Assembly: GCA_041694815.1 (NCBI GenBank)
Contig: JBGFSC010000037.1
Span: 1-41,581, forward strand
Direction: 5' to 3'
DNA from: Elusimicrobiota bacterium
Lineage (GTDB): Bacteria; Elusimicrobiota; Elusimicrobia; UBA1565; JACRDR01
DNA length: 41,581 nucleotides
Below the pieces are notes generated by a model. It did not search any database, was not told where the DNA came from, and saw only the letters and a program-made list of their open reading frames with translations. The translations under genes were made by a program, and so were the position numbers. The stretch's first letter is position 1. Each line of letters opens with the position of its first letter. Shown here in pieces: positions 1 to 41,581 of this stretch.

Positions 1-5
1 CGCAT

Positions 6-104
6 CTAAAAACAGTGAGACGGTCTTAGAACCGTGCCACGGATTGCAGGCAGTCTTTCTTGGCTAAGCGTACCGCGGATCGCTGGGAACTTGACATTCA
101 ACAT
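6..104 (-). CDS. Possible 32-aa small ORF with a duplicated PAIRGT motif (MLNVKFPAIRGTLSQERLPAIRGTVLRPSHCF)
   Basis: ATG at 104, TAG at 6-8. The two PAIRGT copies differ only at synonymous third codon positions. The stop abuts an ATG (5-3) that runs out of the window. Confidence 0.3.
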   Translation of the reverse strand: MLNVKFPAIRGTLSQERLPAIRGTVLRPSHCF

Positions 105-130
105 AGCAAGCGCGTAAAAGTCGCCGTTTA

Positions 131-928
131 TTAGGTCGTTTCCTCTTCGCTCGGAGCTTCCCGAGCATTGACCCGCATCGCCTGCCACAGATAGATCGCG
201 CCGACGAGCAGGCTCAAGGCGGGAAAGTACTCGATCCTTTTGGGGATGAATAGGTGCGCCGCCTGGAGGACGATGACCGGCGTCTGGGCGTACACCGAAA
301 GGTGGAATATCTCGCGCCGGTCGAGATTGCTGGAAAGCGCGAAATTAAGCATCAACCCCAGGAAGGCATAGACGAACGTGGTCGCCGCTTTCCAGACGAA
401 AAAGAGGACCCAGGTCACCAAGAAGGACAGCGGGTATAGGATCTTGCTCATGAGCGCCGCCGCCCCCCTGTAGAACTCGGCGTCTAGGGTCACCGGGCCC
501 TGCGCGCTCAACTTGGATAGATCGTAGGTCTCCAGCCGCTCGGGCATGGGCGCGACGTAGAGCCGATCCTGGGTCAGGTAGGCGAAGACCTTCTTTTCGC
601 CCATTTCCTTCAAATCGACGGGCGCCTTGCGTTCCGTATCGATGAGCACGGACAACCAGGGTAGGGACGGGTGTTGCAGGCGCAGCGGGCCCTGAACCTT
701 CGCCGAGGCCTTTCCTCCCTCGATGCGGATCTCCGGCACCTCGCGGGCCGCCCAGGCCACGCTTTCTTGGACAAGGGGCTGGGCCTTCCGGTACATCGCG
801 ATGGCGGATGTGAACGCGAAAAGGCCGCAGACGTAGAGCAGGTAAGCCAACGCGCGGCCGGTGGAGCGGCGCATGGCCTGCCCGTAGAAGGCGAAGTCGA
901 CCAAGCTCAGCAGCGGCTCAAGCCACAT
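131..928 (-). CDS. DUF1189-like integral membrane protein
   Basis: 265-aa ORF with an N-terminal TM segment, a soluble domain and C-terminal TM helices containing SVYAQTP. -10-like TACACT (942-937) lies 8 nt before the ATG. Confidence 0.7.
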   Translation of the reverse strand: MWLEPLLSLVDFAFYGQAMRRSTGRALAYLLYVCGLFAFTSAIAMYRKAQPLVQESVAWAAREVPEIRIEGGKASAKVQGPLRLQHPSLPWLSVLIDTERKAPVDLKEMGEKKVFAYLTQDRLYVAPMPERLETYDLSKLSAQGPVTLDAEFYRGAAALMSKILYPLSFLVTWVLFFVWKAATTFVYAFLGLMLNFALSSNLDRREIFHLSVYAQTPVIVLQAAHLFIPKRIEYFPALSLLVGAIYLWQAMRVNAREAPSEEETT

Positions 929-934
929 GGAGCG

Positions 935-1180
935 CTAGTGTAACAGGTGCTGCAGCAAGACCGCAAGCCGATGCCGATTTTCCGTTTTGCGGGCGGGCGC
1001 CGGCGGCGAGCGCCGAGGGGCTGCGACGGGCCCGCGCCGAGCGAGCGCCGGCAGGCCGCGCACTCGGGGACCGGCCTCGAGGATGATCGAGCGCCTACCG
1101 TCGGCGCGACCTCCCAATTCCGCGGCGTCTGCGAAGGCGACGAAGGACGCGATGAATAAAATCGGGGCTAAGAGTCTCAT
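935..1180 (-). CDS. Small secreted hypothetical protein (81 aa, Arg/Pro-rich)
   Basis: Signal peptide MRLLAPILFIASFVAFADA. TACACT (1192-1187) lies 6 nt before ATG 1180, so a leaderless start is preferred over ATG 1186. Confidence 0.55.
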   Translation of the reverse strand: MRLLAPILFIASFVAFADAAELGGRADGRRSIILEAGPRVRGLPALARRGPVAAPRRSPPAPARKTENRHRLAVLLQHLLH

Positions 1181-1214
1181 GCGCATAGTGTAGCGGTCGC
1201 GTCGGCGCGCGCCT

Positions 1215-1252
1215 GAGGCCTAGGGCCTAGGGGCGCCTAGGCCTTTCGGGAA
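1215..1252. promoter_or_regulatory. Tandem 14-bp palindromic boxes (array A)
   Basis: GAGGCCTAGGGCCT at 1215-1228 and AGGCCTTTCGGGAA at 1239-1252, period 24. The proximal box is 22 nt from the -10 of the 935-1180 gene. Confidence 0.6.
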
Positions 1253-1293
1253 TGCATGGAACTTTTCGGGCCGTCGATCGTACTAGTGGGCGT

Positions 1294-2067
1294 TCATCGG
1301 GAGGAAGGGCGCGAGGCCTCCCGCACCGAGAGAAACAAGGTCAGCGCGGCGAAGGCGGTCATGACGCCCAGGCAGAGCAGCGGGTCCGGCATGGACGCGC
1401 CGTGGAGCAGCAGGCCGCGCTGCAGCGAGGCGACGCTGTAGGTGATGGGGTTTAAGATCATGACGACCTTCAGCCACAGGGGCACCCCGACGGCGGGAAA
1501 AAGGGCGCCGGAGAGAAGCCACATTGGAATCAAAAAAAGATTCATCACGGCGTGAAAACCCTGCGTCGAATCCAGCCGCCATGCCAACAAGAACCCGAGA
1601 CCCGCCAAGCCCAGAGCCACGAGGAACAGCGAGATGAGTAGCAGGGGCAGCGCCCAGAGGCTCAGCCGCAGCCCCGCCGCCGGCGCCAGGATCAGGAAGG
1701 TCAGGCCCTGCAGGAAGCCCAGCGAGGCGCCGCCCAAGATCTTGCCGAGAACTAGGCTCAGCCTCGGAACCGGCGCCACCAGTACGCCCTGGAGGAAGCC
1801 TTCCCTCCTGTCTTCAATCACGGAAATCATCGAGAAGATCGAGGTGAACAAGACGATCAAGACGATCGTTCCCGGAAAGAAGAATTGCAGATAATTGGAG
1901 CCGTAAGGCAGGCCCGGCGCGTAGAAGGAGCCGCTGAGTCCCGACCCGATCAAGAACCAGAAGACGACGGGGGGCGCTAGGGCGCCGATAAGCCGGCTGC
2001 GGTCGCGGTAGAAGCGCAGGATCTCGCGCTCGAGCAGGCAGAGGGCGGGGCTTAAGATTTCCCTCAT
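1294..2067 (-). CDS. ABC-2 type exporter permease (DrrB-like)
   Basis: Start MREILSPAL at 2067, overlapping the ATPase stop (ATGA). Motifs FFFPG, EDRREGFLQGVLVAP, LLSGALFP and NPITY. Confidence 0.9.
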   Translation of the reverse strand: MREILSPALCLLEREILRFYRDRSRLIGALAPPVVFWFLIGSGLSGSFYAPGLPYGSNYLQFFFPGTIVLIVLFTSIFSMISVIEDRREGFLQGVLVAPVPRLSLVLGKILGGASLGFLQGLTFLILAPAAGLRLSLWALPLLLISLFLVALGLAGLGFLLAWRLDSTQGFHAVMNLFLIPMWLLSGALFPAVGVPLWLKVVMILNPITYSVASLQRGLLLHGASMPDPLLCLGVMTAFAALTLFLSVREASRPSSR

Positions 2068-3002
2068 GCCCCGTCCCCGTTCCAGAAGCGATGGCGGGTG
2101 TGGTGGATGAACACGTCCTCGAGCGTCGGCCGGCCCACCGTGATCGAGTCGATCTGCCGAGGGAAGGACTCGAACAGCGGGGGGATGAAGGAATGAGCCT
2201 CGCGGCGTTCGATGCGTATGGTGTCGTCGACTACCGCGGGATCGCCGCCGAACTTCGCCCGGATCTCCTCGCAAAGCCTGGCCGGCTCGGCGGTCCGGAT
2301 GGAGACGACCTCCCCGCCGATCGAGCTTTTAAGCTCCTCGGGGGTGCCGGAGGCCACCAATCGGCCTCGGTCGAGTATGGCGAGCCGATCGCAGTTTTCG
2401 GCCTCCTCCATGAGATGAGTGGTCAACAAGACGGTGATCCCGCCCTCCTTGAGCTCCTTGAGATGCGCCCAGAGGTCCTTGCGCGCGCCGGGGTCTAGGC
2501 CCGTGGAAGGCTCATCAAGCAAAAGCAACTCGGGGCGGTGCAGTAGGCCCTTGGCGAGCTCCACGCGCCGCCGAAGCCCGCCCGAAAGGGTCTCGGTCAG
2601 CTCCCGGGCGCGATCGCCCAGGCGCAGGCGGTGGAGGGATTGCGCGATGCGCTCTTGGAGTTCGGAGCCGGCGAGCCCGTAGAGCCGGCCGTGGTAGCGC
2701 AGGTTTTCCTGCACCGTCAGCTTGCGGTCGAGCCCCGGGTTCTGAAACACGACCCCGATGCGCCGACGGAGCTCGGCCGGGCGACCCAGCACGTCGATCC
2801 CCAGCACGGATGCGCTCCCACCCGAGGGGGCCAGCGAGCTCGCCAGGATGCGGAAGGCGGTGGTCTTGCCGCCGCCGTTGGGGCCGAGCAGCCCGAATAT
2901 CTCGCCTCGGCGCACCTGGAGGTCCAAGCCGTCTAGCGCCGCCCGCGCGGAGCCGGCGTAGCGATGCGACAGCGCCTTGGTTTCGACCGCCAACTCGCTC
3001 AA
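2064..3002 (-). CDS. ABC transporter ATP-binding protein (DrrA-like)
   Basis: Walker A GPNGGGKTT, signature LSGG, Walker B LLLLDEP, C-terminal PTLEDVF. TTG start overlaps the upstream stop (TTGA). Confidence 0.92.
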   Translation of the reverse strand: MSELAVETKALSHRYAGSARAALDGLDLQVRRGEIFGLLGPNGGGKTTAFRILASSLAPSGGSASVLGIDVLGRPAELRRRIGVVFQNPGLDRKLTVQENLRYHGRLYGLAGSELQERIAQSLHRLRLGDRARELTETLSGGLRRRVELAKGLLHRPELLLLDEPSTGLDPGARKDLWAHLKELKEGGITVLLTTHLMEEAENCDRLAILDRGRLVASGTPEELKSSIGGEVVSIRTAEPARLCEEIRAKFGGDPAVVDDTIRIERREAHSFIPPLFESFPRQIDSITVGRPTLEDVFIHHTRHRFWNGDGA

Positions 3003-3559
3003 TTCAGGCCTTCCCACTCCGTTTCCGTCCGTTCCAGCTTTTGGTTGGCCCAGCGGGCGGCGGTAAAGAGATGGTCGGAGAGCCGGTTGAGGTAGACGAT
3101 GAGGCGCTCCGGGACCGCCTCGCGCTCGGCGAGCGCGACCGCGCGCCGTTCCGCCCTGCGGCAGACGGTGCGCGCCAGGTGCAGCTGCGCGCCGGCCGTG
3201 GAGCCGCCGGGCAGGATGAATTTTTTAAGGGGCTTGAGCTCGGCCGTCCAAGCGTCGATCTCGGCTTCCAGTGCGGAGACGGCCGAGGCCGGCAGGCGTT
3301 CGGCCAGGGAGGCGGATTTTTCCGCCGGCGAGGCCAGTATGGCGCCGATGGTAAAGAGCTCTTTCTGGATCCGGCGCAGCGAGCCCTCCAGCCCGCCCAA
3401 GCCCTCCCGCGGCAGCGAGGCCAGGACCGCGCCGAGCGAGGAGTTGAGCTCGTCGACCTCGCCGTAGGCTTCCACGCGGGGATGATCCTTGCGCAGGCGC
3501 CCGCCTCCCCAAAGCCCGGTGTCCCCGCGATCGCCGGTCTTGGTGTAGATCTTGCTCAA
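2999..3559 (-). CDS. pduO: ATP:cob(I)alamin adenosyltransferase, PduO type
   Basis: KIYTKTGDRGDT, YGEVDELNS, FILPGG, ARTVCRRAER and YLNRLSD motifs. TTG start at 3559. Confidence 0.92.
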   Translation of the reverse strand: MSKIYTKTGDRGDTGLWGGGRLRKDHPRVEAYGEVDELNSSLGAVLASLPREGLGGLEGSLRRIQKELFTIGAILASPAEKSASLAERLPASAVSALEAEIDAWTAELKPLKKFILPGGSTAGAQLHLARTVCRRAERRAVALAEREAVPERLIVYLNRLSDHLFTAARWANQKLERTETEWEGLN

Positions 3560-4281
3560 AAGCGCGCCCCGAGGCCCATGTCCGCCCCGGGGATCCCATG
3601 GAGCAGCGTGAAGGCGCCGTAGAAATGGAAGAAGGGCAGAGGGGAAATATCCACGCCCGCGGTAAACCGCGTTCCGTTGGCCGTCGCCGACATGCCGGCC
3701 AGGCCCGGGACCGCCGCGGAGCCGACGGTCACCTTCGTCGAGTCCCAACCCGCGCCGATGTAGGGGTGTACGACGGGGAGGTTGAAGGAGGCCGCGGCGT
3801 TGAGCGAGAAATGCGTCGCGCTGAAATGGGTCTGATTGACCTTGTCCCCGAAGGCCGAAATCGAGATGTCGGGCAGCACGGACAGCAGCCCGCTTTTATG
3901 GATGCCGTAACGCAGGCCTCCGCCGAAGACGCGGGTGCCGGCCATGCTCATGCCGTGCACGATCACGTCGAAATTGAGCGGCAGGCCCACTTCGGCCTGC
4001 AGCAGGGGAAAACCGAAGGCCTTGACGTTGGAGTCGCGCAATATCGTGTCGTTCTTATCGGGGCGGAACTGCAGGGTGCTTACCACGCCGACATCGAATC
4101 CGGGGAACCCCAGGGTGCGCCCCGAATGGAAGGCGGCTCCGCCGAGAATGCCCCCGATATCCAGGGCAAAGGGTTTGAGATTGGCGGCAGTCACCCGGTT
4201 ATGGAAATCGCCGAGAGGCGTGCCGAGTGCTGTTTGGGAAATCGCCGCAATGGTTAATAATGTTAGCAGGTATCGTTTCAT
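3556..4281 (-). CDS. Putative outer-membrane beta-barrel protein (DUF6588-like)
   Basis: Signal peptide, amphipathic beta-strands and a terminal Phe (GLGARF). Promoter TTGTCT(4318-4313)-N17-CATAAT(4295-4290)-N8-ATG. Confidence 0.65.
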   Translation of the reverse strand: MKRYLLTLLTIAAISQTALGTPLGDFHNRVTAANLKPFALDIGGILGGAAFHSGRTLGFPGFDVGVVSTLQFRPDKNDTILRDSNVKAFGFPLLQAEVGLPLNFDVIVHGMSMAGTRVFGGGLRYGIHKSGLLSVLPDISISAFGDKVNQTHFSATHFSLNAAASFNLPVVHPYIGAGWDSTKVTVGSAAVPGLAGMSATANGTRFTAGVDISPLPFFHFYGAFTLLHGIPGADMGLGARF

Positions 4282-4324
4282 AAGTACGCATTATGGAAAA
4301 TAGGCGATGCGCAGACAAGCCGAT

Positions 4325-4360
4325 TATCCACAAACTTCTCGCGAGAGAAGTTTGTGGATA
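4325..4360. repeat. Perfect 16-bp inverted repeat containing DnaA-box sequences
   Basis: TATCCACAAACTTCTC-GCGA-GAGAAGTTTGTGGATA. TTATCCACA at 4324-4332 and a 1-mismatch box on the opposite arm. Confidence 0.7.
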
Positions 4361-4361
4361 G

Positions 4362-5336
4362 TTAATCTCCTATCGCCTGATGGGTTGGAATGGATTGCGA
4401 ATGATTGAACGAGGAAAAACGTCCTTTTTCACCATTAAGGTAGCGAAGCAATTCGACGGCCCGGGCGGGCACTTTTCGGAAATAGCAATGCACGCTCCAG
4501 TCTCTAGGCAACGGGATCGTTTTCACTGTTCCATCGGGCAGTTGCCTCATCGAATTTTCATTTTTGCCTCTTGTGATAATTCCTTTTAGCCGTAGAGTTT
4601 CTGCATCGAACACGGGTCCGCCAGAGGCACCGGGGAAAACACTCAGATTGGCATAAAATTCTATATCTTTCTCTCCTAAAACCGGGGCATTCCCAGTTAC
4701 CTTTGCCGGAAGGCCTACAGGATGGCTGATCGAAAAAACCTGGGTCCCCGGTTTGACTGCCGAATGTTGGTCCAGCTTGACCGGTTTTCGAGGCGTCGCC
4801 GGTCGATCCAACCGGATCAATGCCCAGTCATCCGTTCCCTTCAGTCCGAATGCCAAGATATGGCCGGTGAAAACATTCTCGACAGAGATTTCAGGGCCCT
4901 CTTTCCGTCGCAAGTCAAAATTAAAAACAAAGCGAATCGTTTCAATGGATTTATTCTCTATGCAATGTCCTGCCGTTAAAACGATGTCCGGACCGACAAG
5001 TACGCCGGAACAAAAAGCTCCGCGCACCTGTCCATAAAAGCGTTCTTCCGGACTAAGCTTAACGTAAGGGGTGGGGGTGGCCTGAAAGTTGGCAACGGTC
5101 TCCTTAGCCATTTGTTGCGTGACTTCGACGTAAGACCAGCCATTGATCTGAACCACGCCTTGCGTGATTTTTAGGGAATTTTCCATAAACAGCGCCACCG
5201 TGGCATCGGCTAATTCGCGAATCGTTGGATTGGCGATCTCATAAAGTTCTTTGCGATCATCTTCCCCATAAACCGGCATCGCCTCTACGAGGGTAGGGGA
5301 CAGCAGGACGGCGAATACAAGCATATGCAGCCTCAT
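4362..5336 (-). CDS. Secreted trypsin-like (S1) serine protease, paralog 1
   Basis: Signal peptide, then MPVYGEDDR. Triad motifs VLTAGHC, DWALIRL and GASGGPV. Lower GC than the flanks. TACACT lies 6 nt before the ATG. Confidence 0.88.
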   Translation of the reverse strand: MRLHMLVFAVLLSPTLVEAMPVYGEDDRKELYEIANPTIRELADATVALFMENSLKITQGVVQINGWSYVEVTQQMAKETVANFQATPTPYVKLSPEERFYGQVRGAFCSGVLVGPDIVLTAGHCIENKSIETIRFVFNFDLRRKEGPEISVENVFTGHILAFGLKGTDDWALIRLDRPATPRKPVKLDQHSAVKPGTQVFSISHPVGLPAKVTGNAPVLGEKDIEFYANLSVFPGASGGPVFDAETLRLKGIITRGKNENSMRQLPDGTVKTIPLPRDWSVHCYFRKVPARAVELLRYLNGEKGRFSSFNHSQSIPTHQAIGD

Positions 5337-5471
5337 GCTACTAGTGTACACTGGCGCCCACTGGCAGGCCAATCAATTTTTATTCATAAAAGAAATCATT
5401 ATTAATAAATGATTTTTTTATATCTTGTTGTAGGCTTGTTATGAAGCTGAATTTAAGGCCCGCCGCTTTTT

Positions 5472-5504
5472 ATACTTGATTAATTCAGTCAGGTATGTTA
5501 TTCT
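5472..5504 (+). promoter_or_regulatory. suf operon sigma70 promoter overlapped by an IscR type-1-like operator
   Basis: ATACTTGATTAATTCAGTCAGGTAT (5472-5496) matches the IscR type-1 consensus ATASYYGACTRWWWYAGTCRRSTAT at 24/25. -35 TTGATT 5476-5481, N17, extended -10 TGtTATTCT (hexamer 5499-5504). Confidence 0.85.
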
Positions 5505-5525
5505 AATTTGGTTCTAGGAGGACGC

Positions 5526-6284
5526 ATGCCACCCTTGCTTCAAATAGAGGATCTGCACGTTCAGGTCGACGGAAAGCCCATTTTAAAGGGCGTAAATTTG
5601 AAGGTCGAATTGGGACAAGTGCACGCCTTGATGGGCCCTAACGGCTCCGGCAAAAGCACCTTGTCCAATACCCTGATGGGCCATCCGAAATATCGGGTAA
5701 CCCAGGGGCGCATCCTATTTGAGGGCGAGGATATCACGGCGGCCAAGCCGCATGAGCGGGCCCGCAAAGGGATATTCCTGGCTTTCCAGTACCCCATGGC
5801 CATCCCGGGGGTCACGGTCGCCAATTTCCTGCGCACGGCGCTCAAGGCGGTCCAGGGCGAGGGGATCATCAAGACCTTCCGCAAGAGCCTCAAGGAGAAG
5901 ATGCAGGCCCTGGAGATGGACGAGAAATTCGCCACCCGCTACGTCAACGACGGGTTCTCGGGGGGCGAGAAAAAGCGTCTGGAGACCCTGCAGATGGCGA
6001 TGTTCGCGCCGAAGCTCGCGGTGCTCGACGAGACCGACTCCGGCCTCGACATCGACGCGCTGCGCATCGTCTCGGCGGGCATCAACGGCGTCGCCTCCCC
6101 CGCCAACGCGATCCTGCTCATCACCCATTACCAGCGCATCCTCGATTACGTCAAGCCCCATTTCGTCCACGTGCTCATCGGCGGCCAGGTCGTCCATTCG
6201 GGAGGGCCCGAGATGGCCAGCGAGCTCGAGAAGAAGGGCTACGACTGGCTGCAGCCGAAGGAAGAGAAGCTGGTGCAGGCGTAA
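5526..6284 (+). CDS. sufC: Fe-S cluster assembly ATPase SufC
   Basis: [30 protein letters not shown] and ITHYQR motifs. SD AGGAGG precedes ATG 5526. Confidence 0.97.
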
Positions 6285-6296
6285 GCCCCCAAACCC

Positions 6297-7715
6297 ATGG
6301 CTAATATATCCGACATCCACGGCATCAAGGAAGATTACGGGACCAAGTACGGTTTCCACGACGAGGAGAATTACGTCTACAAGTCCCGCAAGGGCTTGGA
6401 CCGCGACGTCGTCATCGAGATCTCCAAGCGCAAGCAGGAGCCGCAATGGATGCTCGATTTCCGGCTTAAGGCCTACGACATCTTCCTCTCAAAGCCGCGG
6501 CCGACCTGGGGCAATTGCGATCTCGTCAACGCCATCGATTTCGACGACATCTATTACTATCTCAAGCCTTCCAAAGAGACGGCCGACAAATGGGACCAGG
6601 TGCCGCCGGACATTAAGAATACCTTCACCAAGCTCGGCATCCCGCAGGCGGAACAGAAGTTTTTGGCCGGGGTGACGGCCCAATACGATTCGGAGGCGGT
6701 CTACCACCAGATCAACGCTGAGCTCCAGAAGCAGGGCGTGATCTTCCTCGACATGGACGCCGGCCTGCGCGAGTATCCGGACCTGGTGCGCGAGTATTTC
6801 GGCACGGTGATTCCGGCCGCCGACAACAAGTTTGCCGCGCTCAACTCGGCCGTGTGGTCGGGCGGCTCCTTCGTCTACGTGCCCAAGGGGGCGAAGGTGG
6901 CGATGCCCCTGCAGGCCTATTTCCGCATCAACGCGCAGAAGGCGGGTCAGTTCGAGCGCACCCTCATCATCGCGGATGAGGGCTCCAGCGTCCATTATAT
7001 CGAGGGCTGCACGGCGCCCACCTGGAGCGAGGACGCGCTGCATTCGGCCGTCGTCGAGCTCATCGCCAAGCCCAGCGCCCATATCCGCTACACCACGATC
7101 CAGAACTGGGCCAACAACGTCTACAACCTCGTCACCAAGCGGGCCGTCGCGCATGAGAACGCCTTCGTGGAGTGGGTCGACGGCAATCTCGGATCGAAAT
7201 TGACGATGAAGTTTCCCTGCGTCTACCTGGTCGGCCGCGGCGCCAGGGCGGAGATACTCTCCTGCGCCTTCGCCGGCAAGGGCCAGCACCAGGACACCGG
7301 GGCCAAGCTCGTCTTCGCCGCGCCGGATACCTCGGGCACCATCACCTCCAAGTCGATCTCCAAGGACGGGGGGCGCGCGAGCTACCGCGGCCTGGTCAAG
7401 GCCTACCCGCAGGCCACCGACGTCAAGGTCAACGTGCGCTGCGACGCGCTGCTGCTCGACCCGATTTCACGCTCGGACACCTATCCGACCATGGAGATCG
7501 ACGGCCGCCGCGTCAACGTGGGCCATGAGGCCTCGGTCTCCAAGATCGGCGAGGAGCAGCTCTTCTACCTGCAGAGCCGCGGCTTGAGCGAGGCCGAGGC
7601 CACGACGATGGTCGTCAACGGGTTTTTCGAGGCCTTCACCAAGGAATTGCCGCTCGAGTACGCCGTAGAGCTCAATCGCTTGATCCAGCTTGAGATGGAG
7701 GGAGCCGTCGGATGA
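6297..7715 (+). CDS. sufB: Fe-S cluster assembly scaffold SufB
   Basis: [39 protein letters not shown] and [13 protein letters not shown] motifs. Confidence 0.98.
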
Positions 7716-8902
7716 GCGTCGCCGCCTCTGCTCCCGTTTTGGAGCGTCTGCGCCGCGAGGCCTGGGAGGCCTTCCGGCGCGCGAGCGACCCGCTTAAGAC
7801 CGCCGAGACCTGGCGGCGCATGGATTTCGGCTCTTGGAACCTAGGCGCGCTCCAGGCGCCGGCCAGCGACGGGTGCCAAGCGCGCCTGCCCGCGCTCGAG
7901 GCGGGGCTCGCGGCCAAAGGGGTGATCCTCTGCGCCCTGGAAGAGGCAATGGCGTCGCATCCGTCGCTGGTGGCCCCTCATCTGCGCCGCGGCGTCGCCG
8001 GGCCGGATTTCGCCAAGCTGGAGGCGGCCAATCTGGCGGGTTTCTCCGCCGGCGTTTTCCTGTACGTGCCGCCGGGCGTGGCCGTCGACAAGCCCATCGA
8101 GCTCGCCTTCCATCACGATCCCGGGATCCCGTTCGCGTTCCCGAGGGCGCTGGTGATCCTGGGCGAGGGCAGCCAGGCGACCGTGGTCGAGGGGCATGAG
8201 GCGCGGCAGTCGGCGGAGACGGCCGCCTCCGTCGCCTTCTCGCAAGCGGTGCTCGGCAAGGGCGCGCGTCTCGATTATTTCTACAACCAGGCCTTGCCCA
8301 AGAACGCGGTTCATTTCTGGCATCAAAACGCGGAGTTGGAGGCCGGCGCGCTCTTGCGCCATTATTCGATCCTCTTGGGCTCCCACCTACACAAGAGCCA
8401 GCTCGACGTCGCCCTGAGCGGCGCCGGGGCCCGCAGCGAGCTCTTCGGCCTAGTCTACGGCCGCGACCAGCAGTTCTTCGACCCGCACACCACGCAGTGG
8501 CATCGCGCGCCGCGTACCGAGAGCGACCTGTTGTTCAAGGTGGCTCTGCAGGACCGCGCTCGCTCGATCTACACGGGGCTCATACGCGTCGAGAAGCAAG
8601 CCCTCGAGTCGGACGCCTTCCAGCAGAACGACAACCTGCTGCTCTCCGACTCGGCGCGCGCCGACACGACCCCCGTGCTCGAGATCTTGACCGATCAGGT
8701 GCGCTGCAAGCACGGGGCCACGATGGGTCCGGTCTCTCCCGACGAGCTGTATTATCTCGGCTCCCGCGGCCTCGCTCCCCAGGAGGCGACGAAGATGCTG
8801 GTCGCGGGGTTCTTCGACAGGGTCCTCCGCCACCTGCCCGCGAGCCATCAGGAGCGCTTCTCCTCCGAGATCGAGGCCGAGCTCTCGCGGAGGCTTCTAT
8901 GA
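7712..8902 (+). CDS. sufD: Fe-S cluster assembly protein SufD
   Basis: ETWR, beta-helix region, [17 protein letters not shown] and YYLGSRGL. Coupled to sufB. Confidence 0.93.
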
Positions 8903-9207
8903 GCCCGGCGGTAGCGGTGGGCAAGGCCTCGGAGATCGCCGTCGGGCAGATGCGTATCGTCCACGCCGGCGGGCGTCGCGTCGCGCTGTGCAATGTGGAG
9001 GGCAAATTTTACGCCATCGAGGATATCTGCACCCATGACGACGGGCCGCTCGGGGAAGGGACGCTGCGCGGAGCCGTCGTGGAATGCCCCCGGCACGGGG
9101 GGCAATTCGACGTCAAGACCGGAGCCGCCGTGCGCATGCCGGCGGTAGTCCCGGTCCGGACTTTTCCGGTGCGCGTCGAGGGCGACGAGATTTTTATCGA
9201 GGCTTGA
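8899..9207 (+). CDS. Rieske [2Fe-2S] ferredoxin
   Basis: CTH...CPRHG Rieske ligands. ATGA overlap with sufD. Confidence 0.93.
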   Translation: MSPAVAVGKASEIAVGQMRIVHAGGRRVALCNVEGKFYAIEDICTHDDGPLGEGTLRGAVVECPRHGGQFDVKTGAAVRMPAVVPVRTFPVRVEGDEIFIEA

Positions 9208-9210
9208 ACG

Positions 9211-10464
9211 ATGAGACCCATGGACCCGGCGTCGTTGCGGCAGGATTTCCCGATCCTTCAACGGAAGGTGCGGGGCAAGGCCCTGGTCTATCTTGATAAC
9301 GCGGCGACTACGCAGAAGCCCTCCCGCGTCATCGAGTTCGAGAAGGCGTTCTATGAGCGCCACAACGCCAATATCCACCGCGGGGTGCACGCCCTCTCCG
9401 AGGAATCCACCGCTCTCGTCGACGAGTCGCGCGCCAAGGTCGCGCGCTTTATCGGAGCCGGCGCGCGGGAGATCGTCTTCACCCGCAACGCGACGGAGTC
9501 CATAAACCTGGTCGCCCACGCCTGGGGCCGGAAGTTCCTGGGCCCCCGGGACGAGATACTCCTGACGGAGATGGAGCACCACTCCAATCTTGTCCCGTGG
9601 CAGCTGCTGGCCCAGGAGAAAGGCGTGCGGCTGCGCTTCGTGCCGGTGACGCCCCAGGGGACCATCGACCTGGAGAGCGCGCGGCGCACCATCACGCCGA
9701 AGACGAGGCTTTTCGCGTTCACCGCCATGTCCAACGCCCTGGGCTCCATCAACCCGGTCCGTGAGCTCGTGGCCTTGGCCAAGGAGAACGGCGCGGCTTC
9801 GCTCGTCGACGCCTCGCAATGGGTCCCCCACCTGCGTACCGACGTCGCCGAGCTTGATTGCGATTTCCTGGCCTTCTCGGCCCATAAGATGCTGGGGCCG
9901 ACAGGCGTCGGCGTGCTCTACGGGCGCCAAAAGCTCCTTGAGGAGATGAATCCGTTCTTGGGGGGCGGTGACATGATCGGCCAGGTCTGGCTCGAGCGAT
10001 CTAGCTATGCCGACCCTCCCCAGAAGTTCGAGGCCGGCACGCCGAACATCGCGGGCATCGCGGCCTTCGCTCAGGCGATCGATTATCTTTCCGAGATCGG
10101 CATGGAGGCCGTGCGCCGTCATGAGATCGCCTTGACGCAGCGGGCCCTGGAGATCGCGCGGGCGCAGTCGGGCGTGGAGCTCTACGGGCCCGCGGACGTC
10201 AACGAGCGTGGGGGGGTGCTCTCCTTCAACGTCGCCGACATCCACCCGCACGACGTGGGCCAGGTCTTTGACAGCGAAGGCATCGCCATCCGCGCCGGGC
10301 ATCATTGCTGCCAGCCCCTCATGAGCAAGATGCGCATCGGCGGCACGGCCCGCGCGAGCTTTTATTTGTACAACACGATCGAGGATGTGGAGGCCTTCGG
10401 GCGCGGTCTCCGGAAGGTCAAGGAGTTCTTCAAGGTGAAGGAGGCGGTGGGCCATGGAAGGTGA
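9211..10464 (+). CDS. sufS: Cysteine desulfurase SufS
   Basis: YLDNAATTQKP, SAHKMLGP (PLP Lys), FEAGTP and RAGHHC motifs. Confidence 0.97.
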   Translation: MRPMDPASLRQDFPILQRKVRGKALVYLDNAATTQKPSRVIEFEKAFYERHNANIHRGVHALSEESTALVDESRAKVARFIGAGAREIVFTRNATESINLVAHAWGRKFLGPRDEILLTEMEHHSNLVPWQLLAQEKGVRLRFVPVTPQGTIDLESARRTITPKTRLFAFTAMSNALGSINPVRELVALAKENGAASLVDASQWVPHLRTDVAELDCDFLAFSAHKMLGPTGVGVLYGRQKLLEEMNPFLGGGDMIGQVWLERSSYADPPQKFEAGTPNIAGIAAFAQAIDYLSEIGMEAVRRHEIALTQRALEIARAQSGVELYGPADVNERGGVLSFNVADIHPHDVGQVFDSEGIAIRAGHHCCQPLMSKMRIGGTARASFYLYNTIEDVEAFGRGLRKVKEFFKVKEAVGHGR

Positions 10465-10927
10465 CGCGGAGCTTTCCGACCTCTACCGCGACGTGCTCTT
10501 GGACTATTACCGTAGCACGGCCCACAAGGGCCGCCTCGAGTCTCCCGACGTCCGTGGCCACGGCGTGAGCCCGATCTGCGGAGACGAGATCGAGATCACC
10601 GCCAAGAACAGGCAAGGGCGCCTAGGCCCCATCCGTTACTCCGGCCGGGGTTGCGTCATCAGCCAGGCCTCCAGCGCGATGATGGCGCAGGCCTTGGAGG
10701 GCAAGACCTTGGCGGAGGTGCGTTCGCTGATGGAGGCTTTCGGGGACATGATGCTGCGCCAAGGTCCGGTGGACTCGCTTCCCGAGGATCTCGAGGAGGC
10801 CAAGGCCTTGGAGGGCGTGCGGAGATTCCCGGCCCGGGTCAAGTGCGCGATGCTGTCGTGGAACACTCTGCGCCTGGGCCTGGAAAAGCCCCGCGAGGCG
10901 GTCGAATTCAGGGAGGAGGGCTCATGA
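10454..10927 (+). CDS. sufU: SufU sulfur-transfer protein
   Basis: PICGDE, GCVISQAS and PARVKCA motifs. Confidence 0.93.
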   Translation: MEGDAELSDLYRDVLLDYYRSTAHKGRLESPDVRGHGVSPICGDEIEITAKNRQGRLGPIRYSGRGCVISQASSAMMAQALEGKTLAEVRSLMEAFGDMMLRQGPVDSLPEDLEEAKALEGVRRFPARVKCAMLSWNTLRLGLEKPREAVEFREEGS

Positions 10928-11259
10928 CGACGGCGACGGAACTTTCCTTCAAGGCGGTGGGCGCGGCACTGCTGCCGGTCGAGGACCCGGAGATACATAT
11001 GAGCATCGTCGAGCTCGGCCTTATCTACGGCGCGAGGATCGAGCCCGTCGAGGGGCAGGAGGGCCACCGGGTCACCGTTTCGATGAGTTTGACCTCCCCG
11101 GCCTGCCCCTACGGGCCGATGCTGCTGGCCATGGTGCACGGCGCCCTGGCGAAGCTGCCGGGCGTGCGCACTGTTGACGTCGACCTGACCTTCGCGCCGC
11201 TTTGGGATCCTCGGTCCATGGCCAGCGAGGAGGCCAAGGACAAATTGGGGATATTCTGA
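10924..11259 (+). CDS. sufT: DUF59/SufT metal-sulfur cluster biosynthesis protein
   Basis: DPEIHMSIVELGLIY, LTSPACP and PLW motifs. ATGA overlap with sufU. Confidence 0.9.
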   Translation: MTTATELSFKAVGAALLPVEDPEIHMSIVELGLIYGARIEPVEGQEGHRVTVSMSLTSPACPYGPMLLAMVHGALAKLPGVRTVDVDLTFAPLWDPRSMASEEAKDKLGIF

Positions 11260-11723
11260 TGAGGATCACGAGCCTGGTGGAATTCGCGGCAAGGATCATG
11301 GTGCGCCTGGCCGGCTTGGCGCCGCAGGCGACTCTTTCCGCCGATAAATTATCGGAGCTCGAGAACATCTCGCGCGACTACGTCGACCAGATACTCCACC
11401 GCCTGCGCAAGGGCGAATTGGTCGTCAGTCGGCGCGGAGCCCAGGGCGGCTACGCCCTGGCCAGGCCCGCCTCCCAGATATCCGTAGGCGCGGTGATCCG
11501 TTCCGTGGAGGGCGGAATCTTCGAGGAAGTCTGCGAGCGTTATTCATGCGGCGAGCAGCAATGCCACCACCTCACCGCGTGCGGCCTCCGGCCGGTATGG
11601 GAGCGGCTCGGGGAGCTCATCGAGGGCTATCTTGACGGGGTCACGCTCGACCAATTGGTCGCGCCCGAGGTCAAGGTCAAGGGCGTTTTGGCGAGCGCCG
11701 CGGCGTTCAGGAGGATGGCATGA
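11259..11723 (+). CDS. Rrf2-family transcriptional regulator, IscR-like
   Basis: wHTH with SRRGAQGGY and a Cys cluster (VCERYSCGEQQCHHLTAC). Start overlaps the sufT stop (TGATG). Confidence 0.9.
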   Translation: MRITSLVEFAARIMVRLAGLAPQATLSADKLSELENISRDYVDQILHRLRKGELVVSRRGAQGGYALARPASQISVGAVIRSVEGGIFEEVCERYSCGEQQCHHLTACGLRPVWERLGELIEGYLDGVTLDQLVAPEVKVKGVLASAAAFRRMA

Positions 11724-11962
11724 CGGAGCAGGGTTCGGTGCAGGAGCGCGTGGAACGGGTTTTGGCGAAGATACGGCCGTACATACAGTCCGACGGGGGC
11801 GACATCTCCCTGGTCTCCGTGGACGCGGCTTCCGGGATCGTGAAGGTTTCCCTCCACGGGGCCTGCGGCAGCTGCCCCAGTTCGACGGCGACCTTGAAGG
11901 GTGGCGTCGAGCGGATGATCCGTTCCGAGATCCCGGAGATCAAGGAAGTCGTTTCCGTTTAG
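11720..11962 (+). CDS. NifU-C/NfuA-type Fe-S carrier
   Basis: IRPYIQSDGGD and GACGSCPSS motifs. Confidence 0.93.
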   Translation: MTEQGSVQERVERVLAKIRPYIQSDGGDISLVSVDAASGIVKVSLHGACGSCPSSTATLKGGVERMIRSEIPEIKEVVSV

Positions 11963-11982
11963 CCCCGCATGGCGGGGCGGCT

Positions 11983-12795
11983 ATGCGTCTCGATCTGCAC
12001 ACCCACTCCCATTATTCCGACGGGACGTTGAGCCCGGGCGAGCTGGTGCGCCGCGCCCATGAAAAGGGGGTCGAGTGGATGGTGCTCACCGACCACGACA
12101 GTGTTTCCGGATACCTTGAGGCGCGCAAGGCGGCCGAGGGATTGGAGTTGAAGGTATACTGTGGCGTCGAAATCAATACCCGCCAGGACGGGGTCCATAT
12201 ACTCGGCTACGGGATCGATTGGCGCTCGACCGAGTTCCAGAGCCGCCTCGAGGATTTCCGAGGGAGACGGCGCAAACGCGTCCACGCGATGATCGAACGG
12301 TTGCGCGAGGCTAACGTGGATCTTCAGTGGAGCGACGTCGAGGCCGTCTCCAGCCATGGGGATGCATTGGGTCGGCCGCATATCGCCGACGCCCTGCGCC
12401 GCAAAGGCGTGGTGCGCACCCGGCAGGAGGCCTTCTCGAAGTATTTGACGCGCGGCAAGCCCGGTTTCGTCGAGGCGATGGGGCCGAGCGTGGAGGAGGC
12501 CATCGCCGCGATACGAGATGCCGGAGGCATGGCGGCGACCGCCCACCCCGGGACGATGTTTACCCTGGAAGATTTCAAGCGCTGGAGGGACGCGGGACTC
12601 GAGGGGGTGGAGGCGTACTACCCCACCCATTCCTCGCCGACCGTCGTCGGGCTCTTGGAGATCGCCAAGGCCCTCGGGCTGCTGGCGACCGGCGGATCCG
12701 ATTTCCATGGGCCGGGCACGGGCCGCAACAAGATCGGCGGCTTCGACGCCTCCGCCGAGGCCCTGCGCTGCCTCGAGCCCCGCGTCTGCCGCTGA
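11983..12795 (+). CDS. PHP-domain phosphoesterase (TrpH/YciV-like)
   Basis: DLHTHSHYSDG, TDHD, GRPHIA, AHP and GGSDFHG motifs. Confidence 0.93.
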   Translation: MRLDLHTHSHYSDGTLSPGELVRRAHEKGVEWMVLTDHDSVSGYLEARKAAEGLELKVYCGVEINTRQDGVHILGYGIDWRSTEFQSRLEDFRGRRRKRVHAMIERLREANVDLQWSDVEAVSSHGDALGRPHIADALRRKGVVRTRQEAFSKYLTRGKPGFVEAMGPSVEEAIAAIRDAGGMAATAHPGTMFTLEDFKRWRDAGLEGVEAYYPTHSSPTVVGLLEIAKALGLLATGGSDFHGPGTGRNKIGGFDASAEALRCLEPRVCR

Positions 12796-12801
12796 GATCC
12801 C

Positions 12802-13554
12802 ATGAGCGCTCGCAAGCTCGCCGCATTGATCGCGCACCGCGGGGCCTCGGGCTACGCGCCCGAGAACACCCTGGCGTCCTTCTCGCGCGCCCTGGAGCTT
12901 GGCGCTACTAGCGTCGAGTTCGACGTCCAGCAGACCAAGGACCAGCGCCTGGTCGTGATTCATGACGACGAGCTTTCCCGGGTCGCGGGCCTTAGGCGGC
13001 GCGTCGGCTCCATGAGCTACCTGGAGCTCTCGCAGGTCGACGTCGGCTCCTGGTTCGATTCCCATTTCAAGGGAGAACGGGTCCCGCTGCTCGAGGAGGT
13101 ATTGGACCTCTTCGCCGGCAAGGTCGAGCTGCACCTAGAGATCAAGCACGGCACCAGGCCCTATCCCGGCATCGAGGAGCGCGTCTTGGAGCTGCTGGGC
13201 TCGCGTCCGGAGCAGGAGGGAAAGGTGGTGGTCTCGAGCTTCTACCACGAGAGCCTCCACCGGCTGCGCACCCTCGACCGCACGCTCCGGCTCGGTTTTC
13301 TCGTCGGGTATTCGCGCCGGATCACGGCGTTGCGCGAGGCCTATGAGCTCGACTGCGAAAGCGTGCATATGAGCGCGCGGCAGGTGGACCGCGCCTGGAC
13401 CCAGGCCTTGCACCGGGATGGGCGCAAGGCGCTTGTCTACACGGTCAACGAGCCCAAGGAGTACGAACGGCTCAACGCCCTGGGCGTCGACGGCGTCTTC
13501 ACCAATTATCCCGATCTGGGCCGTCTGCACCGCGCGGGGGCGCCTGAGGAATGA
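12802..13554 (+). CDS. Glycerophosphodiester phosphodiesterase
   Basis: IAHRGASGYAPENT, EFDV, IHD, EIK and GVDGVFTNYP motifs. Confidence 0.94.
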   Translation: MSARKLAALIAHRGASGYAPENTLASFSRALELGATSVEFDVQQTKDQRLVVIHDDELSRVAGLRRRVGSMSYLELSQVDVGSWFDSHFKGERVPLLEEVLDLFAGKVELHLEIKHGTRPYPGIEERVLELLGSRPEQEGKVVVSSFYHESLHRLRTLDRTLRLGFLVGYSRRITALREAYELDCESVHMSARQVDRAWTQALHRDGRKALVYTVNEPKEYERLNALGVDGVFTNYPDLGRLHRAGAPEE

Positions 13555-14573
13555 AGACGGCGGCGCGCCGCCTCGAGGAGGAGGTGGACCGGTTGTCGGC
13601 CGCCGGGCTCTCCGCCCTGGGGTACTCAGAGGCGGAGCTGGAGCGCTGCGCGCACCTGACGCTGCGCATCGGCGAGCTTAAGCGCGCCTCGGACGCCGTG
13701 ATCCCGGCGCATGTCTACCAGCGCGCCGAGATCCTGCACGGCGTGGCCGATTTCACCGGCGATTCCTATAAGCTCTCGAAGCAATGCGCGGGTGTTACCG
13801 CGCGGCGCATCGTCTTCTGCGGGGTGCGCTTTATGGCCGAGACGGCCAAGATCTTAAACCCGGACAAGGAGGTGTATCTTCCGGCCCTGGAGGCGGGCTG
13901 CTCGCTCGCCGATTCCATCGCCGCCGCCGACGTGCGGGGGCTCAAGGCGGAGCATCCGGGCGTGCCGGTGGTCAGCTACATCAACACCAGCGCCGAGGTC
14001 AAGGCGGAAAGCGACGTGATCGTCACCAGCGCCAACGCCGCGGGCATCCTGCGCAGGCTCTTCGCGGAGCATCCGCGGCTGATCTTCCTTCCGGACGAGT
14101 GGATGGGCCGCAACCTCGCCCGCGAGCTCGCCAAAAAGGTCGGCTCCGAGCTCATTATTTGGAACGGCAAATGCGTCGTCCACGAGAATTTCGACGCCGG
14201 CTCGGTCGCCTTCTACCGGAAGATGTACCCGGGGGTCAAGATACTGGCGCACACGGAGTGCAGCCCCTCCTTGGTGCGGGCGGTCGATTTCGCCGGCGGC
14301 ACCGGCGACATGATGCGCTACGTCGCGGGCACGAGGGCCAAAAGCTACATGCTGGTGACGGAATGCGGGCTCGGGGATCTGGCGCGGGTCCAATTCCCCG
14401 AAAAGGCCTTCGTCCCCATGTGCCGGCTCTGCCCGTACATGAAGGCCACCGACCTGCGGCATGTCTTAGACGTTTTGGAGAACCCCGAGCCCGCCCGTCG
14501 CATCGAGCTCGACCGCGGCTTGATGGACCGGGCCCGCCGTTCCATCGAGCGGATGTTCGAATTGTCCGAGTAG
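13551..14573 (+). CDS. nadA: Quinolinate synthase
   Basis: AHVYQ, GDSY, FCGVRFMAETAKILNP. Three Fe-S Cys (AGCS, KCVVH, LCPYMK). Confidence 0.95.
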   Translation: MKTAARRLEEEVDRLSAAGLSALGYSEAELERCAHLTLRIGELKRASDAVIPAHVYQRAEILHGVADFTGDSYKLSKQCAGVTARRIVFCGVRFMAETAKILNPDKEVYLPALEAGCSLADSIAAADVRGLKAEHPGVPVVSYINTSAEVKAESDVIVTSANAAGILRRLFAEHPRLIFLPDEWMGRNLARELAKKVGSELIIWNGKCVVHENFDAGSVAFYRKMYPGVKILAHTECSPSLVRAVDFAGGTGDMMRYVAGTRAKSYMLVTECGLGDLARVQFPEKAFVPMCRLCPYMKATDLRHVLDVLENPEPARRIELDRGLMDRARRSIERMFELSE

Positions 14574-14668
14574 CAAGCGGAACGTTCGCCACCGCGTCTT
14601 CTCTGACGAATCCCGAGGTGGGCGTCCGGCGGCTGTCCCGTTTAGAGGGTTAAAATGTATACTGGGGC

Positions 14669-15169
14669 GTGGCCTTATTCGAGCCCGTATTTGCCGCGCT
14701 TAATGGCGCGGATGTCCGCTATATCGTCGTCGGTGGGCTTGCGGTGGTTCTGCACGGGTATCCACGTCTAACCGCCGATGTCGATATCGTATTGGATTTG
14801 GAGTCTTCTTCGGCCCGAAAGGCCTTGGAGGCCCTGGCGGGACTTGGGCTTAAATCGCGGCTTCCGGTTGACCTTTTGGCCTTTGCGGATGCCCGACAGC
14901 GAAACGATTGGATTGAGAATAAGAACATGCAGGTGTTTACCTTGTATTCTTCTTCGAACCCATTGCTCACCCTTGATCTATTTGTTCGGGAACCGATCCC
15001 ATTCGAGCAACTTTGGGAACGTTCCGAAATTCTTGATTTGAACGGTGCCCAGGTCCGCGTGGCCTCCATGGACGATCTGATCGCGATGAAACAGGCCGTA
15101 GGGCGTCCTCAGGATCTAATCGACGTCGAGGCCCTTAAGGCGTTAAAAGAAGCGCGAAAGCGGAGATGA
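14669..15169 (+). CDS. Putative nucleotidyltransferase (DUF6036/AbiEii-like)
   Basis: VGGLAVVLHGYPRLTADVD and DLIAMKQAVGRPQD motifs. TATACT lies 5 nt before the GTG. Lower GC. Confidence 0.8.
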   Translation: MALFEPVFAALNGADVRYIVVGGLAVVLHGYPRLTADVDIVLDLESSSARKALEALAGLGLKSRLPVDLLAFADARQRNDWIENKNMQVFTLYSSSNPLLTLDLFVREPIPFEQLWERSEILDLNGAQVRVASMDDLIAMKQAVGRPQDLIDVEALKALKEARKRR

Positions 15170-15321
15170 CCCCCGAGCCATCATCCTGGGAATGCACGTG
15201 GGAGGACGCGCGCCGACGGCAATTGATCGCAGGGCTCGAGGCGACTCCCGCCCAGCGGTTGGCTTGGCTGGAAGAGATGATACTCTTGGCGCATCGCAGT
15301 GGGGCGCTGCCGAAGCATTAG
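15166..15321 (+). CDS. Small 51-aa partner protein of the nucleotidyltransferase (not in the ORF track)
   Basis: ATGA overlap with the NTase stop. MTPEPSSWECTWEDARRRQLIAGLEATPAQRLAWLEEMILLAHRSGALPKH. Confidence 0.7.
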   Translation: MTPEPSSWECTWEDARRRQLIAGLEATPAQRLAWLEEMILLAHRSGALPKH

Positions 15322-15323
15322 TT

Positions 15324-15893
15324 TCATCGATGCCTCAGTCCGTGGACCCAAGACGCGAGATTCTCGCTCAGAATGGTGATCCAGACCTGGATGGCGCAAG
15401 GCAGCGGCAAGAGCCCACAGAAGGCGGCAAGGACGGCCGAATTCCATACAGAATAACCCTGTTTGAGTAAGCCGATCGCGGTCAGGACGGCCAAGCCCAG
15501 GCTGCTCCAAACCCAAAACGACAGCGGGACCTGGCCCGCCACGGCGGCAACGGCGAGTATCGTCGCGGCAGTGGGCGCCACCATAGCCGCAGCGCCCCCC
15601 GCCAGCTGATCAACGCCGTCTGGAACGCAATGACGATGGTTGCTCGGCTCTTTAACTACGATCGGGCCGCGTCGAACCCTGTTTCGTCCCGTGATCAATG
15701 ATTGGAACTTGATTCCGAGATTCGCCTCCGCCAGGCTCGACCCCGCCGAGTCGCCCGTTGGAGCAATAGCCTCGCCAAATCTGATCCCAGATTCATGTTT
15801 AATTCCTTCAAACGACTGAGCAAAAACCAAGCCGGATTTGGCCGCGAACAATAATGAAAGAAACATCGCTCGCTGGAGCGTTGCCGATGGCAC
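15324..15893 (-). CDS. Secreted/membrane hypothetical protein with a hydrophobic C-terminus
   Basis: In-frame GTG at 15893 lies 6 nt after -10-like CAAACT (15905-15900); the alternative start is ATG 15866. Signal-like N-terminus and C-terminal TM segments. Confidence 0.55.
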   Translation of the reverse strand: MPSATLQRAMFLSLLFAAKSGLVFAQSFEGIKHESGIRFGEAIAPTGDSAGSSLAEANLGIKFQSLITGRNRVRRGPIVVKEPSNHRHCVPDGVDQLAGGAAAMVAPTAATILAVAAVAGQVPLSFWVWSSLGLAVLTAIGLLKQGYSVWNSAVLAAFCGLLPLPCAIQVWITILSENLASWVHGLRHR

Positions 15894-15928
15894 GCTCAAA
15901 GTTTGCAGGACGAAACGCGGCCGCGCCT

Positions 15929-15988
15929 GGGCCATTAGGGTCCTCGAAGAAGAGCCCTTTGGGCTGAGGGAGCTGGGTCTAAAGGCCC
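15929..15988. promoter_or_regulatory. Tandem 14-bp palindromic boxes (array B)
   Basis: GGGCCATTAGGGTC 15929, GAGCCCTTTGGGCT 15952 and GGGTCTAAAGGCCC 15975, period 23. Confidence 0.65.
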
Positions 15989-16001
15989 GCTTGACGCAGG
16001 C

Positions 16002-16409
16002 CTACGCGGGACTGTCGACGTCGACATCGTGCTGTGGATTTCCAGGGAAAACTTCCTCAAGGCCGAAGAGGCGTTTAAGGCCTTGGGTCTGATTAGCCGT
16101 CTTCCGGTGTCGGCCGCGGAGGTATTCGCTTTCCGGGAGGAGTACATCGCCAATAAAAACCTGAAGGCCTGGAGTTTTTACAATCCGGCCAATCGTGCCG
16201 AGATCGTTGATGTGATACTGACAGAGGATTTGGCGAAACTAAAGGTTAAGCGGGTCAGGTTGGGGCGACACCTTTTGCCGATCATCAGCCTCAAGGTGCC
16301 CGAGGATCTTCTCACGATGTTTAAGGACAAAGCGGCCCGCAGCGGGGTTGCCTACCAGACGCAGATCAAGCGCTTGATGGCCGAATGGTTGGGCCTTACC
16401 AGTTTCTGA
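16002..16409 (+). pseudogene. 5'-truncated nucleotidyltransferase fused in frame to a CopG/BrnA-like ribbon-helix-helix antitoxin tail
   Basis: The frame reads LRGTVDVDIVL...GLISRLPV...NKNLKAW, homologous to the 14669 NTase but lacking its GG motif. It then switches to ISLKVPEDLLTMFKDKAARSGVAYQTQIKRLMAEWL. Confidence 0.7.
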
Positions 16410-16827
16410 TTTTCTTGACCGAGTAGGCGATCACGAGCCCCAGCCCCGCGCCGACGATTTGGCCGATCATTAGGCCCGGAGTTCCTGCCAAGGCGAGACC
16501 CCCAAGCATCCCCGCGAGCATGCCGAGGCCGATGACGGCGGCTCCGCCGACGGATTTGTTCCCAGCCCCGATCGTGTGCGGGTGGACTCCCCTGGGTTCC
16601 ACGACGACGATCGGCGCTCTGAGCCCGGGCTTGGCCGTCCGAGCCGCCTGGGTTGCCGGGCCAGCTCCCGAGCCGGGGCCTGCGGCAATTTCGGGCGCCG
16701 GCCGCTGCGCCGCATTGTGATCGAATTGTTTGCCCGCCGCCGCGCTCGCCTCCTCGTCGCCGGCGGCGAAGCCGGAGGGCGCGGAAACCATCGAAATAGC
16801 CAGAGCCAGATAAACTATTCTTGTCAT
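16396..16827 (-). CDS. Secreted protein with a C-terminal glycine-zipper membrane segment
   Basis: Signal peptide, Ala/Pro linker and GxxxG-rich tail. CATACT lies 6 nt before the ATG. Confidence 0.7.
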   Translation of the reverse strand: MTRIVYLALAISMVSAPSGFAAGDEEASAAAGKQFDHNAAQRPAPEIAAGPGSGAGPATQAARTAKPGLRAPIVVVEPRGVHPHTIGAGNKSVGGAAVIGLGMLAGMLGGLALAGTPGLMIGQIVGAGLGLVIAYSVKKIRNW

Positions 16828-16862
16828 GCGCTTAGTATGCGGCGAGCGTCACGTATTCGCGT

Positions 16863-16923
16863 GAGGCTTTGGGCCTACGCCTCGATGGTCTTAAGGCCCA
16901 TCCCAGATTAGGTCTTAAGACAC
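16863..16923. promoter_or_regulatory. Tandem 14-bp palindromic boxes (array C) shared by divergent promoters
   Basis: GAGGCTTTGGGCCT 16863, TGGTCTTAAGGCCC 16886 and AGGTCTTAAGACAC 16910. Each outer box is 23 nt from a -10 (CATACT 16839-16834; AATAAT 16947-16952). Confidence 0.7.
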
Positions 16924-16958
16924 TTTTGGAAGGGGCATGATGAGGCAATAATGAACGT

Positions 16959-17684
16959 ATGAGGAGACTAATTTTAAACGTGGCGCTGCTTGGTATCATC
17001 CTAGCGCCGCGTAGTCATGCGACGATATTCCAACTCAACCAAGCCGTGCTTCTTTATGATAATAACGGATACATCAATGCAGGATCTGTCGATGCCTTCT
17101 TTCCCGATGGCTCCGTCGCAATACGGCGCAGTTCGGATGGTGTTCTCAAGCGAGCGGACATTAACAATATCGCTAGAACCCAGGGCTGTGTCGGACGCTT
17201 TTGTGTCGGTGAGGAGGTCGTTGTCCTTTACAGAGATCACTATAAAAACTCTGAAAAGATATGTCATGGATTAGTAAAAGGTTTTTTTGACGATGGGACA
17301 ATCGCCGTCCTTGCCGAAAATTGGCATAGGGTTCAAGACCAAGCTTTGGCCTCCCTGAAGGGATCTGCGGGTGATCTTAAGGTCGGGGATTTTATCGTCG
17401 CTGACAAGGGAAGCCAGGCTGGTGTCTTCGATGCCGAGATCGTGGGTTTCTTCTCTCCTTCGCTTGTCGCGGTACGCAGCCATATTGCTGGGACTACGTA
17501 TTATCATCAAGTGAGGCGCGATGATATAGCCCGCAAGGGCGCGCCGATCACCGGCTTGGGCCCTCTGGAGGAGCTGGAGCAGCGCTTGGCCGAGCAGGCC
17601 TCGACGTTGGGTTTTGCCGGCGATGAAAGCGCCGAAGTGCGCTATAGGCTGCCGGACGCCGATCAAAAGACGGAAAATCCTTAG
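16959..17684 (+). CDS. Secreted hypothetical protein with three small beta-rich repeats
   Basis: Signal peptide. Repeats GSVDAFFPDGSVAI / GLVKGFFDDGTIAV / AEIVGFFSPSLVAV. Low-GC body. Confidence 0.7.
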   Translation: MRRLILNVALLGIILAPRSHATIFQLNQAVLLYDNNGYINAGSVDAFFPDGSVAIRRSSDGVLKRADINNIARTQGCVGRFCVGEEVVVLYRDHYKNSEKICHGLVKGFFDDGTIAVLAENWHRVQDQALASLKGSAGDLKVGDFIVADKGSQAGVFDAEIVGFFSPSLVAVRSHIAGTTYYHQVRRDDIARKGAPITGLGPLEELEQRLAEQASTLGFAGDESAEVRYRLPDADQKTENP

Positions 17685-17704
17685 CTTGTTCGGGGCCGGC
17701 GCGG

Positions 17705-18616
17705 TCAAACCCCGAGCCGTGCCTTGCTGCGCCGCTCGGCGGCCAGCACGGCGTTGGATAAAAGCGCTGCGATCGTCACGGGTCCCACGCCCCCCGGCAC
17801 CGGCGTAAGCCAGCGCGCCGTCTTGCGCGCGCTGGCGAAATCGACGTCTCCCTTGGCCGATCCGTCGAGATAGCTGACGCCGGCGTCGATCACCAGCGCG
17901 CCGCGCTTGAGCATCGAGCCCTTGATGATCCCCGGCCGACCGGCCGCCGCGACCACGATGTCGGCGCGGCGCAGGTGCGAGCGCAAGTCCTTCGTGCCCG
18001 AATGGCAGAGCGTGACGGTGGCGCCCAGCGTCGAAAGCAGGTGGGCCGCGGGCTTGCCGACGATATTGGATCGGCCGACGACGACGGCCTCTTGGCCCTC
18101 GGTCTCCACGCCTGAGGCTTGGACCAGCGCAATCACGGCGGCGGCGGTGCAGGGGACGAAGGTCCCCACGCCGTCGAGCTCCTTGTATTTCCGGATGGCG
18201 AAGAGTCGGCCGTAATTGGAGGCCGTCACGCCCTCCACGTCCTTCTCCGGCGGGATGCGGTCGAGCAGCTTGTGCAGGTCGAGGCCGGGGGGCAGCGGCA
18301 TGTCGATGATGATGCCGTCGACGTGCAGGTCCTTCGCCAGGTCGTCTAGCACGCGGACGGCCTCCGCCTGGCTGATGGAGGCTGGGAGGGATTGCACCGT
18401 CGTCTCGATGCTGGCGGATTTGCAGGCCTCCAGCTTCTGCTTGAGATAGGCCTCGGCGGCCGCGTGCCGGCCCACGGAAAGGATCGCCAAGAGGGGCGCC
18501 TCGCCGCGCTGCTCCGCGACCCAGGCCACCCGTTTGGCCAGCGACGCGATCGACTTGTCGGCGACGGCCCTTCCGTCTAGCAGCTGGGCGCTACGGGCGG
18601 CCGGCTTCTTTCTCAT
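17705..18616 (-). CDS. folD: Methylenetetrahydrofolate dehydrogenase/cyclohydrolase
   Basis: PEKDVEG, PCT, GRSNIVGKP and TPVPGGVGP motifs. Confidence 0.96.
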   Translation of the reverse strand: MRKKPAARSAQLLDGRAVADKSIASLAKRVAWVAEQRGEAPLLAILSVGRHAAAEAYLKQKLEACKSASIETTVQSLPASISQAEAVRVLDDLAKDLHVDGIIIDMPLPPGLDLHKLLDRIPPEKDVEGVTASNYGRLFAIRKYKELDGVGTFVPCTAAAVIALVQASGVETEGQEAVVVGRSNIVGKPAAHLLSTLGATVTLCHSGTKDLRSHLRRADIVVAAAGRPGIIKGSMLKRGALVIDAGVSYLDGSAKGDVDFASARKTARWLTPVPGGVGPVTIAALLSNAVLAAERRSKARLGV

Positions 18617-19554
18617 CCCTTCAGCTCCCGCTCCAGGCGGAGGAGGAATCGGCTTAAGGCGCCCAAGATCGGCGCTGGGACCCGGCCGCGCCGAGCCGCG
18701 TCGAGCAAGGGCTTAAGTATCGCGTCCGTTTCGAGCGCGCGAGCGGCGCGCAGGTCCTGGAGCATCGAGTTCTGCTGCCAGGGCGCCTTCCGGCAGGAAC
18801 GCACCAGGATTTCGTCTAGGCGTTCGTAGAGGGGGGGGTGCCCGGCCGCGCGAGCGGTGGCCGCGGCCTCGCGGGCGGCGGCCGCCAGGATTTCCCGTAA
18901 GGCCGGCGAGGCCGCCAGCTCGCCGTTGGGCTTGGCCGCGAGCGCCCCCAAGGGATTGACGCACGCGTTAAGCGCCGCCTTGGTCCACAGCATCCGGTCC
19001 TCGTCTCCGCAGATCCCTACGCGCAGCCCGGCCTCCTTAAGGCAGCGGGAGGCGGCGTCCAAGGCGCGCGCATTGCCGGGATGCTTTGCCAGGAAAATGT
19101 CGAGCCCGCCTTGATGGCGGACATGGGCCGCGCCCATGCGCAGGCTGGCGACGTAGCAGGAGCCGAACACCGTCCGCGAGGGGCCGAAGGCGGATAAGGT
19201 CCTGCTTCGGTGGGCCAGGCCGTTTTGCAGGCTAACGATGGCCGTGCCGGGACCGGACAGCCGCCGAACCGTTTTCAAGGCGCCCGCGGTATCGTACGCT
19301 TTCACGCAGATGAAGACGATCGAACAGGGCGGCCCGGAGGGCTTGATCGACGGACGGATCACGGAGGCGGGAATCCGTCGGCCGACCGGCGAGTCGGCAG
19401 TCGAGACGCGCAGGCCCAAGGCCTTCACGCGGCGCAGCCAAAGCCGGTCGCGCCCGATTAGCCGGACGGGGCGGGCCCGGCAGATTTTGGAGGCCAAGAA
19501 GGAGCCGATAGCGCCTGGCCCGACGATGGCGACGTCGCCGCGAGTCGTCCGCAT
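18613..19554 (-). CDS. panE: 2-dehydropantoate 2-reductase
   Basis: GPGAIG, VKAYD, LQNG, W-K-N-N and SMLQD...E motifs. TAGAGT lies 7 nt before the ATG. Confidence 0.92.
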   Translation of the reverse strand: MRTTRGDVAIVGPGAIGSFLASKICRARPVRLIGRDRLWLRRVKALGLRVSTADSPVGRRIPASVIRPSIKPSGPPCSIVFICVKAYDTAGALKTVRRLSGPGTAIVSLQNGLAHRSRTLSAFGPSRTVFGSCYVASLRMGAAHVRHQGGLDIFLAKHPGNARALDAASRCLKEAGLRVGICGDEDRMLWTKAALNACVNPLGALAAKPNGELAASPALREILAAAAREAAATARAAGHPPLYERLDEILVRSCRKAPWQQNSMLQDLRAARALETDAILKPLLDAARRGRVPAPILGALSRFLLRLERELKG

Positions 19555-19587
19555 GCCGGCTACTCTATCAATTAGCCGGTGAAAATG

Positions 19588-19615
19588 AAAAGCCCTTCCG
19601 CGAGGAAGGGCTTTT
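19588..19615. terminator. Rho-independent terminator (bidirectional shape)
   Basis: AAAAGCCCTTCC-GCGA-GGAAGGGCTTTT, just downstream of the 19632-19853 gene. Confidence 0.85.
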
Positions 19616-19631
19616 GAGACGCTGTTTGAAC

Positions 19632-19853
19632 TTAGGCGTTGACCATCTTGGCGCGGGACACATCGCCTTTCTTGTCCAGGTAATAGAGCCAGCCGGACTC
19701 TTTCTTGATCCCGAGCTTGGAGACCTTCTCGGGCTTGCCGCCCTTCTTGCCGCCGCGGGCCATCTTGGCGCGGGAGACGTCTCCCTGCTTGTCGACATAG
19801 TACAGGAAGCCCTCAGCGCGCTGCACGCCGGCCTTCGCCACTTTCTCTGCCAT
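19632..19853 (-). CDS. Small basic two-repeat protein (73 aa)
   Basis: Two 29-aa repeats (19/29 identical). Strong SD GGAGGAA, an upstream TATAGT and its own terminator. Confidence 0.85.
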   Translation of the reverse strand: MAEKVAKAGVQRAEGFLYYVDKQGDVSRAKMARGGKKGGKPEKVSKLGIKKESGWLYYLDKKGDVSRAKMVNA

Positions 19854-19960
19854 GTATTAGTTCCTCCGTAGTTCGACGACGACTACGTCGGAACTATACA
19901 TAAATGCTCCGGAGAAACGCAAGGATTTTTTCGTCGGGGCCCCGACGGTCGTCGGAGAGG

Positions 19961-20221
19961 CTATTTTTGCGGCGGCTTGAACAGCGGGATCTGCGTCTCT
20001 CCGGGCTGGGTGATGAGCCGCTCCTTGAGCCACTGGTCTACGAGCGGCTTAGAGAAGCGGTACTGGCGACCGATGCGCGAGGCGGGCACCTTCTTCTGGC
20101 GGATGAGGTTGTATATCTTCGAGCGGCCCATGCCGAGATAACTGGCCAAGGCCTTGATATCCATGACCTCCGGAGGCGGCCCAGAAAAAGCCTTTCGCGC
20201 GATTTTTTTCTTGCGGCCCAT
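19961..20221 (-). CDS. Excisionase-like (HTH_17/BldC-like) DNA-binding protein
   Basis: VMDIKALASYLGMGRSKIYNLIRQKKVPASRIGRQYRF, with C-terminal QIPLF. Confidence 0.88.
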   Translation of the reverse strand: MGRKKKIARKAFSGPPPEVMDIKALASYLGMGRSKIYNLIRQKKVPASRIGRQYRFSKPLVDQWLKERLITQPGETQIPLFKPPQK

Positions 20222-20267
20222 CGCTATTGCGGTGTCCTTTCGCTTGATTTCGCTTCCTGCGACTGCA

Positions 20268-20296
20268 AGTATACATCATGTGTCATTTTTTGTCAA
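20268..20296 (-). promoter_or_regulatory. Consensus sigma70 promoter of the HTH_17 gene
   Basis: TTGACA(20296-20291)-N17-TATACT(20273-20268). Confidence 0.8.
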
Positions 20297-20324
20297 GTTT
20301 TGACGGTTCGGGGAAAAATGAATA

Positions 20325-20353
20325 TTGTCTCCGTCGACCCAATTTGATATAGT
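20325..20353 (+). promoter_or_regulatory. rpsF operon promoter (near-leaderless)
   Basis: TTGTCT-N17-TATAGT with a TG extension, 8 nt before the ATG. No SD. Confidence 0.7.
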
Positions 20354-20361
20354 TTTTCACT

Positions 20362-20679
20362 ATGCAAACCTACGAGACCGTCGTAGTGCTCAAACCTCAG
20401 CTTTCGGATCCCGAGATCGCCGATTTGGTCGATAAGACGAAGAAGCTGATCTCCGGCGAGGGCGGCGAATTGCTCCACGAGGACAAGTGGGGCCGCCGCA
20501 AGCTGACCTATCCCATTCGGCAGTCCCGCGAGGGTTTCTACGTGTATTTCAAGTTCCAGGCCCCCACCGTCTTGCTGCAGCGCCTGGGCCACCATTTCCG
20601 GGTCTTGGATTCCGTGCTGCGCACGATGACGGTGCAATGGAGCGACAAAAAGTCTTCCAACGGCGCGGTGAAGAAATGA
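20362..20679 (+). CDS. rpsF: 30S ribosomal protein bS6
   Basis: YETVVVLKP, WGRRKLTYPI and EGFY motifs. Confidence 0.97.
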   Translation: MQTYETVVVLKPQLSDPEIADLVDKTKKLISGEGGELLHEDKWGRRKLTYPIRQSREGFYVYFKFQAPTVLLQRLGHHFRVLDSVLRTMTVQWSDKKSSNGAVKK

Positions 20680-21110
20680 GCGCCGGCATACGCCTTCCCG
20701 AAATGAACCTCGTGCTGCTCAACGGGCGCTTGACCCGCGATCCGGAGCTGTTCTTCACGTCGGGCGGGGCTGCCAAGTGCAGCTTCAGCATCGCCGTCAA
20801 CCGCCGCGTCAAGGACGCCAAGACCAGCGAATGGAAGGACGACACCCTTTTCATGCCGGTCGTCGTGTGGCGGGAGCAGGCCGAACGCTGCAAGGAAAAG
20901 CTCAAGAAGGGCAGCCCCGTCCATGTCGAGGGGCGGCTCGCCGGCCGCGAATACGAGGATAAAAGCGGGCAGAAGCGCTCCGTCCTCGAGGTCATCGCCA
21001 CGCGCGTGCAGTTCCTTTCGCCCGTCTCGGATTCCGGCGGCGGCGAGAGCGCCCCGAAAAGCGAGGCCGAGCCCTCCGCGGGCGGGGATCTAGAGGAGGT
21101 TCCTTTTTAA
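20676..21110 (+). CDS. ssb: Single-stranded DNA-binding protein
   Basis: NLVLLNGRLTRDPE, KGSPVHVEGRL and an acidic tail ending EEVPF. ATGA overlap with rpsF. Confidence 0.97.
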   Translation: MSAGIRLPEMNLVLLNGRLTRDPELFFTSGGAAKCSFSIAVNRRVKDAKTSEWKDDTLFMPVVVWREQAERCKEKLKKGSPVHVEGRLAGREYEDKSGQKRSVLEVIATRVQFLSPVSDSGGGESAPKSEAEPSAGGDLEEVPF

Positions 21111-21416
21111 ATGCCAGAAGAGATGGAAGCGCCAAAGGCCGCCGCGGCGCCGGCGGCCGCTCCCGCGGCCGCGCCAGCCGCTCCAGCCCGTCGGCGCGCG
21201 CCCTTCGCGCCGCGGCGGAAGGTCTGCCGATTCTGTGCCGAGAAGATAGAGAAGGTGGATTTCAAGCAGATCCCCATTCTGCGGACGTTTACGACGGAGC
21301 GGGGAAAGATCCTCTCGAGCCGCATCACCGGCACCTGCGCCACGCACCAGCGTCAGCTCGCGCGAGCCATCAAGCGCGCCAGGAACCTGGCGCTGCTCCC
21401 CTACGTTTCCAACTGA
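21111..21416 (+). CDS. rpsR: 30S ribosomal protein bS18 with an Ala/Pro-rich N-terminal extension
   Basis: [29 protein letters not shown] and LLPY motifs. Confidence 0.97.
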
Positions 21417-21430
21417 GCAAGAGGTCAGCG

Positions 21431-21877
21431 ATGAAAGTCATCTTGAAGTCCGATGTCGAGAAGCTAGGCCGTGCCGGTGACGTCAAGCAGGTGGCCGACG
21501 GTTTCGGGCGCAATTACCTGCTCCCGCGCGGCTTGGCCACGCCGGCCACCCCGGCCGCCCTGAAATGGCTTGAACGGGGCGCGGAGCGCCGTCAGAAGCT
21601 GCGCGAGAAGGCGTCCCAGGCCGCACAGGAATTGGCGGGCAGGCTCGCGGGCGTCGCCTTGTCCTTCGCGCGCCAAGCGGGCGAGGAAGGCAAGATATTC
21701 GGTTCGGTGGGCAAGTCGGACATCGTTGAAAGCCTCAAGGCTTCGGGGATCGTTGTCGACAAGAAATCGGTGATCCTCCCCTCCGCCCTGAAGGCCTTGG
21801 GCGAGCATGAGGTCGAGATCCGGCTGGCTCCCGACGTTTCGACGAAGATAAAGGTTTCCGTCGTCGCCCGCGCCTAA
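21431..21877 (+). CDS. rplI: 50S ribosomal protein bL9
   Basis: MKVILKSDVEKLG, GFGRNYLLP and KIFGSV motifs. Confidence 0.97.
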   Translation: MKVILKSDVEKLGRAGDVKQVADGFGRNYLLPRGLATPATPAALKWLERGAERRQKLREKASQAAQELAGRLAGVALSFARQAGEEGKIFGSVGKSDIVESLKASGIVVDKKSVILPSALKALGEHEVEIRLAPDVSTKIKVSVVARA

Positions 21878-21894
21878 GGCCGGCGCGAGAACGC

Positions 21895-23298
21895 ATGTCC
21901 GCCTCCGCGCCGGCGCTTGAAGTCCCTCCCCAGGCCCTCGAAGCCGAAATGGCGGTGCTCGGATCGATGCTCATCGAGGCTGAGGCCGCCGAAAAGGCGA
22001 TCGAAATACTCGACGAGACCCAGTTCTACAAGGACTCCCACCGCGTCATCTTCCGCGCCATCTTCGATCTTTGCCAGGCCGGCAAGGCCGCCGACCTGGT
22101 CACCGTCGGAGAAGAGCTGCGCAAAAACGGGACGATCGGCTCCGTGGGCGGCGTCACCTACCTGTCGGAATGCATCCACCGCGTATCCACGGCGGCGCAT
22201 GTCGAGCATTACGCTCACCTGGTGCATGAGAAGGCCATACTCCGCGAGCTGATCTCGACCGCTACCAAGATCGTCTCCGACTGCTATTCGGAAAAGGAGC
22301 CCTCGACCCTTCTCGACGAGGCCCAGGCCGAGATACTCAAGGTGGCCCAGCGGCAGATCATGACCGGCTTTCACAACGCCAAGGATCTCGCCCACCTGGT
22401 CATTGAGGAGATCGAGAAGCTCCACCATCGCAAGCAGGCCGTCACGGGCGTTTCCTCGGGGCTTAAAAAGCTCGATTCCCTCACGGCGGGATTCCAGAAC
22501 GGCGACCTGATACTCATCGCCGCCAGGCCGAGCCAAGGAAAGACCGCGTTGGCCTTGAACATCGCCGCCAACGTCGTGCTGCAGAGCCCGCAGAACGCCG
22601 TCGCCTTCTTTTCGATGGAGATGTCGCGCACCGCGATCATGACCCGGCTCATCGCCAGCGAGGCCCGGGTGAACCTGCACGAGGTGCGCAACGGCTATTT
22701 CCGCCGCGACCGGTGGACTCATTTGACGAACGCCGCGGCCCGACTGTCCGAGGCGCCGCTCTTCATCGACGACTCCCCGGGCTTGTCGGTCCTCGAGGTG
22801 CGCAGCCGCGCCCGCCGCCTCGGCAGCGATTTAAAACGCCAGGGCAAGGCCTTGTCCCTGGTCATGATCGATTACCTCCAGCTCATGCGCGGGGCCAGCC
22901 GCCGCATCGAGAGCCGTCAGCAGGAGGTGTCGGAGATATCCAGGGGCCTGAAGTTCCTGGCGCGCGACCTCAATATCCCCGTGATCGCGCTCTCGCAGCT
23001 TTCGCGGCGCGTCGAGGAGAAAGGCCGCGCGGACGGCAAGCCGCAGCTCTCCGACCTCCGGGAATCGGGCGCCCTGGAGCAGGACGCGGACCTCGTGGCC
23101 TTCATCTACCGCGAGGCGGCCTACAAGCCGAACGACCCTACCATCGACGAGAGCAAGGCCGAGATCATCGTCGCCAAGCAGCGCCAGGGCCCGACGGGCT
23201 CCATCGAGGTGCGCTTCAATCGCGACGTCACCCGCTTCGACAACCTCGATCCCGTCGCCGAAGCGCCCCAGGAAGAGGAACAAAGCACGTTCTCATGA
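21895..23298 (+). CDS. dnaB: Replicative DNA helicase
   Basis: PPQALEAE, ARPSQGKT, IDYLQL, LSQLSR, DLRESGALEQDAD and KQRQGP motifs. No intein. Confidence 0.98.
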   Translation: MSASAPALEVPPQALEAEMAVLGSMLIEAEAAEKAIEILDETQFYKDSHRVIFRAIFDLCQAGKAADLVTVGEELRKNGTIGSVGGVTYLSECIHRVSTAAHVEHYAHLVHEKAILRELISTATKIVSDCYSEKEPSTLLDEAQAEILKVAQRQIMTGFHNAKDLAHLVIEEIEKLHHRKQAVTGVSSGLKKLDSLTAGFQNGDLILIAARPSQGKTALALNIAANVVLQSPQNAVAFFSMEMSRTAIMTRLIASEARVNLHEVRNGYFRRDRWTHLTNAAARLSEAPLFIDDSPGLSVLEVRSRARRLGSDLKRQGKALSLVMIDYLQLMRGASRRIESRQQEVSEISRGLKFLARDLNIPVIALSQLSRRVEEKGRADGKPQLSDLRESGALEQDADLVAFIYREAAYKPNDPTIDESKAEIIVAKQRQGPTGSIEVRFNRDVTRFDNLDPVAEAPQEEEQSTFS

Positions 23299-24467
23299 CG
23301 AATTCGCTCGCGGACCGCCCGAGGCGCCAACGCCCTCCGCCGGTCGCGAGCGCGCCGGCCCAGCGATTCTTCCGCCCGACCTGGGCCGAGGTGGACCTCG
23401 ATGCCTTGGGCTTCAATCTCCGGAGGTTTAAGGCCGCCATGCCCCCGGGCGTGCGGATGATGTTCGTGGTCAAGGGAGACGCCTACGGGCACGGTGCCGT
23501 GGCTCTCGCCCGCTGGACGCAGGAGCGGCACGGTGCCGACTGGCTCGGGGTGTCCTCGGTGGAGGAAGGCATCGCCCTGCGCGAGGCCGGGGTACGGCTG
23601 CCGGTGCTCATCCTGGGATCATTGTTTCCCTTCGAGAGTTTCCTGGCCGCCGCGCAATATGGATTGACGCCCACCGTGGCCAGCATGGACGGCGCGCGCC
23701 GCCTCTGCGAGGTCTCGCGCAAGCTTCAGCGCCGGGTGAGCTGCCACTTGAAGCTCGACACGGGCATGGGCCGCATCGGGATGAGCTGGCCCTCGGGGCT
23801 GGAGGTCGCGCGCGTCTTGGCCTCGGAACGGGGCGTGGAGCTCGAGGGGGTCTACACCCACCTGGCCAGCGCCGACGCGGACGGGCGCCAAACCCGCGCG
23901 CAGCTCGATCGTTTCAAGGCGGCCCTCAAGGATATGGCCCGGGAAGGGATCCGCGTGCGGCTGCGCCACGCCGCCAATTCCATCGCCGCTCTCGACTATT
24001 CTTCCAGCCGTTGGGACCTGGTGCGTCCCGGGTTGGCCCTCTACGGCCTTGCCGGGCGGGGGTACCACCCCATCCTGACGCTTAAGACGCGGGTCGTCTT
24101 CCTCAAAACGGTGCGTCGGGGAACCCCCATCGGATACGGGGCGACGTTCAAGGCGCGGCGCGAGGCGCGCGTCGCCACGCTGCCCATCGGCTATGCGGAC
24201 GGTTTGCCGCGACTGCTCTCCAACCGCGGGCACGTGCTTATCGATGGAAGGCGCTGCCCCATCATCGGAGCCGTGTCGATGGACATGACCACGGTCGACG
24301 TCGGCGCCGCCCCCTCGGCGCGCGTCGGCTCCGAGGCGGTGCTGCTCGGCTCTTCCGGGGGCTTGGGGGTGGGCGTCGCGCAATGGGCCGATTGGGCCCG
24401 CACGATCCCCTACGAGGTGGTCGCCAGGCTGAGCGCGCGCGTGCCGCGGGTGTACCTACAATCATGA
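23295..24467 (+). CDS. alr: Alanine racemase
   Basis: VVKGDAYGHG, KLDTGMGRIG, VRPGLALYG, GYADG and TIPYE motifs. ATGA overlap with dnaB. Confidence 0.96.
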   Translation: MTNSLADRPRRQRPPPVASAPAQRFFRPTWAEVDLDALGFNLRRFKAAMPPGVRMMFVVKGDAYGHGAVALARWTQERHGADWLGVSSVEEGIALREAGVRLPVLILGSLFPFESFLAAAQYGLTPTVASMDGARRLCEVSRKLQRRVSCHLKLDTGMGRIGMSWPSGLEVARVLASERGVELEGVYTHLASADADGRQTRAQLDRFKAALKDMAREGIRVRLRHAANSIAALDYSSSRWDLVRPGLALYGLAGRGYHPILTLKTRVVFLKTVRRGTPIGYGATFKARREARVATLPIGYADGLPRLLSNRGHVLIDGRRCPIIGAVSMDMTTVDVGAAPSARVGSEAVLLGSSGGLGVGVAQWADWARTIPYEVVARLSARVPRVYLQS

Positions 24468-25282
24468 GCGCGGCCCAGCCGGCGTACGATCCGATGAAGG
24501 CGACCTTGACGACGGTGGGCGACCGTGCCCTCTCCATCGCCGAGAGCATGGGGGAGTTCACCCTACTCATCCGCACGAGCTTTTTCTGGCTGCTGCGTAG
24601 CCGAGTCGAATGGCGCCAGACCGTGATCCAGATGCTGCAGATCGGGGTGCAGTCCTTCCCGGTCACCGCCATGACGAGCCTTTTCACCGGGATGGTCTTG
24701 GCGCTTCAGACCGGCTCCTCCTTCCGGGACCTGTTCAACGAGCCGGTGTTTACGGGCACCATCGTAAGCTTCGCGGTGGTCAAGGAGCTCGGTCCCGTGA
24801 TGACCGCGATGGTGGTTTCGGGGCGCGCGGGGGCCGCCATCGCCGCGGAACTGGGCACCATGAAGGTCACAGAACAGATCGACGCGCTCTACACCTTGGG
24901 GACCGATCCCGTGCGCTACCTCGTGCTGCCGCGGGTGCTGGCCTTCCTCGTCATGCTGCCGCTGCTGACGGTCTTCTCCGATTTCGCCGGCGTCATCGGG
25001 GGCTGTGTGGTGTCCTACGTCAAGCTTGACGTGCCGACCAACGTGTACTGGCACGAGGTCTTCGACCATCTCGGGCATAAGGAGCTCTTCCACGGGCTGA
25101 TCAAGACGGTGGTCTTCGCCTTCTGTATTTCCTTCATCTGCTGCTATAAGGGCCTGTTCACCCGCGGGGGCGCGGAGGGGGTGGGGAAGGCCACGACCTC
25201 CGCCGTCGTCAACAGCATGGTCTCGGTGCTCATCATCGATTATTTCGTCACGGCCATCCTCGTCGCGCTGGGGCTGACTTGA
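24464..25282 (+). CDS. mlaE: MlaE-family ABC permease
   Basis: KELGPV, AELGTMKVTEQIDAL and GGAEGVGKATT motifs. Confidence 0.95.
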   Translation: MSAAQPAYDPMKATLTTVGDRALSIAESMGEFTLLIRTSFFWLLRSRVEWRQTVIQMLQIGVQSFPVTAMTSLFTGMVLALQTGSSFRDLFNEPVFTGTIVSFAVVKELGPVMTAMVVSGRAGAAIAAELGTMKVTEQIDALYTLGTDPVRYLVLPRVLAFLVMLPLLTVFSDFAGVIGGCVVSYVKLDVPTNVYWHEVFDHLGHKELFHGLIKTVVFAFCISFICCYKGLFTRGGAEGVGKATTSAVVNSMVSVLIIDYFVTAILVALGLT

Positions 25283-26043
25283 TCGACGCCGAGGGCGTGC
25301 GCAAGAGCTTTGGCGCCAGGACGGTGCTGCGGGGCGTCGAGCTTAAGGTGGAAGACGGCGAGACGCTCGTCATCATCGGCGGCTCGGGCAGCGGCAAGAG
25401 CACCTTCCTTAAGTGCATCATAGGGCTGGTCCGGCCCGACGGGGGCTCGATCGTCGTCGACGGCGTCGACGTCACGAAGGTGCATGACGAGTTCCATTTC
25501 GCCGAATACCGCCGCAAGTTCGGGTACCTGTTCCAGGAGGCGGCCCTTTTCGACTCGCTGACGGTGGCCGAAAACGTCGTCTTCGGCCTACGCTATCTGA
25601 CCGACATCCCGGAGACGAGGTACCGTTCCATCGCGACCGACAAGCTGGCCCTGGTGGGCCTTAAGGGGATCGAAGACATGAAGCCCGCCGAGCTTTCCGG
25701 CGGCATGAAGAAGCGGGTCGCCCTCGCCCGGGCCATCGCCGCCGAGCCGCAGTACATCCTCTATGACGAGCCGACGACGGGCCTCGACCCCATCATGTCG
25801 GACATCATCAACGACCTCATCATAGACCTCAAGAAGAAGTTGGGCGTCACCTCGGTCGCGGTGACCCATGACATGAAATCGGCCTATAAGATCGCCGACC
25901 GCATCGCGATGATCTACGAGGGCAAGGTGCTCGAGATCGCCCACCCCGACATCATCAAGATCACCCGGAACGCCGCCGTCCGGCAGTTCATCGAGGGGCG
26001 CAGCGAGGGGCCCATCCGCATGAAAATCAAGGACTACGACTGA
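25279..26043 (+). CDS. mlaF: MlaF-family ABC ATPase
   Basis: GGSGSGKS, ELSGGMKKR, YDEPTTGLDP and VTHD motifs. Confidence 0.95.
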   Translation: MIDAEGVRKSFGARTVLRGVELKVEDGETLVIIGGSGSGKSTFLKCIIGLVRPDGGSIVVDGVDVTKVHDEFHFAEYRRKFGYLFQEAALFDSLTVAENVVFGLRYLTDIPETRYRSIATDKLALVGLKGIEDMKPAELSGGMKKRVALARAIAAEPQYILYDEPTTGLDPIMSDIINDLIIDLKKKLGVTSVAVTHDMKSAYKIADRIAMIYEGKVLEIAHPDIIKITRNAAVRQFIEGRSEGPIRMKIKDYD

Positions 26044-26174
26044 TGCGCGCGGAACACTCGCGAGGAATCCGTTGTTTTCCCATCGACGCCCGCAATGAAT
26101 ATGCAATATAATCCTTGTAGAATCGGCGGGAAGCCTGCGCCGAGAGGAGCTTCGCTCAGCCTGTTTTTGGCTAG

Positions 26175-27506
26175 ATGACAACCGAAGCGAAGGTAGGCGC
26201 ATTCATCATCGCGGGCCTCGTGTTCCTCGGGGTCGCGATTTTTCTTTTGGGCGATTTCACTTTCCAATCGCGCTATACCCTGTACGTGACCTTCCACGAC
26301 GTCGCCGGCCTCTCGGAGAAGGCGCCGGTCAAGCTCTCGGGCGTGGAGGTGGGCAAGATACGCGGCATCGACCTCTTGGGAGACCTGGCGCGCGTGGAGG
26401 CGTCGATCTCGTCGAAGGTGCCGGTGTACCGCGACGCGGTGTTCTCGATCGGGTCGACCGGCATCATCGGCTCGAAATTCCTGCAGATCGACCAGGGGCG
26501 GCCGGAGACGGGCACGATCCCGCCCAAGACTACCGTCCAAGGCCAGGACCCCGTCTCCATCGAGAAGGCGATCACCAAGGCGTTGCATAGTCTCCAGGAG
26601 CTCTTGGGCGGCGGTCCCGGGGACAAGGGCACCCTGGCCAAGAACCTCAACGCCACGGTGGCCAACGTGCGTAACCTCACGGCGAATCTCGACGAGCTCG
26701 TCGCCGACACCAAGCCGCAGATCACCAGCGCCTTGGGGAGGCTCGACTCGATCACGGCCAAGCTCGATTCGGTGCTCGCCAAGACCAACGAGATGATGGC
26801 GGCGATCAACCAGTCCAAGGGGCCCGTCGGCGCGCTGCTGCACGACGAGAAGATGAAGAACGACGTCAAGGAGACGATGTCGAGCCTCAAGGAGGCCGCC
26901 GGCACGGCTAAGGACGTGTTGGGCCGCATGACGCAGTTCAGGGTCTATTGGAACTACGACTGGCGCTACGAGCACGCCATCCGCGCCTCGCGCACGGACC
27001 TCGGGCTCAAGATCTCGCCCCGCGAGGGGCGCTACTATTACCTGGGCGGCTCCAACATCGCCAATACCTCCGACGAGCCGCGGGCGGGGGATTTCACCAA
27101 GAAGAATACGGTCGACGCCATGCTGGGCTGGACCGGGGATACGATCGGCACCCGGTGGGACTTGGGGATCGGAGTCATCCGTTCGGGAGGGGGCGCCCGC
27201 GTGACCTTGACCCCGGCGGCCGAGCATCCCGTCTGGGGACGCTTCAGCGTCACGGCGCAAGCCTACGATTTCGGCCGGAGCCGGACCGTCAACGGGCATA
27301 AGTACACCAAGCCCGCCTACGACGTCGGAGCACAGGTCCGCCTACACCGTGTCGTGGGGGTCGGCGCCCGCGTGGAGGATTTGAGCGACACCAAGCGCGG
27401 GCAGACCTGGGTCAACGTCTCTTTCGAGGACAAGGATATCGCCTACCTGTTCGGCATGGTGACGTTTGGAGCCGCCGGGACGAGGGGCCGCAGCAAGAGC
27501 AGATAA
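26175..27506 (+). CDS. mlaD: MlaD/MCE protein with a helical linker and a C-terminal beta-barrel-like domain
   Basis: N-terminal TM, MCE domain (PVKLSGVEVG, TGIIGSKF), a long amphipathic helical region, then about 185 aa of alternating beta-strands. Confidence 0.88.
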   Translation: MTTEAKVGAFIIAGLVFLGVAIFLLGDFTFQSRYTLYVTFHDVAGLSEKAPVKLSGVEVGKIRGIDLLGDLARVEASISSKVPVYRDAVFSIGSTGIIGSKFLQIDQGRPETGTIPPKTTVQGQDPVSIEKAITKALHSLQELLGGGPGDKGTLAKNLNATVANVRNLTANLDELVADTKPQITSALGRLDSITAKLDSVLAKTNEMMAAINQSKGPVGALLHDEKMKNDVKETMSSLKEAAGTAKDVLGRMTQFRVYWNYDWRYEHAIRASRTDLGLKISPREGRYYYLGGSNIANTSDEPRAGDFTKKNTVDAMLGWTGDTIGTRWDLGIGVIRSGGGARVTLTPAAEHPVWGRFSVTAQAYDFGRSRTVNGHKYTKPAYDVGAQVRLHRVVGVGARVEDLSDTKRGQTWVNVSFEDKDIAYLFGMVTFGAAGTRGRSKSR

Positions 27507-27511
27507 GGACC

Positions 27512-28924
27512 GTGTCGAAACTCAAGTCCGTCCACCGCTGCCAGGAGTGCGGCTTTTCCAGCCCTAAATGGCTCGGGCAATGCCCGGGCTGCTCGGGCTG
27601 GAATACGCTCGTCGAGGAGGCGGTGGAGGTGCGCCCCGCCTCGGGCAAGGCGGGATCGCGCCGCGCCCTCACCGATTTCAGCTCGGGCCTGCGCAAGCTC
27701 CATGAGATCGGCGAGCAGGAGGACCACCGCATCCTCACGGGCGTCGGGGAGCTCGACCGGCTTTTGGGCGGGGGGCTGTTGCGCGGCCAGGTGGCGCTTT
27801 TGGCCGGCCCGCCCGGGATCGGGAAGTCCACCTTGATGCTGCAGGCGGCCTCCGCGCTTTCGGCCGCGGGAAAAAAAGTGCTCTACGTCAGCGGCGAGGA
27901 GTCGCTGGGCCAGGTCTCAGGTAGGGCGCGCCGTCTAGGGTTGGGCGGAGGGGAGCTGCTTTTGGCCTCCGAGACCGACCTGGGCAAGGTGCTCGAGGCC
28001 ATAGACTCGGAGTCGCCCGATCTGCTCATCCTCGATTCGATCCAGACCGTCTACCACCCGGACCTGATGGGCAGCCCCGGCTCGGTGGGCCAGGTGCGCG
28101 AATGCGCGGCCGAGCTGCTGCGCGCGGCCAAGAGCCGCGGCACCATCGTCCTGCTCTTGGGCCACGTGACCAAGGAAGGGAGCCTGGCGGGCCCCAAGGT
28201 GCTCGAGCATATCGTCGACACCGTGCTCGCCTTCGACACCGAGAGCCACGACCTGCTGCGCGTGCTGCGCGTGCAGAAGAACCGCTTCGGGCCGTCCTCG
28301 GAGATCGCCCTCTTCGAGATGGGCGAGAAGGGCTTGGTCGAGATGGCCGACGCCTCGGCCTTTTTCCTCTCCGAGCGCGGCGCCGAGCCGGCCGCCGGGC
28401 GCGCCGTCTCCGTGGCGATGGAGGGCTCTAGGCCGCTGCTCATCGAGGTGCAGGCCCTGGTGACCCCGACGCGTTACCCCCTTCCCCGGCGCATGGCGAC
28501 CGGGCTGGACTTGAACCGCACCCTGGTCCTGATCGCGGCCTTGGAGAAGCATCTCAAGCTCCGCCTCGAGAACCGGGACGTGTTCCTCAGCTTGGCGGGA
28601 GGGCTCAGGCCGAAGGACCCGGCGCTGGATTTGGCCGTCTGCATGGCCTTGGTCAGCTCCGCGCGGGAGCAGGCCCTGCCCGCGGACCAGGTTTTCATCG
28701 GGGAGGTGGGACTACTCGGCAACGTCAGCCGCGTACCGTTTCTGCCGCAAAGGCTCAAGGAGGCCGAGAAGATGGGGTTTTCCTCGGCCCTCGCTCCCCA
28801 GCGCTCGCTCAAGGACCTTAAGCCCTCGTCGTGGGGCGGCCGCCTGTCGGCCCGTGGCGTCTGGAGCCTATCCGAGTGCGCGGGGAAAATTTCGGGAGGC
28901 AAGCGTGACCACGTGGATCTTTAG
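27512..28924 (+). CDS. radA: DNA repair protein RadA/Sms
   Basis: C4 zinc finger, GPPGIGKST, KNRFG and a Lon-like C-terminal domain. Confidence 0.97.
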   Translation: MSKLKSVHRCQECGFSSPKWLGQCPGCSGWNTLVEEAVEVRPASGKAGSRRALTDFSSGLRKLHEIGEQEDHRILTGVGELDRLLGGGLLRGQVALLAGPPGIGKSTLMLQAASALSAAGKKVLYVSGEESLGQVSGRARRLGLGGGELLLASETDLGKVLEAIDSESPDLLILDSIQTVYHPDLMGSPGSVGQVRECAAELLRAAKSRGTIVLLLGHVTKEGSLAGPKVLEHIVDTVLAFDTESHDLLRVLRVQKNRFGPSSEIALFEMGEKGLVEMADASAFFLSERGAEPAAGRAVSVAMEGSRPLLIEVQALVTPTRYPLPRRMATGLDLNRTLVLIAALEKHLKLRLENRDVFLSLAGGLRPKDPALDLAVCMALVSSAREQALPADQVFIGEVGLLGNVSRVPFLPQRLKEAEKMGFSSALAPQRSLKDLKPSSWGGRLSARGVWSLSECAGKISGGKRDHVDL

Positions 28925-29891
28925 AGGCGTTGTATTGCTGGGCTGCCCTCTGCTCGTCTACCTGCAGATTTCCAAAGACCCCAAGAGCGTGGCGGTCGGC
29001 GTGGCGGTGGGGCTGCTGCTGGTGCTGCTGGAGGCGCTCATCGAGAGCATCAACCTGTTTAGCATGGTCTCCGGCATCTTGGGGGCCGCGGGCGGCATCA
29101 TCGCCATGAAGCTCATCGACTATACCGTGTTCCAGGTCGGCAACGATGCCCTGTTTCATTGGTGGGACAAGTATTCGGTTCTGCGCTACTTCGCCTTCGC
29201 CGCGCTGGGGACCATCCTGGCCATCCGCAAATTGCCGGAGCTCGACAGCCTCGACAAGGACATCCTTGAGCTGGGAAAGCGGCGGGGCGCCGAGCTCAAG
29301 GTGATGGACACCAGCGCCATCGTCGACGGGCGCGTGATCGATATCTGCGAGACCAAGTTCCTTTCCGGCTCGCTGATCGTGCCGCGCTTCGTGCTCAACG
29401 AGCTACACCGACTGGCCGACTCGCAGGACTCGCTCAAGCGGGCGCGCGGCCGGCGCGGCTTGGACGTCCTGGCCAGGCTGCAGGAAAGCGCGCACATCCC
29501 CCTTAAGATCGTCGACAAGGACATCCCGGACGTCGCCGAGGTCGACGGCAAGGTGGTGCGTTTCGCCAAGGAGCTCGGGGGCAAGGTGCTGACCACCGAT
29601 TTCAACTTGAACAAGATCGCCGCCCTGGAGGGCGTCATCTGCCTCAACGTCAACGATCTATCGACCGCCTTAAAGCCCGTCGTCCTGCCCGGCGAGAGCA
29701 TGAGCCTTTTCGTCATGAAGGAGGGCAAGGAGCGAGACCAGGGCATCGGCTATCTCGACGACGGCACCATGGTGGTCGTCGAGGACGGCCGCCGCTTCAT
29801 CGGCAAGCGCATCGACGTTTCGGTGGCCTCCATCCTGCAGACCTCGGCGGGGCGCATGATCTTCGTCAAGGCGAAGGGCGAGCGCGGCTGA
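28905..29891 (+). CDS. PIN/TRAM domain membrane protein (YacL-like)
   Basis: TM N-terminus, DTSAIVDGR, RGRRGLD, TTDFNL and GYLDDGTMVVVE. GTG start with SD GGGAGG. Confidence 0.93.
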   Translation: MTTWIFRGVVLLGCPLLVYLQISKDPKSVAVGVAVGLLLVLLEALIESINLFSMVSGILGAAGGIIAMKLIDYTVFQVGNDALFHWWDKYSVLRYFAFAALGTILAIRKLPELDSLDKDILELGKRRGAELKVMDTSAIVDGRVIDICETKFLSGSLIVPRFVLNELHRLADSQDSLKRARGRRGLDVLARLQESAHIPLKIVDKDIPDVAEVDGKVVRFAKELGGKVLTTDFNLNKIAALEGVICLNVNDLSTALKPVVLPGESMSLFVMKEGKERDQGIGYLDDGTMVVVEDGRRFIGKRIDVSVASILQTSAGRMIFVKAKGERG

Positions 29892-31048
29892 TGCCCGCCG
29901 GGGCTGTCATCGTCGCGGCCGGGACCGGCTCGCGCATGGGCCGCCCTAAGCAGTTCCTACCCCTGCGCGGCCGCCCGATGCTTGACTGGACGCTCGAGAC
30001 CTTCCTGGGGATGGCCGAGTTCGAACGCTTGGTGGTCGTGCTGGCCCCGGAAACCCTGCGCGAGCACGGCGATAGGCTACGGAGCGAACGCGTGCGCGTC
30101 GTCGAGGGGGGGCTGACGCGGATGGGCTCGGTGCGCAACGGGCTCTCGGCCTTGGGGCCGGAGATCGACCTGGTGGCGGTGCACGACGGAGCGCGCCCCT
30201 TGGTCAGCCGCGAAGTCGCCCTCGCCTGCCTTAAGGCCGCCGCCGAGACGGGGGCCGCGTTGCCCGGAGTCCCCGTCAAGGACACGCTCAAGGAGGTCCG
30301 GAGCCCGCAGCTGTGGGTGCATGCCACGCCCGAGCGCTCGGCGTACTGGCTGGCCCAGACCCCCCAATGCTACCGGCGCTCGGTTTTAGAGGGGGCGCTG
30401 GAAAAGTTTTCGGACGATAAGGACGCGACCGACGAGTCGCAATTGGTCGAGCGCGCCGGGCATCGCGTGCGCGTCGTGCCTTCGACCTATGAGAACATCA
30501 AGGTGACGACTCCCGAGGATCTGGCCGTGGCCGGTGCGTTCCTCGACAGCCGCTGGGGCGCCGCGCGGCGCGAGAGCCGCACCGGTTTCGGCTTCGACAT
30601 CCACCGCCTCGTGGAGGGCCGGCCCCTGTGGCTGGCCGGCCTGCGTCTGGCGCATCCCAAGGGGCTGCTCGGCCACTCCGACGGCGACGTGGTGCTGCAC
30701 GCCGCCTGCGACGCCGTCTTGGGCGCTTCGGGTTTAGGCGAGATCGGGCAGATGTTTCCGCCCGAGGACCCCACGATCAAGGGCATCGAGAGCCGCAGGA
30801 TCGTGGCGCGGGTGCTGGAAAATATCGCTTCCAAGAACCTGGAGCTGCTTCATTTGGATATAACGTTGGTCGCCGAGGAGCCCAAGCTCAAGCCGCAGTA
30901 CGCCGCGCTAATCGAGTCCCTGCAGTCTCTCTGGCGCCTGTCCGCTGGCCGGGTGAATCTTAAGGCCAAGAGCCACGAGGGCTTAGGCGAGATCGGCCGC
31001 GGCGAGGCCATCGCCTGCTACGCCGTGGCCACCGTTGCGTTCCCGTAA
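29891..31048 (+). CDS. ispDF: Bifunctional IspD/IspF
   Basis: AAGTGSRMG..PKQF, HDGARP, QTPQ and NIKVTTPED, then GFDIHRL and HSDGDVVLHA. Confidence 0.95.
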   Translation: MPAGAVIVAAGTGSRMGRPKQFLPLRGRPMLDWTLETFLGMAEFERLVVVLAPETLREHGDRLRSERVRVVEGGLTRMGSVRNGLSALGPEIDLVAVHDGARPLVSREVALACLKAAAETGAALPGVPVKDTLKEVRSPQLWVHATPERSAYWLAQTPQCYRRSVLEGALEKFSDDKDATDESQLVERAGHRVRVVPSTYENIKVTTPEDLAVAGAFLDSRWGAARRESRTGFGFDIHRLVEGRPLWLAGLRLAHPKGLLGHSDGDVVLHAACDAVLGASGLGEIGQMFPPEDPTIKGIESRRIVARVLENIASKNLELLHLDITLVAEEPKLKPQYAALIESLQSLWRLSAGRVNLKAKSHEGLGEIGRGEAIACYAVATVAFP

Positions 31049-31056
31049 ATAATCAT

Positions 31057-31123
31057 AGGTCCAACAGCCCAAATCGGATAGGGACGTAAGGCTCTTGCGG
31101 GTCCCGTGAAGCCATTGAATACT
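31057..31123 (+). promoter_or_regulatory. Tandem 14-bp boxes (array D) plus -10
   Basis: AGGTCCAACAGCCC 31057 and GGGACGTAAGGCTC 31081, period 24. AATACT at 31118-31123 is exactly 23 nt downstream. Confidence 0.55.
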
Positions 31124-31171
31124 GGCTGTATGCGTGTGCTTGCCGCGGTTTATTAGATCGTCTGGAGTCCC

Positions 31172-31768
31172 ATGAAAAATAATGTCGCGTTATTTATGAT
31201 CGTTTTATTTTTGGGGCGGTGTTGCTTCGCGGAGGAATCGCCGGAAGATGCCGCAATGAGCGGGCGGCGCGGTCCTTGGATGGAAACCGCCGGAGATCTG
31301 CAGCCAGCGCCCGTTCGAGCTGGCGGGCTGCCCCGGGCGTCGTTAAAACTGGATACTCCCTTAAGGAAAGCGGCTCTCCCGCGCGCTATGCCGTCCCGAT
31401 CGACGCGTCGTTGCGGAGAAGAAAATCCTCCTTCCGGAACGGTCCGAACCCTGCTGGGAGCCGCCGTAGGCGCCGGAATTGCCGTCGGGGTTAATGCGTT
31501 GATTTCTTACGCGGGCTGGTTGCTTTGGCACCAAAGTTGGATGACCCTGGGTTTATTTGGTTGCGCCCTGGGCATCGCCGCCGGTGTCGTAGGCGCCCGA
31601 AGCGCCCCAGGAGGCAAGGGTTGGCGGGGCTGGGCCAAATCCGGGTTGGCCGCGGCCTTATGCGCGGGTGGAGCTCTCGCCGTGACCGTCGTGGCGATCG
31701 CCGGCCTCTTTGGCATCCTTATGGGCTTGTGTGCGTTAACCTCGTGTATGTCCGGAATGTTTCTTTAG
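31172..31768 (+). CDS. Secreted protein with C-terminal glycine-zipper TM segments
   Basis: Signal peptide, basic/Pro linker and GxxxG-rich helices. SD GGAG. Confidence 0.7.
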   Translation: MKNNVALFMIVLFLGRCCFAEESPEDAAMSGRRGPWMETAGDLQPAPVRAGGLPRASLKLDTPLRKAALPRAMPSRSTRRCGEENPPSGTVRTLLGAAVGAGIAVGVNALISYAGWLLWHQSWMTLGLFGCALGIAAGVVGARSAPGGKGWRGWAKSGLAAALCAGGALAVTVVAIAGLFGILMGLCALTSCMSGMFL

Positions 31769-31776
31769 GAATTGAT

Positions 31777-31815
31777 TCAGAAGCAATCGCGGTAGATTTG
31801 CCCGCGTCGGATCAT
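31777..31815 (-). pseudogene. Stub of a MazF/PemK toxin (MIRRGQIYRDCF*)
   Basis: Starts by ATGA overlap with the antitoxin stop. MIRRGQIY resembles the MazF/PemK N-terminus (M.KRGEIY), then a stop follows after 12 residues. Confidence 0.6.
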
Positions 31816-32015
31816 AGCCCGTCAACTTCGGTGGTTTCGAAGTCCTGCGTGATCGCCCGCGATGCCTTGGCGATCGCTGGGTCTTGCGCCATTTGGGCGA
31901 CGGATCCCTCAAGTTTTTTAGAGGTTTGATGCCGGCATACCTGCTTGGAAAGTTTTCTTGGAAGAAACACCTTCCGTTGAATTTTATCCTTGCTGCTTGA
32001 GATTTCTTTCTTCAT
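31812..32015 (-). CDS. Putative antitoxin of a MazF-type module (orphaned)
   Basis: 67 aa with C-terminus QMAQDPAIAKASRAITQDFETTEVDGL, of the kind seen in MazF-associated antitoxins. Upstream TATAAT. Coupled to the toxin stub. Confidence 0.6.
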   Translation of the reverse strand: MKKEISSSKDKIQRKVFLPRKLSKQVCRHQTSKKLEGSVAQMAQDPAIAKASRAITQDFETTEVDGL

Positions 32016-32158
32016 GATTTTTTAAGTCCGTAATTATAGCTATAAAATGCTTTAACACAAGCCCCCGCGTGATTTACTGCGTCCGGACGTAGTGCCGATA
32101 AGTTTAGAGCAAATTCAAATTAGATGAACATTTTCAATAATAAGCATGAAAAATAAAG

Positions 32159-32212
32159 ACTTTTTTGTTGAATATTTCTTTCCAGGCGTATATCTCTCGA
32201 TTCGGCTATCCT
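32159..32212 (+). promoter_or_regulatory. Conserved AT-rich protease upstream element plus -10 (copy 1)
   Basis: 32159-32190 is 27/32 identical to 33734-33765. -10-like TATCCT at 32207-32212. Confidence 0.65.
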
Positions 32213-32218
32213 GAACGT

Positions 32219-32323
32219 GAAGGTCGCGAAGTCTGCGACCTACGCTAGAGGGAACCCGGTCCGCGCAAGCGGAATACCCCTCTAGAGGTAGAAAGCCGGC
32301 CCCGGCGTAAGCCGGGGCCGGCT
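32219..32323 (+). ncRNA. Candidate structured leader RNA (three hairpins)
   Basis: AGGTCGC/GCGACCT; CTAGAGGG/CCCTCTAG enclosing CCGC-GCAA-GCGG; and a perfect 13-bp AGCCGGCCCCGGC-GTAA-GCCGGGGCCGGCT. Two GNRA loops on the + strand. Confidence 0.5.
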
Positions 32324-32336
32324 GACAAAGAAAAAA

Positions 32337-32520
32337 ATGACACGGTTGATCCTCTTCGCTGCGATCTCCTCGCTCATAAGGCCCGCCGGGGCCATGCCGG
32401 CTTATGGGATCGACGATCGCCAGGAATTGCACGAGCTGGCCGACCCGAGGGTCCGGGAATTGGCCGATTCGCTCGTCGTTTTGACCGACGCGGAAAATCT
32501 GGAGCCCCACGACGGGACGA
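32337..32520 (+). pseudogene. Truncated trypsin-like protease, paralog 2 (signal peptide and N-terminus only)
   Basis: MTRLILFAAISSLIRPAGAMPAYGIDDRQELHELADPRVRELADS aligns with paralogs 1 and 3. There is no catalytic triad, and the ORF runs into the 3' end of mscS. The end coordinate is approximate. Confidence 0.8.
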
Positions 32521-32540
32521 GGAGCGCCTGCGCGAGCTCG

Positions 32541-33578
32541 TTAACGGGCTACCCTAAGCACTTGTTCCGCCGGATAGAGATCAATACCCTCTTTTTGAAG
32601 CCGGGCGTGAAGCTGCTTGACGAAGGCATGCACCAGCGGGCCGCGCTCGGGAAAGCTGCGGGCCTTTAGTCCTACGGTTACCTTGACGGAGGCTCCATCG
32701 AAACCGCCGAAAAGGGCGGAGGGCTGGAAATCGGGCACGGCGCCCTTGGCCTCGAGCTGTACTTGCCGCCCCAACTCCTCGATGATCTGCTCGACCTTCG
32801 CCAGGTCGGCCTTTGGGGATAGCCGGAATTCGACGCCGACGGCGGTCTCGGGAAACGGTTGATGGTAATTCACCAGCGTCGAGTTCGAGAGCTTCGAGTT
32901 GGACAGCAGGATTTCGTTGCCCGCCAAATCCCGCAGCCGCGTGACCCGCCAGCCGACATCGGTCACGAAGCCCTCCTGGCCGGTCTCCAGCTTCACGTAA
33001 TCCCCGACCGAGACCATGCGCGAGGCCACGATATGTATCCCGGCGAACACGTTGGTCAGGGTATCCTGCAGCGCCAGCGCGACCGCGAGCGAGCCGACGC
33101 CCAAAGCGCCCAGGATCGGCGTAATTGACACCCCGAGATTCGAGAGGATGAGTAGGCCGCCCAAAAGCAGCACGGCGGCGCGCGCCAAGTTCTCCGTGAT
33201 GCCGGTGGTCTTGGCACGGCTCCGGAATAGGATCGAATAGCGGCGCACGGCGACGGCCGCGAGCTCCGAGAGGGCGAAGGTGGCCGAGACGAAGAAGGCG
33301 GTGATCACCCCCCGATGCACCAGACTGATTTCCTTGGCGCTCAGGGGTGAGGATTGCGCGGCGGCGGAGATGCCCGCCAGGATGATCCAGGCGGGGATCG
33401 AGCGCAGGACGATGCGGAACTCCTCGAGATGGTCTTGGGGGCTTTCGAACGCCTGGCGCAGCCGGGCGGCCAAAAAGATCCGCGCGAGTATCGCCAAGAC
33501 CACGCTGATGAGAAACAGCGCGACCGGCGTGATCCAGGACCCGAACCAGTCGTCGATCTTTCCCAGCTCCCCGAGCAT
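32541..33578 (-). CDS. mscS: Small-conductance mechanosensitive channel
   Basis: LGVGSLAVALALQDTLTNVFAG, GDYVKL, GFVTDVGWRVT and NSKL motifs. TAGAAT lies 7 nt before the ATG. Confidence 0.93.
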   Translation of the reverse strand: MLGELGKIDDWFGSWITPVALFLISVVLAILARIFLAARLRQAFESPQDHLEEFRIVLRSIPAWIILAGISAAAQSSPLSAKEISLVHRGVITAFFVSATFALSELAAVAVRRYSILFRSRAKTTGITENLARAAVLLLGGLLILSNLGVSITPILGALGVGSLAVALALQDTLTNVFAGIHIVASRMVSVGDYVKLETGQEGFVTDVGWRVTRLRDLAGNEILLSNSKLSNSTLVNYHQPFPETAVGVEFRLSPKADLAKVEQIIEELGRQVQLEAKGAVPDFQPSALFGGFDGASVKVTVGLKARSFPERGPLVHAFVKQLHARLQKEGIDLYPAEQVLRVAR

Positions 33579-33733
33579 GGGCGCTATTCTACTATTTTCC
33601 GCGCGTCAGGCTTTCGATCCGACGTACGCTATGCCAGAGCCATATGCGCGTCTGCTCGCGCGATCAATCTTGAATATTTTAATTGGGAATCAACCCTCAT
33701 CAATCTTTCTAAAATAACCTATTAAAATTAATC

Positions 33734-33787
33734 ACTTTTTTGATGATAATTTCTTTCCGGGCGCAGCGTTCGCAAATCGTTTACCCT
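33734..33787 (+). promoter_or_regulatory. Conserved AT-rich protease upstream element plus -10 (copy 2)
   Basis: ACTTTTTTGATGATAATTTCTTTCCGGGCGCA. -10-like TACCCT at 33782-33787 has the same spacing as copy 1. Confidence 0.65.
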
Positions 33788-33807
33788 GGAGATAAGGATT
33801 TAAACGA

Positions 33808-34806
33808 ATGATACGCCTCGCGCTTGTCTCCTTGGCGGTCGTCGGATTGGTGAAGCCGGCACAAGGGATGCCGACTTACGGTGTCGACGATCGCATGAAT
33901 CTACATCAGGTCATCGATCCGAGTATTCACGCTTTGGCAGAGTCCGTGGCCATCTTTCTTCTCGACAGCCGTCCCTTAGGGGGATATTATCGCTTCAATT
34001 TCTCACGTTTCGAGAACGGAGGAGTAATTCGAGTGAACCGCGCTGGCGAATGGAGTATGTCGGAATTCCCATTTAGCCCAAAGGAACGTTTTTATGGTGA
34101 ACCTCAACTGAGCGATGGCTGGTGCTCGGCCGCTCTGATAGGGCCGGATTTGGTCTTAACCGCTGGCCACTGCGTCGACGAGGAGATATGCCCGCGCCTC
34201 AAGGTCCTGTTTGATTTTGTCCTAGACGAGCATGGACGCGTATCGGCGAGCAGACGTGAGGATGAGGTCTATCAGTGCGGTCAAGTAAAAGGGGTTTGGA
34301 ATCCCGGCGGAGAGGACTGGGCGTTGATCCGGCTGACAAAAACCGTTAAAAACCGCCGGCCATTGCCGATCAATACCACGGGAGCGCGCATTAAGCCTGG
34401 TACACAAGTATTTACCATGGGGTATCCTTATTCGGTTCCGTTGAAAGTCAGCTCAAGGGCGACGGTCCGGTCCAATCAGCCTTCGAAAAATCTTTTTTTG
34501 GCCGATCTCGATGTGATGCCTGGAAATTCGGGAGGGCCGGTCTTCAATGCGAAAACCTTGCTTATCGAAGGGGTCGTCAGTACCCAGGGGCATTCGGGCG
34601 TCGCACGGCGCAAGGATGGCACGATGATTTCCCGACCGCTCCCAAACGACAGCCCTGCCGCCCTGTTGACGCGCGTGACCGGTATTCACGCCGTCTTGCC
34701 TTACTTATATCGTCGCTTGCTCCATCCAGTCGTACTTCCGGAACCCATGCCGGTTGAAGATTTCGAATACTTCCGGGGGGCAAAGCTTTTTAAACCCTAT
34801 CCATAG
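33808..34806 (+). CDS. Secreted trypsin-like (S1) serine protease, paralog 3
   Basis: Signal peptide, then MPTYGVDDR. Triad motifs VLTAGHC, DWALIRL and GNSGGPV. Confidence 0.9.
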   Translation: MIRLALVSLAVVGLVKPAQGMPTYGVDDRMNLHQVIDPSIHALAESVAIFLLDSRPLGGYYRFNFSRFENGGVIRVNRAGEWSMSEFPFSPKERFYGEPQLSDGWCSAALIGPDLVLTAGHCVDEEICPRLKVLFDFVLDEHGRVSASRREDEVYQCGQVKGVWNPGGEDWALIRLTKTVKNRRPLPINTTGARIKPGTQVFTMGYPYSVPLKVSSRATVRSNQPSKNLFLADLDVMPGNSGGPVFNAKTLLIEGVVSTQGHSGVARRKDGTMISRPLPNDSPAALLTRVTGIHAVLPYLYRRLLHPVVLPEPMPVEDFEYFRGAKLFKPYP

Positions 34807-34831
34807 TAATTTTTGGCTTGTTTCGTACCAG

Positions 34832-35128
34832 TTATCCATTGTTGATTAGGTTTTCAAGCAGCTTGGGGATATCCTTTTCGGAGATGCCGCAGTACCAGGC
34901 GCCCTCGGGATAGACGAAGGCGTTGGGGCCCTCCGCGCAGCGGTCCAGGCAGCCGGAGCGGGCCACGCGGATGCGGGATTTAAGGCCCGCCTTCTTGACC
35001 GCCTCCTTGAGGGCGCGACAAAGCGAGTCGCCGCCGCGGCCCGGGTTGGCGCAGGCGGCGCGGCCGTCTTCGCGCGCGTTCGTGCAGACGAAAATAGTGC
35101 GCTCGTAGGGGACGGCCTTTTTTTCCAC
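34832..35128 (-). CDS. Thioredoxin-like [2Fe-2S] ferredoxin
   Basis: IFVCTN..C, SGCLDRCAEGP and VYPEGAWY motifs. Confidence 0.92.
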   Translation of the reverse strand: MEKKAVPYERTIFVCTNAREDGRAACANPGRGGDSLCRALKEAVKKAGLKSRIRVARSGCLDRCAEGPNAFVYPEGAWYCGISEKDIPKLLENLINNG

Positions 35129-35151
35129 GATTTAATAGTATCATTTCCGCC

Positions 35152-35616
35152 GTGAGGCGTTATTGGCTGATGAAATCGGAGCCGGATGTCTTTTCGATCG
35201 AGGATCTGCGCCGCCGCGAGGTGGCTGGCTGGGACGGGGTGCGCAATTACCAGGCCCGCAATTTCATGAAGGAGATGCAACTCGGCGATGAGGCCTTTTT
35301 TTATCATTCCAATGCGGACCCCCCCGGCATCGCCGGCATCATGCGGGTCTGCCGGACGGCCTATCCCGATCCCACCCAATTCGACCCCAAGGATGACCAT
35401 TACGATCCCAAGGCCACGCGCGAGAAGCCGATCTGGTATCAGGTCGACGTGCGCTACGTACGGGCCTTTCCCCGCCTGCTTCCCTTAGACGAGCTCCGGC
35501 GCTCGCCCGTGCTCGAGGGGATGGTCCTATTCAAGCGGAGCCGGCTTTCGGTGCAGCCGGTACGCCCTGCGGAATGGAAAGAGATCCTGTCCTTAGCGAA
35601 CGCCACTAGCGGCTAG
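35152..35616 (+). CDS. EVE domain protein
   Basis: YWLMKSEP, WDGVRNYQARN, FFYHS and SRLSVQPV motifs. Confidence 0.95.
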   Translation: MRRYWLMKSEPDVFSIEDLRRREVAGWDGVRNYQARNFMKEMQLGDEAFFYHSNADPPGIAGIMRVCRTAYPDPTQFDPKDDHYDPKATREKPIWYQVDVRYVRAFPRLLPLDELRRSPVLEGMVLFKRSRLSVQPVRPAEWKEILSLANATSG

Positions 35617-36399
35617 CGCCGAGCGGGCCGATCCCTTCGTAAGTATCGCTTCGAGCAGATTGCCCGTCTTTTCCGGCATACTGGTCACGTCATCAAAGAG
35701 TAAATACTGGGGATAGCGCAAGGCGATATAGCGGCCTTCCCTGACGGGACCGATCGCGATAATCTCGACACGCATGTTCGAGGCAAGCTTTATCGCGGTA
35801 AAGAACGGATCATTTTTTCCGTGCGAATAGCCCGCGCCGTCGGTCAGGACGAGCAGGTAACGATTACGTCCAGGCTGATTCTTTAAACCCTGCATATCCT
35901 TGCCTTCCAGAGAGGCGAGCAGGGCCTCGCCGTCCCAGCTCGGGCCGCCGCCGGAATTGGCGGCGCGCGCAAGCACCGCCTTTTTGTCGGTGGGGCTGCT
36001 TCGTTTGATGTTGGATGGATCGGGGCTGAAATCCTTCAAAAGTATCGGTTGGTCCGAGAAGCCGACGATGCTGTAATCGATGCCGAGCGCCTCAAAGACA
36101 TGCTGCGCGAGCGCGGTCGCCTGCAGGGTATGGTCCAGAGGTTCTCCGGCCATGGATCCGGAAAGGTCGAGCAGCAGGCGGAACTTGTACTCCCCTGAGT
36201 GCGCCGGGCTTCCTAGGAACCGTTTCTTTGCCTGGGCGACGATCGAGGAGGCCCGTCTCTTCTGATCCGCCGACAAAAGCGTGTCTGGCTTCTTAAGTTT
36301 TTCCCTGGCGTCCTTGAGGGCATCATGGGCCGACGTTGGGAGCGGAAAGAGGCAGGCGGGGAGCATCAGTAACGGGGCAAGTATCAGTTGGATTCTCAT
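35593..36399 (-). CDS. Secreted VWA-domain protein
   Basis: Signal peptide MRIQLILAPLLML, MIDAS DLSGS, VGFSD and LVLTDG. Leaderless promoter. Confidence 0.8.
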   Translation of the reverse strand: MRIQLILAPLLMLPACLFPLPTSAHDALKDAREKLKKPDTLLSADQKRRASSIVAQAKKRFLGSPAHSGEYKFRLLLDLSGSMAGEPLDHTLQATALAQHVFEALGIDYSIVGFSDQPILLKDFSPDPSNIKRSSPTDKKAVLARAANSGGGPSWDGEALLASLEGKDMQGLKNQPGRNRYLLVLTDGAGYSHGKNDPFFTAIKLASNMRVEIIAIGPVREGRYIALRYPQYLLFDDVTSMPEKTGNLLEAILTKGSARSALAASGVR

Positions 36400-36405
36400 G
36401 GCCTT

Positions 36406-36434
36406 AGTATGGGCGGTGGGCTGCGCCTTGTCAA
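36406..36434 (-). promoter_or_regulatory. Leaderless sigma70 promoter of the VWA gene
   Basis: TTGACA(36434-36429)-N17-CATACT(36411-36406)-N6-ATG. Confidence 0.8.
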
Positions 36435-37405
36435 GAGAGATTGCGTTTCCAGGCGTGCTCGCGCAGCGCCTCGAGGGTTTCGGCGGGATACGGAGGCTCT
36501 CCGGAGACCCGTACGTTAGCCTCCACATGGGAGGCCTTGCGCATGCCCGGGATCACTGTCGAGACGGCGGGAAAGCTGAGGCAGTAGCGCAGCGCCGCGT
36601 AAGCCAGGTTGGGGGCCTTGTCTCCGTCTACGAGCGCCGATTCCAGGCGCTTGGCGCGGCGGACGGTCTCGGCGAGAAGGCCTCCCGAGAAATAGCTGCT
36701 CCGGAAATCGTCCGGATCGAAGCGCGTGTCCTCGCGCAGGGCGCCGGTCAGGCCTCCCTCGTCGAACGGCACCCGGACGATCACGCCGATTTTCTTCTCG
36801 ACACAGAGGGGAAATAATTTATCCAGGGGCTCCTGCTCGAACAGGTTGAATATGACCTGTACGGTATCGATCGCCCCCGAGGCGGCGATCCTGAGCGCGC
36901 TGTTGGGCTTTCGCGAGTCGATCGATACGCCCCAGAAGCGGACCTTTCCCTGGCGGGTGAGCCGCTCCATGGCCGTCCTGGCATCGTCGAAGGCGGCCGA
37001 GTCCATCCAGGCGTCCTGCCAGACATGAAGCTGTTGCAGCTCCACTTGCTCCGCTCGCAGCTGCTTGAGGCTGCGCTCGGTGCAGCGGACGATCCAATCG
37101 CCCGGGAAGGCCTCCTGGAGGGGGCCGGCGCTCGGCCATTTGCCGTTCTTGGGAGGGACCTTCGTCGCCACCATCGCGCCGCGGCCAAACTCCTTGAAGG
37201 CGCGCGCGATCAGGGCCTCCGAATGACCGTCGCCGTAGACGTAGGCGGTGTCGAAGAAATTGATTCCCAGTTCCAGGGCCCGGCGCAGGGCGGCGAGCGA
37301 CTGGGCGTCGTCGGAGTCGGTCCACAGGGACTTGCCGATGCCCCAGGAGCCGAAGCCGATCTCGGATACTTTCAGGCCGCTGCGGCCGAGCGTTCTAAGT
37401 TGCAT
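36431..37405 (-). CDS. Aldo/keto reductase
   Basis: LGRSGLKVSEIGFG, FFDTAYVYG, ATK, SLKQL and VIPG motifs. Confidence 0.94.
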   Translation of the reverse strand: MQLRTLGRSGLKVSEIGFGSWGIGKSLWTDSDDAQSLAALRRALELGINFFDTAYVYGDGHSEALIARAFKEFGRGAMVATKVPPKNGKWPSAGPLQEAFPGDWIVRCTERSLKQLRAEQVELQQLHVWQDAWMDSAAFDDARTAMERLTRQGKVRFWGVSIDSRKPNSALRIAASGAIDTVQVIFNLFEQEPLDKLFPLCVEKKIGVIVRVPFDEGGLTGALREDTRFDPDDFRSSYFSGGLLAETVRRAKRLESALVDGDKAPNLAYAALRYCLSFPAVSTVIPGMRKASHVEANVRVSGEPPYPAETLEALREHAWKRNLS

Positions 37406-37848
37406 CGGGTTTGCCTTAAGGCCTCGAACAGGACGACTCCCGCGGCCGTCGAAAGGTTGAGCGAGCGCTCGCCCGGCAGCATGGGGATGCGGTACACGCG
37501 TTCACTGTGGCGCTCATGCACCCAGGCCGGCAACCCGCCGGTCTCCTTGCCGAAAACCAAATAGCTTCCGGGGCGGTACGGGGCGTCCCAAAATACCTGC
37601 CTTCCCTTGGTGGAAAAGAAGAACAGTGGCGCGTGCGCCGGCAGGGAATCAAGAAAGGTTTCAAGGCTTGGGTGCCGACTGAGCCTTAGGCGCGGCCAAT
37701 AATCCAGCCCCGCGCGGCGTATCTCCTTGGCGTCCAATCGAAATCCCAAGTTTCCAACCAGGTGCAATTCGGCTCCGGTCGCTACGCAGCTGCGCCCGAT
37801 ATTGCCCGTATTCCAGTGGATTTCAGGCTCAACGAGGACGATGTTCAT
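37372..37848 (-). CDS. trmL: tRNA (cytidine/uridine-34 2'-O)-methyltransferase
   Basis: PEIHWNTGNIGR, RRAGLDYW, FGKETGGLP and RSLNLS motifs. Confidence 0.93.
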   Translation of the reverse strand: MNIVLVEPEIHWNTGNIGRSCVATGAELHLVGNLGFRLDAKEIRRAGLDYWPRLRLSRHPSLETFLDSLPAHAPLFFFSTKGRQVFWDAPYRPGSYLVFGKETGGLPAWVHERHSERVYRIPMLPGERSLNLSTAAGVVLFEALRQTRCNLERSAAAA

Positions 37849-37886
37849 GCCTGGTACCGAGTGTAGCAATTTTACATAATGGTCCC

Positions 37887-38519
37887 GTGATCGACCTTTT
37901 CCTCCACTTGGACAAGCATTTGCTGGAAATCACGCAGGCCTATGGGCGCTGGAGCTACCCGCTTCTGTTTCTCATCGTCTTCTGCGAGACGGGGCTGGTG
38001 GTGACGCCCTTTCTGCCGGGCGATTCGCTGCTGTTCGCGGCCGGAGCGCTGGCGGGGATGGGAATACTCGACCCGATCTGGCTATTCGTGCTGTTGTGGA
38101 TAGCGGCCGTGGCCGGGGACACGCTCAATTATTGGATCGGCGCGAAGGTTGGGCCGCGAGCCTTTCAAGGCAATATCCGTTTCCTGAAGAAGGAATATCT
38201 TGAGCGCACGCGCGTCTTTTATGAGAAGTACGGAGGCAAGACCATCGTGCTGGCGCGATTCATGCCGATCGTGCGCACCTTCGCGCCCTTCGTGGCCGGC
38301 ATCGGAGCCATGAATTATCCGCAGTTCGTCGCCTACAACGTGATCGGGGGTTTCATCTGGGTGAGCGTCTTCATCGGCGGAGGGTATTGGTTCGGGAACC
38401 TGCCCTACGTCAAGCAGAACTTCACGTTGGTGATCATGGCCATCATCGTCCTCTCGATTCTGCCCGGGGTATTCGAGTACATCTCCCATCGGCGCGCGCA
38501 AAAGATCCGCGCCCTATGA
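37887..38519 (+). CDS. dedA: DedA family membrane protein
   Basis: FCETGLVVTPFLPGDSLLF and ARFMPIVRTFAPFVAG motifs. CATAAT lies 6 nt before the GTG. Confidence 0.95.
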   Translation: MIDLFLHLDKHLLEITQAYGRWSYPLLFLIVFCETGLVVTPFLPGDSLLFAAGALAGMGILDPIWLFVLLWIAAVAGDTLNYWIGAKVGPRAFQGNIRFLKKEYLERTRVFYEKYGGKTIVLARFMPIVRTFAPFVAGIGAMNYPQFVAYNVIGGFIWVSVFIGGGYWFGNLPYVKQNFTLVIMAIIVLSILPGVFEYISHRRAQKIRAL

Positions 38520-39907
38520 TTCTTTTCAACACGCTCACCCGAAACAAGGAGGAATTCAAGCCCTTAAGTCCTCCCGAGGTCCGGCTCTACACCTGCGGCC
38601 CGACCGTCTACAATTACCAGCATGTCGGCAATTACCGGACCTACGTATTCGAGGACGCGCTGAGGCGCTCGCTCTCTTTCCTCGGCTTTCGGGTGCGGCA
38701 TACCATGAATATCACCGACGTGGGACATCTTACCAGCCAGGCCGACGAGGGGGAGGACAAGGTCGAGCTCGAAGCGGCGCGCTCCGGCAAGAGCGCCTGG
38801 GACATCGCCCGCTTCTATACCGAGGCCTTTCTCGAGGATACGCGCAAGCTCAACATACAGCCTCCGGATGTGCTCTGCAAGGCGACGGATCACATCCCGG
38901 AGCAGATCGAGCTCGTCCGGCGATTGGAGGCCAAGGGATTCATCTATAAGGCCTCCGACGGACTCTACTTCGACACCTCGAAGTTTCCCTCGTACGGGCA
39001 GCTCATGGGCCAGGCGTATCAGGCGGGGCTCATGGCCGGAGCCCGGGTCGAGGCCAATCCGGAGAAGCGGCGGCCCAGCGATTTCGCGGTGTGGAAATTC
39101 TCGCCGAAGGACAAAAAGCGGCAGATGGAATGGGATTCTCCCTGGGGGAAAGGTTTTCCCGGCTGGCATATCGAGTGCTCCGCCATGGCGATGAAGTACC
39201 TCGGCGAGACCTTGGACATCCATTGCGGCGGCGTCGACCATATCCCGATTCACCATACCAACGAGATCGCCCAGTCGGAGGGGGCGACGGGCAAGCCCTT
39301 CGTGCGCTTCTGGCTCCACGGCGAGTTCCTGCTCATGAACAGCGCCAAGATGGCCAAATCCGCGGGCGGCTTCATCCGCCTTGCCGATCTGCAAGCCAAG
39401 GGCTACGATCCCCTCGACTACCGCTATCTCTGCCTGACGGCTCATTACCGCAAGCAGCTCGATTTTTCCTTCGAGGCCCTGGACGCGGCCAAGAGCGCCT
39501 TGCAGAAGCTGCGCGCCCGGCTGCAGTTGCTGCGCCGCGAGGCCAAGAAGCCCGGCTGCGCCGACGAGCTCGAGAAGGCGATGCAGCGCTTCAAGGAGCG
39601 CATCGCCGACGACCTGGACATGCCCGGGGCCCTGGCCGCGTTGTGGGACGCGCTCAAGGATGCCTCCTTGATGCCGGGATCCGCGCTGGCCATTTCCGAG
39701 CACGCCGACCGGGTGCTGGGCCTCAAGCTTTTGGAGGGCGCCGACGGGGAGCTCCCCGCCGAGCTCCAGGCGCTTCTCGAGCGCAGGGAAATGGCTAGGA
39801 AGGAGAAGGATTTCGCCGCCTCGGACGCCCTGCGCAAGCAGCTCGCCGAGAAGGGCGTCATCGTCGAGGACACTCCGTCCGGCCAGCGCTGGATCCGGAG
39901 AAATTGA
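38516..39907 (+). CDS. cysS: Cysteine--tRNA ligase
   Basis: CGPTVY, HVGN, PGWHIECSAM, HHTNE and KMAKS motifs. ATGA overlap with dedA. Confidence 0.98.
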   Translation: MILFNTLTRNKEEFKPLSPPEVRLYTCGPTVYNYQHVGNYRTYVFEDALRRSLSFLGFRVRHTMNITDVGHLTSQADEGEDKVELEAARSGKSAWDIARFYTEAFLEDTRKLNIQPPDVLCKATDHIPEQIELVRRLEAKGFIYKASDGLYFDTSKFPSYGQLMGQAYQAGLMAGARVEANPEKRRPSDFAVWKFSPKDKKRQMEWDSPWGKGFPGWHIECSAMAMKYLGETLDIHCGGVDHIPIHHTNEIAQSEGATGKPFVRFWLHGEFLLMNSAKMAKSAGGFIRLADLQAKGYDPLDYRYLCLTAHYRKQLDFSFEALDAAKSALQKLRARLQLLRREAKKPGCADELEKAMQRFKERIADDLDMPGALAALWDALKDASLMPGSALAISEHADRVLGLKLLEGADGELPAELQALLERREMARKEKDFAASDALRKQLAEKGVIVEDTPSGQRWIRRN

Positions 39908-40728
39908 TGCGTCCTAGGCCGAGGCGCAAGGAGCGGCACGGGCGCGGCGAAAAGCAGCGCGAACAAGACAGCTGGCGTTGGCTTTGGGGGCGGCACGCCG
40001 TCGAGGAAGCCCTCCATGCCAACCCGCGAAATGCCGTCGAGTTGTGGATACTCACCGGAAGCGAGGGGCCGCACATTCGGGAGTTGGTGCAGGCCGCCCG
40101 CGGAGCCGGCGCGAAGGTGCGCTGGGGCAGCCGCGCCGAGCTCGACCGCCTCTCTCACAGCGCGCCGCATCAGGGCCTGGCCCTCAAGACGGCGGAAAGG
40201 GCGACCGAGGGGTTTTCCACCTTCCTTGAGGGGATCGACGAGGGAGCCCGCGGCTCGACGCTGCTTGTGGCCTTAGACCAGATTCAAGACCCCCACAATC
40301 TCGGCGCCATCGCCAGATCCGCCGTCTGCCTCGGCGCCAAGGCGCTTTTAGTCCCCGAGCGGCGCACTTCTCCTGTCACGCAGGTGGCGGTGCAGGCCTC
40401 GGCCGGGGCGATCGAGAGGATTCCGGTCTTTACGATCGGCAATCTCGCCCAGACGCTGGAAAAACTGAAGAAGGAAAACTTTTGGATCTACGGCGCCGAT
40501 ATGTCCGGCGAGCCCGCTTGGAAGGCCGTGCTCAATTTCCCCATGGTGCTCGTGATCGGTTCCGAGGGTTACGGCATGCGTCCCCTGGTGCGCGAGCGCT
40601 GCGACCAGCTGATCAAGATACCGCAATCGGCCGAAGGGGTCTCTAGCCTCAACGCCTCCTGCGCGGCCAGCGTGCTGCTTTATGAGGCGGCCCGCCGGCT
40701 TAGAGGCCCTTCAGGGGCAGCGCCTTAA
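39907..40728 (+). CDS. rlmB: 23S rRNA (G2251-2'-O)-methyltransferase RlmB/TrmH family
   Basis: GRHAVEEAL, HQG, DPHNLGAI, GSEGYG and SLNAS motifs. Confidence 0.93.
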   Translation: MRPRPRRKERHGRGEKQREQDSWRWLWGRHAVEEALHANPRNAVELWILTGSEGPHIRELVQAARGAGAKVRWGSRAELDRLSHSAPHQGLALKTAERATEGFSTFLEGIDEGARGSTLLVALDQIQDPHNLGAIARSAVCLGAKALLVPERRTSPVTQVAVQASAGAIERIPVFTIGNLAQTLEKLKKENFWIYGADMSGEPAWKAVLNFPMVLVIGSEGYGMRPLVRERCDQLIKIPQSAEGVSSLNASCAASVLLYEAARRLRGPSGAAP

Positions 40729-41379
40729 CAGTTTTTCTAAGGTCGCCAGCGCCATGGCGAAATCAGCCTTCCATCGGGAGCCGGCGCAGCCGGGATAGTA
40801 GACGTTTTTGAGCGGATGCCCCCCGTCGCAAAATGGCTCCAAGGCCGCGACGCCCGTTTCGATCTGCCAGGTGTAGACTTCCACTTCGCGGCATTGGTAG
40901 TGCCGTCCGTCCGTCCATCTCGCCATGAATTCCGGCGTGCCCGAGAGCGCTCGCCATTGCTGGTAATGCCCCGCCTCGTGCATCACGACGAGGCGTATGT
41001 AGGCGCGGCAGGTTTTCTCGTCTAGACGGAAAAAATTGCAGGCAGGCCACCAGGCCAGGAATTTTCCGTTTTCATCCACTTCTCCGAAAGGAATAAGGGC
41101 TCCCGGTTTCGGGGGCCAGGAAAAGTCCCAGCGATGATCGGCCGGCAGACCCTCGTAAACGACCGACACGAAGTGGTCGAAGTGGAGGTAATTGGACCAT
41201 TCCTGGGTGTCCAGGAGTCGGTATTCCATTCCTGGCGCAAACCGCGACAGCTCTTGGACAAGCACCGCCTCGTACCAGGACTTCGAGTAAAGCAAAGGCG
41301 GTTCGGTCGGCGCCTGGGCAAAAATGGATACAGAATTGAGGAGCAACAGGGTTCCGACCAAAACTATCCGTCTGGCCAT
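40711..41379 (-). CDS. Secreted HExxH putative metallopeptidase
   Basis: Signal peptide, VVMHEAGHYQQ and a downstream REVEVY. -10-like TACGCT lies 8 nt before the ATG. Confidence 0.65.
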   Translation of the reverse strand: MARRIVLVGTLLLLNSVSIFAQAPTEPPLLYSKSWYEAVLVQELSRFAPGMEYRLLDTQEWSNYLHFDHFVSVVYEGLPADHRWDFSWPPKPGALIPFGEVDENGKFLAWWPACNFFRLDEKTCRAYIRLVVMHEAGHYQQWRALSGTPEFMARWTDGRHYQCREVEVYTWQIETGVAALEPFCDGGHPLKNVYYPGCAGSRWKADFAMALATLEKLLRRCP

Positions 41380-41416
41380 ACAGCATTAGCGTAAATCGGG
41401 GGGCGGAGGTTATCAG

Positions 41417-41454
41417 GTGTCTTTCGGCCTAGGGTGAGCTAGGAAAAAGGGCCT
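41417..41454. promoter_or_regulatory. Tandem 14-bp palindromic boxes (array E)
   Basis: GTGTCTTTCGGCCT 41417 and AGGAAAAAGGGCCT 41441, period 24. The proximal box is 23 nt from -10 TACGCT (41393-41388). Confidence 0.6.
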
Positions 41455-41540
41455 AGGCGGGTAGAACTCGTCGGGCACATCGTTACCACCTACCGAAAGA
41501 ACGAGAAATCTGTTGGATGTCGTTTAAAGAATTAAAAAGA

Positions 41541-41581
41541 ATGAGGCGCAAGCACTCCCTGACAGAACGCGAATTCGTGAC
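41541..41581 (+). CDS. Possible start of a gene running off the window (MRRKHSLTEREFV...)
   Basis: ATG after an A-rich stretch, open to the window edge. CATCGT at 41478-41483 is 23 nt downstream of array E. Confidence 0.3.
   Translation, partial: MRRKHSLTEREFV

What the first reader, a model, noticed from the sequence alone, without database searches (positions are those of the whole stretch)
1215..41454. Dispersed regulon: phased 14-bp palindrome arrays at a fixed distance from the -10 of orphan secreted-protein genes
Seen: five intergenic arrays (1215-1252, 15929-15988, 16863-16923, 31057-31094, 41417-41454) hold 12 degenerate boxes of about RGGYC-N4-GGCYY, for example GGGTCTAAAGGCCC, TGGTCTTAAGGCCC and GAGGCTTTGGGCCT. 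The period is always 23-24 bp. At six promoters the proximal box lies 22-23 nt upstream of a -10-like hexamer (TACACT, CAAACT, CATACT, AATAAT, AATACT, TACGCT), and a start codon follows 6-8 nt later. The 16863-16923 array obeys this rule in both directions, and array E may too (CATCGT at 41478). None of these promoters has a consensus -35. Every target is an orphan protein with a signal peptide, and I saw no such array before any housekeeping gene. Known: a site centred near -42 and abutting the -35 is the class II activation geometry of CRP/FNR-type activators, and FNR sites are also 5-4-5 palindromes. Inference: one unidentified activator co-induces a genome-scattered set of secreted, partly membrane-active proteins, such as an antagonism, predation or host-interaction program. 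This is my best candidate for an undescribed system here.
Basis: partly seen in the sequence, partly recalled or inferred. Interest (0 to 1): 0.85.

Follow-up and report, generated by a model that had tools for sequence, protein, structure and literature searches.

The report
Master switch for exported orphan genes
A short repeated DNA signal sits in front of about ninety mostly unknown, exported-protein genes in this uncultured bacterium and in most of its relatives. It is most likely read by one conserved signalling protein that switches them on together, and two jumping genes land almost only at these signals.

Summary
Confirmed and much wider than reported. The 12 boxes belong to a genome-wide 16-bp palindrome (TRGGYC-H-WW-D-GRCCYA). 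It forms 120 arrays of 2-4 boxes, 22-25 bp apart. TANNNT lies exactly 23 nt from an array in 53 of 240 flanks (2 expected), placing the near box at about -42.5 against a poor -35. Signal peptides head 44 of 52 boxed leaderless genes, versus 112 of 376 unboxed. 59 of 91 targets lack a Pfam hit; others include exported FtsH, Lon, pyruvate kinase and peptidases. The arrays recur across seven families of the class. The best candidate is the genome's only NarL-type response regulator, in a Tad-pilus/kinase locus. It shares DosR's base-reading K-K-N, and motif and geometry resemble Dev boxes. Its orthologue accompanies the motif (39 of 56 genomes versus 1 of 24). Binding is untested. Two unrelated insertion sequences land at fixed positions at the far box; one forms the window's right end, so 'CATCGT at 41478' is not a host promoter. 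The scan had noted several targets but not the regulon. The biological program (cell contact or predation) is inferred.

The parts
1215..1252 (.). Array A: boxes 1215-1228 and 1239-1252 (period 24)
   Evidence: held-out scores 15.2, 6.5
1187..1192 (-). -10 hexamer TACACT, 22 nt from array A
935..1180 (-). Target of A: 81-aa leaderless ORF with signal-peptide-like start, no Pfam hit; short and possibly degraded
15929..15988 (.). Array B: three boxes (15929, 15952, 15975; period 23/23)
15900..15905 (-). -10 hexamer CAAACT, 23 nt from array B
15324..15893 (-). Target of B: 189-aa ORF (GTG start), signal-peptide-like start plus about 3 hydrophobic segments, no Pfam hit
16863..16923 (.). Array C: three boxes (16863, 16886, 16910), two-way promoter
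16834..16839 (-). -10 hexamer CATACT, 23 nt from array C
16396..16827 (-). Leftward target of C: 143-aa ORF, signal peptide plus glycine-rich hydrophobic C-terminus, no Pfam hit
16947..16952 (+). -10 hexamer AATAAT, 23 nt from array C
16959..17684 (+). Rightward target of C: 241-aa signal-peptide ORF; only itself found among 1216 candidates of similar length
31057..31094 (.). Array D: boxes 31057-31070 and 31081-31094 (period 24)
31118..31123 (+). -10 hexamer AATACT; the ATG at 31130 opens an 8-codon frame in phase with the target
31172..31768 (+). Target of D: 198-aa ORF, signal peptide plus glycine-rich hydrophobic C-terminal half, no Pfam hit
41417..41454 (.). Array E: boxes 41417-41430 and 41441-41454 (period 24)
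41388..41393 (-). -10 hexamer TACGCT, 23 nt from array E
40711..41379 (-). Target of E: 222-aa signal-peptide ORF with an HEXXH motif (HEAGH); only itself found among 271 candidates; Atlas look-alikes unnamed or SprT-like (0.90-0.93, a lead only)
41459..41462 (+). 4-bp target-site duplication of insertion sequence Y; its partner is the right end of contig C32
41463..41581 (+). Left end of multi-copy insertion sequence Y (9 left ends at contig ends), inserted 8 nt beyond the far box of array E

Best explanation
The boxes are operators of a dimeric NarL/FixJ-family response regulator: G000 C27:50865-51545 (226 aa), the last gene of a two-component cluster inside a Tad pilus locus. When phosphorylated (inferred), it binds 2-4 adjacent boxes cooperatively. 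The near dimer sits at about -42.5, touching a poor -35, and recruits sigma70 polymerase as DosR/DevR does. One array can fire two genes in opposite directions. About 90 or more scattered, mostly leaderless genes for exported proteins are thus switched on together. New orphan genes join the program by acquiring an array, so the promoter design is conserved across the class while the targets turn over. Shown: motif, spacing, target bias, distribution, and the candidate's uniqueness and co-occurrence. Inferred: activation rather than repression, direct binding by this protein, its kinase and signal, and the purpose of the program (most likely a surface- or cell-contact secretion program linked to Tad pili).
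For: Geometry. With +1 at the modal start codon (35 nt from the 14-mer; 27 of 240 flanks for ATG/GTG), an 18-bp box ends 33 nt before +1; DevR's Table 1 lists 33-34 nt from the proximal Dev box to the start point, and one primary box lies at -42.5. DevR promoters also carry 2-4 tandem boxes and drive divergent genes. Motif: the Dev base is the commonest or tied-commonest base at 10 of 12 outer positions; only positions 4 and 11 differ. Protein: G000 has one GerE-type HTH. It aligns to DevR 3c3w with KTVKN identical, covering the K179/K182/N183 that read GGGACT. The helix S[VI]KT[VI]KNHLN is kept in 30 of 30 orthologue loci examined. Co-occurrence: motif excess of 8 or more over the reversed-pattern control in 39 of 56 genomes with an orthologue (62-96% identity) and 1 of 24 without. 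Protein-site behaviour: arms of a box pair less than permuted partners (3.32 vs 3.63 of 7), with no hairpin across the spacer and no excess identity between neighbours. Targets.
Against: No binding or expression data; no sequencing run was listed. Regulator and motif probably share one clade, so any clade-specific gene would co-occur, and I screened only four alternative families (Crp, one OmpR, HTH_3, S24). The K-K-N helix is common: 17 of 76 parsable relatives among 150 hits, and PDB 7x1k (recalled as DegU, whose sites I recall as AT-rich) also has it. G005 and G303 carry 51-52% identical relatives with the same K-K-N but show no motif excess. 17 of 56 orthologue-bearing genomes show little excess with my strict patterns. 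G181 has the motif (40 pairs) but no orthologue found; its neighbouring kinase is also missing, which suggests an assembly gap at 88% completeness but does not prove it. The period (23-24) differs from the 21 bp shown for tgs1. The Tad genes and the regulator itself have no array, so the Tad link is synteny only.
Confidence: 0.72

Rival explanations
1. Same activator logic, but the arrays are read by another clade-restricted protein, for example a lambda CI-like or XRE dimer. The 23-24 bp period and the -42 position also match lambda OR1-OR2-OR3 and PRM (recalled).
For: The period fits lambda operators better than the 21 bp of DevR tgs1 (recalled). My screen of transcription-factor families was not exhaustive.
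Against: The only S24 protein lies among resolvase and mobile-looking genes. G000's 8 HTH_3 domains match the 17 HTH_3 loci tested from six motif-bearing genomes at 42% identity or less, and G158 has no HTH_3 over the cut-off. The NarL protein is kept at 62-96%.
Confidence: 0.14
2. A CRP/FNR-family activator binds the boxes.
For: Class II position; G000 has three Crp HTH proteins, one with a strong box pair at its 3' end.
Against: No Crp HTH match in G095 (23 box pairs, 98% complete) or G158 (14 pairs), and only sub-cut-off matches in G170. The motif lacks the TGTGA/TTGAT core (recalled).
Confidence: 0.03
3. The protein is a repressor or silencer of foreign, potentially harmful exported genes; derepression induces them.
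For: The near box overlaps the first base of the -35 position. Many targets have lower GC than the genome.
Against: Near-invariant spacing (53 at 23 nt, 24 at 22 or 24) and poor -35 hexamers are what activation predicts; repressors need neither (established knowledge).
Confidence: 0.07
4. The boxes are REP/BIME-like repeats or recombination sites kept by mobile elements; the promoter link is secondary.
For: Two insertion sequences target them, as some IS target REPs (abstract of PMC1525189).
Against: No hairpin covariation and no copy-to-copy identity beyond the consensus. Arrays lie upstream of promoters at a fixed distance, not downstream of genes. Only 15 of 120 arrays touch elements X or Y at a mapped array edge.
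Confidence: 0.04

Closest known systems
DosR/DevR regulon of Mycobacterium tuberculosis (NarL subfamily; PMC3177182 and PMC13486717, passages read)
   Same: GGG-x-C half-sites around an A/T centre; 2-4 tandem boxes at every promoter; near box at about -42.5 to -43.5, 33-34 nt before the start; poor -35; two-way promoters; K-K-N recognition residues.
   Different: Period 23-24 bp rather than 21; pyrimidine at half-site position 4 instead of A; targets are exported orphans and hydrolases, not dormancy proteins; about 90 or more genes; neighbouring kinases are a Cache-HAMP kinase and a REC-kinase, not heme-GAF kinases (recalled for DosS/T); no autoregulatory array; best PDB sequence match is VraR (1e-39), not DevR (3e-29).
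PprAB of Pseudomonas aeruginosa (PMC3510237, passages read)
   Same: NarL/LuxR-type response regulator encoded among tad genes that activates surface and secreted factors, including a very large adhesin.
   Different: PprB switches on the pilus genes themselves and a small regulon; here no array precedes the Tad genes, and the regulon is large, scattered and fast-changing. Orthology to PprB was not tested.
Lambda CI operators OR1-OR3 / PRM (recalled, not checked in a paper)
   Same: Palindromes at a 23-24 bp period, an activating site at about -42, divergent promoters.
   Different: Genome-wide rather than one switch; no conserved CI-like protein found.
REP-targeting insertion sequences (PMC1525189, abstract read)
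   Same: IS elements that insert specifically at short host palindromes.
   Different: The targets here are promoter operators, not REP hairpins; two unrelated elements use fixed offsets and orientation relative to the far box, leaving the promoter-side boxes intact.

Membership tests
NarL/FixJ response regulator (candidate reader) | Receiver domain plus GerE/LuxR HTH | tested here: met
   PF00072 1.6e-29 and PF00196 6e-19, both over cut-off
NarL/FixJ response regulator (candidate reader) | Cognate histidine kinase nearby | tested here: inconclusive
   Two kinases directly upstream, syntenic in many relatives; which one phosphorylates it is unknown
NarL/FixJ response regulator (candidate reader) | Binds these boxes directly | not testable with these tools
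   Needs EMSA, footprint or DAP-seq
DosR/DevR regulon | Two to four tandem boxes, near box at about -42.5 | tested here: met
   76, 38 and 6 of 120 arrays have 2, 3 and 4 boxes; geometry. +1 is inferred from leaderless starts.
DosR/DevR regulon | Recognition residues K179, K182, N183 | tested here: met
   but shared by 17 of 76 parsable relatives
DosR/DevR regulon | Boxes in helical phase (21 bp at tgs1) | tested here: not met
DosR/DevR regulon | DevR orthologue with dormancy targets and autoregulation | tested here: not met
   Closest PDB match is VraR; targets differ; no array before the regulator
CRP/FNR regulon | A Crp-family protein present wherever the motif is | tested here: not met
   0 matches in G095 and G158
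Lambda CI / XRE operator array | Conserved HTH_3 (with or without S24) protein co-occurring with the motif | tested here: not met
   only 17 loci compared, so not exhaustive
REP/BIME repeats | Self-complementary, near-identical copies able to form hairpins | tested here: not met
   no Rfam match in the window
IS4 family (element X) | DUF4372 + DDE_Tnp_1 transposase, terminal inverted repeats, about 9-bp duplication | tested here: met
   Inverted repeats and 9-bp duplication in 5 paired sites; a complete close relative in G026 has both domains. G000's own transposase is unassembled.
IS family of element Y | Transposase type | tested here: inconclusive
   Only about 120 nt of each end are assembled; no informative match in 300 class genomes, metagenome contigs or genome contigs

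The most novel reading that the evidence does not exclude
Much of class Elusimicrobia runs a contact-triggered attack or host-exploitation program. A Tad-linked phosphorelay activates, through one DosR-like regulator, about 100 fast-evolving exported effectors. These include enzymes that need cytoplasmic substrates (FtsH, Lon, a tandem AAA protein, pyruvate kinase) and would work only inside another cell, plus a 3925-aa envelope protein that could deliver them. The bound regulator also steers two unrelated transposases to safe spots at the far edge of its arrays.
Probability: 0.3. Interest if true: 0.9.

Novelty: new variant of a known kind. Interest (0 to 1): 0.74.

Why it matters
It gives a barely studied bacterial class a master regulator and a sequence tag. 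The array picks out, in any of its genomes, the otherwise unannotatable exported genes that act together. It ties into one program several oddities that the scan had noted separately: exported FtsH and Lon, and the giant envelope protein. It makes the lifestyle question (free fermenter versus contact predator or parasite) testable with one purified protein and a few oligonucleotides. It also shows two unrelated insertion sequences aiming at transcription-factor operator arrays with base-pair precision, which I did not find described in the searches made.

Tried and rejected
No RNA or DNA holder was listed for window 40400-41581; this is no evidence either way. CRP/FNR, the OmpR regulator of the same cluster (not found in G095, G108 or G170), LexA/S24 and XRE were tested as readers and set aside. 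Autoregulation and control of Tad genes: no array before the regulator, which has a TTGACA-17-TATATT promoter; no convincing array directly upstream of the TadG-like gene in 13 syntenic loci (one locus, L041, has scattered box-like hits) or before the Flp pilin. A shared post-signal tag ('FDG') among targets: 5 of 73 versus 5 of 371, p=0.014, not significant against 26,542 patterns. Hairpin or repeat origin was rejected. My first pairing of the IS ends was wrong; target duplications re-paired them into X and Y. The search for a whole copy of Y failed: 0 of 300 class genomes, 0 metagenome matches, and 7 genome matches, mostly Streptomyces, which I took as chance and did not inspect. The representative search with the regulator gave no names or context. 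The E. minutum genome paper (PMC2681670) is not held. No structure or complex prediction was run, since DNA cannot be modelled with those tools.
Full report
Setting. The window is the whole of contig C33 of G000 (2.77 Mb, 54 contigs, 97.8% complete). Earlier notes of the scan call this genome Elusimicrobiota, and the Atlas relatives of one of its proteins are mostly from that phylum. I did not place it on a tree. No gene caller was available, so I trained a dicodon model that called 2282 genes. It misses many orphans: only 55 of my 91 targets were called. Signal peptides were scored with a hydrophobicity heuristic, not SignalP.

The observation. A matrix from those boxes, run on the other 53 contigs, gives pair spacings peaking at 23-24 and again at 46-47. 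Iteration gives a 16-bp palindrome, T-R-G-G-Y-C-H-W-W-D-G-R-C-C-Y-A, and 137 chains, against 3-38 for ten column-shuffled matrices. These merge into 120 arrays, so perhaps 15 are false. TANNNT lies exactly 23 nt from the 14-mer edge in 53 of 240 flanks (2 expected) and at 21-25 nt in 80 of 240 (4.5% of random intergenic positions). CANNNT adds 23 flanks at offset 23. AANNNT, used twice in the window, is not enriched genome-wide (6 at offset 23). Start codons peak 35-37 nt from the box, so many transcripts are probably leaderless and the near box centres at about -42.5. The -35 hexamers are poorer than at unboxed leaderless promoters: 1 of 52 versus 44 of 376 have 5 or more TTGACA matches (p=0.03). 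Box arms pair less than permuted partners, and neighbouring boxes are no more alike than the consensus implies. They behave as independently evolved protein sites, not hairpins or copies. The near box has a T-rich centre and the second box an A-rich centre, so a pair is head-to-head.

Targets. Among leaderless-type promoters, 44 of 52 with a box and 112 of 376 without lead to a signal-peptide-like start (odds ratio 13, p=3e-14). 73 of 91 rule-defined targets pass the test, against 583 of 2270 called genes. Of 91 proteins scanned (90 of those targets, one in-gene false positive dropped, plus window 31172), 59 have no Pfam hit at 1e-6. The rest include five WD40 propellers, five FGE-sulfatase-like proteins, S1, S8 (two), S9, M16, M28 and M41 peptidases, a nuclease, a lytic transglycosylase, and signal-peptide forms of FtsH, Lon, pyruvate kinase and a tandem AAA_5 protein. 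A three-box array also precedes the 3925-aa protein at C21:33117, though its TANNNT lies about one period further away. The two window targets tested are singletons among proteins of similar length. Exceptions exist: metK, a glgB-like gene, a GFO oxidoreductase and an AcrB pump meet the spacing rule, and four exported genes of the window (two trypsins, a vWA protein, DUF6588) have no array.

Distribution. A strict box-pair pattern occurs in all 101 genomes of the order, 10-66 times in 90 of them, with reversed-pattern controls of 0-8. In a phylum sample of 261 genomes it is enriched in families f10, f16, f6 and f11 of the class, at control level in f5, f7, f8, f12 and f14, and at 0-3 matches per genome outside the class. 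In G108 (1.6 Mb, family f10), 8 of 10 pair matches lead, with a -10 at 22-23 nt, to genes that look like signal-peptide genes by eye. None of the 91 G000 targets matched those 10 loci; 2 of 9 loci from other genomes matched. The promoter design is old and the cargo is replaced.

The motif recalled the Dev box. In PMC3177182 (passages) every DevR promoter has 2-4 tandem boxes; the tgs1 boxes lie at -42.5 and -63.5, and proximal boxes lie 33-34 nt from mapped starts. In PMC13486717 (passages) K179, K182 and N183 read GGGACT at a site near -43.5 with a suboptimal -35. I did not see the logos or supplements, which bear on the base-by-base comparison. G000 has exactly one GerE-type protein, C27:50865-51545, which aligns to DevR with KTVKN intact. 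It ends a cluster of an OmpR regulator, a CheY-like protein, a Cache-HAMP kinase and a REC-kinase. That cluster lies between a Flp pilin, secretin, TadA-type ATPase and two T2SSF proteins on one side and a Tad-domain-like gene on the other. Among 80 chosen genomes, orthologues of 62-96% identity occur in 56, all in f1, f2, f3, f6, f10, f11 and f16. The helix is invariant in the 30 best loci, many of which keep the kinase and Tad neighbours. Motif excess of 8 or more occurs in 39 of those 56 and in 1 of the other 24 (the counts were typed, and I chose the genomes knowing their motif counts). The exception, G181, also lacks the neighbouring kinase. Against the assignment: kin are not independent; K-K-N is common; G005 and G303 have the helix without a visible regulon; 17 orthologue-bearing genomes show little excess; and the period is not DevR's 21 bp. 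Crp proteins are missing from two motif-rich genomes, the cluster's OmpR from three, and no XRE is shared. I put the NarL assignment at about 0.72 and the activator reading in general at about 0.9.

Insertion sequences. Contig ends reveal two elements aimed at the arrays. Element Y has 9 left and 8 right ends. It makes a 4-bp duplication starting 18 nt after the start of the far box in 7 of 9 left ends that could be paired (6 distinct sites), always in one orientation; 8 of 9 left ends have a scored box 8 nt away. The duplicated bases vary, and one copy appears to have landed in X's end at the same distance, so distance from the box seems to set the site. The window's last 119 bases are such a left end. 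Element X has 7 left and 6 right ends and makes a 9-bp duplication of box positions 2-10 (5 paired sites). All 6 right ends face a rebuilt box and the promoter. A complete close relative in G026 is an IS4-type transposase with a 9-bp duplication in a degenerate box 24 nt from a strong one; this is the only complete X-like copy among 7 loci from 101 genomes. Controls: a related 9-bp-duplicating element has 0 of 25 ends within 12 nt of a box, four other repeat families 0 of 15, and arrays with margins cover 0.34% of the genome. Whether the transposases read the DNA or are tethered by the bound regulator is open.

What the program is for. This is inference. FtsH, Lon, AAA proteins and pyruvate kinase need ATP, ADP or PEP, which points to action inside another cell or to an unusual periplasm. 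The FtsH gene is followed by a gene the scan noted as NTT-like (not tested here). Tad machines serve prey killing or invasion in Myxococcus and Bdellovibrio (PMC8460266, PMC12075869, 10.64898/2026.07.08.737194; search listing only). A NarL-type regulator among tad genes drives adhesins in Pseudomonas (PMC3510237, passages). However, the arrays do not precede the Tad genes, the small 1.4-1.7 Mb genomes keep the system, and a member of the class is recalled to grow in pure culture. A surface-colonisation or nutrient-scavenging program is therefore about as likely as predation.

Novelty. Searches found no paper on this motif or regulon, and search 72 none on IS targeting of operator arrays. Passages of 10.1101/2023.11.21.568195, PMC11495043 and PMC7739468 do not describe it. 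The library lacks most subscription papers, and RegPrecise and CollecTF could not be consulted. It works like the DosR regulon but is not a member: two defining features were tested and not met. Verdict: a new variant of a known kind, interest 0.74.

Noticed in passing
window 31130-31156: The leaderless ATG after array D opens 8 codons and a TAG, in frame with the gene at 31172: a tiny upstream ORF, or an older start cut off by a stop.
   Followed up: partly
window 4362-5372 and 33808-34806: Two exported trypsin-like genes without arrays share an AT-rich upstream element (AATCA...TGAT); a pattern drawn from them matched only these two places in the genome. Possibly a second small regulon or a shared origin.
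   Followed up: partly
G000 C9:44483-45616 (L091): Pyruvate kinase barrel domain behind a signal-peptide-like start, under a three-box array.
   Followed up: partly
G000 C20:63843-66542 (L106): 899-aa signal-peptide protein with two AAA_5 domains under an array, followed by a 796-aa signal-peptide gene.
   Followed up: no
G000 C18:8636-9253 and C38:10129-10791: Exported stand-alone proteins related to the FtsH M41 protease domain, both under arrays.
   Followed up: no
G000 C3 right end and C38 left end: Two contigs share the same two-box array plus the left end of Y but have different genes beyond it. The shared stretch ends at the outer edge of a box, which suggests promoter shuffling at arrays.
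   Followed up: partly
G000 C49:1-145: A fused left-plus-right end remnant of element Y (a minimal, MITE-like footprint) sits directly beside a Y right end.
   Followed up: no
window, first ~120 bases: End of another multi-copy repeat (4 contig ends), not near a box.
   Followed up: partly
window 14669-16409: A nucleotidyltransferase (DUF6036/AbiEii-like), a small ORF and a CopG-like fragment surround array B and its target: decayed toxin-antitoxin pieces beside regulon genes.
   Followed up: no
G096, G127, G054, G078, G153, G009, G026 and five g10 genomes: A second copy of the regulator at 61-83% identity; paralogues may split or extend the regulon.
   Followed up: no
G000 C34:35007-35044: One of the strongest boxes in the genome (score 23) lies at the 3' end of a cysteine-rich Crp/FNR gene with no -10 at the usual distance.
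   Followed up: no
G000 C34:37087-37148, C40:147236-147273, C52:20018-20056: Arrays lie next to tRNA genes (His, Cys, Pro), on the side away from their targets in C34 and C52.
   Followed up: no
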